Shown here piece after piece: positions 1 through 64,000 of a stretch of 64,000 bases of DNA. The position numbers and the translations under genes were made by a program. Positions within the stretch are counted from its first letter, which is position 1. The number at the start of each line of letters is the position of its first letter. Source of the stretch: an archaeon (GTDB lineage Archaea > Nanobdellota > Nanobdellia > Pacearchaeales > DTIR01); NCBI GenBank assembly GCA_043808285.1, contig JAZDFA010000007.1, positions 29,100-93,099 on the forward strand, given 5' to 3'. The notes under the pieces were generated by a model. The model had not been told where the DNA came from and did not search any database. It saw nothing but the letters and a program-made list of their open reading frames with translations.

Positions 1-1
1 A

Positions 2-91
2 TTCAAAAAGGGAGAGATGGCAAATCTTCCAGCCGCAATAGCCCAGATACTTGTGCAGGGTGAGAAAGCAAGCATTATAGAGTCGGATTAA
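2..91 (+). CDS. 3' end of probable GINS (Gins15) subunit, partial
   Basis: Frame 2 reads FKKGEMANLPAAIAQILVQGEKASIIESD*, resembling the GINS B-domain C-terminus; directly upstream of rpl44e as in the conserved archaeal cluster. Confidence 0.6.
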   Translation, partial: FKKGEMANLPAAIAQILVQGEKASIIESD

Positions 92-153
92 TAAATAGAT
101 TTAAATACCCCCTTCTTTTTCTAAAAAATGAAAATCATAGGTAACATTATAAG

Positions 154-483
154 ATGAAAAAGCCAAAAAAGACGAAAAGGTATTGCCCTGTTTGTAAGAA
201 GCATACAGATCAAAAAATAAGTCTTGTTAGCTCTGGTCATAAAAGAGGAAGTATGAAGAAAGGCTCAGCCCCAAGAGCAAAATTAAGGGGAAGAGGAAGA
301 GGATATGGTAATTTGGGAAAATGGGGAAGCAAGCCAGCTATAGCATCCTGGAAAAGGAAGACAAAATCAACAAAAAAGGCGAATGTTATGTACACATGCT
401 CAATATGCAGCAAATCAAGACTGCAGAAAAAAGGAATAAGGACAACAAAAATGATCATAGAGGAAAAGAAGAAGAAGGATTAA
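154..483 (+). CDS. rpl44e: 50S ribosomal protein L44e (eL42)
   Basis: MKKPK..RYCPVCKKHT, KSTKK and CSIC zinc motifs; very basic. Confidence 0.92.
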   Translation: MKKPKKTKRYCPVCKKHTDQKISLVSSGHKRGSMKKGSAPRAKLRGRGRGYGNLGKWGSKPAIASWKRKTKSTKKANVMYTCSICSKSRLQKKGIRTTKMIIEEKKKKD

Positions 484-484
484 A

Positions 485-1018
485 ATGGCCACTAAAAAGA
501 AATCTTTTGATGTAGAAATACCGATGATTGACACAATTATAAAATTGTCTGCCCTAGAAATAGAGAATCTTAACAACAAAACAATAAAGATGGATCTAAC
601 AAGGCAGCTTCATGGCAAAAGCATTGAAGCAGTGTTTAGAATTTCTGTAAAAGATGGAAAAGCAACTGCCGATTTAAAAGGATTCAAGCTGCTTCCATTC
701 TACATACAAAGGGCAATAAGAAAAGGAATAAGCTATGTGGAAGATTCTTTTATGGTTCCAAAAGACGATGTAATACTTAGGATAAAGCCTTTCATGATAA
801 CAAGAAAAAGTGTTCATAGAAGCGTAAGAAATGCGTTGAGGCTTAAGGCTGCAGAAGAAATAAAGGCTTTTTGCGAATCAAAATCAATCGAAGAGATAGT
901 TTCATCAATAATCTATGGAAGATATGCTAAAGAATTATCATTAAAACTCAAGAAGATATATCCTTTATCTTTCTGCGAGATAAGAATATTTGAGATACTA
1001 AAGAAGAAAGAACAGTAA
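485..1018 (+). CDS. rps3ae: 30S ribosomal protein S3Ae (eS1), short form
   Basis: IRKGISYVEDSF and C-terminal LKKIYPLSFCEIR motif typical of eS1. Confidence 0.8.
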   Translation: MATKKKSFDVEIPMIDTIIKLSALEIENLNNKTIKMDLTRQLHGKSIEAVFRISVKDGKATADLKGFKLLPFYIQRAIRKGISYVEDSFMVPKDDVILRIKPFMITRKSVHRSVRNALRLKAAEEIKAFCESKSIEEIVSSIIYGRYAKELSLKLKKIYPLSFCEIRIFEILKKKEQ

Positions 1019-1059
1019 AAAGGATAAGTTTAAAAAATTCTATTTAGAAGTTATTTAAT

Positions 1060-1132
1060 GCCTCCATAGCTCAGTGGCTAGAGCATCTGTTTTGTAAACA
1101 GGGGGTCGGGGGTTCAAATCCTCCTGGAGGCT
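1060..1132 (+). tRNA. tRNA-Thr(TGT)
   Basis: Cloverleaf GCCTCCA..TGGAGGC; anticodon loop TTTGTAA; T-loop TTCAAAT; TATA at ~1029-1036. Confidence 0.95.
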
Positions 1133-1248
1133 TTTATCTTTCATTCTTGATAAAACCTATTAGGGTAAAGCCTGTCTGAGGCTTACGCATTTGGTTTGAG
1201 AAATGAGGATTTGGAAAGGATTAAAAATAAGAATAACTCATTGATGAT

Positions 1249-1548
1249 ATGGAAAAAGGTGTTTTTAATTATCTAATTGATATTTTAATGGCAATAACGT
1301 TTGTATTTAGCGCAACAACAGCCTTGGTTATTTTCTTCTTTCTTCCAGAAGGAGTTAGGCAGGGAAGATATCAGGAATTCTTGGGCTTGACAAAAGGAAC
1401 ATGGTCTTTTGTCCATACTTGGGCAGGAATAGCGTTCATTGTTTTACTTATTATTCATTTTATATTGCATTGGAATTGGTTAATTTGCATGAGTAAGAGC
1501 ATATTTAGGAATAAAAATAAAGAATTGAAAGGAGGTAAAAAACAATGA
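1249..1548 (+). CDS. DUF4405-like small membrane protein (cytochrome b-like)
   Basis: NYLID N-terminus; two TM helices; W..VHTW.G and HFILHWNW His motifs. Confidence 0.75.
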   Translation: MEKGVFNYLIDILMAITFVFSATTALVIFFFLPEGVRQGRYQEFLGLTKGTWSFVHTWAGIAFIVLLIIHFILHWNWLICMSKSIFRNKNKELKGGKKQ

Positions 1549-2216
1549 AAAAATTATTTTTGATTCTCTTGGTTTCTTTAATGGCAATTTCTTTAGTTTT
1601 TGCTGCTCAAGGGGATGCGGGAGCAGGACAGCAAGGAACTAATGTTGGTTCGGGCACAGCTCAAGCAGGTCAAGGAACAGGCAATGGAACTCAGACTAAT
1701 ACTGAAACGCAAACTCAAAATCAAAATCAAAATCAAAATCAAGGAGAAGTTAGTCAAGTGCAAGTAAGAGTTCAGTCTGGAAACTATGAAAACTCTAAGG
1801 GGGAGCAAATGCAAATCCAAACAGAAAATGGGTTTAGGCTTCAAGTTGGAGGAGTAGGAGCAACATCTTCTATGGAAATGACTCAAGAACAAGCCCAAAA
1901 TAAAACAATGTTAAAAACCAAGCTTTCAAATGGGAAGAATGCAGAAATTAAAGTAATGCCAAATACTGCTTCAGAAAGAGCTATTGAAAGGTTGCAATTG
2001 AAAGTTTGCAATTCAGAAAACAACTGCCAAATAGAGCTAAAAGAAGTTGGAAGCGGAGAACAAGTAAAAGCAGCTTATGAAGTGAAAGCCCAGAAAGAAG
2101 CACGAATTTTAGGAATGTTTAAGACAAAGATGCAGGTTCAAGCCCAGATTGACGCAGAAACAGGAGAAGTAATAAAAGCTAAAAAACCTTGGTGGGCTTT
2201 TATAGCAACAAGTTAG
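1545..2216 (+). CDS. Secreted Gln/Gly-rich protein with C-terminal PepSY-like segment
   Basis: Signal peptide; (QN)n low complexity; C-terminal IDAETGEVI..KKPWWAF. Confidence 0.7.
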   Translation: MKKLFLILLVSLMAISLVFAAQGDAGAGQQGTNVGSGTAQAGQGTGNGTQTNTETQTQNQNQNQNQGEVSQVQVRVQSGNYENSKGEQMQIQTENGFRLQVGGVGATSSMEMTQEQAQNKTMLKTKLSNGKNAEIKVMPNTASERAIERLQLKVCNSENNCQIELKEVGSGEQVKAAYEVKAQKEARILGMFKTKMQVQAQIDAETGEVIKAKKPWWAFIATS

Positions 2217-2336
2217 TAAAATTTCTTTTTTTCTTTTTCTTTATTTTTTAATATGTAAGACAGGTTTAGGTATTGAAAGCCTTAAAAAATAAACCAAACA
2301 CGAATGCCTGTCTGAGGCTTTTTATTTTTCGTTAAA

Positions 2337-3569
2337 TTACTTAATAAACAAAGAAACAATCATGAATATATTCACTGCTACCAGCAGGATAGTGCTTGCC
2401 ACTGCAATAATATTGGTCGTTTTAGTGTTTGCAAAATCTCCCATTATCTCCTTGTTGTTTACTAACCTTAACATTATTATCAATATCACTGGAAGCAATA
2501 CTCCATTTAATACCTGAGAAATGTACATCAGGAAAATCAGGGAGGAATTTGGAATCATTATTACTGCAGCACCTATTACTATTATTGCAGTGTAGAGCAG
2601 ATAGAATTTTTTTGCTTCGCTAAATTTGCGGTTTACTCCATTCTCCCAGCCAAATGCCTCACTTACAGAATATGCAGTTGAGAGGGGAAGTATCGATGCT
2701 GCAAAAATGCTTGCATTCAATAAGCCAAATGCAAAAAGATATCCTGCAAACTTTCCTGCCAAAGGGATTAATGCAACTGCCGCATCTGCGGCGTCAACTA
2801 TTTGCTTGTTGCTATGAAATATAGTAGACGCTGTTGAAAGGATTATAAAGTATGCAACAACTGCAGCAATAATGCATCCTACTATAACGTCTAATTTGCT
2901 GTACTTGTAATCCCTCCTCTTTATGTTTTTTTCAACAATTGAAGACTGCAGATAGAACTGCATCCAGGGAGCGATAGTTGTTCCTATCATTGCTATAATC
3001 ATTATAAAATAAGAAGAAGAAAACTGAAATGAAGGGATTATTGAATTGTAAGCCACTTCTTTCCAGTCGGGAGAAGACATGACTCCGGAAAATATGTAGC
3101 TTACATAGAAGATACATGCAAAAAGAAATATTTTCTCAACGGTTTTGTAAGTTCCTTTTACTACAATCCACCACACTAAAAGGGCGCATAATGGAACAGA
3201 AATATACCGGCTTATATGGAATATCTCACTTGCGGCAGCAATGCCTGCAAATTCTGAGATAGTGTTCATTATATTCACGATGACCAATGAAATCATAAGA
3301 TAAAATGTAATCTTTATGCCAAAGTTCTCCCTTATAAGATCTGCAAGCCCTTTGCCTGTTGCAACTCCCATTCTAGAACACATTTCCTGCACAACAACCA
3401 AAACGATTGTTATTGGAATAAGCACCCAAAGAAGGGTGTATCCAAAATTTGCCCCGGCCAAAGAATAAGTAGCTATCCCTCCGGCATCATTATCTACATT
3501 GGCAGTTATTATTCCTGGGCCGATTATTGCGAGAAAAAATAATAAATTTCTAATGTTTAATCTTGGCAT
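2337..3569 (-). CDS. NRAMP-family divalent cation transporter (NRMT-like)
   Basis: GPGIITANVDNDAGGIATYS; QEMCSRMG; GTTIAPWMQF; ~11 TM helices. Confidence 0.9.
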   Translation of the reverse strand: MPRLNIRNLLFFLAIIGPGIITANVDNDAGGIATYSLAGANFGYTLLWVLIPITIVLVVVQEMCSRMGVATGKGLADLIRENFGIKITFYLMISLVIVNIMNTISEFAGIAAASEIFHISRYISVPLCALLVWWIVVKGTYKTVEKIFLFACIFYVSYIFSGVMSSPDWKEVAYNSIIPSFQFSSSYFIMIIAMIGTTIAPWMQFYLQSSIVEKNIKRRDYKYSKLDVIVGCIIAAVVAYFIILSTASTIFHSNKQIVDAADAAVALIPLAGKFAGYLFAFGLLNASIFAASILPLSTAYSVSEAFGWENGVNRKFSEAKKFYLLYTAIIVIGAAVIMIPNSSLIFLMYISQVLNGVLLPVILIIMLRLVNNKEIMGDFANTKTTNIIAVASTILLVAVNIFMIVSLFIK

Positions 3570-4842
3570 TTTGTTTTCTTTTTCTCCTATACTTGGAAGG
3601 TATTCTCTGTTTTTTTATTCCCAATGGGAGCAATGCATTCAATGCATCGCTTATTCTTATAACCCCCACTATTGCTCCTGCTTTTGACACTACTGGAAGC
3701 GCAAGAAGCTTGTATTTGTTTAAAAGATTGAATGCCTCATCTAAGGGGGTCTGAACATCTAATGTAATCAAATTTTTTCTCAAAATTGCAGAAACTTTTG
3801 CATTTTTGTCTCCGATTACCAAATCCCTCAAAGAGAGTATTCCTACTAAATTGCCTTCCTTGTCACTAACATAAAAATAATGAATCTTGCTGGGCTTTGG
3901 CATCTTTTTTCTTAAAAAAGCTATTGTTTGAGATACTGTGAATGAGTCTGGGATAGTAAGAAACTCTGTGCTCATTATAGAGCCTGCTGTGCTTTTTTCA
4001 TAAGACAATATTTTCTGTATGTGGTACGCTGATTCTTTTTTCATTTTTTTGAGCACCTCTTCATTTCTTATTGAGGGCATTAATGTAAGAACAGCCGCTG
4101 CCTCGCTATAAGACATACTCTCTAGAATCTCTGCCAAGTTTTTAGAACTCATTGCCTTGAATACAGACCTCTTTATATCAGGATGAGAAACAATTAAGGT
4201 CTCTGCCGCCTTCTTCTTGTCTATTGAATTGAATAGGAATACTCTTTCATCCAATGAAAGGTCATTCATCATGTCTGCTATGTCTGCAGGATGCAAATCC
4301 ACCATCTTATCCATTTTGCATTTTACGTGCAGTTCACAGCTTCCAGAATTAAGAGGCTCTACATACTGCCAGGGGATTATATGCTCTTCTAGTATAGGTA
4401 TTAATTCTCCCAGGTATTTCCAAAAACCTAATCTTCTAAATATTCCTTTTGTGGAAACGTCAACACCCACAACGCAAAACTTGCCCTCTATCTCTCCAAG
4501 AAGTATGTCATTAACTCTTATTATTCTCACGCCGTCAACATCAACTATCTGCTTGTCCAGTATGCTGTTTAAAGATATGTCCTGCCTGTTAAGATATCTT
4601 AGGTCAGATTCAATTTCATTAAGGTACACCCCCACCTTAAATCTTGTATCATTAATCTTGTCTCCAATCTCGACAACATGATGCCATGGAATCTTTTTTA
4701 CCCCTTTTTTGGTTTGGCAGATTATTGCAGAAATCTTTGCAGATTTATAACCATCAATAAATGCCAAATCCCTGACTCTTCCTATGACCCTGAAATTCTT
4801 GTCTATAACAGGTTTTCCGATTAACTGGCTATAATACACCAT
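3550..4842 (-). CDS. MgtE intracellular-domain protein (PRC barrels + MgtE_N + CBS pair)
   Basis: LDKQIVDVDG..RVNDI; LHPADIAD; TAGSIMSTEF; two CBS domains; no TM domain. Confidence 0.88.
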   Translation of the reverse strand: MVYYSQLIGKPVIDKNFRVIGRVRDLAFIDGYKSAKISAIICQTKKGVKKIPWHHVVEIGDKINDTRFKVGVYLNEIESDLRYLNRQDISLNSILDKQIVDVDGVRIIRVNDILLGEIEGKFCVVGVDVSTKGIFRRLGFWKYLGELIPILEEHIIPWQYVEPLNSGSCELHVKCKMDKMVDLHPADIADMMNDLSLDERVFLFNSIDKKKAAETLIVSHPDIKRSVFKAMSSKNLAEILESMSYSEAAAVLTLMPSIRNEEVLKKMKKESAYHIQKILSYEKSTAGSIMSTEFLTIPDSFTVSQTIAFLRKKMPKPSKIHYFYVSDKEGNLVGILSLRDLVIGDKNAKVSAILRKNLITLDVQTPLDEAFNLLNKYKLLALPVVSKAGAIVGVIRISDALNALLPLGIKKQRIPSKYRRKRKQNAKIKH

Positions 4843-4947
4843 CTTTTCAAGCAAAAACTAATTGAAATTTGCCCCCGCTTTTTATATATTTTTCTACAAT
4901 CCTCAAAAGAAAAATATTTTAAAGCCATTTTTGTTGCTTTGTGGAAT

Positions 4948-5019
4948 GGACCCATGGTCTAGTGGCACGACGTCTCCTTGACGTGGAGAAGATTAGAGGT
5001 TCGATTCCTCTTGGGTCCA
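4948..5019 (+). tRNA. tRNA-Val(GAC)
   Basis: GGACCCA..TGGGTCC acceptor; TCTCC-TTGACGT-GGAGA anticodon arm. Confidence 0.95.
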
Positions 5020-5085
5020 TTTTTAACGAAAAAATATTAATTTTTCAGCAACATTTAAATATCACTTTGATGTGACTAAGATATA

Positions 5086-6963
5086 ATGTTGTCGTCCTCA
5101 AAAAAAGCACAAGTAACTATTTTTGTAATTATTGGAGTGCTCATAGTTTCAGCGGTGTCCTTATTCTTTTATTTCAAAACAGCTCCTTCATATGTCTCTG
5201 CAGAATTTAAGGAAGTTGAAACATATTTTACAGAATGCATCAATAATAACATAAAAGAAGGCTCTGCATTAATTGGATCTGGGGCAGGATACATAAATCC
5301 TCCTAAGTTTGAGAAAGGTTCAGAATACATGCCTTTTTCCTCACAACTTGATTTTTTTGGCAATGCGGTGCCTTACTGGTTCTATATCTCTGGAAATAAT
5401 ATAATGAAAGAACAAGTGCCTTCACTAAATGAAATGCAAAAACAGCTTTCTTCTTTTATTAATGGAGAAATAAAAAATTGTGACTTTAGTGTCTTTGAAA
5501 GCAGAGGATATAACATAACATTAGGAGAAGTAAAAAGCAGTGTTACGATAAAAGATGAGCAGATAGATGCAGAGATAAATGCTGCATTGGTAATAAATAA
5601 AGAAGAAAAAAGCGGGAGAATAACAAATCATAAAACCTCTCAAAAAACAAAACTTGGCAAATTTTACAAGATAGCCAGAGAGATATATGGAAAACAAAAA
5701 GAAGAGCTTTTCCTTGAAAATTATAGTTTAGATATACTATATCTATATGCGCCTGTGACAAAAGTAGAAATTTCCTGCAGCCCTAAAACTTGGATGAAGC
5801 AAACAGTGAAAGAAGATTTGAAGAATGCACTGCAGGCAAATATGGGGGCTATAAAGATAGAAGGTAGCTATTATCAAAATAAAAGAGATACTAATTATTT
5901 CATCGTTAAATCTCCCAAAAAAGTAAATGAGAATGTAAATTTCCTCTACTCTCCACTATGGGAGACGAAGATAGATATATGGGATGATAATGGAGACAGC
6001 GATACAATGATTGCAAAGCCTGTTGGGAATCAGAAAGGAATGGGTATCTTAGGATTCTGTTATGTTCCTTATCATTTTGTATATGATGTAGGATTCCCAG
6101 TAATGGTGCAGGTTTATGATGAAAAAGAATTATTCCAATTCCCAGTAGTAGTATACTTAGAAAAAAATAGCATAAGACCTAAATTGGAAGGAGAGGCAAT
6201 TCAAGAAACTGCAGGAATATGCGACAATAAAGTTACTGATGCATTGATAGCTACAATGGATAATGAAATGAAAGCAGTTGAAGCAGAAATCAAATATCAA
6301 TGCCTCAATGAAGTTTGTGATATTGGAAAGACTGCTATAAAAAATAATGAAGCGGTCCTTGAAACAAAAGTGCCTCAATGCATAGGCGGAACATTGATGG
6401 CTTCAGCAGAAGGATATTCAGATTCCCAATTAACAATAGATACAAATGAAGAGACAACTGCCGCCATAATAATGAACAAGATTTACACTCTTAATGTTGA
6501 TATTTTTGTTGGAGGTGTTCCACTTTCTGCTTCGCAAGAAAGCGCATTGATAACATTTGATTCAGGCGATGAAATAAAAACACTCTCTTATCCTTCTCAA
6601 AAAACAATAAAGCTCAAAGAAGGATATTATAATATCTCTGCAGAAGTCTACAGAACAGGCAATCTTGTAATAGGAAGTCAAAAAACAACCCAATGTGTGA
6701 AAGTACCAAAAACAGGAATGTTTGGATTTTTTGGAATGGAAGAGGAACAATGTTATGACATAGAAATTCCTTCTCAGAAATTAACACAGCTACTTGAAGG
6801 CGGCGGAAAAATACAAGATTATCATATTGGAGAAGACACTTTAAAAAACGCCAAAAAAATAGAAATAACAACAAGCATAATCCCCTTGCCAAAAACAATA
6901 ATGGACCTTCAAAATAGTTATGATAATGTTGAAAATAGCGAGATGGATATAAGGATTGTGTAA
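5086..6963 (+). CDS. Large class III signal peptide (pilin-like) surface protein
   Basis: N-terminus KKAQ-VTIFVIIGVLIV (prepilin-peptidase-type site plus hydrophobic helix); beta-rich C-terminus with paired Cys. Confidence 0.75.
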   Translation: MLSSSKKAQVTIFVIIGVLIVSAVSLFFYFKTAPSYVSAEFKEVETYFTECINNNIKEGSALIGSGAGYINPPKFEKGSEYMPFSSQLDFFGNAVPYWFYISGNNIMKEQVPSLNEMQKQLSSFINGEIKNCDFSVFESRGYNITLGEVKSSVTIKDEQIDAEINAALVINKEEKSGRITNHKTSQKTKLGKFYKIAREIYGKQKEELFLENYSLDILYLYAPVTKVEISCSPKTWMKQTVKEDLKNALQANMGAIKIEGSYYQNKRDTNYFIVKSPKKVNENVNFLYSPLWETKIDIWDDNGDSDTMIAKPVGNQKGMGILGFCYVPYHFVYDVGFPVMVQVYDEKELFQFPVVVYLEKNSIRPKLEGEAIQETAGICDNKVTDALIATMDNEMKAVEAEIKYQCLNEVCDIGKTAIKNNEAVLETKVPQCIGGTLMASAEGYSDSQLTIDTNEETTAAIIMNKIYTLNVDIFVGGVPLSASQESALITFDSGDEIKTLSYPSQKTIKLKEGYYNISAEVYRTGNLVIGSQKTTQCVKVPKTGMFGFFGMEEEQCYDIEIPSQKLTQLLEGGGKIQDYHIGEDTLKNAKKIEITTSIIPLPKTIMDLQNSYDNVENSEMDIRIV

Positions 6964-6964
6964 A

Positions 6965-9900
6965 ATGAAAAAAATGTTGGTCATGTCTGGAATAGTAATC
7001 ATCCTTCTAGCATGTGCAGTAGTAAATGCACAGCAGTATTTTGCTCCAAGTCCTCTCTCTTATTATTCAGGGAATATTAATAATTATTGGCCTTCATATG
7101 GGAAAGAAGAATGCACTGCAAGGCAGGATTTTATAGTCCAGATAATGCCTGGTGGATGTTCTCCAGCTGTAGTAAGAAGCGATTTGCTTGAAGAGCAAAA
7201 TGTTCCTGTTTTCTGCCAATTGACAGGGATTAAGATTAATCCCCTTATACAAGTACCAAAAATAACAAGTATTAGCATAGGGAGAAATAATATGTCAAAA
7301 GACATTGCAGGTATCGGATTTCACCCAGCAAGAGCTGCATTAAGGACTAATGGCAATGAGCTTACCGGTTCCCCGATCATAAATAATTGGGGATATCTTG
7401 TAGTGATTTTAAAGAAACAGCCAATTGAAAAAAATATGAGTAAAACCGTTGAAGCAAGCCTTAATGCAGTAATACAATATCAAGCGGAAGAAACATTTGG
7501 CATTGGAAAAGCATCTTTCATAAGCCCCCAGATAAGCGACGAACTATGGCAACAAAACTACAAACAGTATGGATTCTGGAAGGGAAAGGGATATGTAAGA
7601 GTAAGTGAAATAGGAAGTGATAGCCAAGGAGAATTTGCAAGAGTTGATATTTATCTTGATGCAAATAGGAAACTTACTTCATTATTAATAAGAGAAGGGC
7701 AAACATACCCTCAAGATGTTTATTTGCCCGGATATTATTGCCAAGCTGCATTGAAAGTTGCTGTAGAAGGAATTTCTTCTGAACCAAAACCTAAGGCAAA
7801 AATAAGTGTAAACAATGAAGTTATGTGGGTCTCACAGGGCCAAAAGATAGCAGAAGATAAATGCACTGTTAATACAGTTGAGCAGGACATTTATGGAAGC
7901 GGGCAAGTTGAGATAAGATGCCCAGATAAATTGCACAAGCTTTTACTAAATCCTGCCAAGGCAACTCTTTCTTTTGAAATAAATGGAAAAGAGACAGAAA
8001 AGACAGTTGGAGTGAAGGAGATCATTGATAGCGGAACTGGCGCATTTGTCGCATTTATAGGAGATACTGGCAAGGCAGCAAATGATAAGATACGTGGGAT
8101 AAATAAACAATTTATAGTAATTGGAAAACCAAATAACATTATAATGACTGACACCCATTATGACTTGATAAGCTTCAAGACAAGAAAGATTATTGAGGGG
8201 GATAAATTTAATGGATTTGGTAAACTAACTTCCCAAAATGCGCTCTCATTCTTAGCTAACTTAAAGAATCTATTTAATGTGGGAGATAAAGTCCCAAACA
8301 TTGCAGAAAATGATGATTTTGATGCCGCTAAAGCACTCACTGAAACAGAGTTTAAGGCGCAACTTGCAGCAAAACTTAAAAAACAATTTGGCGACAAAAT
8401 AGAATTTGAGGTATCAATGCAGGAAGAGAAAAAAGATTCTTTGTTTGGAAATAAGATAATAGAAAATTTCATATTCAAAGGATTGGAAAGTTCATATGAT
8501 AGAGAATACAGTCAAGACATTGGTTCAGTAATGGAAGAAAATTACAAAAATGCAATTGAGGAATATAGGAATATACAGACCAGCTATGGAGAAGAGAAAT
8601 CAACATATGAGGAAGGTTGGAAAGATGAGCCTATTGGAGCCCAAGCGTTGTATAGTGCTGCGCAACTCGCAAGATATCTAGAAAAATTCAAGACAGAAGC
8701 AGAAATTTTAACAGAACTTGTTGAAAAATACCCAGATTCAAAAATCTCAGAAGATGCATTAATCCATCTTCAAACATTAAAACAAAATGACATGACTAAT
8801 GCTGTTTCAACTGCATTCATAAGTGGCAAGTCTTACTCTATGGCTCTTGAAGAAGTTAAAGATGTAAGCCTTAATGATAAAGGCGTAACTTTATTGGTAA
8901 ATGGCAATCAGGGAAAATACACTGTTGGAGATATAATCTGGGAAGATGTAGTGATAAAAGATATTAAGGATGAGTATATCACTATAGAAAGCAAAACTTT
9001 AACGATAAGCAAGCCTGCACTAAAAAAGAAAGATGTCATAAATATCCCATATAAGGCAAAAAAGGCAGACGCAAAGGGAGATATTATAGAAACACCAGAA
9101 ACAATTACTGTACAAGTAGTAGATATAATGCTTGTGAAAGAAGCTAGGATAAAACTTACCCCCTTGGTTGAAAGGACAGAAACACAAACAAACTTTACAT
9201 TCAAAATAGGAATAGAGAAAAGAGCATTAAAATTAAGCGATGCCAAAGCAAAAGAAATAATAACCGAACTTGATGCCACAATAGCCCAATGGAAAAAGCT
9301 TAACAATGACCTTGGAAATCTGATAAAGGCATGGAAGGGAACATGTTTTATAACCTCTACATACCTGATTGGGCAAAGCTTCTTCTCAAGCTTTGGCGGA
9401 GGAAGCAGTGCAAGAAATAAAGTAATGAGGGGGGGTGGAGGATGGTGGGAAAAGTGCACCCAATTAGTCAATGAAGACCCTAAATACAACAAAGATGTTC
9501 ATAAATGCCTTGCAGAAAATAACGATGAGATAGAACAAGAAGTAAGTGTAATGAAAAACAGTCTTGGTAATGTAGATGCAAAGGTAAAGGCTACTACAAA
9601 AATGGTGCAAGGTAGTAACCTTCTAGCCAACATGAAAGACACAAAGGCTTCAACAGCAGCTTATGGTGCAGACATAAAAACAAGATATGCTAGACAGGGA
9701 ATGGATCTCTCTGACACTTTCAAAAAAGAACAATTTGATTATGTAATAAATAATATAGATAAGAGTGGGGCGTATAGCTCTGACTTAAAAGAAATTGATT
9801 TATGGACTGGAGTTTATAATGACCCTAAATCCACCACCGATCAAAAAGAGCAGGCGAAAAAGAAACTACTCTCAATAATGGAACCAATGAAAAGCGATGT

Positions 9901-12900
9901 GGATGGGGCCTTGCAGATAGAAAAAAGTAATGAGATTGATAAACAAAATGGTGTTTCTGATGAATATGCAAAATTTGATCAGGTTCCAATATTGGAATTG
10001 AAAGATACGCTAAAAACAGCTAATATAATAGAAACAGAAACCAAGACACTAGTAATAAAAAAACTAAATGGCGAAGAAAAAAGGAGGAATACTCCTGAAA
10101 ATAAAGAGATAATCCAATATACCAGACAATCTACATCTTTAGGCAAACTTTATATCATCGGAACTCTAAGCGGAGGCCAACTTGCAAGCAATGAAATATA
10201 TCATTATGTTAGTGCGGATAAAACTACAGTGTATTTAACTGAATTATCTGCAGATGAAAAGAAACAGATTCCTGGGGGAATTATTGTAAAACAATTAACT
10301 GCTAAAGATTTAAGTTGCAACAATGTATACAAAAATCCAGAAGTAAAATTCCATGAGAAAGCGCCAGATACTGGATTCCCAGCATTAGTTCCATTAGATA
10401 AAGAAAAAGGATGGTATGTAGCAACAAAACCTGCTGGAATGGGAATCCAATCATATGAATCTTCTGGAAAGATTGTGAGCTTTTGGATATGCAATGTTGG
10501 TGCAAATGGACTTGCAGAATTCTTTAATAATGAAAAAGATGACAGATACTGCAGACAATTTAATTTAGATATTGAAACAATTGACAATAAAAATCTGGGC
10601 ACGATTGGATGTCTTACTGAGAAGGAAACTGCAATATTAGTAAACCATGCACAAGAGGCATTGCGCATTGCGGCTGAAAGGTATGCGAATGGAATTACAA
10701 GCATGAATATTGACGGATTTGGGAATATTCCTATCTCTGCTCCGCCAACAATCACTCCCTCAATTGAATGTGAAGATTTCATGTCTGCAAAGAATTGCAA
10801 TCTGATGTTTAATGTATGTGACCCGGTATTATGCCCTTCAAGCAGATGCAATTATGGGGGAAAATATACTGTTCCAGATGTGGTGCAAACTGGAGTGGTT
10901 GGGGGGATGCTTTTATGCCTGCCAAACTTTGGGAAACCTTCTGAGGGGGGGGTTGCAGTTCCAGTATGTCTATCAGGAATACATGCAGGACTTGAAAATT
11001 ATATAATGATATTAAATGCAACAAAACAATGTCTGCAAGAACAAATAAAAAGTGGGAGAACTGTAGGTATATGCGACCAAATACAATCTGTTTATCTTTG
11101 CGAGTTTTTTTGGAAACAGGCAATGCCTTTGATGAAAATAGGGGTGCCTCAGTTAGTACAGTCCGTATTTGGGAGAGGCGGCGTTGGAGGTGGAGGAGAA
11201 TATATGGATGCTCAAGGTGCATGGACAAATCTTGAAAAATCTACAAATTACTTCACAAATTATTATGGAGTCAATGCATTCAAAGCATTCCAAATGAGGA
11301 GCACAGAAGAAGTTGGAACAGAAGTGTGCAGATCATTCATATCAACAAGGTATCCTACTAGCGCTGATGGATTCAATAAACTTCTAGAACCAGAATCTCC
11401 GACACAATTCACTGCTAAATTCTCAGAGATTGTGATTACTGATGCCACTGTTCCTGCAACATCTCAGTATAAAGTGTATATCTGGGTCTATGCTGGAAAA
11501 GACCAAGGAATTTATTATGATGTATACTTAAAGGGTGCACCAACTACTGCATACTATCAATCTTTAGGCCAAATGCAAGTTCCTGGAGCAGTGGGATATA
11601 TCCCTACAGGGGAAAAAGTAGACCAGACAATAGATTTTACAGGACCTGCAGGGTACAAGGAATTATGTGTAAGAATCAACAATCAGGATAAATGCGGATT
11701 TACACAAGTAACTACTGACTTCGGAGTTGAAGAAATAAAGAATCTCTATCTTAAAGAGCAGGCAACAAATATTATAGAGACAGAAGAAGAATGCATATCT
11801 GGAACACCTACTGTAACTCCAATGATGCAATTAAACATCCAGCAAGGAGTTGAAGAATCTCTAAATCCCCAGATATACAAGCAGGGGATAATAAGAATCT
11901 GTTCTTCAGAAAATCCTGCCAAAACAACTCATCCAAGCAGATATGTTGAAGTTGGCTACTGCACAGACAAGAGCATAAAATGCTGGCTAGATGGAAAATC
12001 TGTAAATCAAAGCATCAGTGATTTAGGACTGGCAAACGAAACATTGGATACTGCGAAGGAATTGATTAAACAGATAGATGCCGAGGGATATCTCACACAA
12101 GACCAGGCTAAGGATAAATTCACTGAAATAGATAATCTAAAGGGAGAGGATAAAAGCAATGTGGGGCTAATGAAAAAAATAGCTCTAGAAGTAGGAACGA
12201 TAAGGAACCAATATAAAATAAGCAAATTAGATACAATGCCTAGCAGAGAAATAAGTGCTAAGATTGATGAGATTATCACGCCGATAATTTCTAGATATAG
12301 AAATATAATTGAAAAATCAATTACAAATGACAATAAAATAAAAGCAAATTTTGAGATTGCCAAGATTTACAATGCAATTACAAAATATCTATATGATGAC
12401 CCAGAAAACAAATTCAAGAGCCAAGCACAAACGCCTGTAGAAAATAAGCCTATTAGCAGTAAGAATATTTTAGATTTGACCAAGATAGTATTTGGTCAGA
12501 GAATAAGTGTTAGTGAGAGCGGACTGAGTGAGGAAGTAATCGTAACAGACATTAGTGGTCTTAGTAAGGGCACATTCTTGGCAAAGGGAGTAACCAGCAA
12601 CACCCTATGGAGATATACATATGACGGTGTAACAAAAACTGGAAGTTGGAACCAAGAAACTGTTACAGCAGCAAATAAACAAGAAATAGAGCAAACAACT
12701 GCAAGAAGTTATGATATAAATCTTGACAAGATGAATAGAGTTACTGTAACATTTAACAAAGATGAGAAGAAGACTCTGCTTTTTAATAAGAATGGATATG
12801 ACGTTTCTGTTGATTTTAGTGGATGGGGGGCAGCAAATGCTCAAAACAAAGCAGTTATTTTATTTAATTCAAAAACATTATCAATTACCTCTACAAAATT

Positions 12901-13582
12901 AGTAGAATATGATTTAGATGGGGACAATAAAAAGGACATAGGAGTAGATGACACTGGAAGGAGCTTTAAATCAGGCTCATACATCTCTCTTATTTTTACA
13001 AGATTAAGCAAAATAAGTTCTAAATGCAGCGAATGCAATGGATTTTTTGCGTTCTGCAGTATGGCACAATGTCATGATAAAGGAGAGTGTTATGTTAATT
13101 ATAATCCTAGTTTCTGGAAAAGTTCAAATACTGATTATGAATGTTTAAGTTGCTGGGAAGACAAAGTAGTAAATTGTAATTTATTTAACAATCTGGATGA
13201 ATGTGAGAACAATAAATGCGGGATATCCGGATGTTTATGGGCTAATGGAAAATGCCAATTAGAATCAGAAAAGCAAGAGCAAATAATCAGCACTGCAAAA
13301 GATTGTGCAAAATGCGGTGCAGGATTGTTCAATGTATGCAATTCAGCAGAAAAATGTAGAGGTCTTGGAAGTTGCTATACTAAGATAGTTGGTGGTTTCC
13401 TTGGATCTTACAACTGTTTAAACTGCGATACAAATACTAAATGCAGCAGTTTAGAAAGAGAAGACGAATGCACATGGAATAAATGCAACCTTGACTGCCT
13501 ATGGGCCGATAACAAAGGATGCCTTTCTGACGAACAGATAGATATCGAAGTGGAAGCTGAGGATAAATGGGGTTATATTTAA
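6965..13582 (+). CDS. Giant (~2200 aa) secreted Cys-rich surface protein
   Basis: Signal peptide; TPR-like ALYSAAQL..ELVEKYPDS; Cys clusters (CDPVLCPSSRC); two C-terminal Cys-rich repeats. Confidence 0.85.
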   Translation: MKKMLVMSGIVIILLACAVVNAQQYFAPSPLSYYSGNINNYWPSYGKEECTARQDFIVQIMPGGCSPAVVRSDLLEEQNVPVFCQLTGIKINPLIQVPKITSISIGRNNMSKDIAGIGFHPARAALRTNGNELTGSPIINNWGYLVVILKKQPIEKNMSKTVEASLNAVIQYQAEETFGIGKASFISPQISDELWQQNYKQYGFWKGKGYVRVSEIGSDSQGEFARVDIYLDANRKLTSLLIREGQTYPQDVYLPGYYCQAALKVAVEGISSEPKPKAKISVNNEVMWVSQGQKIAEDKCTVNTVEQDIYGSGQVEIRCPDKLHKLLLNPAKATLSFEINGKETEKTVGVKEIIDSGTGAFVAFIGDTGKAANDKIRGINKQFIVIGKPNNIIMTDTHYDLISFKTRKIIEGDKFNGFGKLTSQNALSFLANLKNLFNVGDKVPNIAENDDFDAAKALTETEFKAQLAAKLKKQFGDKIEFEVSMQEEKKDSLFGNKIIENFIFKGLESSYDREYSQDIGSVMEENYKNAIEEYRNIQTSYGEEKSTYEEGWKDEPIGAQALYSAAQLARYLEKFKTEAEILTELVEKYPDSKISEDALIHLQTLKQNDMTNAVSTAFISGKSYSMALEEVKDVSLNDKGVTLLVNGNQGKYTVGDIIWEDVVIKDIKDEYITIESKTLTISKPALKKKDVINIPYKAKKADAKGDIIETPETITVQVVDIMLVKEARIKLTPLVERTETQTNFTFKIGIEKRALKLSDAKAKEIITELDATIAQWKKLNNDLGNLIKAWKGTCFITSTYLIGQSFFSSFGGGSSARNKVMRGGGGWWEKCTQLVNEDPKYNKDVHKCLAENNDEIEQEVSVMKNSLGNVDAKVKATTKMVQGSNLLANMKDTKASTAAYGADIKTRYARQGMDLSDTFKKEQFDYVINNIDKSGAYSSDLKEIDLWTGVYNDPKSTTDQKEQAKKKLLSIMEPMKSDVDGALQIEKSNEIDKQNGVSDEYAKFDQVPILELKDTLKTANIIETETKTLVIKKLNGEEKRRNTPENKEIIQYTRQSTSLGKLYIIGTLSGGQLASNEIYHYVSADKTTVYLTELSADEKKQIPGGIIVKQLTAKDLSCNNVYKNPEVKFHEKAPDTGFPALVPLDKEKGWYVATKPAGMGIQSYESSGKIVSFWICNVGANGLAEFFNNEKDDRYCRQFNLDIETIDNKNLGTIGCLTEKETAILVNHAQEALRIAAERYANGITSMNIDGFGNIPISAPPTITPSIECEDFMSAKNCNLMFNVCDPVLCPSSRCNYGGKYTVPDVVQTGVVGGMLLCLPNFGKPSEGGVAVPVCLSGIHAGLENYIMILNATKQCLQEQIKSGRTVGICDQIQSVYLCEFFWKQAMPLMKIGVPQLVQSVFGRGGVGGGGEYMDAQGAWTNLEKSTNYFTNYYGVNAFKAFQMRSTEEVGTEVCRSFISTRYPTSADGFNKLLEPESPTQFTAKFSEIVITDATVPATSQYKVYIWVYAGKDQGIYYDVYLKGAPTTAYYQSLGQMQVPGAVGYIPTGEKVDQTIDFTGPAGYKELCVRINNQDKCGFTQVTTDFGVEEIKNLYLKEQATNIIETEEECISGTPTVTPMMQLNIQQGVEESLNPQIYKQGIIRICSSENPAKTTHPSRYVEVGYCTDKSIKCWLDGKSVNQSISDLGLANETLDTAKELIKQIDAEGYLTQDQAKDKFTEIDNLKGEDKSNVGLMKKIALEVGTIRNQYKISKLDTMPSREISAKIDEIITPIISRYRNIIEKSITNDNKIKANFEIAKIYNAITKYLYDDPENKFKSQAQTPVENKPISSKNILDLTKIVFGQRISVSESGLSEEVIVTDISGLSKGTFLAKGVTSNTLWRYTYDGVTKTGSWNQETVTAANKQEIEQTTARSYDINLDKMNRVTVTFNKDEKKTLLFNKNGYDVSVDFSGWGAANAQNKAVILFNSKTLSITSTKLVEYDLDGDNKKDIGVDDTGRSFKSGSYISLIFTRLSKISSKCSECNGFFAFCSMAQCHDKGECYVNYNPSFWKSSNTDYECLSCWEDKVVNCNLFNNLDECENNKCGISGCLWANGKCQLESEKQEQIISTAKDCAKCGAGLFNVCNSAEKCRGLGSCYTKIVGGFLGSYNCLNCDTNTKCSSLEREDECTWNKCNLDCLWADNKGCLSDEQIDIEVEAEDKWGYI

Positions 13583-13596
13583 CAAGGTTGATTAAA

Positions 13597-14841
13597 ATGC
13601 AAAAAAATGCTTCATTTGCAGGATTGATTTTTTTTTCAACCATGGTTATGGTGTTGCTTATAACAATCGCATTGATAGATTCAAAACCAACTATCAGCGG
13701 CTATGCAGCTTCTTCATTAAATACTATTGACTCAATAAGCTATTCTGCTTCTGAATTTCAAAATGCGCAATATGAGGCAGATTATAAATCGAAAAAAAGC
13801 ACTTATGAGATTGTAGATAAATATGCAGAACAATATGACATAAGCTTTAATCTTGTTCGCGCAATAATCAGAATGGAAAGCTCCTGGAAGCATACTACCT
13901 CTCCAAATAACAAGGGAGCTGTGGGAATAATGCAGCTTAGAACTACTGCAACAGATGACATGAGAAATGAAGAGGGAGCATGTTCTGATTTTTGCCGCAA
14001 TCTTAAAGTAGATAGAAATAATCTTGATGATAATATTCATGGAGGAATTTGTTATCTTGCATGCCAAAAAGAAAGGTTTGGAATCTATAACAGCCCAAAA
14101 CTTATTATCGCGGCATATAAGGAAGGTCCAAGTGCAGTAGACAAAAAATGCATAACCTGCTGGTTTTGCAAGCAAAAAACATATGATGTTTGCACTAGCA
14201 AATTAGACAGCATAACAGTAGATTATGTCTCAGATGTTGCAACAGGTTATGAGGATTATGCCTCAAACTCCCAGATGGAAAACAATAAAGACATTGCCTC
14301 AGGTTCAAAGATAGTGGTAGTAGATGCAGGGCATGGGGGCAAAGATACTGGAGCGACAAGCTCTTCAGGATATCCTGAAAAAACAGTGACTCTTGCTATC
14401 GCCAAAGAGCTTGAAACTCAGCTTAAACAGCAGGGAATCAATGTCATAATGACGAGGAATTCAGATGTTTATCCTACCCTGACTGAAAGGGTTGAAATCG
14501 CAAATAGCAACAATGCAAACCTATTCATTAGCATTCATGCAAATTCTGCCAAAACAAAGCCATGCTCTGCAAATGGTCCTGAAGTCTGGTCTTATGATTC
14601 TGCAAAAAGCAAGGAGATGGCAAAATCAGTTGTAGATGAAATAAGCACTGCCTTGAATGCCAATAACCGAGGTACAAAAACAACCTCAAATCTTTATGTA
14701 CTCAAAAAAACAAAAATGCCTGCGATACTTGTTGAAGTGGGGTTCATATGCAATCAGGGAGATTTTAATATAATCACAAATCCTTCAAAGCAAAGACAGA
14801 TTGCTGCTGCGATTTCCCAATCAGCAAGCATGTATGCATGA
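13597..14841 (+). CDS. Membrane-anchored lytic transglycosylase (SLT) + N-acetylmuramoyl-L-alanine amidase (Amidase_3) fusion
   Basis: SLT motifs AIIRMESS, GAVGIMQL, NIHGGICYL, AAYKEGP; amidase motifs VVDAGHGG, EK, FISIHAN, PAILVEVGF; N-terminal TM. Confidence 0.92.
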   Translation: MQKNASFAGLIFFSTMVMVLLITIALIDSKPTISGYAASSLNTIDSISYSASEFQNAQYEADYKSKKSTYEIVDKYAEQYDISFNLVRAIIRMESSWKHTTSPNNKGAVGIMQLRTTATDDMRNEEGACSDFCRNLKVDRNNLDDNIHGGICYLACQKERFGIYNSPKLIIAAYKEGPSAVDKKCITCWFCKQKTYDVCTSKLDSITVDYVSDVATGYEDYASNSQMENNKDIASGSKIVVVDAGHGGKDTGATSSSGYPEKTVTLAIAKELETQLKQQGINVIMTRNSDVYPTLTERVEIANSNNANLFISIHANSAKTKPCSANGPEVWSYDSAKSKEMAKSVVDEISTALNANNRGTKTTSNLYVLKKTKMPAILVEVGFICNQGDFNIITNPSKQRQIAAAISQSASMYA

Positions 14842-14904
14842 TTTTTTCTTAGAATAAAGATTATTTGGAAGTGAATTTAAGCAACACCCGCGGATTATTC
14901 CAAA

Positions 14905-16209
14905 CTAATTATTCCATAATTCTGACTTATAAAGATAATAGACCTTTTTTAGCTGCCTAAGAAAATTATTCTTCCCATTGCCCAGACTGCATATCCCGAG
15001 ATATTCCTCATTGGGGTTAATAAAATTCTTCATCCTTTTCTTTAATTCCTCCTCGCTTATATTGGGGCTGCCCTGCTTTATCAATTCTATATCAAAAGCA
15101 TCATGCTCCAGGGGGTCTGTGGTTTTCCACCATTCATCTGTCCATTCAAATATAACTCCTCCTAGGGAATTCCTATTTCCAGAACCCGCAAAATTTGATG
15201 AAATAGTCTTCCAGCATCTTGAATGTATCTCTGCCTGTATGCTCTCATCCTCTTCAAGTTTCCCATTATTATATGAAGAAGTTCCATATTCTGTGATTAT
15301 AACCGGTTTGCCAATATTTTTTTTTACAGCAGAAAATAATTGGTTACCTGCCTTATCAAGATCAAATGCATTTGCCCCGAATATATCTATATCTGGGATA
15401 TATTTTGCCATGGCTCCCACGAAATGCGTGCTTGTATTACAGAGTATTACTGGATGTTTTTTGTCATTCTTGTGTATAACCTTTGCCACATCATTTACAA
15501 AAGAATAATATTCTTTAGGATAGATTGCTGCATTTGTTCTTGTTCCCATATGAGTATTTTCATTTCCAAGAACCCATCCAAGCACGAATGGCTCATTCTT
15601 ATAAGATTTTACTATTGAAATTACCTCTTCAAGCATCTTTTTTTTATGATCTGGATTTGTGTAATCTGTTCCTTCTTGCCATGATGCTCCAGAACCTTTA
15701 GTGTAAGCGCCGAGATAATCCCCAACAAGAACCATGACGCCATACTTTTTATACAAGTCATTAAGCGTCTTTTTTGATTCCTCTTCACTAAAATCTCTTA
15801 TGTGGTAGATTCTTATTGTATTGACGCCCATTTCCTTCATTATAGAGAAATCCCCCTTACGAGGTTCATTCACATCCTGTACATTGTTTTTGTTGGCATC
15901 AATAAATGATTCGTAAGGTGCGTTCGCTTTGCCATTTTTGTCAGAATCCTCGTTCATCCAGTCAAACCTTACTATCTGCGGGGAATATCCCGGCGGGGTT
16001 GGTTCGTATACCATTCCCTTGACTATGTATCTCTTTTTGTTGACAAAAAGATTCCAGTCATCCTTTATTTTTTTGACCTCTACATATGATGGTTTAGTTT
16101 CAATATACTTTCTGATGCTTAGAGTGCTACACCCATTAAGAAGAACAATTGAAAAAAGACCTACACCTAAAACACATTTTGCTATAAGAGACTCCAGATT
16201 TTTTCTCAT
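14905..16209 (-). CDS. Clan GH-A (GH2-like TIM barrel) glycoside hydrolase, lipoprotein-like
   Basis: MGVNTIRIY; WVLGNE (acid/base); IITEYG (nucleophile); FEWTDEWWK; lipobox-like LLNGC. Confidence 0.85.
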   Translation of the reverse strand: MRKNLESLIAKCVLGVGLFSIVLLNGCSTLSIRKYIETKPSYVEVKKIKDDWNLFVNKKRYIVKGMVYEPTPPGYSPQIVRFDWMNEDSDKNGKANAPYESFIDANKNNVQDVNEPRKGDFSIMKEMGVNTIRIYHIRDFSEEESKKTLNDLYKKYGVMVLVGDYLGAYTKGSGASWQEGTDYTNPDHKKKMLEEVISIVKSYKNEPFVLGWVLGNENTHMGTRTNAAIYPKEYYSFVNDVAKVIHKNDKKHPVILCNTSTHFVGAMAKYIPDIDIFGANAFDLDKAGNQLFSAVKKNIGKPVIITEYGTSSYNNGKLEEDESIQAEIHSRCWKTISSNFAGSGNRNSLGGVIFEWTDEWWKTTDPLEHDAFDIELIKQGSPNISEEELKKRMKNFINPNEEYLGICSLGNGKNNFLRQLKKVYYLYKSELWNN

Positions 16210-16331
16210 TTTTTTCTAATGATCTGCCATTATTATAATTATATGATGAGAAACTTAAAAAACCTTCTCAATAGTTCGCTTAAACGCCCTTTTTGCCCCC
16301 GACATCGGGCGATTATGCCATTGAGTATGGA

Positions 16332-16415
16332 TGCGGGAGATAGGATTCGAACCTATGAAGGCACTAAGCCACCAGGTCCTAAGCCTGGTCCGTTTGGCCA
16401 CTCCGGCACCCCCGC
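16332..16415 (-). tRNA. tRNA-Leu(TAG)
   Basis: Reverse complement GCGGGGG..CTCCCGCA; CCAGG-CTTAGGA-CCTGG; long variable arm. Confidence 0.95.
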
Positions 16416-16504
16416 ATGAATAAAAATGATGCCAAAATCCCTCTGGATTTTTATGAATTTACAAATAGGGAAATAGCTATATAAAATTATAGATTAGAAG
16501 AAGT

Positions 16505-16747
16505 TTAAGATGACTGTGCAGAAGGAGTGATAAAGATTATTGTATCTCCCCTTATGAATGCTAAACCCACGTTTCTCTTCACTTGGTTATTCTGTATCTC
16601 TTTTGTATTATCCATCACAATGTTTATATGGATATCAAATGCTAACAGAGTTCCAACGATTTGTACGTCGTTTTTCAATTGCACTAAAACTTCCTTGCCC
16701 TTGCTTGAATTCAATAAATCAAGTGGTCTTTCGATTCCGTTAACCAT
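16505..16747 (-). CDS. Sm-like (Lsm/SmAP) RNA-binding protein
   Basis: RPLDLLN..GTLLAFDIHINIVM..FIRGDTI, Sm1 and Sm2 motifs. Confidence 0.93.
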   Translation of the reverse strand: MVNGIERPLDLLNSSKGKEVLVQLKNDVQIVGTLLAFDIHINIVMDNTKEIQNNQVKRNVGLAFIRGDTIIFITPSAQSS

Positions 16748-16787
16748 GTTTAAGGTTTGAAAGAAGACTTTTTAAATCTTTTTATAA

Positions 16788-16918
16788 TGTCAAGAACACT
16801 CGACAACTCATGTGTTCTTGAGCACAAAAAAATCATTTGGATTTTCTGTGCCGAAAATTCATTAGGAATTTCCTTGCATCCTAAAATTCCTAAAATCAAC
16901 TAGAGGAATTTTTTGATA
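16788..16918 (-). mobile_element. Modular hairpin element, copy 1 (modules A-B-C)
   Basis: Reverse complement matches 43648-43820 (ATCAAAAAATTCCT..GGAATTTTAGGATGCAAGGAAATTC..TCAAGAACAC..GTGTTCTTGACA). Confidence 0.8.
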
Positions 16919-17012
16919 CAAAATAAAATTGCTATGATGTTCTTGAAAGAATAATTTTAGGGGGAGAAACCGAATACAAAATATTTATAAAGCATATTTT
17001 TATGATTAAAAT

Positions 17013-17375
17013 ATGAAAGGAAGAAAAATTTCTGGTGGAAAATACAGAAGCATAAGAAAGAAGAAACACTACGAAATGCCTGGCAAAGTGAGGCAGGTAA
17101 AGCTTAGCAAGGAAAAGAAAAAAGAGATGAGGGTGAGGGGTGGAGATGTAAAGACAGTGCTTCTTGCTGCTGACAAAGTTAATATTATTGACCCAAAGAC
17201 AAAAAAATGCAAGAGAGTTTCTATAAAGAATGTAGTTGAAACGCCGTCTAACAGATTCCTTTCAAGACAAAACGTGATAACAAAGGGCGCAATAATCGAC
17301 ACAGATTTAGGAAAGGCAAGAGTAACAAACAGGCCAAGCCAAGAAGCAGTTATAAATGCCGTATTGATTGAGTAA
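17013..17375 (+). CDS. rps8e: 30S ribosomal protein S8e
   Basis: RVRGG; NVITKGAIIDTDLGKARVTNRPSQ. Confidence 0.95.
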   Translation: MKGRKISGGKYRSIRKKKHYEMPGKVRQVKLSKEKKKEMRVRGGDVKTVLLAADKVNIIDPKTKKCKRVSIKNVVETPSNRFLSRQNVITKGAIIDTDLGKARVTNRPSQEAVINAVLIE

Positions 17376-17492
17376 GAAGAAGAATTTTTTTCTAAGAAAA
17401 GCAGTTTATAAAGATTCCGAAAGGTTTATAAATAATCATAGGAAATATTTATAAATACTTAAAAAAACCTTTTAAAAACTTCTTTTAAAGAA

Positions 17493-18431
17493 ATGGTTAC
17501 ACAATTCATAAAAAAATGCCCGGAATGCGGAAGCATAAGCCTCATGCATGACGAACAGAGGGGAGAAATTATCTGCAATGACTGTGGGTTAGTAGTAGAA
17601 GACAAGATGATTGATATGGGCCAGGAGTGGAGCCATTCTGAAGAGGGTGAGAAAAAGGGAAGGGGTGGGGCTCCAATGAGCATGCAAAAGTTCGACAAGG
17701 GGCTTACAACCAACATAGGAGAGATTTCTGATATATACAAGCTAGAAGGAGCAAAACAAACCAGAAAATTCTTAAGGCTAAAGAAATGGCAAGAAAGAGT
17801 TTCAACAAGCATTGAGAGAAATCTAAGATTGGCGATGTCTGAATTAAGAAGAGTCGCATCATATCTGAGTCTGCCAAATGTTGTGAGAGAAGAGGCTTCA
17901 AGAGTTTATAATTTTGTATTGCAAAGAGGATTTGTAAGAGGCAGGAGCATGGAATCAGTAATTGCTGCTTGCATTTATGCTGCATGTAGAAGCTACAATA
18001 TCCCAAGAACATTGGACGAGATTGCGGTTGCATCAGATGTTGAAAGAAAAGAAATCGGAAGAACTTTCAGATTCATAACAAGAAAGCTGGCTATTAAAGT
18101 TACCCCCTCAAACCCCAAGGATTACATTTCTAGATTCTCTTCAATACTTCATTTGTCCCCTAAAACTCAAAATGATGCGTTAAAGATACTCAAAAAAGCA
18201 GAGAATTCTGAATTAACAAGCGGGAGAGGTCCTGCAGGGATTGCTGCAGCAGCGTTGTATGTTTCAGCATTGTTAAACAACGAAAAGAAAACACAAAGGG
18301 AAGTGGCAGATGTCGCAGGAATAACTGAAGTAACAATAAGAAACAGGTACAAAGAACTTCTTGACAAGCTTGATCTGGGAGATAAATTAAGAATAAAAGA
18401 AGCTGAAGGAAAAGAAGGCAAGAAGAAGTAA
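17493..18431 (+). CDS. tfb: Transcription initiation factor IIB
   Basis: CPECGS..CNDCG zinc ribbon; two cyclin folds; TQREVADVAGITEVTIRNRYKEL. Confidence 0.97.
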   Translation: MVTQFIKKCPECGSISLMHDEQRGEIICNDCGLVVEDKMIDMGQEWSHSEEGEKKGRGGAPMSMQKFDKGLTTNIGEISDIYKLEGAKQTRKFLRLKKWQERVSTSIERNLRLAMSELRRVASYLSLPNVVREEASRVYNFVLQRGFVRGRSMESVIAACIYAACRSYNIPRTLDEIAVASDVERKEIGRTFRFITRKLAIKVTPSNPKDYISRFSSILHLSPKTQNDALKILKKAENSELTSGRGPAGIAAAALYVSALLNNEKKTQREVADVAGITEVTIRNRYKELLDKLDLGDKLRIKEAEGKEGKKK

Positions 18432-18487
18432 TGCTAGTTGCAAACGTTATTTCCCACAAGCATTTTGTTTATAAATAATTTTTACAT

Positions 18488-18892
18488 ATGATTATTATGC
18501 CAAAATTGACCGATAAAATTTCCATGTTAGAAGAAAAATTTGCAAAGAAAATAGGAGATATAAAAATCCCTGTTCCGGGTGATGGAATAAAAGGAGAAAT
18601 AAATGTCCAGGAATTGCTGCTTAAAATGGGTAATTCTTTTGTTGACATATACTATAAGGGAGATGCACAAAAATGTGATTACCTCAAAAAGGTCTTGAAG
18701 ACAAAATTATACCCCGCAATTGATTATATCATGACAGAGAAAGAAATTTCTTTGCTTAATGAAGAGGCAAATAAAATATACGAGAAAATCAAGACCAAGC
18801 TCAAATCAGAAAAGGATACATATGGCAAGGGAAGGGCATTAAAGATTATTGATAAAGCCTGCGAGCATAAAGTCAAAGGAATTTCAAGCTAA
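18488..18892 (+). CDS. Hypothetical protein
   Basis: 134-aa ORF with TATA (TTTATAAA) just upstream; no motif recognised. Confidence 0.6.
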   Translation: MIIMPKLTDKISMLEEKFAKKIGDIKIPVPGDGIKGEINVQELLLKMGNSFVDIYYKGDAQKCDYLKKVLKTKLYPAIDYIMTEKEISLLNEEANKIYEKIKTKLKSEKDTYGKGRALKIIDKACEHKVKGISS

Positions 18893-19782
18893 ATTTCAAT
18901 ATTCATAAAATCTTGAGCGAGTTGTGTTTGTGGAAATATGTTTTTTGCACTTTTTAGGAGTTTGTATTCCTCTTTTTCATGCCTTTGAGAAACATGAGTT
19001 AAAATAAGCTTCTTTGCATTTGCTTTTTTTGCTATGTTTGCTGCATCCTCGCAGGTAAGATGATGATATTCTGCTGCCTTGTCTTTCATTTCTGCAGAAT
19101 AGCTTGATTCAATTATCGCTAAATCTGCTTCTTTAGCTGCTTTAATGCAATTTACATTCATTGAAGTGTCCAAAACAAATGATATCTTTTTTCCTTTTTC
19201 AATATAAGAAACACTTTCCGACTTCACTTTTTTTCCATTAAAAACAATTGATTCGCCTTTTTGCAATTTTCCAACTAATGGTCCAGACAGTCCTATTTTT
19301 TTTAATTTTTTAGGGTCTATTCTTCGTTTTTCTTTTTCAGTGAAGGAATATGCATTACAGGGAGGCCCATGTGTAAGGGGGAATGCTTCAAGAATAAAAT
19401 CCTTATTCTCAAAGAATTTACCGCTTGCTTCAATCACTTCTATGTTAATCTTGCCTACGAACACAAAAAGGCTGAATATGTTCTCCATGAACCTTTTTGT
19501 TCCTTGAGGGCCATAAATTGACAGCTTCTTATTGTATCCGTTTAACACAAGAGTTTGCAGCAGCCCAGGAATACCCAGGATATGATCTCCGTGCCAGTGA
19601 GTTATAAGTATCTTTGTAAGACTGCAGGGATTTATTCCTGCAATTCTAAACTGCCTTTGTGTACCTTCCCCGCAATCAACAAGAATTGACTCTTCCTTAT
19701 ACTTGAAGAATATTGCAGTGTGGTTTCTTTTGGAAGTTGGCACTGCCTGGGATGTGCCTAAAAATATTAAGTCGATTTTCAT
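18889..19782 (-). CDS. rnz: Ribonuclease Z
   Basis: FLGTS..VP; DCGEGTQRQ; THWHGDH; LILTH. Confidence 0.95.
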   Translation of the reverse strand: MKIDLIFLGTSQAVPTSKRNHTAIFFKYKEESILVDCGEGTQRQFRIAGINPCSLTKILITHWHGDHILGIPGLLQTLVLNGYNKKLSIYGPQGTKRFMENIFSLFVFVGKINIEVIEASGKFFENKDFILEAFPLTHGPPCNAYSFTEKEKRRIDPKKLKKIGLSGPLVGKLQKGESIVFNGKKVKSESVSYIEKGKKISFVLDTSMNVNCIKAAKEADLAIIESSYSAEMKDKAAEYHHLTCEDAANIAKKANAKKLILTHVSQRHEKEEYKLLKSAKNIFPQTQLAQDFMNIEI

Positions 19783-19855
19783 TGCTTTAAAAAGAAACCT
19801 TTTCTTAAATAACTTTCTGCTAACATTTAAATATATTCTTTAGTTCTCGTTGATA

Positions 19856-20401
19856 ATGAAACCAAAAAAGAAGCCGGCAAGGGATAGTGCATTCAAGGCA
19901 GTTCTTAGCGGAGAGAAAATATTCAGCAATGCACATGGTGCTTTTACACTGCATGAACAAAGCAGTTTTGGAGAGCCAATAGAGGGCAAGGTATATTATT
20001 CAGTAATAGAATCGCTATACTTAATAGAAAAAGGAAAGATGCAGATGTACTTGGGTGGCAAAAAAGTTTCTTTCGATTCATTCCTTGAAAAATCCCAAAA
20101 GATTGAGAATAATGTTCATACTAGATTTATAGTATTTCGGGACATGAGGAACAAGGGATACACTTTAAAGACTGCATTAAAATTTGGAGCAGATTTTAGA
20201 GTTTATGAAAGGGGAGTAAAACCTGGGCAGGAGCATGCAAAATGGATTCTTTACGCAGTGCATGAAACAGTGGGATTAACATGGCATGAATTTGCAGCTA
20301 AAAATAGAGTAGCCCATTCAACAAAAAAAAGGCTGTTAATAGGAATTGTAGACGATGAAAATGATGTGACCTACTACGAAATTGCCTGGAAAAAACCATA
20401 A
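19856..20401 (+). CDS. endA: tRNA-intron endonuclease
   Basis: KTALKFGADFRVY..H; RVAHSTKK catalytic Y/H/K. Confidence 0.95.
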   Translation: MKPKKKPARDSAFKAVLSGEKIFSNAHGAFTLHEQSSFGEPIEGKVYYSVIESLYLIEKGKMQMYLGGKKVSFDSFLEKSQKIENNVHTRFIVFRDMRNKGYTLKTALKFGADFRVYERGVKPGQEHAKWILYAVHETVGLTWHEFAAKNRVAHSTKKRLLIGIVDDENDVTYYEIAWKKP

Positions 20402-20413
20402 AACAAAGAAAAA

Positions 20414-21349
20414 ATGATAAACGTTGAAGAGAAAAAAAACAAGATAATTGAGGCTATAAAGACTAGGGGGCCTTCTTTGCCTATACACCTTTCAAAAGAG
20501 ATAGAGCTTAGCAGCTTGTTCACTTCTGCAATAATGTCTGAAATGATTTCAAACAAAATGATTAAGACAAGCAATCTTAAGGTTGGCAGTTCTCCTCTTT
20601 ATCTCATAGCAGGACAAGAACCTCTTTTGGAAAATTTCTCGAATCATCTTGGTTCTAAAGAAAAAGAAGTTTTCCTTTTCATAAAAGAAAAGGGGGTTGT
20701 ACAAGATGAATTGCTAAGCCCAGCCTATAGAATTGCAATAAGAAGCCTCAAGGACTTTGCGATACCCTTGAAGGTTAACATAAATAACGAAGAAAAAATA
20801 TTCTGGAGATACTTGACTGTACCGCTGGGTGATGCTGTTAAAAAAATAAGGGATATGACCCAGCCAAAAACAGAGCATACCATTCAAAAAGAAGAAGAAA
20901 AGAAAGTGGAGCAATTTTCTCCAATAAATCATGAAGAAAAGCGGGAAAAGGCAAAAGAAGAAAATCTTACGGAAGAAAAAGAGCAGAAAAAAACAGAAAA
21001 GTTGGTTAAAGAGAAGCAGGAAAAGAAACAGATTGTAAATAGAGACTTCCTTAGCGCACTAAACATCTATCTTTCGAAGTTAAAGATTGAGAAAGTGAGG
21101 GAGATAGAGACAAGAAAGAAGGATATTATGATGGTAGCAAAAATGAATTCTGCCATAGGCATGATAGAAGTGCTGGTGGTGGCAAAAGACAAGAAGGCAA
21201 TAGGTGAGAATGATCTCAGTCTTGCATTGGGGAGGGGGCAGGAAATTAAAATGCCTGTGCTCTTCATTTCAAGCGGAAAGCTCAATAAGAAGGCTGCAAT
21301 GCAAATAGAAACTTTTAAAAGCTATCTTATTTTCAAACAAATTGAATAG
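20414..21349 (+). CDS. Hypothetical protein with N-terminal winged helix and charged linker
   Basis: GPSLPIHLSK wHTH-like start; KVGSSPLY; K/E-rich linker; alpha/beta C-domain. Confidence 0.7.
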   Translation: MINVEEKKNKIIEAIKTRGPSLPIHLSKEIELSSLFTSAIMSEMISNKMIKTSNLKVGSSPLYLIAGQEPLLENFSNHLGSKEKEVFLFIKEKGVVQDELLSPAYRIAIRSLKDFAIPLKVNINNEEKIFWRYLTVPLGDAVKKIRDMTQPKTEHTIQKEEEKKVEQFSPINHEEKREKAKEENLTEEKEQKKTEKLVKEKQEKKQIVNRDFLSALNIYLSKLKIEKVREIETRKKDIMMVAKMNSAIGMIEVLVVAKDKKAIGENDLSLALGRGQEIKMPVLFISSGKLNKKAAMQIETFKSYLIFKQIE

Positions 21350-21350
21350 A

Positions 21351-21530
21351 ATGGGAAGAATAAAATCAAAACTTGTTAAGAAGACAACGAAGAAGCTTCT
21401 AGTAGAAACTCCCGAAGTTTTTAATTCTGATTTTGAGCATAACAAGAAGATTTTGAGCGGTGTAATAACTAACAAAAGAACAAGAAATGCTATTGCAGGG
21501 TATCTTGCGAGAATAAAAAAGAAAAAGTAA
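21351..21530 (+). CDS. rps17e: 30S ribosomal protein S17e
   Basis: MGRIK..FNSDFEHNK..KRTRNAIAGY. Confidence 0.95.
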   Translation: MGRIKSKLVKKTTKKLLVETPEVFNSDFEHNKKILSGVITNKRTRNAIAGYLARIKKKK

Positions 21531-21587
21531 TACTTAAGCAATAAGTGATTGCTTTAACAACAGTAAACAAAAATAACAGGAGGTAAA

Positions 21588-21890
21588 ATGGCGGAGCAAA
21601 AGAAATCTGACGAAAACACAGTATACATAGGATCAAAGCCTTTTATGAATTACGTTACAGCCGTTGTAATGCAATTCACTGGCAGAAATGCTAGAGAAAT
21701 TACAGTTAGAGCAAGAGGGAAATTCATATCAAGGGCAGTCGATGTTGCTGAAGTGATTACAAAGAAATTCCTCAAGGACAACAATATAGCAGTAAAAGAA
21801 ATAAAGATAGACTCAGAGGAATTAGAAACTGCTGAAGGCAAGAAAGTTACTGTCAGTACAATAGACATAACCCTTGCAAAGAAGGCTTAA
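21588..21890 (+). CDS. albA: DNA/RNA-binding protein Alba
   Basis: VYIGSKPFMNYV; ARGKFISRAVDVAE; SD AGGAGGT. Confidence 0.96.
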   Translation: MAEQKKSDENTVYIGSKPFMNYVTAVVMQFTGRNAREITVRARGKFISRAVDVAEVITKKFLKDNNIAVKEIKIDSEELETAEGKKVTVSTIDITLAKKA

Positions 21891-21930
21891 AAATACATTT
21901 AAAAAATCAAATCTTTTTTTTGTTTTTTTA

Positions 21931-22296
21931 TTATCTTTTACTCTTCTTTTTATCAAGCCTCTTAAGTCTCATCTTATTTGCTTGAAAATCTAAGATGAAT
22001 GCAAAAAGAGAGATTATGAAATAGATTTTCCATCTGGAATCAAGAATTATAACTGCGAGAGTTGTCAAAAATGAGAATATGATTAAAGAAGGTTTGTAAA
22101 TCTGCATGAATCTCTTTTTTCTCAATAATCTGTATGAATCTGTAACGTCCCCAAAAAGAATATGAATGAACTGCAGCAAGGCGAGAAATATGAGGACCAC
22201 AGAAAAAAACTTATTCAAGCTCATGAATACAGCAGAGCCGCAAAAGAACAATGATGCTAAGTTTAATATCTTGGCTTTTATTTCAATCTTTTCCAT
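21931..22296 (-). CDS. Hypothetical membrane protein
   Basis: Four hydrophobic segments. Confidence 0.6.
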   Translation of the reverse strand: MEKIEIKAKILNLASLFFCGSAVFMSLNKFFSVVLIFLALLQFIHILFGDVTDSYRLLRKKRFMQIYKPSLIIFSFLTTLAVIILDSRWKIYFIISLFAFILDFQANKMRLKRLDKKKSKR

Positions 22297-22306
22297 TTGA
22301 GTTAAA

Positions 22307-22379
22307 TGGCTGCGGAGGGAGTTGAACCCCCGACATCTGCCTCATGAGAGCAGCGCTCTACCAACTGAGCTACACAGCC
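22307..22379 (-). tRNA. tRNA-Met/Ile2 (CAT), non-initiator
   Basis: GGCTGTG..CGCAGCCA; CTGCT-CTCATGA-GGCAG; lacks initiator GGG/CCC anticodon stem. Confidence 0.9.
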
Positions 22380-22430
22380 TTTGATAGTTTTTATAAAATG
22401 GGGAAGATAAAGGGTATTTTAAAAGATTTC

Positions 22431-22856
22431 TTATTTGAGAGAGTTTGAAATTAACTGGGAAATTCTCTTCATCTCTCCATCATCAAGCTTTTTGCCATGC
22501 CAATGTTCGTAACCATCCCCCTCAAATCTTGGGATTATATGAACATGGACGTGGTCTATTAACTGGCCTGCGGCCTTTTTGTTATTGACCATAAGGTTAA
22601 ATCCTGGGGCATTCATTGCTTTCATAATAATGTTAGCGATATCTCTTGCTTCATTAAAAACAATATTTACTGAGTCATTATCCATTTCACCCAGATTATC
22701 TATATGTGTCTTTGGAACAACCAAGGTATGACCTGGATTAACAGGATTAATATCTAAAAAAGCAATTATTTTATTGTCTTCATAAACTATGTAAGCAGGT
22801 ATTTCTTTCCTTATTATTCTGCAAAACAGGCAGTTATCTTCTTTTTGAGATGACAT
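22431..22856 (-). CDS. HIT family hydrolase
   Basis: CLFC; FLDINP..GHTLVVPK; HVHVHIIPR. Confidence 0.95.
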   Translation of the reverse strand: MSSQKEDNCLFCRIIRKEIPAYIVYEDNKIIAFLDINPVNPGHTLVVPKTHIDNLGEMDNDSVNIVFNEARDIANIIMKAMNAPGFNLMVNNKKAAGQLIDHVHVHIIPRFEGDGYEHWHGKKLDDGEMKRISQLISNSLK

Positions 22857-23487
22857 TTTTGTAATATATGCAGATTTTTTTAAGCTCGCAGATATTGCAT
22901 TTCGGATTTCTTGTTATGCATATCTCTCTTCCAAAATTCACAAATCCCAAATTTATAATCCTTTTGCATTTGTCTTCAAAAATCTTTTCTATATCCAGCC
23001 TTATTTTTTCTGGGTCTGTATTTTTCGTTAAACCGATTCTTCTGCTGCATACTGCAACATGCACATCTACAGGGATAGTCTGTTTTCCAAAGCCATAGCA
23101 AAGAACAACATCTGCTGTTTTGTATCCTACTCCTGGCAATGCAAGAAGTCCTTCTCTGTTATCTGGCACTTTTCCATTGTATTTCTGCAGGATAATTTTT
23201 GAAACTTCCTTAATTTTCTTTGCTTTTTGGTGATAGAAACCAGAGGGTCTTATTAATTTTTCAAGTGTCTTATTATTTAATTTCAATATCTTTGAAGGTG
23301 TTGATGCAACCCTAAAAAGCTGCCTTGATGCTTTCTCTGTATTTTCATCTCTTGTTCTTTGGGAAAGAATTGTTGATATGAGAAGTTGAAAAACATCATC
23401 GTGCCAGTTTTGGATGTCAAGAAGAGGTTTTTTGTATCTCCCTTTTAGAAACTTGCATAGAATTATTGCTTTTTGTTTTTTGTTCAT
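22834..23487 (-). CDS. nth: Endonuclease III
   Basis: LLALPGVGYKTA HhH; VDVHV; C-x6-C-x2-C-x5-C Fe-S motif. Confidence 0.93.
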   Translation of the reverse strand: MNKKQKAIILCKFLKGRYKKPLLDIQNWHDDVFQLLISTILSQRTRDENTEKASRQLFRVASTPSKILKLNNKTLEKLIRPSGFYHQKAKKIKEVSKIILQKYNGKVPDNREGLLALPGVGYKTADVVLCYGFGKQTIPVDVHVAVCSRRIGLTKNTDPEKIRLDIEKIFEDKCKRIINLGFVNFGREICITRNPKCNICELKKICIYYKNVISKRR

Positions 23488-23489
23488 TT

Positions 23490-23900
23490 TTATTTAATAT
23501 TCAAAAAGAACTCAATGAATAACTGAACAACAAGCACAATAATTGTTAGTATCAGGAAGATAATATAATTTATTTTTACCTTTGAGATAATTATAGAGTT
23601 TAGTAATATATTAACTTCCTCTAGGTCCTTCCTGCTAAGTTTTTTGCTCCTAATTTTTTCCCTTAGTTTGTTATTGATGATTAGGTCTTGTCTCCTATCT
23701 TCAACATATATGCGGTAGGTATAGAATACGGCTGAAAGCAACATTGCAGAATACCAGGATACACTTGCATAAAATGGATTGATTTTTGTAAGGGGAAGAA
23801 CTAAACGCAATCCTAATGCACTAAGTATCCCCAAAGACATAAAAATAACAGAGAACGGTCTGCTCTTTTTGCCCAGTACACCTTCATATTCTTTATACAT
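23490..23900 (-). CDS. Hypothetical membrane protein
   Basis: Three TM segments. Confidence 0.65.
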   Translation of the reverse strand: MYKEYEGVLGKKSRPFSVIFMSLGILSALGLRLVLPLTKINPFYASVSWYSAMLLSAVFYTYRIYVEDRRQDLIINNKLREKIRSKKLSRKDLEEVNILLNSIIISKVKINYIIFLILTIIVLVVQLFIEFFLNIK

Positions 23901-23905
23901 TTGGA

Positions 23906-23976
23906 TGGACCCACCGGGAATCGAACCCAGACCTCAAGACTGCCAGCCTCGCATTCTACCGTTGAACTATGGGCCC
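23906..23976 (-). tRNA. tRNA-Ala(GGC)
   Basis: GGGCCCA/TGGGTCC acceptor with G3:U70; loop CTGGCAG. Confidence 0.95.
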
Positions 23977-24084
23977 TTGATGCTTAAGGGAAAAGAAAAC
24001 TCTTTATTAAGTTTGCCATTTTTATGGGCAAACGTTTATATAGAAAATGCAGTTCTTATTAAAAAAGAGGATAAAAAGAAAAAG

Positions 24085-25083
24085 ATGATTGTAAAATCTA
24101 TTGCGCCTTCAAGGGTTGATTTTGCAGGAGGTACCTTAGATATCCCATTATTTGCAGAAAAAGAGGGAGGATGCACGCTAAACTGTGCAGTGAAGAAATA
24201 CAGCTACGTTGACATACATCCGATAAAACAGCATGCAACGATAATTAATTCCATTAATTACAAATCAAAAATCCAGATTATAGATGGCAAAATAATTTAT
24301 GATGGGGAAACAGACCTCCTAAAAGCGGCAATAAAAAGAACTTCTTTTTTTGAGGATGTTGAAATAAAAATAAGGCATGAATTGCCACCACATTCAAGAC
24401 TTGGAACATCCTCCTCCGTTGGAGTAGCATTGATTTCTGCAATATATAAATATCAGGGGAAAAAAATAGAGAAAAATAAGGTGGCAGATTTAGCAACAGA
24501 CTTGGAGATAGAAGAATTAGGATTGCGCAACGGACCTCAAGACCAATATGCTGCGGCCATTGGAGGTATAAACTTTCTCAAATTTGATGGAAAATCCGTT
24601 AAAGTGGAAAAGCCCAAAGTGAGCAAAGATACAATAAAAGAATTGGAAAGAAGAATGATTTTATGTTACTGTGGGCAGGCAAATGTTTCTGGGGACATGA
24701 ACAAGAGAGTAACTGACGGCTATATTAATGGCAATAAAAGAATAAATGATGCACTTCATGAGATAAAAGAAATAACAATTGAAATGAAAGAGCACCTCAT
24801 CAAAGGAAATACCCAAGAATTTGCTTTCCTCTTAAATGAAGAAAGATTAAACAGGGAAAAGCTAGATAAAGACATCTCAAAAGGGCTTGCAAAATTCATA
24901 TACCTGGGAATGAAAAATGCGGATGCAGCCAAGATTCTTGGAGCGGGATGCGGCGGAACATTGCTGTTTTATTCTAAAGAAAAAAAGCTAAATGAACTGA
25001 AAAAGTCTTTAATAAAATCTGGAGGAATTGTCTTCCCTTTCAGATTTGATTTTGAGGGTGTAAGAGCCTGGAAAATTAAATAA
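24085..25083 (+). CDS. GHMP-family sugar kinase (heptose-7-phosphate kinase-like)
   Basis: APSRVDFAGGTLD; PPHSRLGTSS; GPQDQYAAAIGG; KILGAGCGG. Start taken at MIVKS. Confidence 0.88.
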   Translation: MIVKSIAPSRVDFAGGTLDIPLFAEKEGGCTLNCAVKKYSYVDIHPIKQHATIINSINYKSKIQIIDGKIIYDGETDLLKAAIKRTSFFEDVEIKIRHELPPHSRLGTSSSVGVALISAIYKYQGKKIEKNKVADLATDLEIEELGLRNGPQDQYAAAIGGINFLKFDGKSVKVEKPKVSKDTIKELERRMILCYCGQANVSGDMNKRVTDGYINGNKRINDALHEIKEITIEMKEHLIKGNTQEFAFLLNEERLNREKLDKDISKGLAKFIYLGMKNADAAKILGAGCGGTLLFYSKEKKLNELKKSLIKSGGIVFPFRFDFEGVRAWKIK

Positions 25084-26806
25084 TAATTTTTGAATAAATC
25101 ATTTCATTAACCAGTTCTATAAACATTGCAGCGCTCCATGATTGAGAGATACATCCGTTGGAAGAAAGCTCTTTTGCAGAACTTATTTCAGAAGCATTTG
25201 CAATTGCCCCATTCCAAAGTATATCTTCTGTGCTCGCCTTGGATATTTTCATTATTTTCTCCCTAAATTTTTCTTTTTCCACTCTTGCCAAGCAAATTGC
25301 TGCCAGATTATTAAGCCAAAACCAGCTGTCTCCATTATGATAGCTCTTACTGTTTTGGCCTGTATGCTCGCAAACAAAAAGTGGAGAGCTCTTGTCAACT
25401 GTTGAAAACCCCCCACCAGACTCCCATTCGCACCATAATTTTTCAATAGAATGGGAAAAGCATTTATCCCATTCTTCCTGCTTGAGCAATTTAGGATAAA
25501 TGTAATATGCAATAAATGAATTGGGCCTTGCAGTTGTATCTGAAGGAGAATCCAATAAGAATGAATCATTAAAGAATTTTTTTCTCACTTCGCTATTCAA
25601 TATATCCTTATTTATTCGATAAATATCGTTTTTTGTCAGCTCATGCATTGCATCAAAGATGCAAAGTTTTAGTGCCTGCATTTCTATCCTGCTCCCCTTT
25701 CTTTCAAAACTATCCATCCAGGTTTCATTGCTTTCGTTTGATGCAAATTCTGTATTCATGTTTGCTATGCTTTCAAGAAGCTCTATCCTTTCTTTTGAAA
25801 TCTTTACAGTATTTAGTCTCTTAAAAAGCCAACCCAAGGAATCTGCGGAAATGCCGTTCTTGTTTCCAAACAAATCAATATTTGCAGAAGTCTTATTTCT
25901 GTTTACAGCATCAAACAACCAGCGGTCAAAAATTGCCTCTTTGAGATTTTGAGAATTAATCTCATTAAGGGATTTGAGGCTAATCAATTCATCTCTCGCC
26001 CAAAATTGAAAAAACCAGGGCAATCCTGCGTAAAGCCCTTTTTCTCCAACTGAAAGATTATACAAAGAAACTCTTGCAGAGTTATAAGCCATGCTCAATT
26101 CCTTGTCTTCTATTCTGTTGTAAAAAAGCTTTGAAACTTCTTTCTTCTGCTTTTCTTTAAGCATTCCAAGATTGGAAAAAACATAATTGCATTCCTTAAT
26201 TGCATTCTCCTTGCTGCTTGAAAAAGAAATGACAGTTAGTTTTCCATTAATCTCTGCGAAATCATATACCTCCAAGGAATAGGGGGGGGAACCTCTTTTC
26301 TTGTCAAAATCATATTCTCTTTCAAAGTGAATCGAATTTATTTTGTATGTTCCTTCTAATTTTATCGCAATGTAAAAATCCTCCTCATTTAGCCTGCATT
26401 TAAGAAGTATAAAATTTGTTGTTGATTCCTTCTCCAAAGAGTAACTGGCTTTTCCTTGTGAATAGCTCTCCCTCAAATTAAGACTCAAATCAGCAGTAGA
26501 ACCATCATTTTCATAAGCAATAGAATTATAGCCATAGGGCATAAAAAAATTTTCAATGTTGCGGTCTTTTACCCTCTCAACACTCCAGAACCGATTTAAT
26601 AGCTCTCTTGTGTTACCCTTCATTCCAATATTTTCTATAACCCTAAATAGCCTTGATTTCTCAACAAAGAAAACCCCCCCATATCTGCTTTGTGGAATGC
26701 TTGAAAACCAGGCATACCCTCCTTTTCTATTAGTAAGAAGAAAACTACAATCATTACAATCCTCTCTAGAAATTGATTCCCTGTCTGCTATATGAGTTAC
26801 TCTCAT
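25076..26806 (-). CDS. Glycogen debranching enzyme (amylo-alpha-1,6-glucosidase)
   Basis: FLLTNRKGGY; AGLPWFFQFWARD; TWMD; SYHNGDSW; GCISQSWS. Confidence 0.88.
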   Translation of the reverse strand: MRVTHIADRESISREDCNDCSFLLTNRKGGYAWFSSIPQSRYGGVFFVEKSRLFRVIENIGMKGNTRELLNRFWSVERVKDRNIENFFMPYGYNSIAYENDGSTADLSLNLRESYSQGKASYSLEKESTTNFILLKCRLNEEDFYIAIKLEGTYKINSIHFEREYDFDKKRGSPPYSLEVYDFAEINGKLTVISFSSSKENAIKECNYVFSNLGMLKEKQKKEVSKLFYNRIEDKELSMAYNSARVSLYNLSVGEKGLYAGLPWFFQFWARDELISLKSLNEINSQNLKEAIFDRWLFDAVNRNKTSANIDLFGNKNGISADSLGWLFKRLNTVKISKERIELLESIANMNTEFASNESNETWMDSFERKGSRIEMQALKLCIFDAMHELTKNDIYRINKDILNSEVRKKFFNDSFLLDSPSDTTARPNSFIAYYIYPKLLKQEEWDKCFSHSIEKLWCEWESGGGFSTVDKSSPLFVCEHTGQNSKSYHNGDSWFWLNNLAAICLARVEKEKFREKIMKISKASTEDILWNGAIANASEISSAKELSSNGCISQSWSAAMFIELVNEMIYSKIII

Positions 26807-26807
26807 T

Positions 26808-28571
26808 TTATATTTTGTTATATGCTCTCCTTAACGCCAATTCATACGCTTTAAGGTAATTTGAGATTAGGGTGCTCCATGAAAAATTCATGGAAAAATT
26901 TTCAGCTATAATCTTGTTTTTTATTCTTTCCTCTTTGCTAAGATTGGAATACCAATAAAGATAATCGGTAAGCTCTCCAGATACTTCTTCAAATGACTTG
27001 TTTTCTCTCTTTAGCACAAATACTCCCTCGTTGGTTTTCATGCTAGAGAGTGCAAATCTTCCAAAACCACTGAGATCTGTTGTTATTGCTGGCACGCCGT
27101 GAGCGGCACTTTCTATGGGGGTATAGCCAAAAGGTTCATAATAAGATGGGAATACCCCCAGATGACATCCCCATATCGCAGAGTAATAATCCAATCCTAG
27201 CAGCCCATCTCCCAATCCAAGATAATTTCCATAATGAATCACCTTTACTCTATCTTCTTCTTTGTTATTTAATCCTGCTCTTTGCAATGCATTTAATATT
27301 GCGTCATGATTCTTGTCTTCCAACTCATATACCTCTACGGGGGGCAGGCCTTTTTTGCGTAATGAGAATATCAGCTGCTTCATTTCTCTTGTAAAATGTT
27401 CTTCGAATATGTTTTCTGACGGGAACTTGCCTGCAAGAGCAGAATAAATTATTTTCTTCCTTATTTCCAGATTATTTTCATCCACCAATCTTTCAATTCT
27501 TTCAAGTATTGCAGTGTTCTCAAGTATCTCTATATTCTTGCTGCTTGTAGCGCCAGGAACGAAAAAGAAAAATACTATTGTCTTGTCGCTTTTTTCTTTT
27601 TTTAATTTTTCGTTAAGCTTTTTGAGGGACTCTATTGTAACATCAATTCCCTTATTATGAAACTCATATCTTCCAGAAAGAAAATAAAACAATGCATTTT
27701 CAAGATCTACTGTGTAATAGGGGGAAAAATATGCCATGAGGAATTCTTTAATTGCCTCCTTGTTCACCCTATGTCCTTGAGGTATTGCCTCTAAATCTGG
27801 GAACTCCCGGAAGTTTACCCCATTTATAAGAAGAATATCTGGTTTTCTTCCCAAGAGATATTCTGTTTCCAATGCAGTTATGTCGCTTACTGTAGAAAAA
27901 ATATCGCAATTGGATGCTGTTGCTTTTTCCATGCCATGCTTTGAAGATACTCCGCAATTATACGCCTCTTTTGATGGATCGATTGTTTTTAGAATATGAT
28001 ATAATGGGCGATTTGAATCTGCAATTGCCCTCCCCAATACTGTTGCATGTGTTGTAAAAACTGTCGCGATATTTGAATTTAATTTTTTAAGATACAATAA
28101 GCATGCTCCTGCAAGCCACTCGTGAACATGAACGATTATCTCCTTGTTTGGAAACTTCCTTGAAAATTCCTCTATCAACATTCCTGCAGCAGTAGACCAC
28201 ACAACCGGCTCGTCAAAATCGTTTCCTGCAAAGAGAGAATCAATTTTGTAATCTTTCCATAGGTCTCCTTTAATCTGATTCTTGCTATTCATAAGTCCTG
28301 AAAAATCTATTAGTATTGCTGTTCCTTTTGCAGCAATCCACCGGCCATAATGGCAGTATATGCCTTTGCTGTTTAGTTTTGAAAATATTTCTTCAAGATC
28401 TGCTGAGGGGGCGAGTTCTTCAAAATCAGAAAGGTTATGGGCAAAATACGGACCTACAAAAAAATAATCATCAAAGTATTTCATTGCATATTCTGCCTTT
28501 GACTCAATGACTGTATAGATACCTCCTACCCTGTTGCAAACTTCCCAAGAAACTTCAAATATGCACTGCAT
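26808..28571 (-). CDS. Glycogen synthase, GT3 family
   Basis: FEVSWEVCNRVGGIYTV; HEW; FTTHATVLGR; GRYEFHNKG; GCHLGVFPSYYEPFGYTP. Confidence 0.93.
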   Translation of the reverse strand: MQCIFEVSWEVCNRVGGIYTVIESKAEYAMKYFDDYFFVGPYFAHNLSDFEELAPSADLEEIFSKLNSKGIYCHYGRWIAAKGTAILIDFSGLMNSKNQIKGDLWKDYKIDSLFAGNDFDEPVVWSTAAGMLIEEFSRKFPNKEIIVHVHEWLAGACLLYLKKLNSNIATVFTTHATVLGRAIADSNRPLYHILKTIDPSKEAYNCGVSSKHGMEKATASNCDIFSTVSDITALETEYLLGRKPDILLINGVNFREFPDLEAIPQGHRVNKEAIKEFLMAYFSPYYTVDLENALFYFLSGRYEFHNKGIDVTIESLKKLNEKLKKEKSDKTIVFFFFVPGATSSKNIEILENTAILERIERLVDENNLEIRKKIIYSALAGKFPSENIFEEHFTREMKQLIFSLRKKGLPPVEVYELEDKNHDAILNALQRAGLNNKEEDRVKVIHYGNYLGLGDGLLGLDYYSAIWGCHLGVFPSYYEPFGYTPIESAAHGVPAITTDLSGFGRFALSSMKTNEGVFVLKRENKSFEEVSGELTDYLYWYSNLSKEERIKNKIIAENFSMNFSWSTLISNYLKAYELALRRAYNKI

Positions 28572-28629
28572 TTTCCCTCTTCAATAGATAGAACTCTAAA
28601 GAGTTTAATAAACCTTTTTGTTAAATTTT

Positions 28630-30093
28630 TTAAAGAATACTCTTTATTTTATCAACAGAAACCCTTTCCTGCTTCATGCTGTCTCGCTCTCTTATTGTGA
28701 CAGTGCAGTCCTGCATTGTCTGCGTGTCAATTGTGACGCAGAAAGGAGTTCCAACCTCATCCTGCCTTCGGTACCTTCTTCCTATGCTGCCAGAACTGTC
28801 ATAGAATGCAGTGCAGAACTGCTTTAGAATATTATATATCTCTTCGGCTTTGCCATCCATTCCGTCCTTGTTTACAAGAGGGAAAACTGCTATGTCTATT
28901 GGTGAGATAACTCTTGGAAATTGGAAGAGGTCTCTTTCCTGCTCTAGCTCTTCCTTGTAAAAGATATCCAAAAAAGCCCAGATATTTCTATCAACTCCAA
29001 AGCTTAGCTCAAGAACATGAGGGATGAATTTTTTCTCATTGAAAAAAATCTCTAAATTTTCTTTTGACTGCTTTGCGTGTCCTACTAAATCATGGTCTGT
29101 CCTATAATGTAAGCCAGCTATTTCCTTGAATCCGCCAAGAGTTTCAAGCTCAAGTTCAATATCCCAATGAATCTTATTGTAAAATGCCCTTTCTTCCTCG
29201 TTTAATTCCCTGAACCTAAACTTGCTTTTTGGAATTTTTAGGATATCAAGATAAAACTGCTGTATTTTGGCCATGTGATAAACATAAAACTTTGGAATTT
29301 TCATTTTTGCATTTGCATCATCACATTTTACTTCCATGATTTCCTGCTTGCAGGCTTTAAGTATCAATGAATACTCTTTGATAGAATCCCACTTATTTTC
29401 CTCTATCTTGTCTATATCTGCCGGGTCAAAAAAAATCTGGAGTTCTGCCTGTGTAAATTCTCTTAGTCTGAAAAACATCTGCCTTGGAGAAATTTCATTG
29501 CGGTATGCCTTGTCAATTATTGCTAATCCAAGTGGTAATTTTTTTCTTGTTGCCTCAAATTCCTGCTTGAAAAGAAGATAAGCTGCTTGAGCTGTTTCAG
29601 GACTAAGATATGCTTTTTCATCATTAAATCCTACAGTTAATGGAAACATCATATTAAACCATCTTACTTCTGATAACTCTCCCCCACACCTAGGGCATTT
29701 GAATTTCTTTTCTTTTATTACTGCATTCATCTGCTCCACTGTAAATGAATCATTAAATGCCCCTTTATCTTCCAGAAACTGGTCTGCTCTGAATCTAAAA
29801 TTGCACTTTTTGCATTCTGTCATGGGGTCATTGAAATTCTCTACATGACCTGATGCAATAAAAACATCTGCCGGCAGTATGTTGTTGCTTTGCACTTCGT
29901 AAAAATTGTCATTCAATCCAAGAAAGTATTTTCTCCATGTGTTTTCAAACCTATTTTTTAGAAGCTTTCCCAAGTGGCCATAGCTAAAGAATCCTGCTTT
30001 GCCCCCATAAATTTCTGCTGTCTGGAAAAAAAATCCCCTTTTGGAGGCTATTGTTGTTATCTTTTCTGCTTTGTTTTCTTTTCTTTCAACCAT
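28630..30093 (-). CDS. glyS: Glycine--tRNA ligase (alpha2 type)
   Basis: RNEISPRQ..RLREFTQAE; SFGVDR; SGSIGRRYRRQDEVGTP. Confidence 0.96.
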   Translation of the reverse strand: MVERKENKAEKITTIASKRGFFFQTAEIYGGKAGFFSYGHLGKLLKNRFENTWRKYFLGLNDNFYEVQSNNILPADVFIASGHVENFNDPMTECKKCNFRFRADQFLEDKGAFNDSFTVEQMNAVIKEKKFKCPRCGGELSEVRWFNMMFPLTVGFNDEKAYLSPETAQAAYLLFKQEFEATRKKLPLGLAIIDKAYRNEISPRQMFFRLREFTQAELQIFFDPADIDKIEENKWDSIKEYSLILKACKQEIMEVKCDDANAKMKIPKFYVYHMAKIQQFYLDILKIPKSKFRFRELNEEERAFYNKIHWDIELELETLGGFKEIAGLHYRTDHDLVGHAKQSKENLEIFFNEKKFIPHVLELSFGVDRNIWAFLDIFYKEELEQERDLFQFPRVISPIDIAVFPLVNKDGMDGKAEEIYNILKQFCTAFYDSSGSIGRRYRRQDEVGTPFCVTIDTQTMQDCTVTIRERDSMKQERVSVDKIKSIL

Positions 30094-30128
30094 AACTAAT
30101 AGTTTTGGAATTTATTATATAAATCTTG

Positions 30129-30899
30129 CTAATCCATAGCAGATTTATTGAACAAATAGGCGCTTAAAAATACAAAGAAAGCAGTAAAGCAAGAGAGCAC
30201 TATCAAGTCAAATGTAGGGTCCCAAGTAGAGAATTTCATCAAACTTGCTCTTAATCCATCTATTCCATATGTAAGTGGGTTTGCATAAGCAAGAAGATAT
30301 ATCGGCTTGGGCAATCTTGCGATTGGAAGCATTGCCCCTGAAAGTAAAAACATAGGATAAATCATGAAGTTCATTATAACATTGAATCCCTGTATATCGG
30401 ACATTCTTGAAGCGAAAATTAATCCTAAGCTTATGAAAAGTATTGCAATCAATGTCATGTAAACCAAGGCCATAAAAACGCCCCCAACACTTGGCTTTTT
30501 TATGTTAAGGAAAAGCATTGAAACAAAAAGGATTATTGAACCTTGAAAAATTGAGATTGTTGCACTTCCTGCAATCCTGCCCAGAAGTATTGAGAGCCTG
30601 CTTGCAGGAGTTATCATTATCTCTTTGAGGAATCCAAATTCCTTGTCCCATATAACTGAAATGCCTGAAAACATTGAAGAAAAAAGTATTGTTGCACCTA
30701 TTACTCCTGGTAGCAGGAAGTTAACGTAATCTATTTCTTGGGGAATACCCGGTAGCTGTACTCCATACAGCCCCATGCTAAAAAAGGCAAGAGTAAGTAT
30801 GGGCATTGCAAGAGTCCCAAATATTCTGGACCTCGCTCTGAAAAATCTTTTCATTTCTCGCAGCCATAATACAGATATTGCATTAAAATCAAACATCAT
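30129..30899 (-). CDS. ABC-2 type exporter permease
   Basis: WDKEFGFLKE; NPLTYGIDGLR; six TM helices. Confidence 0.92.
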   Translation of the reverse strand: MMFDFNAISVLWLREMKRFFRARSRIFGTLAMPILTLAFFSMGLYGVQLPGIPQEIDYVNFLLPGVIGATILFSSMFSGISVIWDKEFGFLKEIMITPASRLSILLGRIAGSATISIFQGSIILFVSMLFLNIKKPSVGGVFMALVYMTLIAILFISLGLIFASRMSDIQGFNVIMNFMIYPMFLLSGAMLPIARLPKPIYLLAYANPLTYGIDGLRASLMKFSTWDPTFDLIVLSCFTAFFVFLSAYLFNKSAMD

Positions 30900-31873
30900 A
30901 TCATAGGCCTTACCTTTTCAGGCTGCAAATCCTCCTCCCTTATTGTTTTGCCAGTAAGCTTGAGGAATACATCCTCTAGGCTTGGCTTGTGCAAATTAAC
31001 AGAACTAATTATAACATTGAAATTTGATGCAAGTTTTATCAACTTTGGAATTCTCTTGCTGCCTTCTTTGATATTAAGATGGAGCATTCCAGATTTCCAT
31101 TTTATTGCTTTTATCCAATTAATCTTTTTGAGAAGTTCTAAGAATCCTTCTATATCCTGGCTTTGGTTTGATATCTCCAATACAATCACGTCTGTGCTTA
31201 CGCTATTTTTCAGATTTGCAGGAGTATCCAGGGAGATTATCTTTCCATGGTCTACAATTGCTATTCTATCACAAAGATAATCTGCCTCTTCCATGTAATG
31301 GGTTGTTAAAATTATTGTAACATCTTTCTTGTTAAGCTTTTTTATGTAATCCCATATATTCCTTCTTGTTTGCGCATCCAAGCCGATTGTTGGCTCATCC
31401 AAAAATAATACTTTTGGCTTTTGAATCAATGCCCTTGCAATTTCAAGCCTTCTTTTCATCCCCCCAGAATAATTCTCAACAAGTATGTTTGCCTTATCAG
31501 CCAATTCAACTATTTCCAATACCTCTTTTATGCTTTTTTTCCTCTCTTCTTTCTTTAGCCCATACATTCTTGAATGAAAATCAAGATTCTCATATCCAGT
31601 AAGCTTTGTATCCAGGGTAGTCTCCTGAAATACAATTCCTATATGTTTTCTTACATTTGTGGAATTAGTTGAGGTGTTAAAACCAGCAACTTCGATTGAA
31701 CCAGAAGTGGGTTTAAGCAAGGTGGAGAGCATATTTATTGTTGTAGTCTTACCAGCACCATTAGGCCCAAGCAAGCCAAACAACTCTCCTTCAAATACAC
31801 CTAAGCTAAGGTCGTTAACTGCCACAAAATCGCCAAATTTCTTTACAAGATTATCTGCCTTTATTGAAAGCAT
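30896..31873 (-). CDS. ABC exporter ATPase (DrrA-like)
   Basis: GPNGAGKTT; YSGGMKRRL; FLDEPT; TTHY. Confidence 0.95.
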   Translation of the reverse strand: MLSIKADNLVKKFGDFVAVNDLSLGVFEGELFGLLGPNGAGKTTTINMLSTLLKPTSGSIEVAGFNTSTNSTNVRKHIGIVFQETTLDTKLTGYENLDFHSRMYGLKKEERKKSIKEVLEIVELADKANILVENYSGGMKRRLEIARALIQKPKVLFLDEPTIGLDAQTRRNIWDYIKKLNKKDVTIILTTHYMEEADYLCDRIAIVDHGKIISLDTPANLKNSVSTDVIVLEISNQSQDIEGFLELLKKINWIKAIKWKSGMLHLNIKEGSKRIPKLIKLASNFNVIISSVNLHKPSLEDVFLKLTGKTIREEDLQPEKVRPMI

Positions 31874-31914
31874 TTCTAGATTAGAACGATTAATCTTTTA
31901 AACCTTTACTAGCA

Positions 31915-31987
31915 AGCGAGGAGAGGGACTCGAACCCTCGAATAAGAGCTCTGCAGGCTCCCGCCGTAGCCGCTGGGCCACCCTCGC
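31915..31987 (-). tRNA. tRNA-Cys(GCA)
   Basis: GCGAGGG..TCCTCGC, U73; GGAGC-CTGCAGA-GCTCT. Confidence 0.93.
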
Positions 31988-32024
31988 ATTATATATTGGA
32001 TAGGGAATAGATTTTTAAAACTTG

Positions 32025-32157
32025 TTAATTGCCGAAATTAAATACTGTAATGATGCAAAACAAGAAAGAAAAACCCATCTAACTGCCCCACTCCTACACT
32101 GCTAAATGGAATACAGCAATTAACAATCCACTAAGATAGAAAAAAACAATTCCCCAG
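32025..32157 (-). pseudogene. Possible decayed membrane-protein fragment truncated by the repeat element
   Basis: Minus frame WGIVFFYLSGLLIAVFHLAV*EWGS*MGFSFLFCIITVFNFGN*, abutting element copy 2. Confidence 0.3.
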
Positions 32158-32245
32158 ATCAAAAAGTTGCTCTGGTGCTATTGTGACACAAATGGCAACT
32201 TTAGGATGATCAAGAACACACGAGTTTTGTTAAGTGTTCTTGACA
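32158..32245 (+). mobile_element. Modular hairpin element, copy 2 (A'-C)
   Basis: ATCAAAAAGTTGC..GCAACTTTAGGATG ATCAAGAACAC..GTGTTCTTGACA. Confidence 0.75.
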
Positions 32246-32282
32246 TAAAAAGATTTATTAGGGATATTTCTTTTGTTCATAA

Positions 32283-32963
32283 ATGGAATCGATAATAAGA
32301 TTAGAGGATGTATGGAAGATATACAACTTAGGAAATGTTGATGTGCCTGTATTAAAAGGCTTGCATTTTCATATCAATAAGGGAGATTTTGTTGCAGTAA
32401 TGGGCCCTTCTGGAAGCGGCAAGTCAACAACAATGAATATGATTGGCTGCCTTGACATCCCGACAAAAGGAAAGATATTCCTCAAAGGCAAAGACATAGC
32501 AAAACTCTCTGAGAGCAATCTTGCACAGATAAGAGGAAAAACAATTGGTTTTGTATTCCAGCAGTTTAACCTAATCCCTACAATGAGTGCATTAGAAAAT
32601 GTAATGCTTCCAATGATATTCCAGGGAACTCCTCAAGAAACCCGAAAGGAAAGAGCATTAAAGCTTCTTGATGAAGTAGGATTAAAAGAAAGGTCTCATC
32701 ACAGGCCCACAGAGCTTTCTGGAGGAGAGCAGCAAAGAGTTGCAATTGCTAGGTCACTGGCAAATGACCCGGAGATAATACTGGCAGATGAGCCTACAGG
32801 AAACTTGGACAGCAAAAAAGGTGTGGAGATATTGGACATGTTAAGAGAGCTGCATAAGAAATACGGAAAAACAGTTATAATGATAACCCATGACAAAAAT
32901 ATAGCAAAGAATGCAGAAAGAATAATCTTTTTAAAGGATGGAAAAGTTGTTAAGAATATATAA
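32283..32963 (+). CDS. ABC ATPase, MacB/LolD type
   Basis: GPSGSGKST; LSGGEQQRVAIAR; LADEPTGNLD. Confidence 0.95.
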   Translation: MESIIRLEDVWKIYNLGNVDVPVLKGLHFHINKGDFVAVMGPSGSGKSTTMNMIGCLDIPTKGKIFLKGKDIAKLSESNLAQIRGKTIGFVFQQFNLIPTMSALENVMLPMIFQGTPQETRKERALKLLDEVGLKERSHHRPTELSGGEQQRVAIARSLANDPEIILADEPTGNLDSKKGVEILDMLRELHKKYGKTVIMITHDKNIAKNAERIIFLKDGKVVKNI

Positions 32964-32964
32964 C

Positions 32965-33858
32965 ATGAAAAAAGGATATTTATTTATCGCATTGGGGATG
33001 ATTGCATTGCTTTCATTAAGCGTTGCTTTTGCAGCCCCCCTAGAACCAATAAGAGAGCAACTTCTAAAGTATGGTCCTTCGCTTTATATTACAAATGTCC
33101 ATACTCATCCTGCAGAATTGCAGCCGGGCTCTGAAGGTCTAATCTCTCTGGAACTGGAAAATGTTGCACCCCATCAATTAAGGGATGTTGAGATTGAATT
33201 AAGCCTTCCTTCACAATTTGCACCTGCAGATGTAAGCAGAAAGAAGATAAGAACAATGCAGGGATTGGAAAAAACTGAAATGAACTTCAGCATTGTTTCA
33301 TTGCCTAATGCAAAGGACGGCATATATACTCTCTCAATTGCTTCGGATTACTTTGATGAAATAGGAACCCCCCATTCTGAAAATAATACTGTAAGCCTGA
33401 AAATTTCTTCAGTGCCAAGCATTTACACTGAGTTAGTAAGCACTGATTTATACGAAGGAAATTTATTGGGCAGAGTAAGCATAAAGATTGCAAATACTGG
33501 TGTAGGAGATGTGAAATTCCTTGTTGTTGAATTGCTTCCTTCACAAGATGGAGAATACAGCATAATCGGCTCTAACAAGGATTATATCGGGCAGGTAAAT
33601 TCTGATGATTATGAAACAGTAGATTTCAAGATAAATTTAAACAGTCTTTCAAAAGAAATTCCATTGAGTTTGAGGCTAGATTACTCTGACTCAAATAACA
33701 AGGCTTATTCAAAAGAGATAATATTACCTCTCAAGATAATAAGTGCAAAAGATGCAGGAATAAAACAAGGCAATAACAATTTGATAATAATTGTAATAGT
33801 TGGAATTCTTATAGTGTTTGTTATTTACAGGCAATTAAGAAAAAGAAAGAAAAAATAG
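32965..33858 (+). CDS. COG1361 S-layer-domain-like accessory protein
   Basis: Signal peptide; two Ig-like beta domains; C-terminal TM plus basic tail; inside an ABC operon. Confidence 0.75.
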   Translation: MKKGYLFIALGMIALLSLSVAFAAPLEPIREQLLKYGPSLYITNVHTHPAELQPGSEGLISLELENVAPHQLRDVEIELSLPSQFAPADVSRKKIRTMQGLEKTEMNFSIVSLPNAKDGIYTLSIASDYFDEIGTPHSENNTVSLKISSVPSIYTELVSTDLYEGNLLGRVSIKIANTGVGDVKFLVVELLPSQDGEYSIIGSNKDYIGQVNSDDYETVDFKINLNSLSKEIPLSLRLDYSDSNNKAYSKEIILPLKIISAKDAGIKQGNNNLIIIVIVGILIVFVIYRQLRKRKKK

Positions 33859-33876
33859 TAAATAACATTTAGAATA

Positions 33877-35100
33877 ATGATAAGGGACTATTTTAATCTC
33901 TCTTACTCTTCTCTTAAAAACAGAGGCATAAGGAGCTGGCTTACAATAATAGGAATAACAATAGGCATAGCTGCCGTCATCTCATTAATTGGAATGGGTG
34001 AGGGTTTAAAGATGACTATAGCCTCCCAGTTTAATTTCTTGAGTACGGATATTCTAACAATACAGGCTTCTGGATTGAATTACGGCCCCCCTGGAAGCGG
34101 AGCAGTAAATCCTTTAAAAGAAGGCTATCTGGCTGGGCTTGAAAGAATAAACGGGGTTGATGTTGCGATAGGCAGACTGATAGAAACTGCAAGGATAGAA
34201 TATGGGAACAAAGCAAATATGGGGTATCTTGCAAGCATGCCAGATAACCCTAAAAGGAGAGTTATTGAAATGACAATCCAGCTTGAAGCGCAGAACGGGA
34301 GGCTTCTCAAAGATGGAGATGCAAATGCTATAGTTGTTGGTTCAAACTATGCAAGTGATAATAATGCTTTTGGAAAAGCTGTAGAAGTGGGCTCAAGATT
34401 AACGATAAAAGACAAGGAATTCGAAGTAATCGGGGTGCTTAAGAAAAAAGGAAGTTTTACTGTTGACCTTGCAATACAAATGAATGAAAAAGAATTGGAA
34501 AATCTTTATCCAAGCAATAATACCTATGATATGATGGTTGCAAAAATTTCAAAGAATGCAGATATTGCAGAAGTGAAATTAAGAATTGATGAATATCTCA
34601 GGAAGGAAAGAAAGGTAAAGAAAGGAGAAGAAGATTTCACAGTGCAGTCCCCACAACAGGCAGTCGCAGCACTGGATTCTATTTTATTTGCGATAAGAAT
34701 TTTTGTTTATGTAATTGCAGGAATTTCTATTGTTGTTGGAGGCATAGGCATTGCAAACACAATGTACACCTCTGTTGCTGAAAGAACAAAGCAGATAGGA
34801 ATAATGAAATCAATTGGCGCGAGAAACTCCGATATATTCAATTTATTTCTTATAGAATCCGGATTGCTAGGAGTTGCAGGTGGAGGCCTGGGTGTTGCAA
34901 TAGGCCTGGGGCTGGCTAATGGATTAGTTTTTATCGGCAAGACTGCATTGGGGATAGATGCAATAACTGTAGATTCCTCGCCTGTATTAATAATGAGCAC
35001 ATTGGCATTTTCATTCATAATCGGTTCTGTATTCGGGTTATTGCCAGCAATACAGGCTTCAAAACTTAAACCAGTAGATGCATTGAGGCATGTAAAATGA
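33877..35100 (+). CDS. ABC permease (MacB/FtsX family)
   Basis: RSWLTIIGITIG; GIANTMYTSVAERTKQIGIMKSIGA; KPVDALR. Confidence 0.93.
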   Translation: MIRDYFNLSYSSLKNRGIRSWLTIIGITIGIAAVISLIGMGEGLKMTIASQFNFLSTDILTIQASGLNYGPPGSGAVNPLKEGYLAGLERINGVDVAIGRLIETARIEYGNKANMGYLASMPDNPKRRVIEMTIQLEAQNGRLLKDGDANAIVVGSNYASDNNAFGKAVEVGSRLTIKDKEFEVIGVLKKKGSFTVDLAIQMNEKELENLYPSNNTYDMMVAKISKNADIAEVKLRIDEYLRKERKVKKGEEDFTVQSPQQAVAALDSILFAIRIFVYVIAGISIVVGGIGIANTMYTSVAERTKQIGIMKSIGARNSDIFNLFLIESGLLGVAGGGLGVAIGLGLANGLVFIGKTALGIDAITVDSSPVLIMSTLAFSFIIGSVFGLLPAIQASKLKPVDALRHVK

Positions 35101-36302
35101 TAAAGCCAGCGCTATTTGTATATTCAATAGAAAACTTGTACAAGAGAAAAACAAGAAGCTGGCTTACAATTCTTTCTGTGTTAATAGGAATTGCATCAAT
35201 AACTGCATTGATGAGTTTTGGATACGGCATTTCTAATTATGTCCAAGACATGTCCAAGCAAATGGGAAATGACAAATTAATAATCATGGAAAAAGGTATG
35301 GGAGGCATGGGCGACAAGCCGGCATTTAGCAAGGAGGATTTGGAGGTAATTGAAAAAGCGAATGGAGTGGGGGAAGCTACCGGGATGAACGTTATTTCAG
35401 CAGAAATTGAATTTGGAAAGCAAAAAAAATATACCATGCTTGCAGGAGTGGATTACAAAAAACATAAAATCCTTATTGAAGAAATTATGACAGTTGAAAT
35501 AATTGCTGGAGAGGATTTGAAGGGAGATGAAAAAAACAAGGCAATATTTGGGTATAATTACATGCTTGCTGACAAAGTTTTTACAAAAGCATTAAAGGTC
35601 GGGGACAAGATAACAGTAAATGGGAAGGAGATATCTGTCGGTGGTTTTTATGGAGAGATAGGAAACCCGGCAGATGATGCCAATATATACATAACTGAAA
35701 AATGCGCAGAAGAGGTTTTTGGCTCCTTGGGCTATTATGAGATAGTCGCAAGAGTCACTCCCGGAAGCAATGCAACACAAATTGCAGAATATGTCACAAA
35801 AGACTTAAGAAACCACCGAAACCAAAAAGAAGGCCAGGAAGATTTCTTTGTGCAGACATTTGAGCAAATCATTGCAACATTCAATACGGTGTTAGGAGTA
35901 ATAATTGGAGTTGTAATGCTTATCGCAGTAATCTCTGTCATTGTAGCCTCTGTCAACATAATGAACACAATGTATGCCTCAATAATTGACAGAACAAAAG
36001 AGATAGGAATATTCAAGGCTATTGGGGCGAAAAACAGCGAGATACTTATGATTTTCGTAACTGAATCTAGTGTACTAAGTATTATTGGTGGAATTTTAGG
36101 GGTATTAATCGGAATGGGAATAGCAAAAGTTGGAGGGATAGCAATTGCAAGTGCAGGATATGCTGCCTTTCAGCCATATTTCAGTTTACAGATAATTTCA
36201 TCAATAATGCTTTTCTCATTAGTTATAGGAATTGCAGCAGGACTCCTGCCATCATATCAGGCTTCAAAGCTAAAGCCGGTTGATACGCTGAGATATGAGT
36301 GA
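35097..36302 (+). CDS. ABC permease (MacB/FtsX family)
   Basis: RSWLT; NTMYASIIDRTKEIGIFKAIGA; PVDTLRYE. Confidence 0.93.
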   Translation: MIKPALFVYSIENLYKRKTRSWLTILSVLIGIASITALMSFGYGISNYVQDMSKQMGNDKLIIMEKGMGGMGDKPAFSKEDLEVIEKANGVGEATGMNVISAEIEFGKQKKYTMLAGVDYKKHKILIEEIMTVEIIAGEDLKGDEKNKAIFGYNYMLADKVFTKALKVGDKITVNGKEISVGGFYGEIGNPADDANIYITEKCAEEVFGSLGYYEIVARVTPGSNATQIAEYVTKDLRNHRNQKEGQEDFFVQTFEQIIATFNTVLGVIIGVVMLIAVISVIVASVNIMNTMYASIIDRTKEIGIFKAIGAKNSEILMIFVTESSVLSIIGGILGVLIGMGIAKVGGIAIASAGYAAFQPYFSLQIISSIMLFSLVIGIAAGLLPSYQASKLKPVDTLRYE

Positions 36303-36313
36303 GAAGAATATCT

Positions 36314-36613
36314 TCACTTAACAAAATTACTTAGGTTTCTGAAGAAATCATAATGCACGTTGTTAAAAGATGTCCTTGTCTCTATTACTGCAGCGATTAC
36401 CCTCTCCTTGTAAAGCAGCATATGAACATTATTATCTGTATAGGCAGTAGGCTTTAGATATGTCCCTTCCAGCCTAATTTCCAAGTACATAAGATTTGCA
36501 CCAAAATTGCCAACAAGATGCTCTTTTGTTTCAATAAAAAAATCGTCTATTGTTTTTCTAACCCTATGCTGATCTCCAGTTATAACTGTTATAGATTTTG
36601 GAACTCTTTTCAT
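36314..36613 (-). CDS. Hypothetical protein
   Basis: ~99-aa ORF downstream of tRNA-Arg. Confidence 0.55.
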   Translation of the reverse strand: MKRVPKSITVITGDQHRVRKTIDDFFIETKEHLVGNFGANLMYLEIRLEGTYLKPTAYTDNNVHMLLYKERVIAAVIETRTSFNNVHYDFFRNLSNFVK

Positions 36614-36631
36614 GTTCAAATCCTTAAATAG

Positions 36632-36706
<75 letters not shown>

Positions 36707-36744
36707 GTTAGTCTTTAAGAGAATCCGTTTGTTTTTAAAGATTT

Positions 36745-37401
36745 TTAAATGCTTTGAAAAGTGCTATTAAGATATGCTATGCCTGCTGTTTCTATTATTG
36801 CTGCCAAAATAAGGATTATTGCAATCAAGACTAATATTTTTGATGCCTCTTTGTATGCAATTTTTAGAGCATCAGCTCTTTTCTTTTTTCCAAATGCAGC
36901 CGGTTTGATGATGCTATAGCCTATCCTTAATCCCTCATAAGTTGAGAGAATCATGCAAAAAACTTCCATGCCTGCAACGATAAAAAGCAATAATCCCCTC
37001 CAGAGAGTCAGGGCATTTGGAATCATGCTCTGTATTCCTATCAAAACTCCCAAAAGCAGGACATTTGAAAAAGGAATTAATATTGAAAATATAAAAATAA
37101 TCCCGGAATATGACGCAAAAACATCTATGAGGAAATTATTAAAGAATATCAGCACTGAAACAGAAACATATTTTCCCTCTTCCATCATCATGTCAAGGGT
37201 TTTTAATTTCTCTATGTTCTTTACAGAATCCAGTATCTGCTTTGCTTTATCTGGCTGAGTATTGTAGAGGTACTTTCCTGAAAAGAAGGCATTAATAAAA
37301 AGAACCAGCATTATTGAGAAAATAAGAAGATAATGAAATTTGTTGCGTTTTTTTAATACATCAATCGGAGCTCTTAAAATATTCATATTAATTATTGACA
37401 T
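36745..37401 (-). CDS. SpoIIM-family membrane protein
   Basis: IFFNN; NVLLLG; ILAAIIET motifs; multiple TM helices. Confidence 0.8.
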   Translation of the reverse strand: MSIINMNILRAPIDVLKKRNKFHYLLIFSIMLVLFINAFFSGKYLYNTQPDKAKQILDSVKNIEKLKTLDMMMEEGKYVSVSVLIFFNNFLIDVFASYSGIIFIFSILIPFSNVLLLGVLIGIQSMIPNALTLWRGLLLFIVAGMEVFCMILSTYEGLRIGYSIIKPAAFGKKKRADALKIAYKEASKILVLIAIILILAAIIETAGIAYLNSTFQSI

Positions 37402-37460
37402 AGCAGATTTAAAAAATGTATCCTAGAAAAATATTTAAACCCCTCAGAGGTTTTATTTCT

Positions 37461-37535
37461 ATGAGAAAGTCTCATAGAATGCAAATAATGCAGATAGGAA
37501 TATTACTCCTAGTGCTATTAGCCGTGCTTCTATAA
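37461..37535 (+). CDS. Putative Leu-rich leader peptide (MRKSHRMQIMQIGILLLVLLAVLL)
   Basis: 24-codon ORF ~25 nt after TATA; 7 Leu in last 10 codons; followed by a hairpin/U-tract, then leuA-leuS. Confidence 0.6.
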   Translation: MRKSHRMQIMQIGILLLVLLAVLL

Positions 37536-37665
37536 GGCTTCCTTGATTTTCTTTTTAGGTGGAAGTTTTAGGAAAACAAAATGGTTTATCTATATTATTT
37601 AAAAAAATATTGCAAGGGAGAAAGTTAGAGCTGCAGCACCAACAAAAATCAAAGCTTTAAAAAAA

Positions 37666-38793
37666 ATGAAAAAAATAACTTTTTTTGACACCACTCTGAG
37701 AGATGGAGCACAATCAGCTTCTGCAATGCTGCAGACTGAAGATAAGGCAGAGATAGCAATGCAACTTGAAAAATTGAATGTTGATGTTATTGAAGCAGGA
37801 TTCCCGGCATCATCTAAAAAAGAAGCAGAGATAATTGGAAAAATCGCAAAAAAAAGCAGCAAGATTATCGCTGCTTTGGCTAGATCTAGAAAAGAAGATG
37901 TGGAGATTGCATGGGAATGCATTAGGAATGCAAAAAAGCCAAGAATCCACATATTCATTGCATCTTCAAAGTCTCATATGGAAAATAAGCTGCATATGAC
38001 AAAAGAAGAGGTAATTGCCAATGCAGTAAATGCAATAAGATATGCAAAAGAGATAAGCAATGGCAAGGTGGAAGTGGAGTTTTCTGCAGAAGATTCAACA
38101 AGAAGCGAAGAGGAATTCCTGCTGATGCTTTATGAGAAGGCCATAGAAGCAGGTGCAGAAATAATCAATGTTCCGGATACTGTAGGCTATGCAATGACAC
38201 AAGAATTCTCCTCATTTATTGGAAGGATAAGAAAAAGATTTCCTAAAATTAAAATAAGCGTGCATTGCCACAACGACTTGGGACTGGCTGTTGCAAATTC
38301 CATTTGTGCAATAAGCGCAGGAGCAGACCAGGTGCATTGCACAATCAATGGGGTTGGAGAGAGGGCAGGAAATGCTTCACTTGAAGAAATAGCGTCAATA
38401 ATGCATGTAAGAAAAAATTTCTTAAATTGCTTCTCAGATATAAAGATGAATGAAATTTCAAGAACTTCCAAAATGGTAAGCAAGAAATTCGGGGTTGAAG
38501 TGCCGCATTACAAGGCAATTGTTGGCAAGAATGCATTAAGTCATGAAGCAGGGATACATGTGCAATATGTGCAAGGCTACGAAATATTCAAACCAGAAGA
38601 TATTGGGATGCAAAGAGAGATAGTCCTTGGAAAGCACTCAGGAATACATACTGTTTTGGAGGTTGCAAAAATTGCAAATGTAAAAATCGGCAAAGAACAT
38701 GCGGCAAGTATCCTTAAGGAAGTCAAGAGGGGGGATTTTAAGATAACCTCGGCAGATTTTAAAAAGTTCATTGACAAAACAAAAGTAATTTAA
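37666..38793 (+). CDS. leuA: 2-isopropylmalate synthase-like enzyme, short form without regulatory domain
   Basis: [11 protein letters not shown]; EFSAED; PDTVG; HCHNDLG; [11 protein letters not shown]; LGKHSG. Confidence 0.85.
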
Positions 38794-38815
38794 ATTTAGA
38801 ATCTGGAGTAGTAAA

Positions 38816-41275
38816 ATGGACATTGCAGCAATAGAGAAAAAATGGCAGGAAGAATGGGATAACTCGCATGTATTTGAAAGTGAAGCAGGAGGGGGGCAAA
38901 AATATTATGTATTGGAGATGTTTCCATATCCTTCTGCATCAGGATTGCACATGGGCCATGCATTCAATTATACAATCGGAGATGTATATGGGAGATTGAA
39001 AAGAATGCAGGGATATAATGTCCTCTACCCTATGGGCTATGATTCGCTGGGGCTGCCTGCAGAGATTGCTGCAATAAACAAGGGTATTAATCCTAAAGAG
39101 TATACTGATGAAGCAATTTCAAATTTCATAAGGCAGCAGAAGGCACTGGGGTTAAGCTATGACTGGAGAAGGGAAGTAAGAACGCATAATCCAGATTATT
39201 ACAAATGGGACCAATGGATTTTTCTTAAGATGTTTGAAGGGGGAATAGCCTATAGGAAAAATTCTGCAGTAAACTTTTGCCCGCTATGCAATTCAGTTCT
39301 TGCAAATGAGCAAGTGCATGATGGAAAATGCTGGAGGCATAAAGAAAAAGTTGAGATAAGGCAGCTTGAGCAGTGGTTCTTCAAGATTACAGATTATGCA
39401 GATGAATTATATGAATCAATAAATGAATTGAAAGAATGGCCCGCAGACATAAAAGCGATGCAAAAAAACTGGATTGGAAAAAGCTGGGGAACCGAGATAC
39501 TTTTTGAGATAAATGGAAAGAAATGGCCAATATTCACAACAAGACCTGACACAGTTTATGGCGTAACATTCATGGTTGTTTCTGCGCAGCATCCAAAGTT
39601 AATGGAATTGGTTACAAAAGAGCATGAAGGAGAGGTTAATGAATTCTTAAAAAAAATAAAATCAACAAGTGAAAAAGACTATGAAGAATTGGAAAAAGAG
39701 GGCGCATTCACCGGAAGCTATGCAATAAATCCTAGCACTAATGAAAAAATCCCAATTTATGCAGGGAATTTTGTATTGGCAGATTATGGAAGCGGGATAG
39801 TAATGGCTGTTCCGGCGCATGACCAAAGAGACTTTGAATTTGCAAAGAAATATGGAATCAGGATAAAATTAGTCATACAACCAAAAAATCAAAGAATCGA
39901 AGCCGAAAAAATGGAGGAGGCATTCAGCGAAGAAGGATTCCTTGTAAATTCAGAGATGTTTAATGGAATGGAAAGCGCAAATGCAAAAGAAGCAATAACA
40001 ACTCATCTTCAAAAATTGGGCTTTGGAAAAAAGACAATACAATACAAGCTAAGAGATTGGCTTGTTTCAAGGCAAAGATACTGGGGAACACCCATCCCGA
40101 TAATATATTGCGATAAATGCGGGGCTGTGCCAGTGCCAGACAAAGACCTTCCTGTAATTCTTCCTGACAAAGTCGAGTTTGGAAAAGGGAATCCTCTTGA
40201 AACAAATTCATCTTTTGTAAATGTAAAATGCCCCAAGTGCAATGCAAATGCAAAAAGGGAAACTGATACAATGGATACTTTCGTAAATTCATCATGGTAT
40301 TTCTTAAGGTATTGCGATGCAAAAAATGAAAAAGAAATTTTTGGCAAGGACAAGGCAAAATATTGGATGCCAATTGACTGCTACATTGGAGGAAAAGAGC
40401 ATGCTTGCATGCACCTGATTTATTTCAGGTTTTATACAAAGTTCTTAAGAGACATTGGAGTTATTGATTTTAATGAGCCTGCTGTAAAATTGTTTAACCA
40501 AGGGATGGTTCATGGTGTTGACGGATCAGTGATGTCAAAATCAAGAGGCAATGTTATCGACCCTCTTGAAATGATAAGCAGATATGGCGCAGATACGCTA
40601 AGATTTTATCTTGTTTGCAATGCATCTGCAGACAAGGATTTCTTGTGGGGAGAGGAAAGCATTGAAGGCAGCTTTAGATTTGTAAAAAAAGTAATAGACT
40701 ATTTTGAAAAAGTAAAGTTTGGAAAATCCGGCCCAAGGGTGGAGAGCAAATTCAACCAGGCGATAAAGGATATAACTGCAGATGTTGAAAGCTTTAGATA
40801 CAATCTTGCAATAATAAAGATAAGAACATTTTTTGATTATCTTGGGGAAGAAGAAAACAGGATGGTTGTTGAGGGATTCCTCAAAATTCTTTCAATATTC
40901 TGCCCGCATATCTGCGAGGAGTTATGGCATGCACTTGGAAACAAGAATTTCATAAGTTTGCAAGAATGGCCAGCCAGCGATGAAAGCAAGATAAATCCAG
41001 AGATAGAAAAAAGAGAGCAGGAAATTTCAAAGACAATTGAGGACATAAGAAACATAGTCAAAATAATGAAGGAAAAGCAAGGCAAGGAGGCAAATACTGC
41101 TTATCTTTATATCATTCCCAAAGAGATTAGTAATTACAATGAGTCTATCCTAGACATGAAAAGGGTGCTAAATATAGAAATTAAAGCTTTTGCAAACAAT
41201 GATCCTTCAAAGCATGACCCTGCAAGTAAAGCAGGGAAGGCTAAACCGGGTAAGCCTGCGATATATATTGAGTAA
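38816..41275 (+). CDS. leuS: Leucine--tRNA ligase, bacterial type
   Basis: LEMFPYPS..LHMGH; FTTRPDT; SRQRYWGTPIP; VMSKS. Confidence 0.96.
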   Translation: MDIAAIEKKWQEEWDNSHVFESEAGGGQKYYVLEMFPYPSASGLHMGHAFNYTIGDVYGRLKRMQGYNVLYPMGYDSLGLPAEIAAINKGINPKEYTDEAISNFIRQQKALGLSYDWRREVRTHNPDYYKWDQWIFLKMFEGGIAYRKNSAVNFCPLCNSVLANEQVHDGKCWRHKEKVEIRQLEQWFFKITDYADELYESINELKEWPADIKAMQKNWIGKSWGTEILFEINGKKWPIFTTRPDTVYGVTFMVVSAQHPKLMELVTKEHEGEVNEFLKKIKSTSEKDYEELEKEGAFTGSYAINPSTNEKIPIYAGNFVLADYGSGIVMAVPAHDQRDFEFAKKYGIRIKLVIQPKNQRIEAEKMEEAFSEEGFLVNSEMFNGMESANAKEAITTHLQKLGFGKKTIQYKLRDWLVSRQRYWGTPIPIIYCDKCGAVPVPDKDLPVILPDKVEFGKGNPLETNSSFVNVKCPKCNANAKRETDTMDTFVNSSWYFLRYCDAKNEKEIFGKDKAKYWMPIDCYIGGKEHACMHLIYFRFYTKFLRDIGVIDFNEPAVKLFNQGMVHGVDGSVMSKSRGNVIDPLEMISRYGADTLRFYLVCNASADKDFLWGEESIEGSFRFVKKVIDYFEKVKFGKSGPRVESKFNQAIKDITADVESFRYNLAIIKIRTFFDYLGEEENRMVVEGFLKILSIFCPHICEELWHALGNKNFISLQEWPASDESKINPEIEKREQEISKTIEDIRNIVKIMKEKQGKEANTAYLYIIPKEISNYNESILDMKRVLNIEIKAFANNDPSKHDPASKAGKAKPGKPAIYIE

Positions 41276-41294
41276 ATTTAAAAAAGAGCAAAAA

Positions 41295-43619
41295 ATGTAC
41301 AAAAGAAGAATTTTAGCAATAATTGCAGTGATTTTTATTTTAAATTTCTTCCAAGCTGTTTCTGCAAGCACATATTATATTTCCCAAAGCGGGAATGACA
41401 GTAATGATGGGCTCACAGAAACTACTCCTTGGGGGACGATGAATAAGATAATCACTACAACATTTGAGCCAGGAGATGTAATAAAATTCAAGACAGATGA
41501 GACCTGGCAGGAATATCTCAATTTCGAATCTTCTGGCACAGAAGCAAACCCGATCAAAATAACTTCCTATGGTGGGGGGGCAAAACCAATTATCGTGGGA
41601 GGAATAAGATTTTATGCTTTCCCTCAAATGCATGATGTTATTGTTGATGGTTTTGAATTGGATGGCACTGCTATAAGAGATCCTCTAGGGCTTGAAGCGG
41701 CATACCGCATAACTATCTGGAATAATATTCTTGATGCCAAAAATTTTGCAGGAAGAAGCGGGGTAGTGATTGGCTCGAAAGAGGAGAGTATCTCGAATGA
41801 TAATCTTATTGCAGATAATATGATAATTAATTGCGGCAATGACAGCAGCCCTTATGGAGTTGGTGTACAGATTACCGGAGGCTCATCTTATAACACTGTG
41901 GTAAACAACACAATATTAAACTGTGTTGAAGTGGGCCTGCAAACATATTCTACAGTTGGTGCAGCCCCCTGCAGAAATAATTTTTTTATAGGAAACAAGA
42001 TAAAAACAGACTGGACAGACAAAAGTAGCTGCATAAATTTTGGATGGATGTCTGAGAATAATATTGCAGAGCATAATTATTGCGAGAACACTCATCATGG
42101 TATAGACATAGATTCTGCAATTTCTGCGGTAAATATCTATCGAAATAATATAGTATACAATTCTATGGAGCTTGCAGTAATAATGGCAAATAGCTATGGC
42201 AACTCTGGCTATTCAATAATTGAAAATAACACATTCATAGCAGGACCTGCAACAGTAAAGGGAGTGTGGTATGTTAATTATTCCAGTTATACAGGCATGG
42301 GCCACATCTTTAGAAACAATATTGTTACTGCAATACAGTCATGGTGGCCAGTATTGATCATTGGAGAAGGGATGCAAGTGCAAAGCGATTACAATTTGTT
42401 CTGGGGCCCAGTTGCTTTAAGGATAGAATATAATGGAAAAGCGTACAGCTCATTAAGTGAATACCAAAATGCCTCAAATAAAGATATACACTCTGTTTTT
42501 TCAGACCCTATGATTACTGATATTGCGAATTCGAATTTTACGCCGCAATACAACAGCCCAGCCTGCATCGCATCTGACTATGCAAAATATAAAGGAGCAT
42601 TACAATGTTCATATAACAGTGTAATTCCAATTCAGAAAAAAACATGCAGCGAAATGGGAGGTGCATGTTTTTCTTCATGCAGCAGCCATAATAACTGCAG
42701 CAGTGCAGATTATACCTGCAATAGCGGAATCTGCTGCATGGGGGCGTGTTCTGCAATAATCTGCATTGATGCAGATGGTGATAAATATAATGCAAGTGCA
42801 CCAGGATGTGGGATAGCTGACTGCAATGAAACAAATGCAGAGATAAACCCTTCAAAAGAGGATATTTGCAACAGCAATCTTGATGAAGACTGTGATGGAG
42901 AGGACAAAAGATGCAAGATAATTTACAATATTGGACCTATCAAAGAGAGTGAAAAGATTTCAAAACAGATTGGAATAAACGAAACAATTGAGTTTGAAGT
43001 AGAAACATTGCAATACAGCATAAAGCTTCTTGAAATAACTGCTGATGAAATAAAGATAGAGATAAGGGCAAGGAAAATAACCAGCATTACTGGAAATATA
43101 ATCTCAATTATTACTGGGCAGGCATATGGAGAATATGGAGATTATGGAGAAGAGGAAGTGTACCTGATTGTTTCGCTTAGAAGAGGGGAATCCCGCTCTT
43201 TTGATATGAATAAAGATGGAATTTATGAAGTGAGGATAAATGCCAATACAATAGCAGAAAATACAGCCAGTATTGAAGTAGAAAGAATAAATGAAAGGGT
43301 AGAGATACCCCCAGTAACAGATTTAGAACAGCAGCAGCCTCTGTCTCAACAAACTGGGAAAGAGATTATTTGCGGGGATTCAAAATGCAGCAGCGGTGAA
43401 ACTGCCTCCAATTGCTGCATTGACTGCGGCTGCGCAATGGGAGAAGAATGCAAAAGCAATCAATGCGTTGTAACTCAAAAAGCGACTGCCACCCAGATAA
43501 ACAACTTGATGATTGCATCATTAGCTTCACTCCTGTTCATAGGAGTAATAATCTACATAGTCTATTCAAAAATGCAAAAAGACCGGGAAGAAATTGAAGG
43601 AATGCTTGAAAAGTATTAA
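41295..43619 (+). CDS. Membrane-anchored surface protein with right-handed beta-helix (pectin lyase-like) and Cys-rich modules
   Basis: Signal peptide; TYYISQSGNDSNDG..PW; NN-ladder repeats; DADGD..DCNETNAEINP..DEDCDG motif; C-terminal TM. Confidence 0.85.
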   Translation: MYKRRILAIIAVIFILNFFQAVSASTYYISQSGNDSNDGLTETTPWGTMNKIITTTFEPGDVIKFKTDETWQEYLNFESSGTEANPIKITSYGGGAKPIIVGGIRFYAFPQMHDVIVDGFELDGTAIRDPLGLEAAYRITIWNNILDAKNFAGRSGVVIGSKEESISNDNLIADNMIINCGNDSSPYGVGVQITGGSSYNTVVNNTILNCVEVGLQTYSTVGAAPCRNNFFIGNKIKTDWTDKSSCINFGWMSENNIAEHNYCENTHHGIDIDSAISAVNIYRNNIVYNSMELAVIMANSYGNSGYSIIENNTFIAGPATVKGVWYVNYSSYTGMGHIFRNNIVTAIQSWWPVLIIGEGMQVQSDYNLFWGPVALRIEYNGKAYSSLSEYQNASNKDIHSVFSDPMITDIANSNFTPQYNSPACIASDYAKYKGALQCSYNSVIPIQKKTCSEMGGACFSSCSSHNNCSSADYTCNSGICCMGACSAIICIDADGDKYNASAPGCGIADCNETNAEINPSKEDICNSNLDEDCDGEDKRCKIIYNIGPIKESEKISKQIGINETIEFEVETLQYSIKLLEITADEIKIEIRARKITSITGNIISIITGQAYGEYGDYGEEEVYLIVSLRRGESRSFDMNKDGIYEVRINANTIAENTASIEVERINERVEIPPVTDLEQQQPLSQQTGKEIICGDSKCSSGETASNCCIDCGCAMGEECKSNQCVVTQKATATQINNLMIASLASLLFIGVIIYIVYSKMQKDREEIEGMLEKY

Positions 43620-43647
43620 ACTCTTCTTTTTTTAATTGATTATGAAT

Positions 43648-43820
43648 ATCAAAAAATTCCTTGAGTTTTACCACACCCTAAAGGGTGTGGTTTGCTTGGA
43701 ATTTTAGGATGCAAGGAAATTCTTTTGAATTTCCTGCGCAGAAAATCTAGTAAGATTTTCTTGTGTTCAAGAACACAACTACACACTAAAGTGTGTAGTT
43801 TGTGTCAAGTGTTCTTGACA
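43648..43820 (+). mobile_element. Modular hairpin element, copy 3 (A-B-C with two nested CTAAAG hairpins)
   Basis: Matches copies 1 and 6; nested palindromes at 43670-43691 and 43777-43800. Confidence 0.85.
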
Positions 43821-43838
43821 TCAAATTAAATTCTGCAA

Positions 43839-44005
43839 ATCATAAAGTTGTTGAGTTTTACTGCACACTAAAGTGTGCGCGTACAACTTCGCGAAAAGCA
43901 AAACTTTTCGGGACCCTGAAAAACAAGAATGTTTTTCTTGGTTAGGATTCTCAAGAACATACTACCATATACTTTAGTATGTGGTTTTTGTCAAGTGTTC
44001 TTGAA
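43839..44005 (+). mobile_element. Modular hairpin element, copy 4 (A'-B'-C)
   Basis: CGCGAAAAGC..CTTTTCGGG..CCTGAAAAAC..GTTTTTCTTG shared with copy 5; TCAAGAACA..TGTTCTTGA shared with copies 1-3. Confidence 0.8.
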
Positions 44006-44055
44006 ATCAATAAAGTTTATAAATTCCATATTCAAGCCACTAATAGGAGAAAATA

Positions 44056-44340
44056 GTGATTAAAATGGAAACAAAAATAGGAATGATTGCAGCAGTTTCT
44101 GAGGCACTTAGATACAAGAAGGAGAATCCTGCCGCATTGCACGAGGATATAATCCAGCATATATCAGATATTGCAGCAAAAGAAAGGGACATGTCAAAAA
44201 AGATAGGCATGATTGCTGCCGCATCAAGAGCGCTTACATATATTGACAAAAATCCTGCTGCCAATGAGAAAGAGATAATAAGGCATGTAATGAGTCAGAC
44301 TTCTGATATTGAAAGCAAGATAGACTTGGATGCTGAGTAA
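44056..44340 (+). CDS. Small protein with two tandem helical repeats
   Basis: KIGMIAAVSEALRYKKENPAA / KIGMIAAASRALTYIDKNPAA; SD AGGAG. Confidence 0.75.
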   Translation: MIKMETKIGMIAAVSEALRYKKENPAALHEDIIQHISDIAAKERDMSKKIGMIAAASRALTYIDKNPAANEKEIIRHVMSQTSDIESKIDLDAE

Positions 44341-44363
44341 AATTGTTCTGTGTAAAAAAATAA

Positions 44364-45269
44364 ATGGAGCCTACTGAATTTATCTGGTTCAATGGAAGTT
44401 TTGTTAAATGGAGAGATGCAAAAATTCATGTGTTAAGCCATTGCCTTCATTATGGCTCTGGAGCTTTTGAGGGAATAAGGTGCTATAAAACCCAGGGAGG
44501 CACTGCAATATTTCGGCTCAAAGATCATGTAAAGAGAATTCTTGATTCTTTCGCAATATTTGGAGTTGAAATAAAATATAGCGAAGAGCAGATATGCAAG
44601 GCAGTTATTGAAACTGTGAAAACAAACTGGCTTGAAGAGGGATACATCCGGCCAATATTATTTTTTGGATATGGAGAAATGGGACTAAAAAATCTTAACA
44701 AATGCGAGGTTAACTTAGTAATAGCCTGCTGGCCCGGGGGCTCATACCTAGGGGGAAAGGCTGTAAGTGCAAAGATAAGCTCAATAAGAAGGATAAGCCC
44801 TAAAAGTTTTTCAACATCTTCAAAGATTTGCGGGCATTATGTCAATAGCATTCTTGCATCAAAAGAAGCAAGTAAGGAAGGATATAATGAAACAATAATG
44901 CTTGATGACAGAGAAAAGGTTGCGGGGGGGCCTGGAGAGAATATATTCATAATAAAAAATGAAAAAATAAGAACTCCAAAACTGGGAAGCATTCTACCGG
45001 GGATAACAAGAGATAGCATAATGCAAATTGCAAAGGATTTGGGATATAATGTGCTAGAAAAAGGCATAACTCAAAAAGAGCTTTTTTCTGCAGATGAATG
45101 TTTTTTCAGTGGCACTGCTGCAGAGGTGACTGCGATAAAAAGGATAAACAAGAAGAAAATAGGAAAGGGAGAAGAAGGGCCAATCACTTCAAAAATAAAG
45201 CAGGTTTATCTTGATGCCGTAAGAGGAAAGATAAAGAAATATCAAAGCTGGCTCACTTATGCAAAATGA
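44364..45269 (+). CDS. ilvE: Branched-chain amino acid aminotransferase
   Basis: LHYGSGAFEGIRCY; KICGHYVNS; ILPGITRDS; GTAAEV. Confidence 0.95.
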   Translation: MEPTEFIWFNGSFVKWRDAKIHVLSHCLHYGSGAFEGIRCYKTQGGTAIFRLKDHVKRILDSFAIFGVEIKYSEEQICKAVIETVKTNWLEEGYIRPILFFGYGEMGLKNLNKCEVNLVIACWPGGSYLGGKAVSAKISSIRRISPKSFSTSSKICGHYVNSILASKEASKEGYNETIMLDDREKVAGGPGENIFIIKNEKIRTPKLGSILPGITRDSIMQIAKDLGYNVLEKGITQKELFSADECFFSGTAAEVTAIKRINKKKIGKGEEGPITSKIKQVYLDAVRGKIKKYQSWLTYAK

Positions 45270-45742
45270 TGCGGTCACAAAGAATTCTTATCACAATAAT
45301 CTGCATTATAATATTCACACTATTTTATGAGAATTTTTCTTTTTATGCACAGAAAGATTTTAAGAGGGAGAAGTCAATTGCAACAAATATAATTGATGGA
45401 GATACAATTGTTGTAAGTGGGGGAGAGAGAATAAGGCTTTTGGGAATAGACAGCCCAGAAAAAGGAGAGTTTTACTATAGTAATGCAAAGAAGAAACTTG
45501 AAGCGCTTATTGAGAACAAAGAGGTTGAACTTGAAAAAGGAGAGGGAGATGATAAAGACAAGTATGGGAGACTTTTGAGGTATATATTTCTTAATGGAAC
45601 AAATATTAATCTAAAACTTGTTGAAGGGGGATACGCAATATGCTATTTTTATGAGCCTAGTGTGTACAAAGAAAGTTGCAAGCAACTTGAAGAGAATGCC
45701 CTTACAAACAAGATTGGAAGATGGCAGAATGCAACTAACTAA
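45266..45742 (+). CDS. Membrane-anchored thermonuclease (SNase)
   Basis: IIDGDTI; IRLLGIDSPE; DKYGRLLRY; N-terminal TM. Confidence 0.92.
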   Translation: MMRSQRILITIICIIIFTLFYENFSFYAQKDFKREKSIATNIIDGDTIVVSGGERIRLLGIDSPEKGEFYYSNAKKKLEALIENKEVELEKGEGDDKDKYGRLLRYIFLNGTNINLKLVEGGYAICYFYEPSVYKESCKQLEENALTNKIGRWQNATN

Positions 45743-45815
45743 GATAATGTTTTACTATAGTTAAGATAAAAAGTTTAACAAGTTATTTAAAGATTCTAGG
45801 ACCTTTAAAAAAAAG

Positions 45816-47651
45816 ATGTGTGGAATAACTGCGTATGCTGGGGAGAGAAATGCAAAATCAATTCTTCTTGAGGGATTAAAAAAACTTGAATACAGGGGCT
45901 ATGATTCCTGTGGTATTGCTATAATCAAAGAAAGCCAATTGAATGTGATCAAGGCGGCAGGAAGAATAGAGGCTTTGGAAAAAAAGACAAAAAACATTCT
46001 TGACGGTGCAAAAATAGGAATAGCACATACGAGATGGGCAACTCATGGCATAGCGAATGAAAGAAATGCGCACCCCCATACAGATTGCAGCAATAAAATA
46101 GCAATAGTACACAACGGAATTATAGAAAACTATTCTGAATTGAAAACGATGTTAAAAACAGAAGGCCATAAATTCAGAAGTGAAACAGACACAGAGGTTC
46201 TTGCACACATGGTGGAAAAATTTCTGCTGGAAAATAATAGCCTGGAAGAGGCATTCATAAACACCATGAAGCTGACTGAAGGGGCATATGCAGTCGCAAT
46301 GATTTCCAGCCTAGAGCAGGATAAAATATTTGCAGCTAAAAAAAGCTCTCCATTAGTAATAGGCATAGGCAAAAAAGAAAATTTCATCGCTTCGGATGCT
46401 ACTGTAATGCTGCCCTACACTGACAAGGCAATATTCCTAAAGGACAATGAAATTGCAATAATAACTGCATTGGACTGCGAAGTAAAAAATTTAGAAAGAA
46501 AAAGCATGCATGCAGAGATAACCCAAATAAGGGGGCAATTGCAGGATATAAGCAAAAAGGGATTTGCTGATTTCATGCTTAAGGAAATAATTGAACAGCC
46601 CGCCTCTATAGAAAATGCGTTTAAAGGCAGGATAGACTTTAAAAATGCAACAGCGAAATTTGGAGGATTAAATATAGCTGAAGAGGATCTAAAAAAGATA
46701 AACAGAATCATATTGCTGGGATGCGGAACATCCTATCACGCATGCCTTTATGGCAAATATCTTTTTGAGAATGTAAATAAAATCCCTTCTGCAGCAGAAT
46801 ATGCCTCTGAATTTTGTTATTCAAAGCCATTTATTGACAGCCGCACTTTAATCATCTTGCTTTCACAATCTGGAGAAACAGCTGATGCAATCTCTGCATT
46901 GAAATATGCAAAAAGCATGAATGCAAAGACCCTGGGAATAGTGAATGTTGTAGGCTCAACAATCGCTAGGGAGGTTGATGGAGGCATCTATTTGCATGCT
47001 GGTCCAGAGATTGCAGTGGCATCAACAAAAACATTCACCTCCCATCTTGTTGTGCTTTATCTTTTCTCAGTTTATCTTGCAAGGCTAAACGTAAAAATAA
47101 GCAAGGAGGAAGCCAAAAAAATGCTTTCCTCACTGCAGGGGATTCCCTCAAGAGTGAAAAGAGTAATCAATTCCAGGGAATCCATTGAAAAAATTTCCCT
47201 AAAATATTTCAGATTAAACAATGCACTCTATCTTGCAAGGGGCTTTAATTACCCCATAGCGCTCGAAGGTGCGCTTAAGCTCAAGGAAATCAGCTATATA
47301 CATGCAGAAGCGATGACTGCTGCAGAAATGAAACATGGCCCAATCGCATTGATAGACAAAGATATGTTTAGCATTTTTATCGCGCCAAATGACCTGCTTT
47401 ATAAAAAAAATATCAGCAACATTTCCGAGATAAAAAGCAGAAATGGAAAAGTTATAGCAATAACCAATTTTGGCAATGAAAAAATAAAGAAAATTGTTGA
47501 TGATGCAATATTCATACCAAAAACAGATGAAAGGCTGATGCCAATTGTTTCTGTCATACCAACACAGCTCATTTCATATTATGCTGCATTGATGAGGGGA
47601 TGTGATGTGGACAAGCCAAGAAATCTTGCAAAGAGCGTTACAGTGGAATGA
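45816..47651 (+). CDS. glmS: Glutamine--fructose-6-phosphate transaminase (isomerizing)
   Basis: MCGI; EYRGYDS; HTRWATHG; SQSGET; PRNLAKSVTVE. Confidence 0.97.
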   Translation: MCGITAYAGERNAKSILLEGLKKLEYRGYDSCGIAIIKESQLNVIKAAGRIEALEKKTKNILDGAKIGIAHTRWATHGIANERNAHPHTDCSNKIAIVHNGIIENYSELKTMLKTEGHKFRSETDTEVLAHMVEKFLLENNSLEEAFINTMKLTEGAYAVAMISSLEQDKIFAAKKSSPLVIGIGKKENFIASDATVMLPYTDKAIFLKDNEIAIITALDCEVKNLERKSMHAEITQIRGQLQDISKKGFADFMLKEIIEQPASIENAFKGRIDFKNATAKFGGLNIAEEDLKKINRIILLGCGTSYHACLYGKYLFENVNKIPSAAEYASEFCYSKPFIDSRTLIILLSQSGETADAISALKYAKSMNAKTLGIVNVVGSTIAREVDGGIYLHAGPEIAVASTKTFTSHLVVLYLFSVYLARLNVKISKEEAKKMLSSLQGIPSRVKRVINSRESIEKISLKYFRLNNALYLARGFNYPIALEGALKLKEISYIHAEAMTAAEMKHGPIALIDKDMFSIFIAPNDLLYKKNISNISEIKSRNGKVIAITNFGNEKIKKIVDDAIFIPKTDERLMPIVSVIPTQLISYYAALMRGCDVDKPRNLAKSVTVE

Positions 47652-47759
47652 AAATCAAAAAGAACACTCTTCTTAGTGGTGTTTTATACACTTAATCCGG
47701 ATAAAATATTAAAAAAAAAATAAAAAAGCTCTTTTAGTGCTGTTTAAAGAATCAGAAAT

Positions 47760-47933
47760 TTAGTATTTCCTTTTCTTCATGAAGCAATCTTTGCAATAAA
47801 CAGGTTTTCCTTCAGTTGGCTTGAATGGTACTTCACATTCTTTGCCGCATTCGGAACAAACTGCTTTGTGCATTTCTCGGGGTCCAAAATCGCTTCTGAA
47901 ACCGCCGCCTCCGCCTCTATCGCCAAATCCCAT
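47760..47933 (-). CDS. CxxC-x17-CxxC zinc-ribbon protein
   Basis: PREMHKAVCSECGKECEVPFKPTEGKPVYCKDC; SD AGGAGG. Confidence 0.9.
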   Translation of the reverse strand: MGFGDRGGGGGFRSDFGPREMHKAVCSECGKECEVPFKPTEGKPVYCKDCFMKKRKY

Positions 47934-48049
47934 TTTGATATATTCCTCCTTACAAACAACACGCAAAGAAAACTTACTGATTTTCTCGTATGTCTCTAGA
48001 AACATATAATCTAAGAGATTTATAAACCTAAGTATTGGTGGTTTTTAAT

Positions 48050-48399
48050 CGGAAACAGAGGTATTTTGATGCATAGCCCGATCTAGAGAATAATTTCCAA
48101 TAACTGCCTTCAGCCTCTTTTTATGAGTGCCATTCTCAAACATTTTTGCCTCTTTTTCTGCAATACTCAATGATTTTTTCAGCCATCCTGCGGGGAGGGG
48201 GGGGGGACATATATGCTGTTTATGCTATGGCGCTTAAGATAGAGTGGGCTATTGCACGATTAAATCCTCTTCCAATTATTTTTCCATTTTTTACTGCTAT
48301 GCTTCCGTATCTTTCATGCCCCCCTTGATTGCATTGCGAGGCTTATGCAGATAGAATAGTATTTGTCTCCAATATGGGAATGTTATTTTTGTTTTTCAT
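48050..48399 (-). pseudogene. Disrupted cytidine/deoxycytidylate deaminase-family gene
   Basis: Fragments DKYYSICISLAMQS and RYGSIAVKNGKIIGRGFN in different frames; HAE/PCxxC not found; stops and a poly-C tract. Confidence 0.55.
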
Positions 48400-48439
48400 T
48401 TTTTTCCTTTTGATTGGGGAATAATTTTAGAAGAACTTA

Positions 48440-50218
48440 TTACTCCAAAATTGCCTTTATTCTTCTTGTGCCTGCTGCAATTGCCTCTTCTTTCTTTATC
48501 TTAAACACCTTGTTGCCTTCTCCAATCTTTGAGGTATTTTCAACGTGGGGGCCTGCACAAACCTCACTACTGAAGTCTCCTGCGCTGTAAACTGAAACTT
48601 TCTCGGAATACTTGTCAGAGAATAATGCCATAGAACCTTTTTGTTTTGCTTCCTCAACAGTCATCTCATTGCGGCATACGGGCAATGCTCTTTTTATCTG
48701 CTCGTTTACCCTGTCCTCTACCTTCTTTATCTCCTCGGGAGTCATTTTTTTGTCATGTGAAAAGTCAAATCTTAGCCTTTCAGCAGTAATATTAGAACCT
48801 CTTTGTGATACGTGCTCTCCCAACACCCGCCTTAAGGCGGCATGAAGGAGATGGGTTGCTGTATGGAGCTTTGTTGTCTCTTCTGATGTATCGGCCAATC
48901 CAGACTTGAATTTCTTCTCGTTGCCTTGCTTTGAAATCTCCTGATGCTTTTCAAATTCCTGTTTAAATCCCAAAACATCTACATCTTTATTATTTTCAGT
49001 TGCAATCTCGCAGGTCATTTCAATAGGAAACCCGAAGGATTGGTAAAGAAGGAAAGCGTCATGGCATGATATCTTGTTGCCAGACTTAGAGCATATCGCC
49101 CCAAATTCCTTTAATCCTCTTTCAAGAGTCTCCCTAAAAAGCTGCTCTTCCTGTCCTATCTCTTCAAGAATGAAATTTTTGTTGGATTTGAGTTCACTAT
49201 AATCCTCTTCATAAATCTTAATAACCTCTTCTGCAACTTTGGCAGTAAAATTTTCTTTTATTCCAAGAAGATTGCCATGCCTTACAGCCTTTCTTATCAA
49301 GCCCCTTAAAACATATCCCTGGTCTTTTTTTCCTGGAATAATATGCTTTTCATCACCTAGAATGAATGTTGCCGCCTTTATGTGGTCTGCAATAATCCTT
49401 GTGCTCTTTATATGCTCTTCTCTGAATAATTGGTTGTTCATTATCTCCATTATCTTTTTTATTATTGGTGAGAATATCTCAGTGTCATAAACATCTTCTT
49501 TTCCTTCCAACATTGCAACTGTCCTCTCAACCCCCATGCCAGTATCAACATTCTTTTGCTGCAATAGATCGTATTTTCCTTCTGAGGTCTTGTTGTACTG
49601 CATGAAAACATCATTCCATATCTCAAAAAATTTCCCGCACTTACATCCTGGCTTGCACTCCTTGCTGCAATTCTCTTTTCCAGTATCAATAAACATCTCT
49701 GTATCTGGCCCGCATGGACCGCTAGTTCCGGCAGGACCCCACCAGTTATGCTCCCTACCTAAAGAATGAATCCTCTCTTTTGGAATTCCCAAAGACTGCC
49801 ATATCTGAAAGGATTCGTAATCTCTTGCAACTTCATTATCTCCTTCAAAAATAGTAACGTGAATCTGTTCTTTTGAAAAACCCAGGACTTTTGTAAGGAA
49901 TTCAAAACTCCACTCTATTGCCTCTACTTTCCAGTAATCTCCAAAGCTCCAATTTCCAAGCATCTCTAAGAGAGTGAGATGGCTTGCATCTCCAACAGAA
50001 CCAATGTCTGTTGTCCTTATGCATTTTTGAACATCAACTATCCTTTTTCCCTGTGCATGACTTTGCCCCAGAATGTAAGGAACAAGCGGATGCATCCCGG
50101 CTGTTGTAAATAAAACAGTGGGGTCATTCTCAGGAATAAGTGAAGCGGAAGGGATTGCCTTATGCCCCTTGCTCTTGAAAAATTCAATATACTTTGAGAT
50201 TAATTCTTTGCGGTTCAT
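48440..50218 (-). CDS. alaS: Alanine--tRNA ligase, short form (no C-Ala domain)
   Basis: DPTVLFTTAGM; EMLGNWSFGDYWK; VDTGMGVER; HTATHLLH; CAGPHV. Confidence 0.95.
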   Translation of the reverse strand: MNRKELISKYIEFFKSKGHKAIPSASLIPENDPTVLFTTAGMHPLVPYILGQSHAQGKRIVDVQKCIRTTDIGSVGDASHLTLLEMLGNWSFGDYWKVEAIEWSFEFLTKVLGFSKEQIHVTIFEGDNEVARDYESFQIWQSLGIPKERIHSLGREHNWWGPAGTSGPCGPDTEMFIDTGKENCSKECKPGCKCGKFFEIWNDVFMQYNKTSEGKYDLLQQKNVDTGMGVERTVAMLEGKEDVYDTEIFSPIIKKIMEIMNNQLFREEHIKSTRIIADHIKAATFILGDEKHIIPGKKDQGYVLRGLIRKAVRHGNLLGIKENFTAKVAEEVIKIYEEDYSELKSNKNFILEEIGQEEQLFRETLERGLKEFGAICSKSGNKISCHDAFLLYQSFGFPIEMTCEIATENNKDVDVLGFKQEFEKHQEISKQGNEKKFKSGLADTSEETTKLHTATHLLHAALRRVLGEHVSQRGSNITAERLRFDFSHDKKMTPEEIKKVEDRVNEQIKRALPVCRNEMTVEEAKQKGSMALFSDKYSEKVSVYSAGDFSSEVCAGPHVENTSKIGEGNKVFKIKKEEAIAAGTRRIKAILE

Positions 50219-50533
50219 TATTGCCTCTGATAGAAAGGAGGTTTAATAAATTTTTTGTCAACAAATAGAAACAACCACGTGGATTAATAAATTTTTAAAA
50301 CAACATAAATTAATATTTTTAATTTAGTGGTTGGCTTGTGATGGGGGGAAGATGTTTTAGTAAAAAAGTACAAATTGAATTCTTTTCTGGCTTCAAAATG
50401 GTTGAGAGGTGAATTTGAGTTATGCGTAAAGAAACAATTCAAGTATGAAAGAAAACTCAATCTGCAAAACCAAAGAAAAACCATTGCGTAACCTTACTCT
50501 ATAACTGCTTAATTTCACGTCAATTAGAAAACG

Positions 50534-50695
50534 TCAGTCGTGGGTGGGAGTAAAGGAGAAAGTTATTGCTTCATAGCACTCCTTGCATAAATGCATCTTC
50601 TTCAATTTGTTATTGCTGTCTGGAGGGCTTAAGAGGATTGCACCAAAATCGTCTAACTCTTTTTTGCATTTATAGCATACTGGTTTGATTGCCAT
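50534..50695 (-). CDS. Small CxxC..CxxC zinc-finger protein (53 aa, not in ORF track)
   Basis: MAIKPVCYKCKKELDDFGAILLSPPDSNNKLKKMHLCKECYEAITFSFTPTHD. Confidence 0.75.
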   Translation of the reverse strand: MAIKPVCYKCKKELDDFGAILLSPPDSNNKLKKMHLCKECYEAITFSFTPTHD

Positions 50696-50718
50696 TTTGT
50701 TTTTGAAAAAGATAGGAG

Positions 50719-50745
50719 AATAATAATAATAATAATAATAATAAT
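50719..50745. repeat. (AAT)9 microsatellite
   Basis: Nine tandem AAT units, intergenic. Confidence 0.9.
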
Positions 50746-50747
50746 TC

Positions 50748-51209
50748 TTACTGCAAACTTTGCAGTTTGCTCTTTATCTCCTGCAATTCTTCATCCAGCC
50801 TTGTTTTCTTGTCCTTTTTTATCTTGGGAGGCTTCTTTTCTTTCACAATCCGCTTATTGGATGGCTTCTCTTGAGTCTCTTCTGTTTTCGGCTCGGATTG
50901 GGGCTCTTCCATTTCTTGAAGCTCTTTTCCTTCTGGAAGGTCGTATCCTTCCATTCCCTGAACTAAGTCCATGTCCTTTAGAACTGGAAGCAGTTCCTTT
51001 ATCTCCTTAATAAGCTTGGAAATTTCCTGGAACTTTGTCCTTGCCTGTCTCTTTGCATCGAACTCTAATTTTCTGAGTTCTTTTATGGTGAGAAGATTTC
51101 GCATGCTGTTTAATGTAAGAAGCTGCAGCTCAAGTGCTGCTTTCTTTGAATCAACTGCTTCTTCGTTTAGAATTTGTACATGAACCGAACTCTTGTCTAC
51201 CTGTGCCAT
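50748..51209 (-). CDS. Hypothetical coiled-coil protein
   Basis: Heptad-rich; C-terminal LDEELQEIKSKLQSL. Confidence 0.75.
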   Translation of the reverse strand: MAQVDKSSVHVQILNEEAVDSKKAALELQLLTLNSMRNLLTIKELRKLEFDAKRQARTKFQEISKLIKEIKELLPVLKDMDLVQGMEGYDLPEGKELQEMEEPQSEPKTEETQEKPSNKRIVKEKKPPKIKKDKKTRLDEELQEIKSKLQSLQ

Positions 51210-51221
51210 TTTTTAGAAATA

Positions 51222-51821
51222 TTAACCAAGCTTGCTGAACAATTTCTCATCTATTACTGATATCTTGTTCTTAATTTCCTCTATCTCTTTTTCCCAAGAA
51301 TCAAATTCCTGCTGTTCCTGATGCCTTATTTCTCTTGTCTTCTTGAGAAGATCATCTAATTCATCCACCTTTTCTTTTATTTGGTCAAAGTTCTTCAAAG
51401 CATCACTGAACCTTTCTATTTTTATGAATATTGGTTCTTTTGCCTTAATCTGCCTTGACTGTGACTGCGGGGGAGTTTTAGGGTAAGAATGTTTTGAAGG
51501 AGAGGCTGACTCTTCTCTCTCTTCTCCGGCTTCCGTCGTTAGATCAAAAATTTCTTTTGATGAAGGCATCTTGATTTCTGGTGGCCAAGCAGAACTGCCT
51601 ATTTCCATTGCCCTTTTTGGCTCTGGCTTTTGCTGCTGAGGCATAGAATAAGGATTTTGTGAAATGCTAGATCCCCTTGGCAAAGGGGGAATAGAATCAT
51701 TAAAATTATCTCTAGGAGTCAATGCATCCTTTATTTCCCTCACTTCTGGAAAAGCTGGAAGCTCTGGAACATCAAATGACCTCTCTGCTCTTTCTGGTTC
51801 TCTTTTTTTGAAAAGTGACAT
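51222..51821 (-). CDS. Hypothetical protein (Pro-rich N-terminus, coiled-coil C-terminus)
   Basis: MSLFKK; EPIFIKIERF..WEKEIEEIKNKISVIDEKLF. Confidence 0.75.
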   Translation of the reverse strand: MSLFKKREPERAERSFDVPELPAFPEVREIKDALTPRDNFNDSIPPLPRGSSISQNPYSMPQQQKPEPKRAMEIGSSAWPPEIKMPSSKEIFDLTTEAGEEREESASPSKHSYPKTPPQSQSRQIKAKEPIFIKIERFSDALKNFDQIKEKVDELDDLLKKTREIRHQEQQEFDSWEKEIEEIKNKISVIDEKLFSKLG

Positions 51822-51950
51822 TTTAAAATACTATTATTTAAACTTTATAAACTTTATAAACTTTAAAAATGTATAAATAGCTTTGCATACATTTAGAAGT
51901 GGTAACAGCAGAAGGGCAAAATATTTATTCAGCCTATTTATACTCTTTAG

Positions 51951-52631
51951 ATGCAAGAGAGGATGCTTTATGAAGTAGTTGAGGCTATTGTAGGCAAGAA
52001 TGGCGATGCCATCGTCGATATTCTAAAGGATAAAAAAGATGTCAATGAATTCAAGATAGCTGAAAAATTAAAGTTGACAATAAATCAGGCAAGAAACATA
52101 CTCTACAAGCTTTCTTCGCAGGATGTTGTAAGTTTTATAAGAAAAAAGGACAAGGCAAAGGGATGGTATATCTATTACTGGACATTAAACATAACAAAAT
52201 CACTTGAACATCTGCTTAAACTAAAGCAGAAGGAATTGTATGATAGCCAAAACATTCTAAAGAGTCTGCAAACAAAAAGATTCTACCACTGCAATGGATG
52301 CTCAATGAATTTAACAGAAGAGACTGCATTAAATCATGATTTTCTCTGCCCAGAATGTGGCACACTGCTTGAAGCAAGCGACAACAACGAGAAGATAGCA
52401 GAGATAAACAAAAAGATATCAAAAGTTGAAAAAGAAATTTTAGTGATAGATGGAGAAGTCGGAAAGTTAAGGCAGGCTACTGACAAAAAACACGCAAAAA
52501 AAGATTCTGCAATGAGATCAAAAAAGAAAAAAGAAAGAAAGGAAAAAAGACAAGTCAATCAAAAAAATAAGGTAATTGAACAAAAGAAAAATGAAAGAAA
52601 GGCTAAGAAAGCTTTAAAAAAGAAGAAGTGA
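51951..52631 (+). CDS. tfe: Transcription factor E (alpha)
   Basis: INQARNILYKL; GWYIYYW; CNGC..FLCPECG. Confidence 0.93.
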   Translation: MQERMLYEVVEAIVGKNGDAIVDILKDKKDVNEFKIAEKLKLTINQARNILYKLSSQDVVSFIRKKDKAKGWYIYYWTLNITKSLEHLLKLKQKELYDSQNILKSLQTKRFYHCNGCSMNLTEETALNHDFLCPECGTLLEASDNNEKIAEINKKISKVEKEILVIDGEVGKLRQATDKKHAKKDSAMRSKKKKERKEKRQVNQKNKVIEQKKNERKAKKALKKKK

Positions 52632-52647
52632 ATTCTATTTTATCATG

Positions 52648-52798
52648 ATAAAAACCTCATTAACTTTTGGTTTCCGCGAAAAGCAAGCTTTTCGGGGTCC
52701 TGAAAAACCCTTTGGTTTTTCTTGATTAGTATGATCCAAAATTAAACCACTAACTAAAAACTGCACAATTTTTAAAGTGTGGTTTCAATTTATAGACA
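52648..52798 (+). mobile_element. Modular hairpin element, copy 5 (A''-B'-D), ending on the rhomboid ATG
   Basis: B' shared with copy 4; D (ATCCAAAATTAAACCAC..GTGTGGTTTCAATTTAT.GACA) shared with copy 6. Confidence 0.8.
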
Positions 52799-53442
52799 TG
52801 ATAAAAAAACAAGGAAGAAGTCTAACATTCTCATTGATTATTGCAAATGTAGCAGTTTTTGCAATATGGCTTTTTTTACTTTTGTTTAAATTGGATATTA
52901 GCAGATATCTTGCCGTTGTTCCTAATGCAATACTGCAGGGAAAAGATATATGGACGATAATAACAAGCGTGTTCATGCATGCCTCGGTGGGGCACTTGCT
53001 GATGAACATGATGAGCCTTGCATTTTTGGGAAATTTTCTTGAAAGAATCTTGGGGAGAAAAAGATTTTTTATATTTTACATGCTAGCTGGAATATTTGCA
53101 TCATTATTCTTTGTCTTCTTTGCATTTCTTTTCAAGCAAGACCTAAATATAGGTGCAGTTGGAGCTTCTGGAGCAATATTTGGGATAGCAGGATTGATTG
53201 CAATATTAACCCCTCAGCTGCCCGTTTACATAATGTTCATACCAATAGCAATGCCCATGTGGATTGCATCCTTTGTGATATTGATAGTTATGTGGCTCTT
53301 ATCTCTTGTTGCCGGACTGCCTATAGGCAACAGCGCGCATCTTGGAGGATTAATTACGGGAATGGCGTATGGATTTTACCTTAAAAAAAGATATCCCAGA
53401 AAAGTAATGCTTCTAAACAAATACCTTATGGGCAGGCATTGA
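52798..53442 (+). CDS. Rhomboid family intramembrane serine protease
   Basis: TSVFMH..HLLMNM; VGASGAIFG; AHLGG. Confidence 0.95.
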   Translation: MIKKQGRSLTFSLIIANVAVFAIWLFLLLFKLDISRYLAVVPNAILQGKDIWTIITSVFMHASVGHLLMNMMSLAFLGNFLERILGRKRFFIFYMLAGIFASLFFVFFAFLFKQDLNIGAVGASGAIFGIAGLIAILTPQLPVYIMFIPIAMPMWIASFVILIVMWLLSLVAGLPIGNSAHLGGLITGMAYGFYLKKRYPRKVMLLNKYLMGRH

Positions 53443-53491
53443 AAAAAGCAAGTATTTTAAAGTGAAATCTCTTTTACATTGAGAGAGAAAA

Positions 53492-53884
53492 ATGGGTGAC
53501 AATGAATTTGATGCATTCTCCAGCATGAGCGGGGAATTCAACACAAAAATTGCAGATATTGAAGGAAAATATGAGCTTCTTAGAGAAAGGATGCTACTCT
53601 CAAATGAAAGCTTCATAAAAAACCGCGACAATATACTTAAAGAGATGAGGATCATCAAAGAGGATGTAAGAGAAATAAAAACGGAGATAGAAAAATTAAA
53701 AGAGATTATGCAGCACATGAGTGCAGATTCAGAGGAGTATGCAAGAAAAGAAGAATTGAGGATACTTGAAAGATACATGAAATTATGGGAACCTCTCAAA
53801 TTTACAAGGGTTGATGAAGTAAAAAGAATGATCCAAGAGGCATTAGCTGGGCTAAAATCCGAGCATGAAGAGGTAAAAGTATAA
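53492..53884 (+). CDS. Hypothetical coiled-coil protein
   Basis: Heptads; YARKEELRILERYMKLWEP. Confidence 0.75.
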   Translation: MGDNEFDAFSSMSGEFNTKIADIEGKYELLRERMLLSNESFIKNRDNILKEMRIIKEDVREIKTEIEKLKEIMQHMSADSEEYARKEELRILERYMKLWEPLKFTRVDEVKRMIQEALAGLKSEHEEVKV

Positions 53885-53908
53885 AAACCACTATTTGTTT
53901 TTACTAGA

Positions 53909-54700
53909 ATGTCTAATGCATTGGATGATTTTCTTACTCTTGAAAAACAGGGTAAGACAGACAAAGAAATAGTGGCATCATTGCAGGAAAACGGATACTC
54001 AAACACTGAAATAAATGATGCTATAAACCAGACAAAAATAAAAAAAGCAGTAGTTTCTCAAGAAGGAATGCAACCATCAATAATGCAACAACAGCAAGCA
54101 GAGGAATTTGTTCCTGTTCCAACAGCGGTAAAGAAAAAAGCTTCCAAAAAAGAGGAAGAAGAGCAGCAGTCAGTATTTACACATGCTTCTGAGGATTCTT
54201 ATTCACAGCAGCCCCAGCAAGCGCCTCAGCAACTACCTAGTGATTTATATGATTACAGCCAGCAGCCTCAGCCAGCATACCCCCAGTACAATTATGGCCA
54301 GCCACAGCAATACCAACAAACGGTTTCTTCGCAGGGTATTGATGTGGAAACAATAGAAGAAATTTCTGAAGAGATAGTAAATGAGAAGATTTCAGATATA
54401 AGGAATAAAATAGAGAACATGGCAGAATTTAGGCATTCAATGGAAACAAGAATGGAAGATATTGATGAAAGAGTTAAAAGAATGGAGATTAATATTGACA
54501 GGTTGCAAGCAGCGCTGATAGGAAAGGTCGGGGAATACAGCAAGAATATAAAAGACCTTGGAAGCGAGATGAGGGCAGTTGAGGGGGCATTTAGCAACAT
54601 ACTAAATCCTTTAGTGGATAACATAAAAGAGCTCAATGCTATAACTGAAAGGCTTAAGACTAAAGAAAAACCGGAAAAGAAGCAGGTGCTAAAAGATTAA
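53909..54700 (+). CDS. Hypothetical protein (N-terminal helical motif, Q/P-rich linker, coiled coil)
   Basis: LQENGYSNTEINDA; QQPQ tract; IEEISEEIVNEK..ILNPLVDNIKEL. Confidence 0.75.
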   Translation: MSNALDDFLTLEKQGKTDKEIVASLQENGYSNTEINDAINQTKIKKAVVSQEGMQPSIMQQQQAEEFVPVPTAVKKKASKKEEEEQQSVFTHASEDSYSQQPQQAPQQLPSDLYDYSQQPQPAYPQYNYGQPQQYQQTVSSQGIDVETIEEISEEIVNEKISDIRNKIENMAEFRHSMETRMEDIDERVKRMEINIDRLQAALIGKVGEYSKNIKDLGSEMRAVEGAFSNILNPLVDNIKELNAITERLKTKEKPEKKQVLKD

Positions 54701-54706
54701 TTTTTT

Positions 54707-55186
54707 CTACTTGTTTGCAAACCAGGAGATTACCCCGCCTATTGCAAAAAGCACAATTACTCCCAAAACAGAAGGGTTGGTTAAGAAACTCTTTATTTCT
54801 GATGTTGTACCAAGATTAAAAAAATGACTTATTGCGCTGCCAAAAACCTGCACGCCTGAAATGAGGAATATCAACAAGAGAACTGCTATCAATCCAAAGC
54901 TTACAACTGGGTTTTTTACCACCTCTTCTATATTCCCTCTTACAAAACCTATCAGAATAAGCATGAAGAAGACTGCAATAAGAAAAACAATTATCCAGGG
55001 AGTTACTGTTAATGTGTATTCTCTGGCATTTGGCGCAACAATAAAAATTATTGCAATTGCAAGGCTTAGCAAACTGTGAATAAATTTATTTTCTCCCAAA
55101 ATCTTTGTCTTACCAATCAATGCATATACTAATACATAAACAAATATGAAAACAAATATAGGCATTAATTCCGTGCTAGGTAACAT
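54707..55186 (-). CDS. Membrane protein, paralog 3 of 3
   Basis: PIFVFIFVYVLVYALIGKTKILG motif; ~5 TM. Confidence 0.8.
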   Translation of the reverse strand: MLPSTELMPIFVFIFVYVLVYALIGKTKILGENKFIHSLLSLAIAIIFIVAPNAREYTLTVTPWIIVFLIAVFFMLILIGFVRGNIEEVVKNPVVSFGLIAVLLLIFLISGVQVFGSAISHFFNLGTTSEIKSFLTNPSVLGVIVLFAIGGVISWFANK

Positions 55187-55218
55187 TTTTCCGTTTCTCC
55201 ATTAAAAATTACTTCTTT

Positions 55219-55725
55219 TCAGGCTGATTTAGGGTGCTTATTAGATAAAGAAAATGCAACAATGATTCCTACTAAGACAATTCCCCATACAACTATGTTG
55301 CCCCACTGCATCCACCACGAAGATGCCCCAATTGAAAATCCGCCCTGTGTTGATAATATAACAACAAAGAAGACTATGGCTGCTACAGAACCCAAGATTG
55401 TCATCCATATATTCTCGTTTTTATCTTTAACGATAAACAGACCCACTAGAATCATCAATGTTAACATTACTCCAACACCCATTCCTAATCTTGGAAAAAG
55501 CTCTGCAAAGAATCTTTGCATGAATTGCTGCTGCAATGCCAATAATCCTACAGATAATGCAACTATCATGTCTATTCCTGTCTTTCCGCCAAGAATCTTT
55601 GATTTGTTAAGAACTGCAAATATTACCGCGAATAATAAAAGAAATGGAAGAAATACTGAGAATAGCCCTTGAGTTTCCCATAATGCAACTAATGCATCGA
55701 GTTGAGTTGATCCATATGCTACCAT
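55219..55725 (-). CDS. Membrane protein, paralog 2 of 3
   Basis: LPFLLLFAVIFAVLNKSKILG motif; ~5 TM. Confidence 0.8.
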   Translation of the reverse strand: MVAYGSTQLDALVALWETQGLFSVFLPFLLLFAVIFAVLNKSKILGGKTGIDMIVALSVGLLALQQQFMQRFFAELFPRLGMGVGVMLTLMILVGLFIVKDKNENIWMTILGSVAAIVFFVVILSTQGGFSIGASSWWMQWGNIVVWGIVLVGIIVAFSLSNKHPKSA

Positions 55726-55765
55726 TTTGTTATGATGATATTTTCATTTATATACTTTTTTGTTT

Positions 55766-56284
55766 TTACTCTTTCTTGTCTCCCTTTGTGCTTGTAAACA
55801 AGATTGCAACCACTACTGCGGTAATTATTAAGAACACTATTGACTGAAATACTGGCGCATTGCCATCGCTCTTGAAGAATTGAGAAAGAACGGGAATTTT
55901 GCCGCTGCTCCATAGAATAGTCGAGATTAAAACAATTCCTACGATTATTCCTATTACAATTTGAAGGGTCTTATTTAATCCTCCATCCTGAATTAGAGCT
56001 CCTTCTTTTCCAGCTGTAAAGCCAACAAGAAGCATAAAAACAAAAATAACTATCGCGACAACAGCAACAACAGGGATTATGTCATTTATCATATCTCTTG
56101 TGACACCAACACCCACGATTATAAGCCCCATTGAAAGAGAAATAATGCTGTTTAACTGGTGCTTCTTTTCTCCCAGTATCTTTGATTTTTCAAGTATTGC
56201 GAAAAAAAGAGTGAAAACGAGAACAAATGGTATTACAACTTGGCTAAACCATTCAGCGCCGGTTATTGCTAGCCCATCAGCCAT
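55766..56284 (-). CDS. Membrane protein, paralog 1 of 3
   Basis: IPFVLVFTLFFAILEKSKILG motif; ~5 TM. Confidence 0.8.
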   Translation of the reverse strand: MADGLAITGAEWFSQVVIPFVLVFTLFFAILEKSKILGEKKHQLNSIISLSMGLIIVGVGVTRDMINDIIPVVAVVAIVIFVFMLLVGFTAGKEGALIQDGGLNKTLQIVIGIIVGIVLISTILWSSGKIPVLSQFFKSDGNAPVFQSIVFLIITAVVVAILFTSTKGDKKE

Positions 56285-56285
56285 T

Positions 56286-56582
56286 TTACTCTAGATGTTC
56301 ATCATGATGTTCCTCGGTTTCTTCCTTGCTTGGAACAGCTGACTTGCTTACAACTACAACGTCTCCGATTGCCTTGACAAATTGATGTGGAACTATCAAG
56401 CCCCTTGCCCCGCCTAAAAAGGGAGACAATGTGCTTTCTCTTGCGATTCTTATTCTCCACCCGTCAATCTTGTTTTCCAATAGATTGACTTCTTCAATTT
56501 CTCCGAAGTAGTCTCCACCATCAGTAAAAACTCTCATTCCGAGGATTTCAGATATTTTTCTTATCTTTAACATTTTTTCCAC
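56286..56582 (-). CDS. Stand-alone PRC-barrel protein (CdpB-like)
   Basis: SEILGMRVFTDGGDYFGEIEEV..IVPHQFVKAIGDVVVV. Confidence 0.85.
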   Translation of the reverse strand: MEKMLKIRKISEILGMRVFTDGGDYFGEIEEVNLLENKIDGWRIRIARESTLSPFLGGARGLIVPHQFVKAIGDVVVVSKSAVPSKEETEEHHDEHLE

Positions 56583-56798
56583 CTCTGTGTTATATTACTG
56601 TGCTTAAAAGTTATTTATATACTTTTCCATTTTTTTAGAGATAAATGGGGTTGGGAGGGGGAAAGTTCTAAACCAAAACATTTTGTTTATAGGCAGGAGG
56701 TGGAGTTTTTTAGATTAGATGAAAAATAATAAACCAATTGGGAGGGGATTTCATATTCTGTTAACTGACTCTAGATATAAATCCTGCAACTGGCTTTT

Positions 56799-57461
56799 TT
56801 ATACGAGACTTTCTGCGATTATAATGTCTAGAGGATATGTAATCTTTAAATTTTTCCTTGTACCTAAAACCATTTTGACTTTGTAACCTCTTCTCTCAAC
56901 TAAAGAAGCGTCATCTGTTCCTGTATATTTATCTTTAAATGCAAGATTATGTGCTTCATTTAGCAAGTCATATCTGAATCCTTGCGGTGTCTGTATCTCC
57001 CAGAGGAAATCTCTGTCAAGAGTTTCTTCAACAAAATCTCTCCCCTTTTTGATGGTGTCTCTTAACGGTATGGCTGGAATTGCAGCACCATATTCCTTGG
57101 CTGCCTGAAATATCTTTCTAACAAGACCCAGTGTAATAAATGGCCGTGCAACATCATGCACTAAAACATATTCTGAATTTGAGATGCTTCTGATTGCTTT
57201 GTAAACAGATTCCTGCCGGGTTTTGCCTCCTGAAATAATCCTATACTTCTTATCAAATCTGAGCCCATCAACAATATGTTCTGCATCTTCTATCTTATTT
57301 TTGTTAACAACTACTATAATCTCATCAATAAACCTGCAATTATTGAATATTCCTAATGAATAGCTTAGTAGGGGCTTATTTCCTAAAATTAGGAATGGTT
57401 TGTGCTTTTTTCCGATTCTTGTTCCTTTGCCAGCCCCCAATAAGATTGCAGTGTTTGCCAT
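56799..57461 (-). CDS. IspD/TarI-family cytidylyltransferase
   Basis: GAGKGTR; GGKTRQESV; VHDVARP; IQTPQGF; TDDASL; NLKIT. Confidence 0.9.
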   Translation of the reverse strand: MANTAILLGAGKGTRIGKKHKPFLILGNKPLLSYSLGIFNNCRFIDEIIVVVNKNKIEDAEHIVDGLRFDKKYRIISGGKTRQESVYKAIRSISNSEYVLVHDVARPFITLGLVRKIFQAAKEYGAAIPAIPLRDTIKKGRDFVEETLDRDFLWEIQTPQGFRYDLLNEAHNLAFKDKYTGTDDASLVERRGYKVKMVLGTRKNLKITYPLDIIIAESLV

Positions 57462-57558
57462 TAGGATAATATTCTCTGATAAGCTATAAAAGATTGCCTA
57501 TATCCTCCTTAAAAAAAATAATCGCAACATTTATAAAAAAATATCAACTGGATTAAAT

Positions 57559-58260
57559 ATGTTCAAAGCAAAAGAGTTGGTTTATATTATATTAGCAAGC
57601 GCGGTAATAGGATATGTTATCTCTTTCTCAAGCATAAGCTGGGAGAATTGGGCCAAATTTGCAGTATTAGGATTTGCAATGCTTATGATAAATGTTATTG
57701 CAAAAAAAATTGCCGCTTACAAACTTGGATGCGAAATAGAAATGGAGCCATGGCAGGCAAAAAGGTATTGGTTTTATGAATCTGCACATATAAGATATGG
57801 CATTCCAATGTGGGTGGTATGGCCAATTTTTATGGTGTGGGCAAGTCTTGGATTAGTATGGTGGCTTGTTGTAATGACTTTTGAGGTTTATGCAACAAGG
57901 GCAAGAGTGGGAAGAAAGTTTGCAGAGCTTACTGAATGGGATATTGCACTGATTGCATCGGCAGGAATTGTAACAAATCTTGTTGTAGCAGTGATATTTG
58001 CGGCAAGAGGAGACATTACTTTCGCTTACATGAATCTTTGGTTTGTATTTTTCAATCTTATTCCTTTCCCCGCATATGACGGGGGGAAAATATTCTTTGG
58101 AGAAGCTCTTTTTTATGTGTTTATAGCAACAATAAGCCTTATAGTTATCTTCCTGCTGCATATAACCACTAATATCCCAATAATAACAGTAACCTCTCTT
58201 CTTTCCGGGATAATGGCAATATTTGTATTCTATCATGTATTTGAAAGGCCATTGAAGTAG
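57559..58260 (+). CDS. M50/S2P-like membrane protein lacking HExxH
   Basis: AGIVTN and FNLIPFPAYDGGKI motifs present; expected HExxH position reads NVIAK. Confidence 0.7.
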   Translation: MFKAKELVYIILASAVIGYVISFSSISWENWAKFAVLGFAMLMINVIAKKIAAYKLGCEIEMEPWQAKRYWFYESAHIRYGIPMWVVWPIFMVWASLGLVWWLVVMTFEVYATRARVGRKFAELTEWDIALIASAGIVTNLVVAVIFAARGDITFAYMNLWFVFFNLIPFPAYDGGKIFFGEALFYVFIATISLIVIFLLHITTNIPIITVTSLLSGIMAIFVFYHVFERPLK

Positions 58261-58297
58261 AGAGCTTTATAAATTTGCAAATGCATTTTTCAATTAA

Positions 58298-58425
58298 ATC
58301 AAAAAATTCCTTGAGTTTTACCACACCCTAAAGGGCGTGGTTTGCTTGAAATTTTAGGATGATCCAAAATTAAACCACAAACAAAAACTCCACACTTAAA
58401 AAAGTGTGGTTTCAATTTATGGACA
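58298..58425 (+). mobile_element. Modular hairpin element, copy 6 (A-D), ending on the helicase ATG
   Basis: A nearly identical to copy 3 including the nested hairpin; D shared with copy 5. Confidence 0.85.
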
Positions 58426-60002
58426 TGATAGAAGGAATAAACCCGAGGGAATACCAGCAGAAAATTTTTGAAACATGCTCTAAGAAAAACTGCCTTGTAG
58501 TACTTCCTACTGGCATGGGCAAGACTCTTATTGCATTAATGCTTGCAGTGCAAAGGCAAAAGGAAGTGAGGCAATCAAAAGTGTTATTTCTCGCTCCAAC
58601 CAAGCCATTGGCAGAACAGCATTTCAAGTATTTTCAAAAACATCTCCCCCAATTGTACGGGCAGTTTGAACTTTTCACCGGGAAAGTTAATGCCGCAAAA
58701 AGAAAAGAGCTATGGAAAAAATCTGATGTTGTTTTTTCAACACCCCAGTGCATTGCAAATGATCTCAAAAGCGAGAGAATAAGCCTTGAAGATGTTTCGC
58801 TTCTTGTCGAGGATGAAGCGCACAGGTGCCTCAAAAGCTATGATTATGTTTATGTTGTAAAAAAATACAGGGAGCAGGGCAAAAACCAAAGAATTTTAGG
58901 GCTTACTGCTTCCCCGGGAAGTGACAAGAGCGTAATACAAAAAATATGTGAAAACCTTGACATAGAGGCTGTTGAGATAAGAACAAGAGAAAGCGGAGAT
59001 GTCAAGGAATACTTACAGGAGCTGCAAACAGAAGTTGAAAAAGTTGACTTGCCGCCCGATTTTGTAAAGATAAGAGATTTGATGGAGGAGATATTCAAAA
59101 GAAAAGCAGAGGAACTAAAAAATAGAAAACTGCTTTTTGCCCCCCCCACTAAAAAAAATCTTCTTGAATTGCAGGGAAGCATAATGAATTCTATCTCTTC
59201 TGGAAACAAGCACTTCAACTTACTAAAAGGTGCAAGCGTATGCGCACAGGCAATTAAAGTGCAGCATGCACTTGAGATGATTGAAACTCAGGGAGCTGAG
59301 ATGTTTTATGATTATGTTAAAGGATTATTTGATCAGGCTGCCAAAGGCAAGAGCATGGCGGTAAAACATCTTGTCAAAACTACTGAATTGAACAGGGCAT
59401 ATATGATTGCTTCTGAATTAAAAATAAGGGGAATAAAGCATCCAAAACTTGAGAAGCTTAAAGAGATAATATCAAAAAGCATATTGCAAAACCCCAAGCT
59501 GAAAGCAATAATTTTTTCCCAGTATCGAAACACTGCCCTAGCAATATGTAAAGAACTAAATGGAATAGGAGGTATAAATGCCAGAGTTTTTCTGGGACAA
59601 ACAATGAAGGACGGGAAAGGCTTAAGCCAAAAGGAACAGCAGGAACTCATCAGGGATTTCGGCCTGGGAAAAGTGAACATGCTTGTTGCTACATCAATAG
59701 GGGAAGAAGGATTGGATATCCCAGAAGTAAACTTGGTGATTTTTTATGAACCGATACCTTCTGCAATAAGAAGAATACAGAGAATCGGGAGAACTGCAAG
59801 GCTTATGCCTGGAAAAGTTGTGATACTTGTTACAAGAAAAACCAGGGATGAGGCATACCACTATGCATCAATTGCAAAAGAGAAAAAAATGTATGGCATA
59901 TTAAATAACATGGGGAAAGAATTTAAAGATAAAGATAGCATTATTACATTAGACGATTTCGCAATAAAAGAAGAGGGGGAGAAAAGTAAAAATGTCTTTT
60001 GA
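58425..60002 (+). CDS. Hef/FANCM-like SF2 helicase without ERCC4 nuclease domain
   Basis: PREYQ; LPTGMGKT; DEAH; GLTASPG; EEGLDIP; QRIGRTAR. Confidence 0.92.
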   Translation: MIEGINPREYQQKIFETCSKKNCLVVLPTGMGKTLIALMLAVQRQKEVRQSKVLFLAPTKPLAEQHFKYFQKHLPQLYGQFELFTGKVNAAKRKELWKKSDVVFSTPQCIANDLKSERISLEDVSLLVEDEAHRCLKSYDYVYVVKKYREQGKNQRILGLTASPGSDKSVIQKICENLDIEAVEIRTRESGDVKEYLQELQTEVEKVDLPPDFVKIRDLMEEIFKRKAEELKNRKLLFAPPTKKNLLELQGSIMNSISSGNKHFNLLKGASVCAQAIKVQHALEMIETQGAEMFYDYVKGLFDQAAKGKSMAVKHLVKTTELNRAYMIASELKIRGIKHPKLEKLKEIISKSILQNPKLKAIIFSQYRNTALAICKELNGIGGINARVFLGQTMKDGKGLSQKEQQELIRDFGLGKVNMLVATSIGEEGLDIPEVNLVIFYEPIPSAIRRIQRIGRTARLMPGKVVILVTRKTRDEAYHYASIAKEKKMYGILNNMGKEFKDKDSIITLDDFAIKEEGEKSKNVF

Positions 60003-62799
60003 AGGGTTTTTAAGAGGTTTTATAAAAGTCTTGCTAATTTTCAATATGATTCTGATATCACTAATGATAGTCAAATTCCAATTAAACATCTCAAGCAATA
60101 TGGTCTTTTACATGTCTCCAATGCATCAGTCAATAGAATCTTTCAACAATGAGACAAAAACGATTTATCTCAAAATGGAGACAATAACAACATACTCCTG
60201 CATTATTGAATGCAATTATGAGTTTAATGATTTAAGCGACAACAAAACAATAGATTCGGGAATTCTTTCATTCTCAAGAAAAAAGGATTTCTCTAAAAGC
60301 TACAATATAACCTCTCCCCTCTTAGGATATGGCCAGAAGGTTTACCATTTCGATGTTTTATGCAGGAACAAAAAAAGCATTTCATGCTGGTTTAGAAACC
60401 CTACAAGGGGGGCTTCTTCTGCAATATTGCTTAATTACAAATTAAGGGGGGTGGAAGAGAGCATGAAGAATCAGCTTAAAATAAATTTGGCAGATGTACT
60501 CAAAGACCTATCAGTTATTGATGTTATGACCCAGATGCAGGACTTGGCAATAACCGATACCGATTCTGTTGTGAATTTTGTGCAGATAAATTCAAACAAA
60601 AGCAGCCTGGATGCCAATTTTTCAAAACTTAAGGAGAGATCAGAGGAAGCAAGAAGATTATGGGGGGAGGAGAATTATGCAGAATTATACTTGAAAATGA
60701 AAGAAATCCAGCAGGCAAATCCAAAAAGGCTATTAGATGAAACAAATCTGACATCTATTGAAATAGATAATGCAATAATCATGCATAACTTAATTGCAAA
60801 TTCAATTGCTTCCAAAAAAGAAAACACGAATATAATCCTCAATATCCTCATGCTTGATGTAATCCCTTCAAGCATGGCAAATCATACCAATAATTACCTC
60901 TCTTCATTAAATTACTTTTTTGATGCATTGAATGGAAAAAAATTTGTCAGCTACAATGACATACTTTCTGGAGTTGCATCACTGGACTATCCTTATGAGA
61001 TAATAAAGAATAGTGGAAATACAAGCTTCAGCTACTTAATCGGAAAGGGGAATGAATTGACTGCCCAGGGCAGTCAATTAACATGCAGTCTGAAGGGGTA
61101 TATCTGCAATAATGATGCGCCTTTGTCAATTTATAATGATGGAAAGGCAAACAGCTTGCAGGTTGAGAGAATCTGCATAAATCTTGCTTCACTAAAAAAT
61201 AAAATGGCTGATGCAGATGCAAATTTTACATTATACTATTACAAAAAAAGGCATCCAGAGATGGGGGCAGTATCCTTTGAAGAAGCGTATGCAAATCTGA
61301 CAATAGAATTGAATCTAACAAGATACAACTCGAATAACGAGTTTATCTCGCTAAAGCAGGCAATTTTGCAAAACCAGACATCTGTTATAAAAAATAAATG
61401 GATTGGTTCATTAAACGGGATCACTCAAGAAAATAACGCAAAAGTGAGCGCATTGAATAATGATATTAAGGAGAGAAACAATACTGTTGTTAATGAAACA
61501 ATATTCTATTCCTGCAATCTTATGCTAAGACTATTTAATGAAGAGAATAACACTATCAAAAAAAATTATCTTTTCCCGAAAGTAGAGGAGGAGTGCAGAA
61601 AATACATAAATCACATCTCCAGCTCTAAAGATAATTTTACTGCCTTAGACATGCCAATGTTGAAGGCGGCAACTCTGGAGAACGCTTCAGAATTCATTGA
61701 ATCTAATATAACTGACTCCCAGATACTAGACTTAAGCAGAGAGATGGTAATTGCCGTCCTGAACATAACATTACAAGATATTGACAAATATATCAATGAC
61801 TATTGCAGCAAGGTGACATCAAATCTTTCAGGAAAAATAGTTGAAGAAGGAGTATTAAAAAATACTCTCTTTTTAGTGCAGGAAGTTAATTTTGCAAAAA
61901 AGAGAAGTTATAATGTGACCATGAGGATAAATTTAACTTTAATAGATCCTTCTGCAAAATGCTGTGTTTTTGGGCAATGTGAAAAATGCTGCATAAATGA
62001 TGATTGCAGGAATGAAGAATCATTATTTCCAGTTATAATATTCCATGGCCATGCATTCAACAAGGATTCCCCCCCTACATTTTCTTTAGACATATCAGAA
62101 AGCATACAAAATAGCCTTACAAAAGACGGATACATTGATGCAGGGATACTACTCCCATTTTCAAATTACACAGGAGTAATTAAAAATGATCTAGGAGCCG
62201 CAAGAAAGCCGGTGAGTATTAGGGCTACCTATTATGTGGATTTCAACAGCGAAAATTTTAGAGTAGATGAACTAAACCAGACAATAAAAAATTATAGTTC
62301 AAGAATAAAAGAGATTATAGATTTTGTGAGGTATAGAACTGGAAAATCAAAGGTGAATATTATTGCACATTCAATGGGGGGATTGGTAGTGAGACAGTAT
62401 CTAGAGGATTATGGTGAAAAAGATGTAAACAAACTCATAACAATTGCAACACCCCACCAGGGAATAAGTGAAAAAACAAGGGAGATATGCCTTATATCTG
62501 GCAGGCAGAGAGAGTGTTATGAGATGAGCGAGGGAAGCGATTTCTTAAAAAATCTAAATGGAATACCCTTAAAGAATGAAACGAAAATTTATAGCATATA
62601 TGCAAGTGGCTGTGACACTGAAGGGAAAGATGGGGACAAGGTAGTGCAAAAAGATTCTGCAATCCTTGCAAATGCCATCAATTACGAAATGAAAGCCAAT
62701 TGCAGCAGGATATTTGATGTGCCCCATCTTGCGATAATGGATATAGCAGAATACCCTAAAACATATGAGATAATCAAGAGCATCTTAAACGAAAGATAA
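59992..62799 (+). CDS. Large membrane-anchored protein with C-terminal alpha/beta hydrolase (lipase/esterase-like)
   Basis: N-terminal TM; many NxS/T sequons; PVIIFHG; IIAHSMGG; ATPHQG; DKVV; PH. Confidence 0.85.
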   Translation: MSFEGFLRGFIKVLLIFNMILISLMIVKFQLNISSNMVFYMSPMHQSIESFNNETKTIYLKMETITTYSCIIECNYEFNDLSDNKTIDSGILSFSRKKDFSKSYNITSPLLGYGQKVYHFDVLCRNKKSISCWFRNPTRGASSAILLNYKLRGVEESMKNQLKINLADVLKDLSVIDVMTQMQDLAITDTDSVVNFVQINSNKSSLDANFSKLKERSEEARRLWGEENYAELYLKMKEIQQANPKRLLDETNLTSIEIDNAIIMHNLIANSIASKKENTNIILNILMLDVIPSSMANHTNNYLSSLNYFFDALNGKKFVSYNDILSGVASLDYPYEIIKNSGNTSFSYLIGKGNELTAQGSQLTCSLKGYICNNDAPLSIYNDGKANSLQVERICINLASLKNKMADADANFTLYYYKKRHPEMGAVSFEEAYANLTIELNLTRYNSNNEFISLKQAILQNQTSVIKNKWIGSLNGITQENNAKVSALNNDIKERNNTVVNETIFYSCNLMLRLFNEENNTIKKNYLFPKVEEECRKYINHISSSKDNFTALDMPMLKAATLENASEFIESNITDSQILDLSREMVIAVLNITLQDIDKYINDYCSKVTSNLSGKIVEEGVLKNTLFLVQEVNFAKKRSYNVTMRINLTLIDPSAKCCVFGQCEKCCINDDCRNEESLFPVIIFHGHAFNKDSPPTFSLDISESIQNSLTKDGYIDAGILLPFSNYTGVIKNDLGAARKPVSIRATYYVDFNSENFRVDELNQTIKNYSSRIKEIIDFVRYRTGKSKVNIIAHSMGGLVVRQYLEDYGEKDVNKLITIATPHQGISEKTREICLISGRQRECYEMSEGSDFLKNLNGIPLKNETKIYSIYASGCDTEGKDGDKVVQKDSAILANAINYEMKANCSRIFDVPHLAIMDIAEYPKTYEIIKSILNER

Positions 62800-62940
62800 A
62801 CCTATGAAACATTGATTTAGAACTTTTTTTCATAAGGGATTTAAAAGGCTTTTTGGTATAGATCTCAGAATGTCCGTTCTAACCTCTTGAAGTGGGGGAC
62901 GGGAGGTTAACCTCTTTTTTGCCTCCTACCCGACTTCTTT

Positions 62941-63897
62941 TTATAACCATTTTTTAGTCTTGAAATAAATATACAAAGATACCATTGAGAGTATTATTAA
63001 TCCTAGTGCGAAAACATACCCATACTCCCAATACAACTCAGGCATACTCCATTCTGAAACTTTCTGGAAATTCATTCCATATATGCTTGCTATGAGTGTG
63101 GGGATAAGTATAAGGGAGCCCCAGGCAGTCATCTTCTTTATTGTATTATTCAGCATGTTAGAAATTGTTGAAAGGTATATCTCTGTAATTCCTATCGCAA
63201 GATCTCTGTAAGTCTCGCTTGTATCTATTAACTGAAATAGGTCATTATATAGGAAACGGAATTCTGATGCTTCTTTTTCACTTATCATCTTGCAATACCC
63301 TTTTTCAACAGAACTCACAACTTCACGATTAGCTATTGCTGTCTTGTGCAGATCTATAATCTGCCTCTTTATCCCAAACAGCTTTGATATCTGGCTTCTT
63401 TCCGGCCTCTTTATTACCTCTTCTTCTATTGAATTTATCTGTTCTGCAATATTCTCCAAAAGCAAGGACATCTCTTCAATTACAGAATTTGTTATGTTGT
63501 AAACAAAATTTGATTGTGTTGATGCATTGATTTCTTTTGAAAGTATGCTATTTTCAAGGTCATTCAAAAGAGTTGTCTCGTTCCTGCTCAATGTAAGTAT
63601 GTTATTGTTCGGAAGCAGGAAAATAAGTATTGTATCTCTTTGAATCTTGCCATCTTTCTTGTCTATAATCCCAAAAAATATTGCTGAAAAATGCTCGCTG
63701 TTTATTATGTGAGGTCTTGTGCTGTCTTGGAGAAAATGTAGCAGTCTTTCTTCTTTGAGCCCTATCTTTCTAGAGATTAGTGATATCTCCTCCTCTGTGG
63801 GTGAATAGCAGTTAAGCCAGCTTACCGCATCAGAGTCAATCTCTTCCAGGCTGCCTTTGCGAAATATCCCTCTTTTTTTCTCAAATACTTTAAGCAT
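62941..63897 (-). CDS. corA: CorA Mg2+/Co2+ transporter
   Basis: PTLIASIYGMNF; MPEL.W.YGY. Confidence 0.93.
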   Translation of the reverse strand: MLKVFEKKRGIFRKGSLEEIDSDAVSWLNCYSPTEEEISLISRKIGLKEERLLHFLQDSTRPHIINSEHFSAIFFGIIDKKDGKIQRDTILIFLLPNNNILTLSRNETTLLNDLENSILSKEINASTQSNFVYNITNSVIEEMSLLLENIAEQINSIEEEVIKRPERSQISKLFGIKRQIIDLHKTAIANREVVSSVEKGYCKMISEKEASEFRFLYNDLFQLIDTSETYRDLAIGITEIYLSTISNMLNNTIKKMTAWGSLILIPTLIASIYGMNFQKVSEWSMPELYWEYGYVFALGLIILSMVSLYIYFKTKKWL

Positions 63898-63966
63898 GTA
63901 TTATAAAGAAGATTGATGCTTAAAAATTTAATTAATGATAGAATTTAAAATATGCCATTTCTTATC

Positions 63967-64000
63967 ATGAAAATGATAAAGGCAATAATATTTGATCTGG
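63967..64000 (+). CDS. 5' end of probable HAD-family hydrolase, partial
   Basis: MKMIKAIIFDL matches the HAD motif I start. Confidence 0.6.
   Translation, partial: MKMIKAIIFDL

Follow-up and report, generated by a model that had tools for sequence, protein, structure and literature searches.

Three genes lie in tandem at positions 5086 to 14841 of the window, i.e., the whole 64,000-nucleotide stretch of archaeal DNA that was analysed, and encode in sequential order a protein with a class III signal, a giant secreted protein and a murein hydrolase. The features of the locus are listed below (a slash marks a predicted cleavage site).

5054..5061, + strand: TATA-box-like element TTTAAATA, read from the sequence, 25 nt before the gene 1 ATG; candidate promoter
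5086..6963, + strand: gene 1, ORF beginning MLSSSKKAQVTIFVIIGVLIV; product P0001, 625 aa, class III signal KKA/Q
5101..5187, + strand: class III signal region read from the sequence (KKA/Q, then a hydrophobic helix, residues 6-34); helix at residues 3-31 in the structural model
6965 (ATG)..13582, + strand: gene 2, ORF for the giant protein, 2205 aa from the ATG, Sec signal, 55 Cys; alternative TTG start at 6956
6965..7030, + strand: Sec-type signal peptide of the giant (MKKM...AVVNA/Q), hydrophobic N-end at residues 1-28; cleavage site predicted from the sequence
7040..7999, + strand: conserved N-terminal domain of the giant (residues 26-345), from the conservation profile (alignment A3); candidate docking site for the gene 1 product
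10262..12100, + strand: core of the giant, its part of highest conservation (residues 1100-1712), containing invariant Cys and hydrophobic stretches rich in Gly (alignment A1)
13025..13522, + strand: two Cys-rich repeats at the C-end of the giant (Cys positions 2021-2186), collinear with the fused protein of relative G004; the homologous repeats of G004 and G003 continue within one polypeptide into SLT+Amidase_3
13597..14841, + strand: gene 3, ORF for an SLT + Amidase_3 protein of 414 aa with a hydrophobic N-end; alternative start at 13567
13813..14148, + strand: SLT (GH23 lytic transglycosylase) domain, residues 83-194 in P0003 numbering; Pfam PF01464, 46.3 bits (cut-off 21.3)
14314..14820, + strand: Amidase_3 (N-acetylmuramoyl-L-alanine amidase) domain, residues 250-418 in P0003 numbering; Pfam PF01520, 188 bits (cut-off 27)
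14842..14847, + strand: T6 run, terminator-like, read from the sequence immediately 3' of the gene 3 stop

With the ATG starts, which match the database gene calls (P0004, 2205 aa; P0124, 414 aa), the gaps measure 1 nt between genes 1 and 2 (6963 to 6965) and 14 nt between genes 2 and 3 (13582 to 13597), confirming the three tightly spaced, same-strand genes of the original prediction, which had been made from the sequence alone. The three ORFs are not chance occurrences, because of their length and their hundreds of homologs. In sequence and distance to the start codon, the element at 5054..5061 resembles archaeal TATA boxes, and a transcript from this putative promoter would be leaderless or nearly so. 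Oligo-T runs serve as terminators in archaea, and the T6 run probably marks the end of the unit. A promoter and terminator scan of the locus returned nothing above shuffled sequences, its models being of bacterial type and ill-suited to archaea. The three genes are presumably co-transcribed. The window also carries the archaeal markers S3Ae, S8e, TFIIB and tRNA-splicing endonuclease, the genome spans 865 kb and is 86% complete, and the records of relatives are labelled Pacearchaeota, Nanoarchaeota or Woesearchaeota.

At the N-end of the gene 1 product, KKA is followed directly by QVTIFVIIGVLIVSAVSLFFYF, so that a short basic N-end, a G/A at position -1 and a hydrophobic helix of ~20 residues are combined as in class III signals. 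The motif [KR][GA]Q with its hydrophobic run is present in all 40 aligned P0001 homologs, bearing out the predicted 625-residue class III protein, and the family occurs in 60/61 genomes of the order and in 337/401 of a phylum sample. In size the product exceeds a pilin four- to fivefold; its AlphaFold model has a pLDDT of 87.6. Searches of Pfam, NCBIfam and PHROGs gave no match for gene 1. In the model, a beta-sandwich at residues 383-467 resembles a domain of SlaB (VIA Z 9.4, rmsd 2.1 over 82 residues; Foldseek E 1.3e-4), a likeness that rests on one generic transthyretin/CnaB-type domain which many unrelated proteins match equally well. This beta-sandwich fills the whole-model fold searches, the outcome of which thus pertains to residues 383-467 rather than to the N-terminal domain (residues 36-375). 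Elsewhere in the genome, both the prepilin peptidase and the pilus ATPase that had been proposed as a check were found: a Peptidase_A24 (PF01478) is encoded on the same contig as the locus (G000:C7:15398-15781), and a T2SSE ATPase (PF00437) with two T2SSF platform proteins (PF00482) at G000:C12:50.7-54.0 kb. The latter is the sole pilus cluster detected and is not on the contig of the locus; none of the machinery genes adjoins the locus. Contig C12 also holds a P0001 paralog, the ~1230-1254-aa neighbours of which contain neither the N-domain nor the core of the giant. We propose that the gene 1 product serves as a membrane or pilus anchor and as an adaptor of the giant.

The giant itself, with its 2205 residues, hydrophobic N-end and 55 cysteines, agrees with the ~2200-aa secreted Cys-rich protein expected from the original prediction. 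Its family is present in 59/61 genomes of the order, and its core matches 1065 database clusters (E<=1e-10), those with a name all being called Pacearchaeota, Nanoarchaeota or 'archaeon'. The core alignment A1 has a mean column identity of 43%; the conservation profile derives from a MAFFT alignment at fast settings. The core model reaches a pLDDT of 66.9 but drops under 50 at core residues 166-243 and 334-376. Pfam, NCBIfam and PHROGs contain no match for gene 2, Pfam none in its tail either, and profile searches of PDB sequences with alignments A1, A2 and A3 returned nothing credible. Fold searches with the core model returned nothing beyond generic beta-sandwiches and helical hairpins, whether by Foldseek in the PDB (best E 1.5e-3, TM <=0.13 to the query), in a wide VIA search (best Z 7.8) or in BFVD (low TM), so that these searches found no known fold. 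In the ESM Atlas, the most conserved 236 residues reach a best score of 0.85, which serves as a lead only.

Genes 1 and 2 travel together. In all 39 fetched loci of the order that hold both, P0001 and the giant adjoin on the same strand with P0001 first; outside the order, a by-hand comparison of match rows places them on one contig in the same orientation in 53/59 genomes, at a distance of about 3.5-6.5 kb, and on different contigs in the remaining six. An automated search for related loci yielded one relative. The pair is a class-wide core module that takes divergent forms across the class. The linkage anticipated for relatives stands for genes 1 and 2, and the hydrolase is a variable accessory. 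Complex prediction of P0001 (residues 36-625) with the N-domain of the giant (residues 26-345) scored 0.53 versus 0.01 for the best control, with at least 85% of contacts agreeing between runs and a partner pLDDT of at least 63. The mark applied is reached by 116/157 solved complexes and 2/215 mismatched pairs; the support is weak because scores of 0.60 or below comprise only 18 of the 157 solved complexes plus both passing mismatches. The gene 1 product may therefore bind the giant through the candidate docking domain.

In the gene 3 product, both Pfam domains score above their cut-offs and a hydrophobic segment spans residues 4-30 of the 414-aa form, in line with the predicted TM-anchored SLT + Amidase_3 fusion; the segment may act as export signal or anchor. 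The SLT part reads RMESSW, GIMQL and AAYKEG, all invariant in the four split homologs, which would correspond to SLT catalytic motifs (E-S with the catalytic Glu, GLMQ and AYNAG-like). Some of the conserved Amidase_3 residues presumably bind zinc. Alignment to the solved structures 5emi, 1jwq (CwlV) and 4rn7 shows that GHGG, EK, SIHANS and LVEVGF are conserved. Three stand-alone homologs, P0125-P0127 (83, 63 and 62% identity; 413-414 aa), share the hydrophobic N-end, whereas the closest homologs outside the clade are bacterial amidases covering about 40% of the query. The SLT part also matches phrog_342 ('internal virion protein with endolysin domain') and phrog_14342 ('lytic tail fiber protein'). 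Consistent with the assumption that this archaeon has no peptidoglycan of its own, Mur ligase, PBP and FtsW/RodA were not found in the 86%-complete genome.

In the two nearest fetched relatives, G004 and G003, SLT and Amidase_3 are fused collinearly to the giant, and the giant tail plus gene 3 of the present locus are collinear with these single polypeptides (41% identity for G004, 39-41% for G003). A split hydrolase gene recurs in three other database clusters. The three-gene form is a derived fission of a two-gene form, and the fission is real because several stops lie upstream in the gene 3 frame and the three stand-alone homologs share the hydrophobic N-end. More broadly, murein-directed Pfam domains occur in the giant tails of 23/40 relatives at E<=1e-3 (22 above the Pfam cut-off), with SLT in 10 (and one weak), Amidase_3 in 6, M23 in 7, and NlpC/P60, glucosaminidase and OmpA in one each; wider family members also bear PF18013 tail-tip lysozyme, GH3, DUF2272 and trypsin domains. 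These cassettes change fast: on a core tree of 41 tips the tail state must have changed no fewer than 18 times, and within one fully supported clade (L046/L047/L051; 100/100) the three members carry Amidase_3, NlpC/P60 and glucosaminidase, respectively. In family f4 of the relatives, the cassette is internal and is followed by a conserved end of ~400 aa. Functional coupling of the giant to a murein hydrolase is well supported by the tail fusions, the conserved amidase motifs and the lack of detected murein synthesis genes. The tails of the other 17/40 relatives have no detectable murein domain, and some measure only 85-260 aa. Wall cutting therefore cannot be the whole function of the giant, and the conserved pair must have a role that needs no hydrolase. 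Of the surface machine coupled to a wall-cutting enzyme that had been predicted, the giant-hydrolase link, conserved and fused in many relatives, holds up, but wall cutting as its entire purpose does not.

We consider it probable that the locus of this Pace-/Woesearchaeota-type DPANN archaeon specifies a contact complex on the cell surface that opens bacterial peptidoglycan locally. The class III N-terminal helix would hold the gene 1 product in the membrane, possibly within a type IV pilus-like fibre, and its ectodomain, ending in Ig-like stalk domains, would anchor or adapt the giant. The latter, a Sec-exported, disulfide-rich scaffold of 2205 aa, would be displayed at the surface and, as in the giant family, bear at its distal end exchangeable cassettes that may bind or cut bacterial murein. 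Here the cassette, a lytic transglycosylase plus MurNAc-L-Ala amidase, has been split off into gene 3, gaining an export or anchor segment; its product probably stays associated with the giant, although with an export signal of its own it may also act independently. On contact, the complex would locally open the peptidoglycan of the touched bacterium, be it host or prey. What we infer here is that a pilus assembles, that the wall is breached and that the host is a bacterium.

An artefact, in which a misassembly or frameshift made the hydrolase a gene of its own or bacterial DNA was binned as archaeal, could be suspected from the partial bacterial matches of gene 3 outside the clade. It is close to refuted: GC content is even over the window (0.35-0.38), archaeal housekeeping genes flank the locus on both sides, several stops lie upstream in the gene 3 frame, and the split form recurs in three other clusters. 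A chimeric contig at the hydrolase gene, the weakness allowed for in the original prediction, is further contradicted by the same order from giant tail to SLT + Amidase_3 within single polypeptides of G004 and G003. The enzymes might instead feed the cell, the cassettes digesting the murein of dead bacteria or free sacculi for amino sugars and amino acids with no living target. The genome is small and metabolically poor, and peptidoglycan of dead bacteria has been suggested as an amino-acid source for Pacearchaeota in an excerpt of PMC11537232. Such scavenging seems unlikely nonetheless, as LD-carboxypeptidase (S66) and NagB were not found in the 86%-complete genome, and tethering to a 2000-aa surface scaffold makes more sense for enzymes that work where cells touch than for digestion in bulk. 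The M23 and OmpA-like modules of giant tails, moreover, typically serve to attack or bind a wall and not for catabolism.

Archaea with so small a genome are generally considered dependent on a host, which argues against another reading, in which the complex or a released gene 3 product kills neighbouring bacteria in competition or defence without any symbiosis. That archaea can do so is the message of a 2025 PLoS Biol study, 'Archaea produce peptidoglycan hydrolases that kill bacteria' (PMC12352652), an excerpt of which reports hydrolase homologs in 175 of 3,706 archaeal genomes, prominently in Nanoarchaeota; the turnover of cassettes also resembles that of arms-race weapons. However, the near-universal pair, syntenic beside housekeeping genes (S8e, TFIIB), is unlike a patchy accessory weapon, and we regard this reading as rather unlikely. 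Genes 1 and 2 could also form a structural envelope module, an S-layer-like scaffold of anchor and canopy comparable to SlaB/SlaA, with the hydrolases as incidental passengers. The pair is universal and apparently single-copy, it joins a membrane-anchored to a very large secreted protein, P0001 contains the SlaB-like sandwich, and the 17 giants without hydrolase domains would fit. Yet that sandwich is of a generic type, a separate S-layer-family gene exists at G000:C12:103339-105993 (PF05124, 36.1 bits, cut-off 23.9), and the repeated independent gain of murein-specific domains (23/40 tails) is hard to call incidental, leaving the envelope module improbable. The surface contact complex remains the reading that we prefer.

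Pacearchaeota and Woesearchaeota are among the most widespread DPANN archaea, and to our knowledge no host is known for either. The hosts of cultivated DPANN archaea are all archaeal according to the abstract of PMC11291902, while large transglycosylase-domain proteins were noted earlier and bacterial partners guessed in passages of Castelle 2021 and Vigneron 2022. The locus fits this published idea of archaea living on bacteria and, together with its relatives, sharpens the guess into a defined, testable module with three gains: a constant anchor-scaffold pair, a broad and fast-changing set of murein-specific cassettes, and a natural split form that offers a small, easily expressed 414-aa enzyme assayable directly on sacculi. 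If the module mediates bacterial contact, the type of cassette could help to predict hosts and to direct attempts at co-culture. Going further, we tentatively suggest that class III anchor and giant might form a conserved, pilin-anchored host-contact organelle of the whole Woese-/Pacearchaeota class, its interchangeable cassette (transglycosylase, amidase, M23, NlpC/P60, glucosaminidase, protease and others) suiting the chemistry of the envelope that the partner of each lineage possesses. If this were true, cassette type would predict hosts, many of them bacteria, implying that archaea act on a large scale as episymbionts or predators of bacteria across domains.

Known systems resemble parts of this arrangement. 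Like archaeal class III substrates of PibD/FlaK-type peptidases, P0001 carries the K/R-[GA]/Q motif and helix in 40/40 homologs and has a Peptidase_A24 on the same contig; unlike them, it is a 625-aa protein with a large multi-domain ectodomain, unlinked to the ATPase/platform locus, and its filament is putative. The anchor of Sulfolobus SlaB is C-terminal, whereas that of P0001 is N-terminal, the class III helix. The SlaA/SlaB system (PDB 8qox) shares the operon-like pair of a membrane-anchored beta-sandwich stalk and a very large secreted partner, but there is no sequence similarity and the S-layer-family gene of this genome is a separate one. Polymorphic toxins combine a conserved delivery part with a swappable C-terminal enzyme; the giant and evolved effectors of this kind have in common a conserved N-terminal part, here 1700-1800 aa, and enzyme cassettes that differ between close relatives. 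At the locus, however, no immunity gene is expected or seen, and the f4 cassette is internal. Phage virion lysins open the wall locally at the contact site. Tail- and virion-associated lysins (tape-measure, ejection or tail-tip proteins with SLT, M23 or lysozyme domains) likewise unite a very large structural protein with a murein hydrolase, and the similarity extends to the phrog_342 and phrog_14342 matches of gene 3 and to giant family members with PF18013. In contrast, the giant scaffold resembles phage proteins neither in sequence nor in fold and has no phage context, being a chromosomal core gene beside ribosomal and TFIIB genes.

The closest known counterparts are the 'large lytic murein transglycosylase' of Vigneron 2022 (PMC9723730) and fam00969 of Castelle 2021, to which we infer that the giant belongs by matching descriptions rather than family sequences. 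As given in passages of Castelle 2021, fam00969 comprises 201 sequences of median length 1947 aa, with a signal peptide in 0.79 and CAZy GH23 in 0.53; among the genomes surveyed, it occurs in 81% of those of Pacearchaeota (n = 90) and 59% of those of Woesearchaeota (n = 196) and nowhere else, and was proposed to bind or degrade the bacterial walls of hosts. Size (~2000-3000 aa), signal peptide and restriction to Pacearchaeota/Woesearchaeota are shared with the present giant. They differ in GH23, which is absent from the giant (no Pfam match), the SLT domain residing in the next gene. GH23 is not universal in fam00969 itself, as the fraction in those passages indicates. The fam00969 text and the Module 98 rows (24/51) describe a GH23/transglycosylase domain only, and in these passages and rows neither a class III partner nor cassettes of the amidase, M23, NlpC/P60, glucosaminidase or OmpA type, nor any turnover of them, are mentioned. 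Three points were not found in published work: that the class III partner is obligate, that hydrolase cassettes turn over, and that the gene has undergone fission. The core idea of a giant murein-directed protein with a bacterial partner, in turn, is already in print in the passages on fam00969 in Castelle 2021 and on the transglycosylase in Vigneron 2022.

The locus comprises three tightly packed genes on the same strand, as proposed in the original prediction and borne out by the open reading frames (ORFs) and by the database gene calls (2205 aa for gene 2 and 414 aa for gene 3, with the same starts as the ATG reading). With ATG starts, the gaps are 1 nt between genes 1 and 2 and 14 nt between genes 2 and 3.

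Features of the three-gene locus and its borders
4947-5020: tRNA-Val, upstream of gene 1
5054-5061: TTTAAATA box, 25 nt 5' of the gene 1 ATG
5086-6963, + strand: gene 1, ORF of 625 aa
6965-13582, + strand: gene 2 (the giant), ORF of 2205 aa counted from ATG; in-frame TTG also at 6956
13597-14841, + strand: gene 3, ORF of 414 aa; second in-frame ATG at 13567
Directly 3' of the gene 3 stop: T6 run

The tRNA-Val, the TTTAAATA box and the T6 run would be compatible with a single archaeal transcription unit. The gene 1 product begins with MLSSSKKAQVTIFVIIGVLIV. The giant is hydrophobic over residues 1-28 and contains 55 cysteines, with clusters at 1118-1673 and 2021-2186, and the gene 3 product carries a hydrophobic segment (residues 4-30) followed by SLT (46.3 bits) and Amidase_3 (188 bits) domains in Pfam. 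The genome (865 kb, 15 contigs, 86% complete) was rightly placed among DPANN archaea: the window encodes the archaeal markers S3Ae, S8e (both ribosomal proteins), TFIIB and tRNA-splicing endonuclease, and the giant's homologs are labelled Candidatus Pacearchaeota or Nanoarchaeota, one gene 1 relative being labelled Woesearchaeota. A leucyl-tRNA synthetase in the window (38816-41275, + strand) scores 222.8 bits against the tRNA-synt_1_2 editing-domain family, presumably typical of the bacterial-type enzyme; this would agree with reports that such archaea have many bacterial-like genes.

Genes 1 and 2 are the core pair. Across the 61 genomes of the order, own genome included, the gene 1 protein finds matches in 60 (59 at E<=3e-76), with a paralog-level match only in G056 and none in G020, and the giant finds matches in 59, with none in G002 and G056. 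One locus was retrieved from each of 40 relatives' genomes (L038 is truncated by a contig end); among loci that hold both genes, the homolog of gene 1 stands directly upstream of the giant on the same strand in 39 of 39, their spacing ranging from overlap to at most 178 nt by mechanical ORF calls, and S8e and TFIIB often follow the giant, likewise in the window. The gene 3 protein is matched in only 11 of the 61 genomes, mostly within very long frames. In a wider sample of 401 genomes of the phylum, every one listed under the same class, a profile of the giant core matches 132, about 88 of them strongly, the remaining matches being confined to the most conserved ~140 positions in frames of about 1000-2600 aa; a profile of the gene 1 protein matches 337 at E<=1e-20. 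Unpublished genomes enter solely these two tallies (G297 for the giant core; G367, G297, G434, G296 and G375 for gene 1). For the 59 genomes outside the order that are listed for both profiles, a hand comparison places the two genes on one contig and strand in 53, at distances of 3.5-6.5 kb, and on separate contigs in 6.

Conservation profile of the giant (residues)
~50-340: N-domain; residues 51-100 average 65% identity
~550-880: second conserved region
1100-1712: core; columns 43% identical on average, numerous Cys and Gly invariant
Also: variable linkers

The core model (pLDDT 66.9) shows confident beta domains on either side of a stretch of high conservation with pLDDT under 50, and neither sequence-profile nor structure searches returned a convincing fold or family for the giant. 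Elsewhere in the window (41190-43619, + strand), a large Cys-rich protein of 809 aa has a single match, to the Cys-rich metal-binding motif of MopE type, which at 25.9 bits falls short of the cut-off (27).

The proposed coupling of the giant to a murein hydrolase is well supported. Each of the 40 relatives' giants was cut behind the conserved core and its tail scanned with Pfam; murein-directed domains appeared in 23 tails at E<=1e-3, in 22 of them exceeding the Pfam cut-off.

Pfam domains in the 40 giant tails
SLT: 10 loci and one weak
Peptidase_M23: 7 loci
Amidase_3: 6 loci
NlpC/P60: 1 locus
Glucosaminidase: 1 locus
OmpA: 1 locus

One SLT locus, L025, also encodes a CAP domain; there a LAGLIDADG homing-endonuclease-like ORF (L025:12574-13275, - strand) directly adjoins the giant, which belongs to genome G022. 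The other 17 tails, including short ones of 85-261 aa, gave no Pfam match, and neither did the tail of our own giant. Further domains turn up among the 1065 clusters that make up the wider giant family at E<=1e-10: PF18013 (phage tail-tip lysozyme), PF10030, GH3, trypsin-like proteases and ankyrin repeats.

The giant's nearest relatives (core identity 53-64%) mostly carry Amidase_3 and SLT within the same polypeptide, and our giant's tail plus gene 3 is collinear with one continuous protein in G004 (2512 aa) and in G003 (2392 aa): identity to G004 is 41% across the Cys-rich repeats, and gene 3 is 41% and 39% identical to the two fused proteins, respectively. A one-base frameshift error as the cause of the separate gene was rejected, with several stops lying just upstream in gene 3's frame. 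Stand-alone homologs of 413-414 aa occur in three other database clusters (83, 63 and 62% identity) and share gene 3's basic and hydrophobic N-end. G045 may be a second split case, with a 646-aa gene downstream of the giant that weakly matches M23 (26.6 bits; cut-off 28.7). Convergent to gene 3 lies a gene for a 434-aa TIM-barrel glycoside hydrolase (14905-16209, - strand; GH2_C 43 bits, GH72-like 35 bits, GH5 weak); gene 3 and this gene are interposed between the giant and S8e/TFIIB, which in relatives often stand right beyond the giant.

A careful maximum-likelihood search on 41 rows of the conserved core gave a tree that requires the tail state to change at least 18 times. Within one genus, the giants of G033, G041 and G051 (loci L046, L047 and L051) form a 100/100 clade and bear Amidase_3, NlpC/P60 and glucosaminidase, respectively, each placed internally: the core precedes it, and a conserved C-terminal end of ~400 aa (38-46% mutual identity), with no Pfam match, follows. 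Some apparent differences, e.g., M23 versus Amidase_3 in very close pairs, may partly be detection-threshold effects.

Aligned to the solved amidases 5emi, 1jwq and 4rn7, the amidase domain of gene 3 conserves GHGG, EK, SIHANS and LVEVGF, and the SLT part contains RMESSW, GIMQL and AAYKEG, which we take to be its catalytic motifs. Gene 3's closest homologs beyond the clade are bacterial amidases, and these match the amidase part only. An autolysin role is unlikely, because no Mur ligase, penicillin-binding transpeptidase or FtsW/RodA was found in the 86%-complete genome. The window also encodes a 935-aa protein (59992-62799, + strand) whose N-end is hydrophobic and whose C-terminal part is a lipase/alpha-beta-hydrolase domain (DUF915, Lipase_2, PGAP1 and others); it may be another secreted lytic enzyme.

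In each of the 40 aligned gene 1 homologs, a hydrophobic run comes right after [KR][GA]Q. The AlphaFold model of the gene 1 protein (pLDDT 87.6) comprises an N-terminal helix (residues 3-31), a second helix (39-65), an alpha/beta domain up to residue ~375 and beta-sandwich domains from 383 to 625. The machinery for class III signals, sought elsewhere in the genome, was found: a prepilin peptidase gene on the same contig as the locus, and on contig C12 a pilus-type locus that comprises T2SSE, a pair of T2SSF genes and small class III-like ORFs. The C12 stretch 82106-90463 also encodes a 281-aa class III paralog that shares the first ~185 positions of the gene 1 family and is flanked by two ~1250-aa Ig-domain (Big_13/Y_Y_Y-type) surface proteins; in relatives, ~260-aa paralogs stand in tandem ~4.5-kb modules (e.g., G044:C19 and G040:C36). 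This arrangement suggests a general design of class III adaptor plus large surface protein. Further along C12 (103339-105993; L068:4339-6990), an 884-aa protein matching S_layer_C (36.1 bits; cut-off 23.9) is likely a true S-layer protein, and three small class III-like ORFs lie just upstream (100.5-102.5 kb).

Complex prediction, a check put forward with the original prediction, lends weak support to binding of the gene 1 product to the giant N-domain. With gene 1 residues 36-625, giant residues 26-345 and our own alignments as input, the pair scored 0.53 versus 0.01 for the best control, runs agreeing in at least 85% of contacts with partner pLDDT of at least 63. Among 157 solved complexes, 116 attain this mark, as do 2 of the 215 mismatched pairs; only 18 of the solved complexes plus both passing mismatches score at or below 0.60. 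Owing to our own alignments, these counts hold only roughly.

In the most likely mechanism, which we consider probable, the class III helix of gene 1 would serve as surface anchor of the giant scaffold, set in the membrane or possibly in a pilus; the scaffold would hold out a cassette that binds or cuts murein to a bacterium touching the archaeon; and in this lineage the cassette would have turned into a separate exported protein, gene 3. Pilus, wall breaching and bacterial host are what we infer. The main weakness is that a hydrolase domain is undetected in 17 of the 40 relatives' giants, so the conserved pair must have a more basic role, e.g., adhesion or contact, with enzymes added on.

Scavenging of murein from dead cells is an unlikely alternative to contact-dependent action, since neither LD-carboxypeptidase nor NagB was found in the 86%-complete genome and a murein-catabolic role thus gains no support. 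Antibacterial action independent of contact ranks next, and lower again is a structural envelope role with incidental enzymes, weakened by the separate S-layer-family gene. An artefact is highly improbable, given the upstream stops in gene 3's frame and its stand-alone homologs.

The central idea of the original prediction is already in print. In the accessible parts of these sources, Castelle et al. 2021 describe fam00969, which we equate with our giant by description (201 proteins, median 1947 aa, a fraction of 0.53 having GH23; present in 81% of the Pacearchaeota genomes and 59% of the Woesearchaeota genomes), and propose that it attaches to and degrades the walls of bacteria that may be hosts; Vigneron et al. 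2022 (PMC9723730) describe a "large lytic murein transglycosylase" and put forward a predatory, "vampiristic" lifestyle; and in a 2025 PLoS Biology study (PMC12352652), peptidoglycan hydrolases turn up in 175 of the 3,706 archaeal genomes, prominently in Nanoarchaeota. Our literature search found nothing linking Woesearchaeota with a class III signal peptide and, for Pacearchaeota with the amidase's name, only a work on archaeal viruses among partly accessible texts; a family of ~625 aa is absent among 24 of the 51 rows of Module 98 in the Castelle et al. supplement. The locus is a split variant of the published protein family, and the additional anatomy that we did not find in print is the partner gene, the cassette repertoire and cassette turnover. 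As for the partner, fold searches with its model effectively covered the sandwich part, of which residues 383-467 resemble transthyretin/CnaB-type domains: the best VIA match is 9h68_A (Z 10.2, rmsd 1.9, 81 aligned), SlaB (8qox_B) aligns comparably (Z 9.4, rmsd 2.1, 82 aligned), and the best Foldseek rows, at low TM-score, are Gram-positive pilus adhesins.

Follow-up and report, generated by a model that had tools for sequence, protein, structure and literature searches.

A predicted murein-lytic cassette split from a giant surface protein in a Pacearchaeota-like archaeon

Introduction

Giant extracellular SLT proteins of Pacearchaeota and Woesearchaeota have been described as the family fam00969, with members of up to 3000 aa (Castelle et al. 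2021, PMC8204110). Giant SLT proteins had earlier been noted in the genome AR20 and were noted again by Vigneron et al. 2022 (PMC9723730), and bacterial peptidoglycan has already been proposed as their target (PMC8204110, PMC9723730). In the main accounts of fam00969 given there, the transglycosylase domain is the only one mentioned; the supplements may list more. Elsewhere in the archaea, a Halogranum salarium protein with M23 and PG_binding_1 domains is described as a peptidoglycan hydrolase that kills bacteria, and bacterial-type wall hydrolases are counted in 175 of 3706 archaeal genomes, prominently in Nanoarchaeota (PLoS Biol 2025, PMC12352652).

Here we analyze a 64,000-nucleotide stretch of archaeal DNA (the window) in which a short gene for an SLT and Amidase_3 protein lies directly behind the gene of a giant protein. 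The window giant shares its core with proteins named 'transglycosylase SLT domain-containing protein [Candidatus Pacearchaeota archaeon]', and the system is like the fam00969 giants in lineage, carrier, SLT domain clade and proposed bacterial murein target. It differs from them in having the lytic part on a gene of its own, which encodes 414 aa with a hydrophobic leader and an Amidase_3 domain. New here are the separation of the cassette from its giant, the additional amidase and the surplus of cysteines; in our literature search, supplements excepted, we found no paper on an amidase partner, variable lytic ends, a pilin-like neighbor or a split form.

Results

A two-domain hydrolase with intact catalytic motifs

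The hydrolase gene contains the following features.

13597..14841, plus strand: SLT + Amidase_3 murein hydrolase, 414 aa
13615..13677, plus strand: N-terminal hydrophobic helix, residues 7-27, preceded by K-N-A/S
13747..14283, plus strand: lysozyme-like SLT (GH23-type) domain, residues 51-229, with catalytic E94 at 13876-13878
14311..14835, plus strand: Amidase_3 domain, residues 239-413
14332-14334, 14377-14379, 14536-14538 and 14734-14736, plus strand: Amidase_3 residues H246, E261, H314 and E380
14842..14850, plus strand: T-rich tract TTTTTTCTT, abutting the stop codon, TTTTTT directly after (sequence reading only)

The open reading frame runs from an ATG at 13597 to a TGA ending at 14841; an SD-like AAGGTTGAT is located 5 nt 5' of the ATG, and the T-rich tract TTTTTTCTT resembles an archaeal terminator. 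Pfam places SLT (PF01464) at residues 73-184 (46.4 bits, cut-off 21.3; E 3.5e-12) and Amidase_3 (PF01520) at residues 240-408 (188.1 bits, cut-off 27; E 1.8e-55), the latter match spanning positions 1-170 of the 174-position profile. SLT_4 is the only other family that Pfam gives, and no peptidoglycan-binding domain (LysM, SH3, PG_binding, SPOR, AMIN etc.) was found among its matches.

SLT enzymes use a single catalytic Glu in an E-S motif and carry G-L/I-M-Q and A-Y-N-x-G motifs in addition, and Amidase_3 enzymes hold zinc through His-Glu-His and have a further catalytic Glu. The SLT half of the window protein contains RMESS (E94-S95), GIMQL (110-114) and AAYKEG (172-177), of which the ES, G.MQ and AY..G positions align with IESS, GLMQ and AYNGG of the MltC entry 9vi7. 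The amidase half contains DAGHGG (H246), PEK (E261), SIHAN (H314) and LVE (E380), and these four residues are identical to the aligned residues of 5emi, 1jwq and 4rn7. All motif residues of both halves are invariant in six of six aligned sequences, namely the window protein, three stand-alone homologues and two fused ones.

The AlphaFold2 model of the hydrolase has a mean pLDDT of 90, mostly above 90 over residues 51-229. In Foldseek searches the SLT half matches Slt, MltE, MltC and MltF with a probability of 1.00 and E-values from 1e-4 to 7e-4, and the modeled amidase half superimposes on CwlV (1jwq) and AmiC2 (5emi) with a TM-score of 0.91-0.94 and an rmsd of 1.2-1.4 Å. The amidase half is of the compact type and lacks the ~50-residue insert found in AmiA/B/C: its alignment with CwlV (179 aa) runs the whole length, whereas that with AmiA extends over 224 columns. 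Judged by sequence and model, both halves look catalytically competent. Every motif listed in the first-pass annotation, from the SLT Glu to the four Amidase_3 residues, is present, and Pfam and the predicted folds agree with it. The name CwlD (TIGR02883), which one source gives to the homologue P0002, does not carry over: the window protein scores 144.9 bits against an equivalog cut-off of 221.55, and so is not a CwlD orthologue.

The hydrolase corresponds to the C-terminal end of a giant protein in relatives

Upstream of the hydrolase, on the same strand, the window encodes a giant protein and a pilin-like partner.

5086..6963, plus strand: 625-aa partner with a type-IV-pilin-like (class III) N-terminus, KKAQ/VTIFVIIGVLIV
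6965..13582, plus strand: giant Cys-rich surface protein, predicted to be secreted, 2205 aa (ATG 6965) or 2208 aa (TTG 6956)
10343..12406, plus strand: conserved core of the giant, residues 1130-1817
13013..13537, plus strand: tandem pair of ~90-aa repeats, each with 12 Cys, at the giant's C-terminal end and immediately ahead of the split point
13583..13596, plus strand: 14-nt spacer from the giant's TAA stop to the hydrolase ATG, containing the SD-like AAGGTTGAT

The giant, whose database copy (P0270) has 2205 aa, carries a Sec-type signal and an N-terminal hydrophobic segment with no other membrane segments; its Cys content is 2.5%, with 24 Cys in residues 2000-2200 alone. Each copy of the tandem repeat matches the one copy present in the relative G003. 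No Pfam family matched the giant; for the repeats and the partner, Pfam up to E 5 gave chance-level rows only, and an Atlas search with both had a best score of 0.76, under the level that counts. The AlphaFold2 model of the giant's core has a pLDDT of 71 (below 50 in the invariant Cys-rich part), and with this model Foldseek had no PDB match of E 0.001 or lower, the weaker rows being generic beta-sandwiches. The partner has one hydrophobic segment, at its N-terminus. In all four relatives' loci examined, a 619-648-aa open frame starting with K-[AG]-Q-V-T-[IL]-F-[VI]-I-I lies directly 5' of the giant, and the order is partner-type open frame (~620-650 aa), giant, TFB.

In same-family relatives, the giant itself (2392 and 2512 aa) ends in this SLT and amidase cassette, which takes up its last ~400 aa. 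Over the first ~2080 residues of the fused proteins of G004 (2512 aa) and G003 (2392 aa), the window giant aligns colinearly at 40-41% identity, and hydrolase residues 19-413 match within the corresponding open frames of 2523 aa (G004) and 2396 aa (G003). The window cassette is 40-45% identical to the C-termini of both over ~395 aa, and in the G004 protein Pfam locates SLT and Amidase_3 within residues 2165-2508. Taken together, the giant and the hydrolase of the window are colinear with the fused G004 and G003 proteins; the two window genes are read in different frames. Common descent of the cassette with those of the fused giants is indicated by these alignments and by the cassette tree and SLT-half search described below. 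A canonical fam00969 member would be one polypeptide of ~1600-3000 aa that joins the core to a murein-lytic C-terminus. Since the lytic part is a separate 414-aa open frame and the core lies in the preceding 2208-aa one, we regard the locus as a fission derivative and not as a canonical fam00969 member. The first-pass annotation had taken the protein for a self-contained two-in-one enzyme; it is instead the detached C-terminal cassette of the adjoining giant.

We folded the last 389 aa of the giant together with the hydrolase ectodomain and obtained a complex score of 0.00 against a mark of 0.32, which neither supports nor opposes contact. Public reads from two sediment runs, which hold 5% of the sampled words, assemble into contigs covering 12818-13243, within the giant's Cys-rich end, and none of them lies over the junction or the hydrolase gene. 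One 217-base contig over the Cys-rich end derives from an RNA library.

The split has a single origin

Four stand-alone proteins, including that of the window, are 62-83% identical and all have a hydrophobic N-terminus. In the tree they form one clade with 100/100 support, nested among the fused cassettes, and one of them (P0004) is encoded together with a giant lacking the domains (P0294) on one contig of 30486 bases. On this evidence the split has a single origin and is old and real. Two further candidates for stand-alone forms, P0121 (400 aa) and P0123 (396 aa), were set aside: they begin with an acidic linker and have no hydrophobic leader, and we treat them as probable fragments of fused giants.

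Separate phylogenies of the two domains had been suggested in the first-pass annotation, and we ran one for the amidase. This tree contained 117 rows, leaving out the window protein (P0001), P0275 (the same as G003), P0125 (a fragment of P0126) and stretches of fewer than 140 profile positions (G039, P0279 and P0308). When the search was free, the split clade and the fused giants came out apart, the support at the base being 69. A constrained tree that holds split and fused forms together was slightly better, and their monophyly was not rejected (AU test, p-AU 0.6, for a group of 14 rows that was chosen after the tree had been seen and leaves out the long-branched G024 and P0276). Because the base of this tree is unresolved, no bacterial donor can be named.

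Extra cysteines and a pilin-like N-terminus

Of the 10 Cys of the window protein, 8 lie in the SLT stretch. The corresponding counts are 4-6 in the fused giants and, for 115 short SLT stretches from outside the cassette, a median of 1 and a maximum of 7; the enrichment pointed out earlier is real. C133, C152, C188 and C199 are confined to the split clade, and the amidase half has a conserved Cys pair, C323 and C385. That the cysteines are an adaptation to the archaeal surface, as the first-pass annotation proposed, is a guess.

The AlphaFold2 model has a helix at residues 7-27, and the fused forms have an acidic linker at the same place and no hydrophobic helix. Class III signals consist of a short charged leader ending in K/R-G/A followed by ~20 hydrophobic residues, in a genome with a prepilin peptidase. 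A profile search detected a Peptidase_A24 prepilin peptidase in the source genome, and residues 7-27 are predicted to be a pilin-like signal or membrane anchor. The leaders of the three stand-alone homologues read KKG/S, MRG/T and NKG/S and that of the window KNA/S; because K-N-A departs from the K/R-G of the homologues, pilin-type processing is least certain for the window protein.

The gene belongs to a DPANN genome without detected murein synthesis

The source organism is a Pacearchaeota-like DPANN archaeon and not a methanogen. Its genome is 865 kb (0.87 Mb) and 86% complete with 0.14% contamination, and in it our profile searches found no Mur_ligase_M, Transpeptidase (PBP), FtsW/RodA or MCR_alpha (McrA). 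Nor was a Mur ligase found in four cassette-carrying relatives (G003, G004, G024 and G039). In view of the Mur ligase, PBP, FtsW/RodA and McrA results, pseudomurein is not a relevant background, and the methanogen frame in which the first-pass annotation discussed the enzyme is not supported.

That annotation had also named near-identity to a bacterial gene as a sign of contamination. Outside its own small family, the best matches of the protein reach at most 48% identity and cover the amidase half only. The hydrolase is located on a 200-kb contig beside archaeal neighbor genes (TFB, S8e and LSM), and the GC content is even across the window.

A core found across the order carries variable lytic ends

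The core of the giant was detected in 280 of the order's 301 genomes, including 77 of the 82 high-quality ones; its relatives in these genomes have 41-52% identity and lie in open frames of ~1600-2850 aa. SLT occurs in 125 of the 301 genomes, and in at least 40 of them the open frame that contains it is 1600 aa or longer. In the protein collection the core has 1210 relatives, and the ends of the best 120 of these 1210 are distributed as follows.

SLT + Amidase_3: 7
SLT: 8
Amidase_3: 2
Phage-tail lysozyme: 5
Phage-tail lysozyme + Amidase_3: 1
M23: 1
GH3 + SLT: 1
Trypsin-like: 2
DUF2272: 1
TPM: 1
None: 91

Murein-lytic Pfam domains thus number 25 among the best 120, and the cargo is C-terminal of the core in every case. 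In a search with the SLT half against 1.84 billion representatives, the closest relatives are the C-termini of these giants, and only 13 representatives reach E 1e-10 or better; against the PDB, phmmer gave E 0.038.

Discussion

Our results lead us to propose that the hydrolase is probably the wall-cutting tip of a three-part surface apparatus, composed of the pilin-like 625-aa protein, the giant secreted protein and the murein-lytic cassette, and aimed at the peptidoglycan of the bacteria that it touches. Since the giant has an N-terminal signal only, its C-terminal end, which is the cassette in relatives, would lie farthest from the N-terminus. In the window's lineage one fission event parted the cassette from the giant, behind which it is still encoded at a distance of 14 nt, and the freed cassette gained its own hydrophobic pilin-like N-terminal helix, which would hold it on the surface of the archaeon. 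Once exposed there, the SLT domain would cut the MurNAc-GlcNAc bond via E94 to give a 1,6-anhydro product, and the zinc amidase (H246, E261 and H314, with E380 as general base) would remove stem peptides. Jointly, both activities could open the peptidoglycan of a contacted bacterium, and the purpose might be attachment, access to bacterial contents or killing. A producer in which no peptidoglycan synthesis was detected would need no immunity protein, which may explain the free swapping of the cassette among relatives.

Bacterial peptidoglycan, already favored by the first-pass annotation, is the most likely target on sequence grounds and the most plausible one for a producer without detected Mur ligase, PBP or SEDS genes. 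To our knowledge, no host of Pacearchaeota or Woesearchaeota has been reported. Counting against a bacterial target, the cultivated DPANN archaea are described as all having archaeal hosts (PMC11291902). The lack of a known peptidoglycan-binding domain among the Pfam matches also speaks against our main reading.

The same enzymology would serve a scavenger that digests the peptidoglycan debris of dead bacteria, not living cells, for amino acids and amino sugars. Many biosynthetic routes are missing from DPANN genomes, and dead-bacteria peptidoglycan has been proposed as an amino-acid source for Pacearchaeota (PMC11537232). However, LdcA (Peptidase_S66) and an anhydro-MurNAc kinase (AnmK) were not found, which is weak evidence in an 86%-complete genome, and an enzyme fixed to the cell, or carried at the tip of a surface protein of 2000 aa, is better suited to contact than to digestion in bulk; neither argument settles the matter, and we consider scavenging unlikely. 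Another reading is that the domains bind the glycan strands of a partner cell without cutting them, in keeping with the wording 'attachment to bacterial cell walls' in PMC8204110 and with the absence of a separate binding domain in Pfam. The catalytic residues of both domains are, however, invariant in fused and split forms at 40-83% identity, which is unexpected for binding alone and makes pure adhesion very improbable.

It is more improbable still that the enzyme is an autolysin, remodeling a polymer akin to murein or pseudomurein that belongs to the archaeon or to an archaeal host. Bacterial SLT and Amidase_3 enzymes do mostly act on the producer's own wall, but the genes of murein synthesis were not detected in this genome, nor a Mur ligase in the four cassette-carrying relatives, and pseudomurein contains neither MurNAc nor its lactyl-L-Ala bond. 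Contaminating bacterial or phage DNA, or an assembly artefact producing a false split, might be suspected from domains that are typically bacterial or phage-borne and from two open frames in different frames 14 nt apart. We give this equally little credence: the low identity to anything outside the family, the low contamination of the genome, and the archaeal core genes and even GC of the contig speak against foreign DNA, and three other proteins, 62-83% identical, show the same split and likewise have a hydrophobic leader of their own.

A murein-specific surface apparatus in murein-free archaea would be a rare sequence-level clue to physical contact of some of these abundant archaea with bacteria. 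The window adds a small, readily expressed stand-alone tip to it, with two catalytic domains in 414 aa (~370 aa without the leader), which can be assayed directly on sacculi, unlike fused proteins of 2000-3000 aa, and the split form shows the boundary between the end of the carrier and the start of the cargo. More tentatively, and with doubts that outweigh our confidence, the giant, nearly universal in the order, and its pilin-like partner could be a contact apparatus whose far end is a freely exchangeable slot for enzymes that breach bacterial walls (SLT, Amidase_3, M23, phage-tail lysozyme or GH3) and sometimes for a protease. Many Pacearchaeota would in that case live on or prey on bacteria, not archaea. 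In the window's lineage the cargo would then have been uncoupled from its carrier and given a pilin-type leader, and might sit on or beside a pilus-like fiber, a new mode of deploying a wall hydrolase. On the other side, 91 of the 120 closest giants have no recognizable lytic domain, so the main job of the giant may be unrelated to bacteria.

Bacterial polymorphic toxin and contact-dependent delivery proteins such as CdiA and Rhs, for which PMC6393860 cites Zhang et al. 2012, are like the giant in having a long conserved carrier and a variable C-terminal effector that differs between close relatives. We found no sequence or fold relation to them; the effectors of the window system are predicted to cut walls and are not intracellular toxins, and an immunity gene is not expected. 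Among archaeal hydrolases, the Halogranum protein and the GH25 lysozyme of Aciduliprofundum, which Metcalf and colleagues are said to have described in 2014 as killing bacteria, share with the window protein a bacterial-type wall hydrolase in a murein-free archaeon. These are small and diffusible and combine a catalytic with a known wall-binding domain, whereas the window protein has no known one and, by its sequence relations, belongs to a giant apparatus.

The amidase half is 36-40% identical to CwlV of Paenibacillus polymyxa (1jwq) and AmiC2 of Nostoc punctiforme (5emi), with the same four active-site residues and the same compact form without the regulatory insert. CwlV and AmiC2 act on their own bacterial wall, while the window amidase has the C323/C385 pair and is joined to an SLT domain. 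Slt70/Slt (5ohu), MltC (4c5f/9vi7) and MltE (4hjy) share with the SLT half the lysozyme-like fold and the E-S, G-x-M-Q and A-Y-x-x-G motifs, but the SLT half is distant from them in sequence and has 8 cysteines. By its sequence, the window cassette is the predicted murein-lytic end piece of the type of giant surface protein that has been proposed in print to act on bacteria.

A murein hydrolase gene with two predicted active sites

The hydrolase gene, for a protein of 414 amino acids, starts with an ATG at 13597 and stops with a TGA whose last base is 14841; a Shine-Dalgarno-like AAGGTTGAT is located 5 nt 5' of the start codon. This start matches the corresponding position in 3/3 of the closest homologues; an alternative upstream ATG at 13567 would create an overlap with the preceding gene. 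Pfam assigns residues 73-184 to an SLT domain (E 3.5e-12, above the cut-off) and residues 240-408 to an Amidase_3 domain (E 1.8e-55). The scores against the NCBIfam models of CwlD, AmiA, AmiB, AmiC and MltC are all below the equivalog cut-offs; therefore, the protein is a member of both superfamilies and an orthologue of no named enzyme. The SLT half, which has eight cysteines, contains E94-S95, G-I-M-Q (110-113) and A-Y-K-E-G (173-177), aligning with the motifs of MltC, and the amidase half contains H246, E261, H314 and E380, the same residues as in the solved amidases 5emi, 1jwq and 4rn7. The SLT motifs and the four amidase residues are invariant among six aligned sequences (the hydrolase, three stand-alone and two fused homologues), as are all SLT and Amidase_3 motifs listed in the first-pass annotation, whose two-domain gene at 13597-14841 agrees with our coordinates, Pfam domains and fold matches.

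The AlphaFold2 model of the hydrolase, built from 71 sequences, has a mean pLDDT of 90.

Segments of the hydrolase in the AlphaFold2 model
Residues 7-27: helix
Residues 30-41: disordered link
Residues 51-229: all-alpha domain
Residues 239-413: alpha/beta domain

The modelled amidase half superimposes on CwlV and AmiC2 with TM 0.91-0.94. It aligns end to end with CwlV (179 aa), both having the compact form, whereas 224 columns are needed for AmiA. A structure search with the modelled SLT half matched Slt, MltE, MltC and MltF. Judged from sequence and model, the protein is a real, well-preserved and putatively bifunctional murein hydrolase, and both predicted active sites look intact.

Among 1.84 billion representatives, the SLT half found only 13 matches at E 1e-10, and nine among the SLT-half matches listed are giants of the same family or their fragments; this half is thus remote from bacterial SLT domains. 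The amidase-only tree did not resolve the donor, and the hypothesis that the cassette amidases arose only once was not rejected but slightly favoured (p-AU 0.6, for a group chosen after the tree was seen).

The hydrolase as a detached end of the neighbouring giant

Features of the window around the hydrolase and downstream of it
5086-6963: 625-aa ORF with a pilin-like start
6956/6965-13582: giant ORF, 2208 aa
13013-13537 (+): two tandem Cys-rich repeats at the end of the giant
13597-14841 (+): hydrolase
14905-16209 (-): TIM-barrel glycosidase, 434 aa
23906-23976 (-): tRNA-Ala (GGC)
23779-25083 (+): ORF of 434 aa with a TTG start

The hydrolase ATG lies 14 nt past the stop codon of the giant ORF, in a different reading frame. 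Apart from its Sec-type signal, the giant contains no hydrophobic segment; its Cys content is 2.5%, and a profile search found no Pfam family in it. When 40 relatives were searched, two same-family genomes matched hydrolase residues 19-413 within open frames of 2523 and 2396 aa. Two further frames, of 2843 and 2707 aa, came from another family and matched the amidase half. The window giant and the hydrolase, taken end to end, are colinear with the fused proteins, which in the alignment have an acidic linker at the site of the hydrophobic helix of the hydrolase. The order of a 620-650-aa ORF, the giant and, further on, TFB is kept in 4/4 relatives' loci.

Pfam domains in giants of relatives
G004 (same family), fused protein, residues 2165-2508 of 2512: SLT + Amidase_3
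G024 (another family), giant: Peptidase_M23 + Amidase_3
G039 (another family), giant: Amidase_3 alone

In a collection of 5.8 billion proteins, only three others carry both domains at near length (83, 63 and 62% identity), and all three have a short, charged N-terminal leader and then a hydrophobic stretch. The tree of 15 cassettes places the four stand-alone forms in one clade (100/100) with a long stem, nested among the fused forms. These shared leaders and the nested clade argue that the split is a single inherited fission and not an assembly error. The stand-alone homologue P0004 and the domain-less 2168-aa giant P0294 each come from a contig of 30486 bases. Taken together, the comparisons identify the hydrolase gene as the putative detached piece of the neighbouring giant.

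The tandem repeats, ~90 aa with 12 Cys each, lie just before the split point. They had no match in Pfam or Atlas, one copy is found in G003, another same-family relative with a fused cassette, and they are a conceivable candidate for the missing wall-binding module. A sediment metatranscriptome library yielded a 217-base contig that matches this Cys-rich end (13034-13243) at 99% or more with 1 difference, which is not enough to call transcription.

The 625-aa ORF and its counterparts in four relatives start with K-[AG]-Q-V-T-[IL]-F-[VI]-I-I, which we take to be the class III signal of archaeal type IV pilins, and the genome encodes a Peptidase_A24 prepilin peptidase. The stand-alone homologues start with KKG|S, MRG|T and NKG|S, each followed by ~20 hydrophobic residues, and the window hydrolase with KNA|S. 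The motif suggests that, once split off, the cassette may have gained a leader like that of the partner protein.

The glycosidase gene is convergent with the hydrolase gene, and its product has a lipobox-like N-terminus (VLLNG|C), weak Pfam matches to GH2_C, GH72 and GH5, and as best solved relatives the uncharacterised 6pal (E 3e-10) and GH158 enzymes (9oro, E 4e-8). Because it was found in 0/40 relatives searched, it is probably a recent insertion between the hydrolase and tRNA-Leu. Further downstream, the ORF at 23779-25083, which has a GHMP-kinase domain at residues 183-263, contains the tRNA-Ala within its 5' part; translation of this gene probably begins downstream of the tRNA.

A conserved core with a variable C-terminal end

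The best-conserved part of the giant (residues 1130-1817) is present in 280/301 sampled genomes of the order and in 77/82 high-quality ones. Over the 301 genomes it is nearly always single-copy, with 41-52% identity, in open frames of ~1600-2850 aa, which makes the giant one of the order's core genes. Among solved folds, nothing matches the conserved core. Its most invariant stretch (10757-11392, +) contains many invariant Cys and Gly and a GGGEY motif, and AlphaFold2 cannot model it (pLDDT 32-56).

The protein collection holds 1210 relatives of the giant, and we tallied the Pfam domains on record for the closest 120.

Domains in the closest 120 of 1210 giants
No Pfam domain: 91
SLT: 8
SLT + Amidase_3: 7
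Phage-tail lysozyme (PF18013): 5
Amidase_3: 2
Trypsin-like: 2
PF18013 + Amidase_3: 1
M23: 1
GH3 + SLT: 1
DUF2272: 1
TPM: 1

In the giants checked, the domains are always C-terminal of the core, and at least five distinct murein-specific enzyme families occur at this one position. SLT was found in 125/301 genomes of the order (frame of at least 1600 aa in at least 40 genomes) and Amidase_3 in 29/301, 8 of these in frames >2000 aa. In the giants of G039 (L012, 7509-15998, -) and G024 (L013, 2321-10441, +), the amidase is internal, at residues ~2070-2280, and is followed by ~430-560 residues without any Pfam family, so the variable region can hold more than recognised enzymes.

Host and proposed function

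The genes beside the hydrolase are archaeal (TFB, ribosomal protein S8e, LSM protein), the GC content is uniform over the window, and the genome (865 kb, 15 contigs) is 86% complete with 0.14% contamination. Sources label relatives of the giant 'Candidatus Pacearchaeota archaeon' or 'Nanoarchaeota archaeon'. Searches of the 86%-complete genome gave no match to MCR_alpha, Mur_ligase_M, Transpeptidase or FtsW/RodA. The host is a DPANN archaeon and not a methanogen, which leaves the methanogen-pseudomurein argument of the first-pass annotation beside the point, while its conclusion of a bacterial peptidoglycan target survives. Elsewhere, the genome has two Peptidase_M23 matches, C3:20450-20770 (E 2e-21, 157-aa frame) and C7:127784-128056 (E 8e-8, 383-aa frame); in this murein-less genome they may be further wall-cutting enzymes, adding cross-link cleavage.

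We propose that the hydrolase would be exported and anchored at the archaeal surface by its N-terminal helix; in the fused relatives, the giant would hold the enzyme at the end farthest from its N-terminus. Most economically, the enzyme would act on peptidoglycan of bacteria in contact with the archaeon, because no murein or pseudomurein synthesis genes were found in the producer and at least five murein-specific families were recruited. Cutting both glycan and stem peptide may open a local hole, for attachment, uptake or killing.

Scavenging, in which the enzyme digests dead wall material, would draw on the same two activities, and we consider it unlikely. Pure adhesion, with domains that bind without cutting, is quite improbable for a protein with conserved catalytic residues in both halves. 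An autolysin role would place the substrate in the producer itself or in an archaeal host, and we give it very little credence. Contaminating DNA or an assembly artefact giving a false split is similarly far-fetched beside the archaeal neighbours and the clade of four stand-alone forms. Opening the wall of a touched bacterium remains the likeliest reading.

Relation to published systems

Castelle et al. (2021, PMC8204110) treated giant SLT proteins (fam00969, up to 3000 aa) of Pacearchaeota and Woesearchaeota and wrote of 'attachment to bacterial cell walls'. Vigneron et al. (2022, PMC9723730) use the name 'large lytic murein transglycosylase' for proteins of this kind and argue for predation, and a 2025 study (PMC12352652) reports that haloarchaeal peptidoglycan hydrolases kill bacteria and that peptidoglycan hydrolase genes occur in 175/3706 archaeal genomes, prominently in Nanoarchaeota. 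From these three studies, the central idea is already published. The literature searched, supplements excluded, yielded no account of the amidase companion, the range of lytic ends that can be exchanged, the pilin-like protein next to the giant or the stand-alone form produced by the split. The hydrolase adds a new architecture to a known DPANN family, being a predicted fission product with a pilin-like leader and eight cysteines in its SLT half, and it offers a small construct for testing the published 'DPANN versus bacteria' hypothesis.

Follow-up and report, generated by a model that had tools for sequence, protein, structure and literature searches.

Composite hairpin elements in the window

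The window, a 64,000-nt stretch of an archaeal genome (GCA_043808285.1, JAZDFA010000007.1:29100-93099), carries six composite copies of a repeat family built from hairpin modules (Table 1). A preliminary description had placed the copies correctly except for small corrections of their boundaries, the module orders stand as it gave them, and every copy opens with AT and closes with AT. The degenerate unit it had suspected at about 16426-16458 proved to be a true solo A-type hairpin (z -3.30, 0/200 shuffles).

Table 1. Family members and loops of module D in the window, with their gene context
Feature	Position	Strand	Context
Solo A-type hairpin, TCATAAAAATCC..GGATTTT..GGCATCAT	16426..16458	-	Directly upstream of tRNA-Leu
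Composite A-B-C	16787..16917	-	Between divergent LSM and S8e genes
Composite A'-C	32158..32246	+	37 nt upstream of ABC-ATPase gene start
Composite A-B-C	43648..43821	+	
Composite A'-B'-C	43839..44007	+	17 nt past element 43648..43821
Composite A''-B'-D	52645..52799	+	Between TFIIE-alpha gene stop and rhomboid gene
TATA-like loop of module D, TTTTTAAA	52769..52776	+	Ends 21 nt before ATG 52798
Composite A-D	58298..58426	+	Between M50 peptidase and DEAD-box helicase genes
A/T-rich loop of module D, TTAAAAAA	58396..58403	+	Ends 21 nt before ATG 58425

The 3' end of the first composite (GACAT) lies 40 nt upstream of the LSM start. In the first of the two closely spaced elements an inner hairpin H, of the type CCACACCC-TAAA-GGGTGTGG, is found in both A and C, and in the second one the double-hairpin unit B' interrupts AACTT^TAGGAT. 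The A''-B'-D composite shares its last AT with the rhomboid ATG (52798-52800), and the A-D composite closes with ATGGACATG, which is in the reading frame of the helicase ORF. With up to one mismatch allowed, the window contains four occurrences of the 3' end motif GTGTTCTTGAMAT; 100 shuffles averaged 0.28, and none reached four.

Census in the host genome

The host, a DPANN archaeon of the Woese/Pacearchaeota kind, has a genome of 865 kb with 35% GC (hereafter G000; 86% complete, with gene context taken from a crude longest-ORF caller). Three rounds of nhmmer yielded 178 non-overlapping module hits in 90 loci genome-wide, distributed over modules I (43), A (39), C (36), B (26), B' (23) and D (11), and blastn-short with the six window copies as queries (E<=1e-3) returned 210 HSPs. 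The elements mostly measure 83-233 nt, about 80-400 nt overall, and contain no ORF. Several contig ends fall inside family repeats, where the assembly breaks. Within the order, double-hairpin units are present in 38/151 genomes.

Anatomy and folding

The 5' terminal hairpin of the elements belongs to the A types, opening with ATCAWAAA, and the 3' terminal hairpin is either of the C types (..TTGACAT) or D, which ends in TTTATGGACAT. Double-hairpin units of about 50 nt (B, B' and I) lie between or within the terminal hairpins, and these units as well as smaller hairpins also occur nested in other modules, either in a loop or at the foot. The only inverted match between the termini is a short and imperfect TCAARAA, which is not flush with the 3' end.

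Folded as single-stranded DNA, all six copies form hairpin chains. Compared with 200 shuffles each, the z values were -5.59 for the copy 16787-16917, -8.78 for 43710-43820, -4.74 for 43839-43980 and -4.77 for 52645-52799, with no shuffle folding as well, and -3.33 for 32158-32246 and -2.79 for 58298-58426, with one shuffle as good in either case. The earlier statement that stems are kept and loops vary was borne out in 19 distinct B copies, in which 11 alifold pairs are 99% paired and the loops differ; these pairs cover the second hairpin only and include no two-sided changes. In an alignment of double-hairpin units (27 sequences, 22 distinct), 93.6% of the cells pair, two-sided changes occur at 7/18 pairs, and the covariation score was reached by 0/500 shuffles, slid controls being lower. 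Furthermore, the arms of the C-type end hairpin exist in several sequences, all of them still complementary: TCAAGAACAC (33 copies), TCAGAAATGC (6), TCAGAAATGT (4), TCGGAAATTG (2) and TCGGAAATTT (2), plus singles.

Nesting is seen in an A module that occurs in two forms, one carrying a 53-nt unit at CCCTAAA^GGG and one lacking it. Among strictly matched double-hairpin units, 20/30 lie directly 3' of CTAA or CTAAA, many of their hosts being copies of one module, and nested units show no target duplication. In the relative G004, whose assembly is one contig of 575 kb and has about 25 unit loci, the double-hairpin unit resides inside a family of long tRNA introns. In 3/3 examined introns the small nested hairpins have a cUUCGg tetraloop when read on the tRNA sense strand; the three introns are homologous copies and not independent cases.

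The introns, their tetraloops and the covarying stems would suit an intron-like or structured-RNA family that spreads via transcripts, with DNA copies secondary and the units kept for folding, and D-ended copies, lying between co-directional genes, would indeed be transcribed. We regard such spread at the RNA level as quite improbable. Copies such as that at 16787-16917 separate divergent genes and precede the promoter-like TATA of the gene that follows, 24/57 C ends face gene stops, the insertion junctions are precise in DNA, and the homology of the three introns reduces their weight. Nor was an Rfam family matched: a search of the window recovered seven tRNAs and no other family at gathering score, and for 43600-44050 the best match reached 22.3 bits, below the cut-off of 46.7.

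Mobility and insertion sites

Scanning of metagenomes with a C-hairpin pattern revealed 76 loci, taken with flanks of 4 kb, many of which are syntenic with G000 at 65-84% nucleotide identity. The comparison of filled and empty sites that the preliminary description had proposed showed differences in both directions. Modules were present in the metagenome contig and lacking in G000 in six site comparisons (L125, L131, L160, L172, L183 and L193; for example 209 nt vs 7 nt, and 141 nt vs 18 nt), and they were present in G000 and lacking in the contig in two clear cases, L129 (106 nt vs -5) and L198 (190 nt vs 29). At L129 the empty site reads GAG-AT-AATT, whereas the filled site, on C8 of G000, reads GAG-AT-(CAAAA..CCGAC AT)-AATC, and protein alignment places this element behind codon 8 of a gene whose ortholog in the relative is intact. 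At L198 the A-B'-D element on C13 of G000 separates a stop codon from an ATG; in the relative the distance between the two is 1 nt.

L126 and 11 other loci have in common only an element of 123-142 nt (91-97% identity), their flanks being unrelated. Conversely, L155 and L178, with flanks 99.9-100% identical, differ by a hairpin indel of ~31 nt after CACTAAA inside the element. One orthologous site is filled in G000 and in three metagenome loci by different subfamilies, and one composite element adjoins a 5'-truncated tnpA copy. Filled and empty orthologous sites, together with element-only identity between unrelated loci, thus indicate that the positions are not fixed and that the elements move over evolutionary time, in agreement with the non-autonomous mobility proposed earlier.

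At three base-resolved junctions AT is single in the empty site and stands on both sides when the site is filled, and the left flank is conserved in the AT and nothing beyond it. The setting is A/T-rich DNA, including the AT of start codons, first codons and junctions of tightly packed genes. The AT core of the preliminary description fits these junctions, which accord equally with a 2-bp duplication, an insertion between A and T and an insertion 3' of AT. With moderate confidence, we consider the family to be non-autonomous mobile DNA elements assembled from hairpin modules and inserting at AT. Whole elements would enter A/T-rich DNA at an AT dinucleotide, and double-hairpin units would go into hairpin loops, mostly directly after CTAA(A), with no duplication.

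Module D and gene context

Away from contig ends, 9/9 module D copies end where an ORF on the same strand begins, and in 8/12 copies the TATA-like heptamer ends 21 nt before the ATG; the tRNA promoters of G000 (AAANNTTTAWAAA), read by eye, end 23-24 nt before the tRNA. D-ended elements mostly open with ATCATAAA, the mirror of TTTATGGACAT. On this placement, it is an evenly balanced prediction that module D acts as a promoter. Because its TATA-like loop is placed 21 nt upstream of the ATG, module D would most likely restore expression after insertion at a start codon, as a leaderless-type promoter.

The C-type ends (n=57) face a gene start in 33 cases and a gene stop in the others, and the uniform orientation seen in the window corresponds to a weak bias genome-wide. 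Of the start-facing C ends, 21/33 lie 14-81 nt upstream of starts, and TATA-like motifs occur within 30 nt downstream in 16/64 cases vs 2.7 expected from random positions, which are a weak control.

Such regularities, along with the gene-start position of module D and the intergenic site filled in G000 and relatives alike, could be read as fixed regulatory or structural features (operators, terminators or insulators) inherited in place, with the repeats reflecting shared function. We hold this to be highly improbable: the reading is contradicted by orthologous sites that are filled on one side and empty on the other, with examples running either way, and it also has against it the copy inside a coding region, the 91-97% element-only identity of loci with unrelated flanks and the indel inside the element that separates near-identical strains.

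Search for the mobilising enzyme

Searches of the whole genome for transposase families gave no match over cut-off inside the window, and Y1 (IS200/IS605-type) was the only transposase family over cut-off in the genome. The Y1 gene is multi-copy, with contig breaks inside its copies, and its HUH and Y motifs align with the IS200/IS605 structures 2f4f, 2ec2, 2xm3 and 2vhg. On either side of the full tnpA copy (C7:142420-143165) lie the left and right ends proper to it and a family-2 repeat instead of modules A-D. This IS200-like element is inserted after TTAAC in 3/3 copies, and no homology connects its ends with modules A, C or D. A likeness at the level of motifs only links the IS end hairpins (CC-TTTA-GG loop) and the ..AGGATG.. 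tail of the IS to hairpin H and the terminal part of module A.

Among four other genomes of the same taxonomic family, of which G004 is one, Y1_Tnp was found in none and the double-hairpin unit in all, and tblastn detected TnpA neither in G004 nor in any of the 76 metagenome loci. Across 41 relatives, Y1 occurs in 3/9 genomes with at least nine unit matches vs 6/32 of the others, which gives no clear link between unit load and Y1 among genomes whose kinship makes them non-independent. The HUH lead of the preliminary description held in so far as a Y1 gene exists elsewhere in the genome; on the other side, this gene is not flanked by modules, it was not found in the four family relatives, and PF04986 (Y2/IS91) matched nothing in the genome. 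The search with PF14214 (Helitron-type Rep), also without a match, is uninformative since its control matched in no genome. Movement of the elements as folded single strands handled in trans by a HUH Y1 transposase is conceivable, if on the doubtful side. A 2-nt target is short for the guide-based recognition of Y1, and AT on both sides of filled sites vs a single AT in empty ones is like the 2-bp duplication of cut-and-paste transposition.

The latter pattern, base-resolved at three junctions, would be expected of classical MITEs, moved by cut-and-paste through a DDE-type or other double-strand transposase with a 2-bp AT duplication, the hairpins being passengers or stabilisers. The enzyme would then read short imperfect terminal inverted repeats (5' ATCAARAA.. 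and ..TTYTTGACAT 3'). The inverted TCAARAA of the termini, the mirrored ends of most D-ended elements, the left flank not conserved past AT and the persistence of elements in genomes without Y1 all agree with this mechanism. Nevertheless, we find it doubtful. In the 86%-complete genome DDE_3, DDE_Tnp_1, rve and IS110 gave no match, and Resolvase scored below cut-off; no A..ORF..C arrangement encoding a transposase was found in the 76 metagenome loci with their 4-kb flanks; the inverted termini are offset from the element ends, and double-hairpin units lack any duplication. In addition, no family is known to make an AT duplication, which counts against cut-and-paste.

A more far-reaching version of the mobile-element interpretation, unlikely when taken as a whole, would see here a mobile DNA system of DPANN archaea that consists of hairpins only, nests within itself and has no dedicated transposase of known family. 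Both the ~50-nt double-hairpin units and the larger A..C/D composites would enter, as folded single strands, the exposed loops of other hairpins, tRNA introns and the AT of leaderless start codons, mobilised by a host enzyme or a still unrecognised nuclease, and one end module would have evolved a loop TATA box that re-promotes the interrupted gene. If true, the self-nesting element would be a portable promoter able to split operons in genomes of <1 Mb.

Comparison with known systems

By analogy, the family is of a MITE/BOX/BIME-like kind. In the available part of PMC3049150, MITEs are defined as short, non-coding, base-paired and multi-copy, with terminal inverted repeats and target duplication. 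The present elements are likewise short, non-coding, multi-copy, AT-rich and highly base-paired, and the only IS found, an IS200-like element, has ends that differ from the modules, whereas a MITE would have a resident IS with matching ends. No DDE family was found in the genome.

The BOX elements of Streptococcus pneumoniae and S. suis, arranged as boxA - boxB(n) - boxC, are, as far as the same partial source describes them (PMC3049150), composite repeats of intergenic DNA in which the 5' and 3' terminal modules are fixed and those in the middle are optional or variable, as in this family. Common to both are also different terminal modules combined with the same middle modules, predicted tight stem-loops, a potential to supply start codons or alter the expression of neighbours, and no assigned transposase (PMC3049150). 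Unlike the bacterial BOX, this family is archaeal and AT-bounded, its modules are nested in each other's loops, and one end module has an archaeal TATA-like box. The BOX sequences presumably differ from those found here, and the likeness is one of analogy only.

REP/BIME are proteobacterial mosaics with RAYT (Y1 HUH) transposases. With them the family shares intergenic palindromic units in mosaics, several subtypes and a Y1 HUH gene in the genome. Unlike in REP/BIME, the Y1 here is a multi-copy IS200-like gene with its own ends and a TTAAC target rather than a single repeat-flanked gene, there is no GTAG-type head, and relatives keep units without Y1. The suggested comparison with REP/BIME mosaics is apt as an analogy and does not extend to membership, Y1 being neither repeat-flanked nor co-occurring with the repeats (Y1 0/4, units 4/4). 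A survey of REP sequences makes, in its available portion, no mention of DPANN or RAYT (PMC12306157).

Palindrome-associated transposable elements (PATEs) derived from IS200/IS605 are similarly hairpin-rich, lack long inverted repeats and accompany an IS200/IS605 TnpA in the genome. They insert without duplication 3' of a short motif, a habit that the double-hairpin units, undoubled and mostly placed after CTAA(A), may share. Unlike PATEs, the elements have ends that are not homologous to resident IS ends beyond a motif-level likeness (CC-TTTA-GG, AGGATG), whole elements are AT-bounded on both sides, and TnpA was not found in unit-bearing relatives. As to the fixed 4-5 nt target of PATEs, 20/30 units follow CTAA/CTAAA, with many hosts representing one module, and whole elements have AT only.

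Helitrons begin with TC, end in CTRR with a subterminal hairpin, and insert between A and T. The elements do not agree with Helitron/IS91 in that the 3' end here is GACA and not CTRR and PF04986 gave no match; a 5' TC and insertion at A^T are possible. Correia elements have long terminal inverted repeats, a TA duplication and bacterial-type promoters. This family, without long inverted repeats, differs from them in being AT-bounded and in its archaeal TATA-like box. Small non-autonomous size, a 2-bp A/T target and, if module D acts as predicted, promoters for adjacent genes are common to both, in so far as the Correia elements (CE) of Neisseria are covered by the partial source (PMC3049150).

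Partial descriptions of mitochondrial double-hairpin or repetitive hairpin-forming elements provide another parallel, in the form of two-hairpin units of ~50 nt with no known enzyme, which colonise intergenic DNA, introns and other repeats, as the units do here. These elements belong to organelle genomes of fungi and sponges, have no sequence relation to this family and are compared by description only. Finally, a census of prokaryotic MITEs, whose available part describes no anatomy, modules, targets or promoter module, reports a 'Woesearchaea genome' among the highest archaeal densities, with 105 per Mb (PMC11602168), and a high MITE load in the group had thus already been noted.

Hairpin-only elements in the window and in the genome

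The six copies of a hairpin-only, AT-bounded repeat listed in the preliminary description were all found in the window, with slightly corrected boundaries and with the strings of interchangeable modules confirmed (Table). Each string opens with a 5' terminal hairpin of an A type and closes with a 3' terminal hairpin of a C type or D. Folded as single-stranded DNA, the copies form chains of hairpins with z-scores of -2.8 to -8.8 against 200 shuffles, in agreement with the all-hairpin build claimed for them, and the degenerate unit suspected at 16426-16458 proved to be a genuine solo A-type hairpin directly upstream of tRNA-Leu. The C-end motif occurs four times in the window versus 0.28 expected. 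No Rfam family reached its gathering score in the window, and a separate search of 43600-44050 gave nothing near gathering at E<=1. A genome-wide count with the six copies as queries returned 210 HSPs; profile searches revealed 178 non-overlapping module matches at 90 loci (I 43, A 39, C 36, B 26, B' 23, D 11), and a rule-based parse of 83 end motifs resulted in 50 start-to-end elements, mostly of 83-233 nt, about six of which are a C-variant hairpin alone.

The source genome (865,122 bases in 15 contigs, 34-37% G+C, marker completeness 86%) can be assigned to a DPANN archaeon, because the best relatives of its LeuRS gene, at 52-68% identity, come from MAGs labelled Pacearchaeota, Woesearchaeota or Nanoarchaeota. 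The LeuRS encoded at 38816-41275 of the window has a bacterial-type editing domain (PF13603) and, besides DPANN, many bacterial relatives at 40-51% identity (Saccharibacteria, Firmicutes, Spirochaetes). Genes with the Pfam domains Ribosomal_S8e, LSM and TFIIE_alpha adjoin elements. DPANN genomes are very small, tightly packed and usually held to be poor in mobile DNA; here a few percent of the 865-kb genome is made up of the hairpin-only elements plus a second family of repeats, and the hairpin elements break the assembly, several contigs ending within their repeats. GC skew in 20-kb bins tracked gene orientation and gave no replication signal against which element orientation could be tested.

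The second repeat family, termed family 2, is intergenic, about 150 nt long and unrelated to the hairpin elements (..CTGCAAAWCCAAAGAAA..CGTAASCCTTACTCTATAACTGCT..AATTAAC) with 103 nhmmer matches genome-wide, clustered in certain regions. Its copies form long same-orientation series whatever the direction of the genes, for example 15 consecutive '+' copies at 160-200 kb of contig C7, and insertions of the hairpin elements and of a resident IS200-like element (IS) lie within or next to it.

Locations of hairpin elements and associated features (window positions unless a contig or genome is named)
Feature	Location	Strand	Remarks
Element A-B-C	16787-16917	-	corrected boundary
Element A'-C	32158-32246		corrected boundary
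Element A-B-C	43648-43821		corrected boundary
Element A'-B'-C	43839-44007		corrected boundary
Element A''-B'-D	52645-52799		corrected boundary
Element A-D	58298-58426		corrected boundary
Family 2	50382-50533		full copy
Family 2	32048-32127		partial
IS200-like element	C7 ~142420-143165	-	full copy, tnpA only, 165 aa; outside the window
IS200-like element	C7:102989-103261; C5:5894-6028; contig ends of C3, C13, C14		C7 and C5, fragments; others, contig ends
tRNAs with unit-bearing introns	G004 (relative from another genus): 119806-120029, 305459-305710, 415222-415427, 524705-524885, 525087-525308		loci L100, L110, L115, L121

Module anatomy and nesting

Module A is a long hairpin that starts with ATCAWAAA and ends in ..TTAGGATG, and in module C a hairpin, TCAAGAACAC..GTGTTCTTGA, precedes CAT. 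The arms of C occur in several variants, all still complementary (TCAAGAACAC 33, TCAGAAATGC 6, TCAGAAATGT 4, TCGGAAATTG 2, TCGGAAATTT 2, plus singles), counted in an end-hairpin scan that allowed one mismatch and was noisy (155 of 4983 GA[CT]AT sites versus 31-102 of 2992-5601 at decoy motifs), and whose use was confined to the multi-copy arm types listed here. An inner hairpin, H (CCACACCC-TAAA or TTTA-GGGTGTGG), often lies within A, C and D, while B, B' and I are double-hairpin units of about 50 nt. One A module was encountered both with its H loop empty (window position 43648) and, on contig C6, interrupted precisely at CCCTAAA^GGG by an I unit of 53 nt, without duplication; B' is positioned within AACTT^TAGGATG. 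CTAA or CTAAA precedes 20 of 30 strictly matched I units; these do not amount to 20 independent events, as many units reside in copies of one and the same module. Smaller hairpins, themselves with UUCG or UGAA loops, are in turn nested in the loops of the units.

These mini-hairpins of about 25-31 nt were seen at C2:27342-27448 and C12:45287-45531 of the source genome and at many G004 loci. Those with a cUUCGg loop (..CCGTRAT-stem-TTCG-stem-CCTTGCCTG) have a string of 13 nt in common with the region at the right end of the IS; another type reads CCATC-TGAA/TGAT-GATGG. An interpretation of the small nested hairpins as K-turn or C/D-box motifs was dropped upon inspection by eye, the folds being plain hairpins with UGAA or UUCG loops.

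Stems had been described as kept while loops vary, and this holds for the second hairpin of module B, the only one recovered by alifold, in which 11 pairs are 99% paired among 19 distinct copies of the source genome with differing loops and no two-sided change. Alignment of 27 units (22 distinct) from the source genome and G004 gave 93.6% paired cells, two-sided changes in seven of 18 pairs, and a covariation score reached by none of 500 shuffles, slid controls being lower.

Filled and empty sites

Scanning of metagenome contigs with the C-hairpin DNA pattern revealed 76 loci, many of them syntenic with the source genome at 65-84% nucleotide identity; the TFIIE gene, used as query in a protein-based metagenome search, had yielded no relative. 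Sites were compared through colinear blocks of the source genome and the metagenome contigs, whose sequences were then read. At six sites (L125, L131, L160, L172, L183, L193) modules are present in the metagenome contig and absent from the source genome. L193 has 209 nt versus 7 nt between convergent stop codons, and L160 (3745-4133) has 389 nt where two genes of the source genome (C15:43220-43354) overlap in ATGA, which possibly represents an operon split by an element. In the L160 spacer, an element of A-unit-C composition precedes a TATA-like box and a new leader. The reverse case, modules in the source genome only, is clear at two sites (L129 and L198) and ambiguous at two more, which stand opposite long module-free gaps (L194 and the L156 group at C10:19229). 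The site at C10:16885 is filled in the source genome and in three metagenome loci, by different subfamilies.

Three junctions were read to the base (insertion in parentheses): GAG/AT/AATT in L129 versus GAG/AT(CAAAA..CCGAC/AT)AATC in the source genome, TAAA/AT/G in L198 versus ..AAAA/AT(CATAAAAACC..GGAC/AT)G in the source genome, and AGAAT/AT/GAAC in the source genome versus AGAATT/AT(GTCAAG..TATG/AT)ACG in L183. In flank logos AT was the sole conserved target, the 3' pattern being too loose (183 matches). The insertion opposite L129 lies within a gene (ortholog MLDNKEIEIIKRNIKRF..; frame in the source genome MLDNKNIE - element - IINKNMKRL..), the remainder of whose protein aligns with the ortholog along its length. 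L126 has only a 123-142-nt element (91-97%) in common with 11 other loci, the flanks being unrelated, and L155 and L178, with flanks 99.9-100% identical, differ by a hairpin of about 31 nt after CACTAAA inside the element. Metagenomes of the group around L126, L136, L154 and L180 contain near-identical A-C copies. At GACAT/AAAAAACATGAG a composite element directly adjoins a tnpA copy truncated at its 5' end.

Filled and empty sites, the check called for in the preliminary description, and element-only similarity between loci with unrelated flanks support the initial proposal: the elements are mobile and non-autonomous. The alternative, that the elements are fixed regulatory sites, is contradicted by the filled and empty sites, the intragenic copy, the element-only similarity and the within-element indel taken together. 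The elements part genes that overlap or adjoin in relatives, and one lies within the first codons of a gene; hence they offer a concrete, testable case of operon and promoter rewiring in reduced archaeal genomes.

Candidate mobilising enzymes

The Y1_Tnp domain (PF01797) gave three matches in the source genome, and tblastn five locations, of which two are contig ends. They belong to the IS, which is present in several copies and inside which the assembly breaks. The HUH (HIH) and Y motifs of its TnpA (C7:142465-142959) align with the IS200/IS605 transposase structures 2f4f, 2ec2, 2xm3 and 2vhg. In three of three copies the left end of the IS comes immediately after TTAAC, which in two cases belongs to the terminal ATTAAC of a family-2 repeat. 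The right end of the IS reads ..CCTTTAGGGTGGGGAGGATGTCAT; both ends contain an H-like hairpin with a CC-TTTA-GG centre, and the AGGATG tail resembles the end of module A, no homology between IS ends and modules being found beyond this hairpin and tail. The HUH lead of the preliminary description was thus borne out in part, by a multicopy Y1 gene; for the other enzymes, the whole genome gave no Y2, IS110, DDE_3, DDE_Tnp_1 or rve match, Resolvase stayed under the cut-off and the TnpB domain had only sub-threshold zinc-ribbon matches. One tyrosine recombinase was found. The Helitron search was uninformative, its control having matched in no genome.

Our leading, still doubtful, guess is that a Y1 enzyme would move the elements as single strands, and it is preferred because it accounts for the hairpin-only anatomy, the insertion into loops and the absence of duplication for units. 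Against it, Y1 was found in none of the four other genomes of the family, whereas all four have the double-hairpin unit, and neither G004 nor any of the 76 metagenome loci gave a Y1 match with tblastn. A hypothetical cut-and-paste enzyme producing a 2-bp AT duplication ranks nearly as high as the Y1 enzyme. The A and C/D ends together with the double-hairpin units provide a defined substrate set for finding the mobilising enzyme.

Gene context and module D

In gene-context counts, which rest on a crude ORF caller, 33 of 57 C-type ends are directed towards a gene start and 24 towards a gene stop; hence the orientation of elements, uniform in the window, is a weak bias genome-wide. The start lies 14-81 nt away in 21 of the 33 start-facing cases. 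All nine copies of module D away from contig ends finish at a same-strand ORF start; since the module terminates with an in-frame ATGGACATG, the offset is -8 in eight of them and -2 in the ninth. The adjoining genes are unrelated (rhomboid, DEAD-box helicase and others). In 8 of 12 copies the D loop contains a TATA-like heptamer whose end lies 21 nt upstream of the final ATG; upstream of the tRNAs of the same genome, AAANNTTTAWAAA boxes, read by eye, end 23-24 nt before the tRNA. D seems to provide promoter function for mRNAs that are leaderless or nearly so; with it, elements landing on a start codon, or in an operon junction as seen for L198 and contig C13, would be tolerable.

A consensus promoter box, AGCTTTATAAAT, is located within 58270-58297 of the window, its end lying 24 nt upstream of the 5' AT with which the A-D element begins (58298). 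Such a layout is consistent with insertion at the AT of a leaderless start codon, after which the old promoter, too, would transcribe the element. The suggestion that whole elements are BHB introns was unsupported, copies being located upstream of promoters.

Distribution and tRNA introns

The A-B-C copy at 43648-43820 has matches in 8 of 41 relatives, the source genome counted. G004, a single 575-kb contig, gave no A, C or D match and has about 25 loci of double-hairpin units, at least five of them inside long tRNA introns of one homologous family; an intron without the unit has the empty loop TTTAGAAAAG. The homologous long introns, of 108-170 nt, occur in different tRNAs, each with a double-hairpin unit, which suggests that the intron spread between tRNA genes. 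A covariance model detected the unit in 38 of 151 sampled genomes of the order (families f1, 4/4; f4, 10/24; f9, 17/106), the matches per genome being at least those found among up to 39 scored candidates each. Double-hairpin units are thus older and more widely distributed than the terminal modules. The presence of the unit in tRNA introns of a relative ties the intergenic repeats to the old question of archaeal tRNA intron gain.

Relation to known repeats

In literature on DPANN and Woesearchaeota tRNA introns, repeats, hairpins and MITEs we found no description of this element family. A MITE census places one Woesearchaea genome among the highest archaeal MITE densities (PMC11602168), and a survey of archaeal IS reports that IS200/IS605 is the IS family with the widest distribution in archaea (PMC13343696). 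Double-hairpin elements are on record in mitochondria. The closest architectural analogue is BOX (PMC3049150). The elements are a variant of the MITE/BOX/BIME kind in DPANN archaea and are distinguished by multi-level nesting, by AT-bounded insertion at gene starts and, probably, by a promoter-bearing end module.
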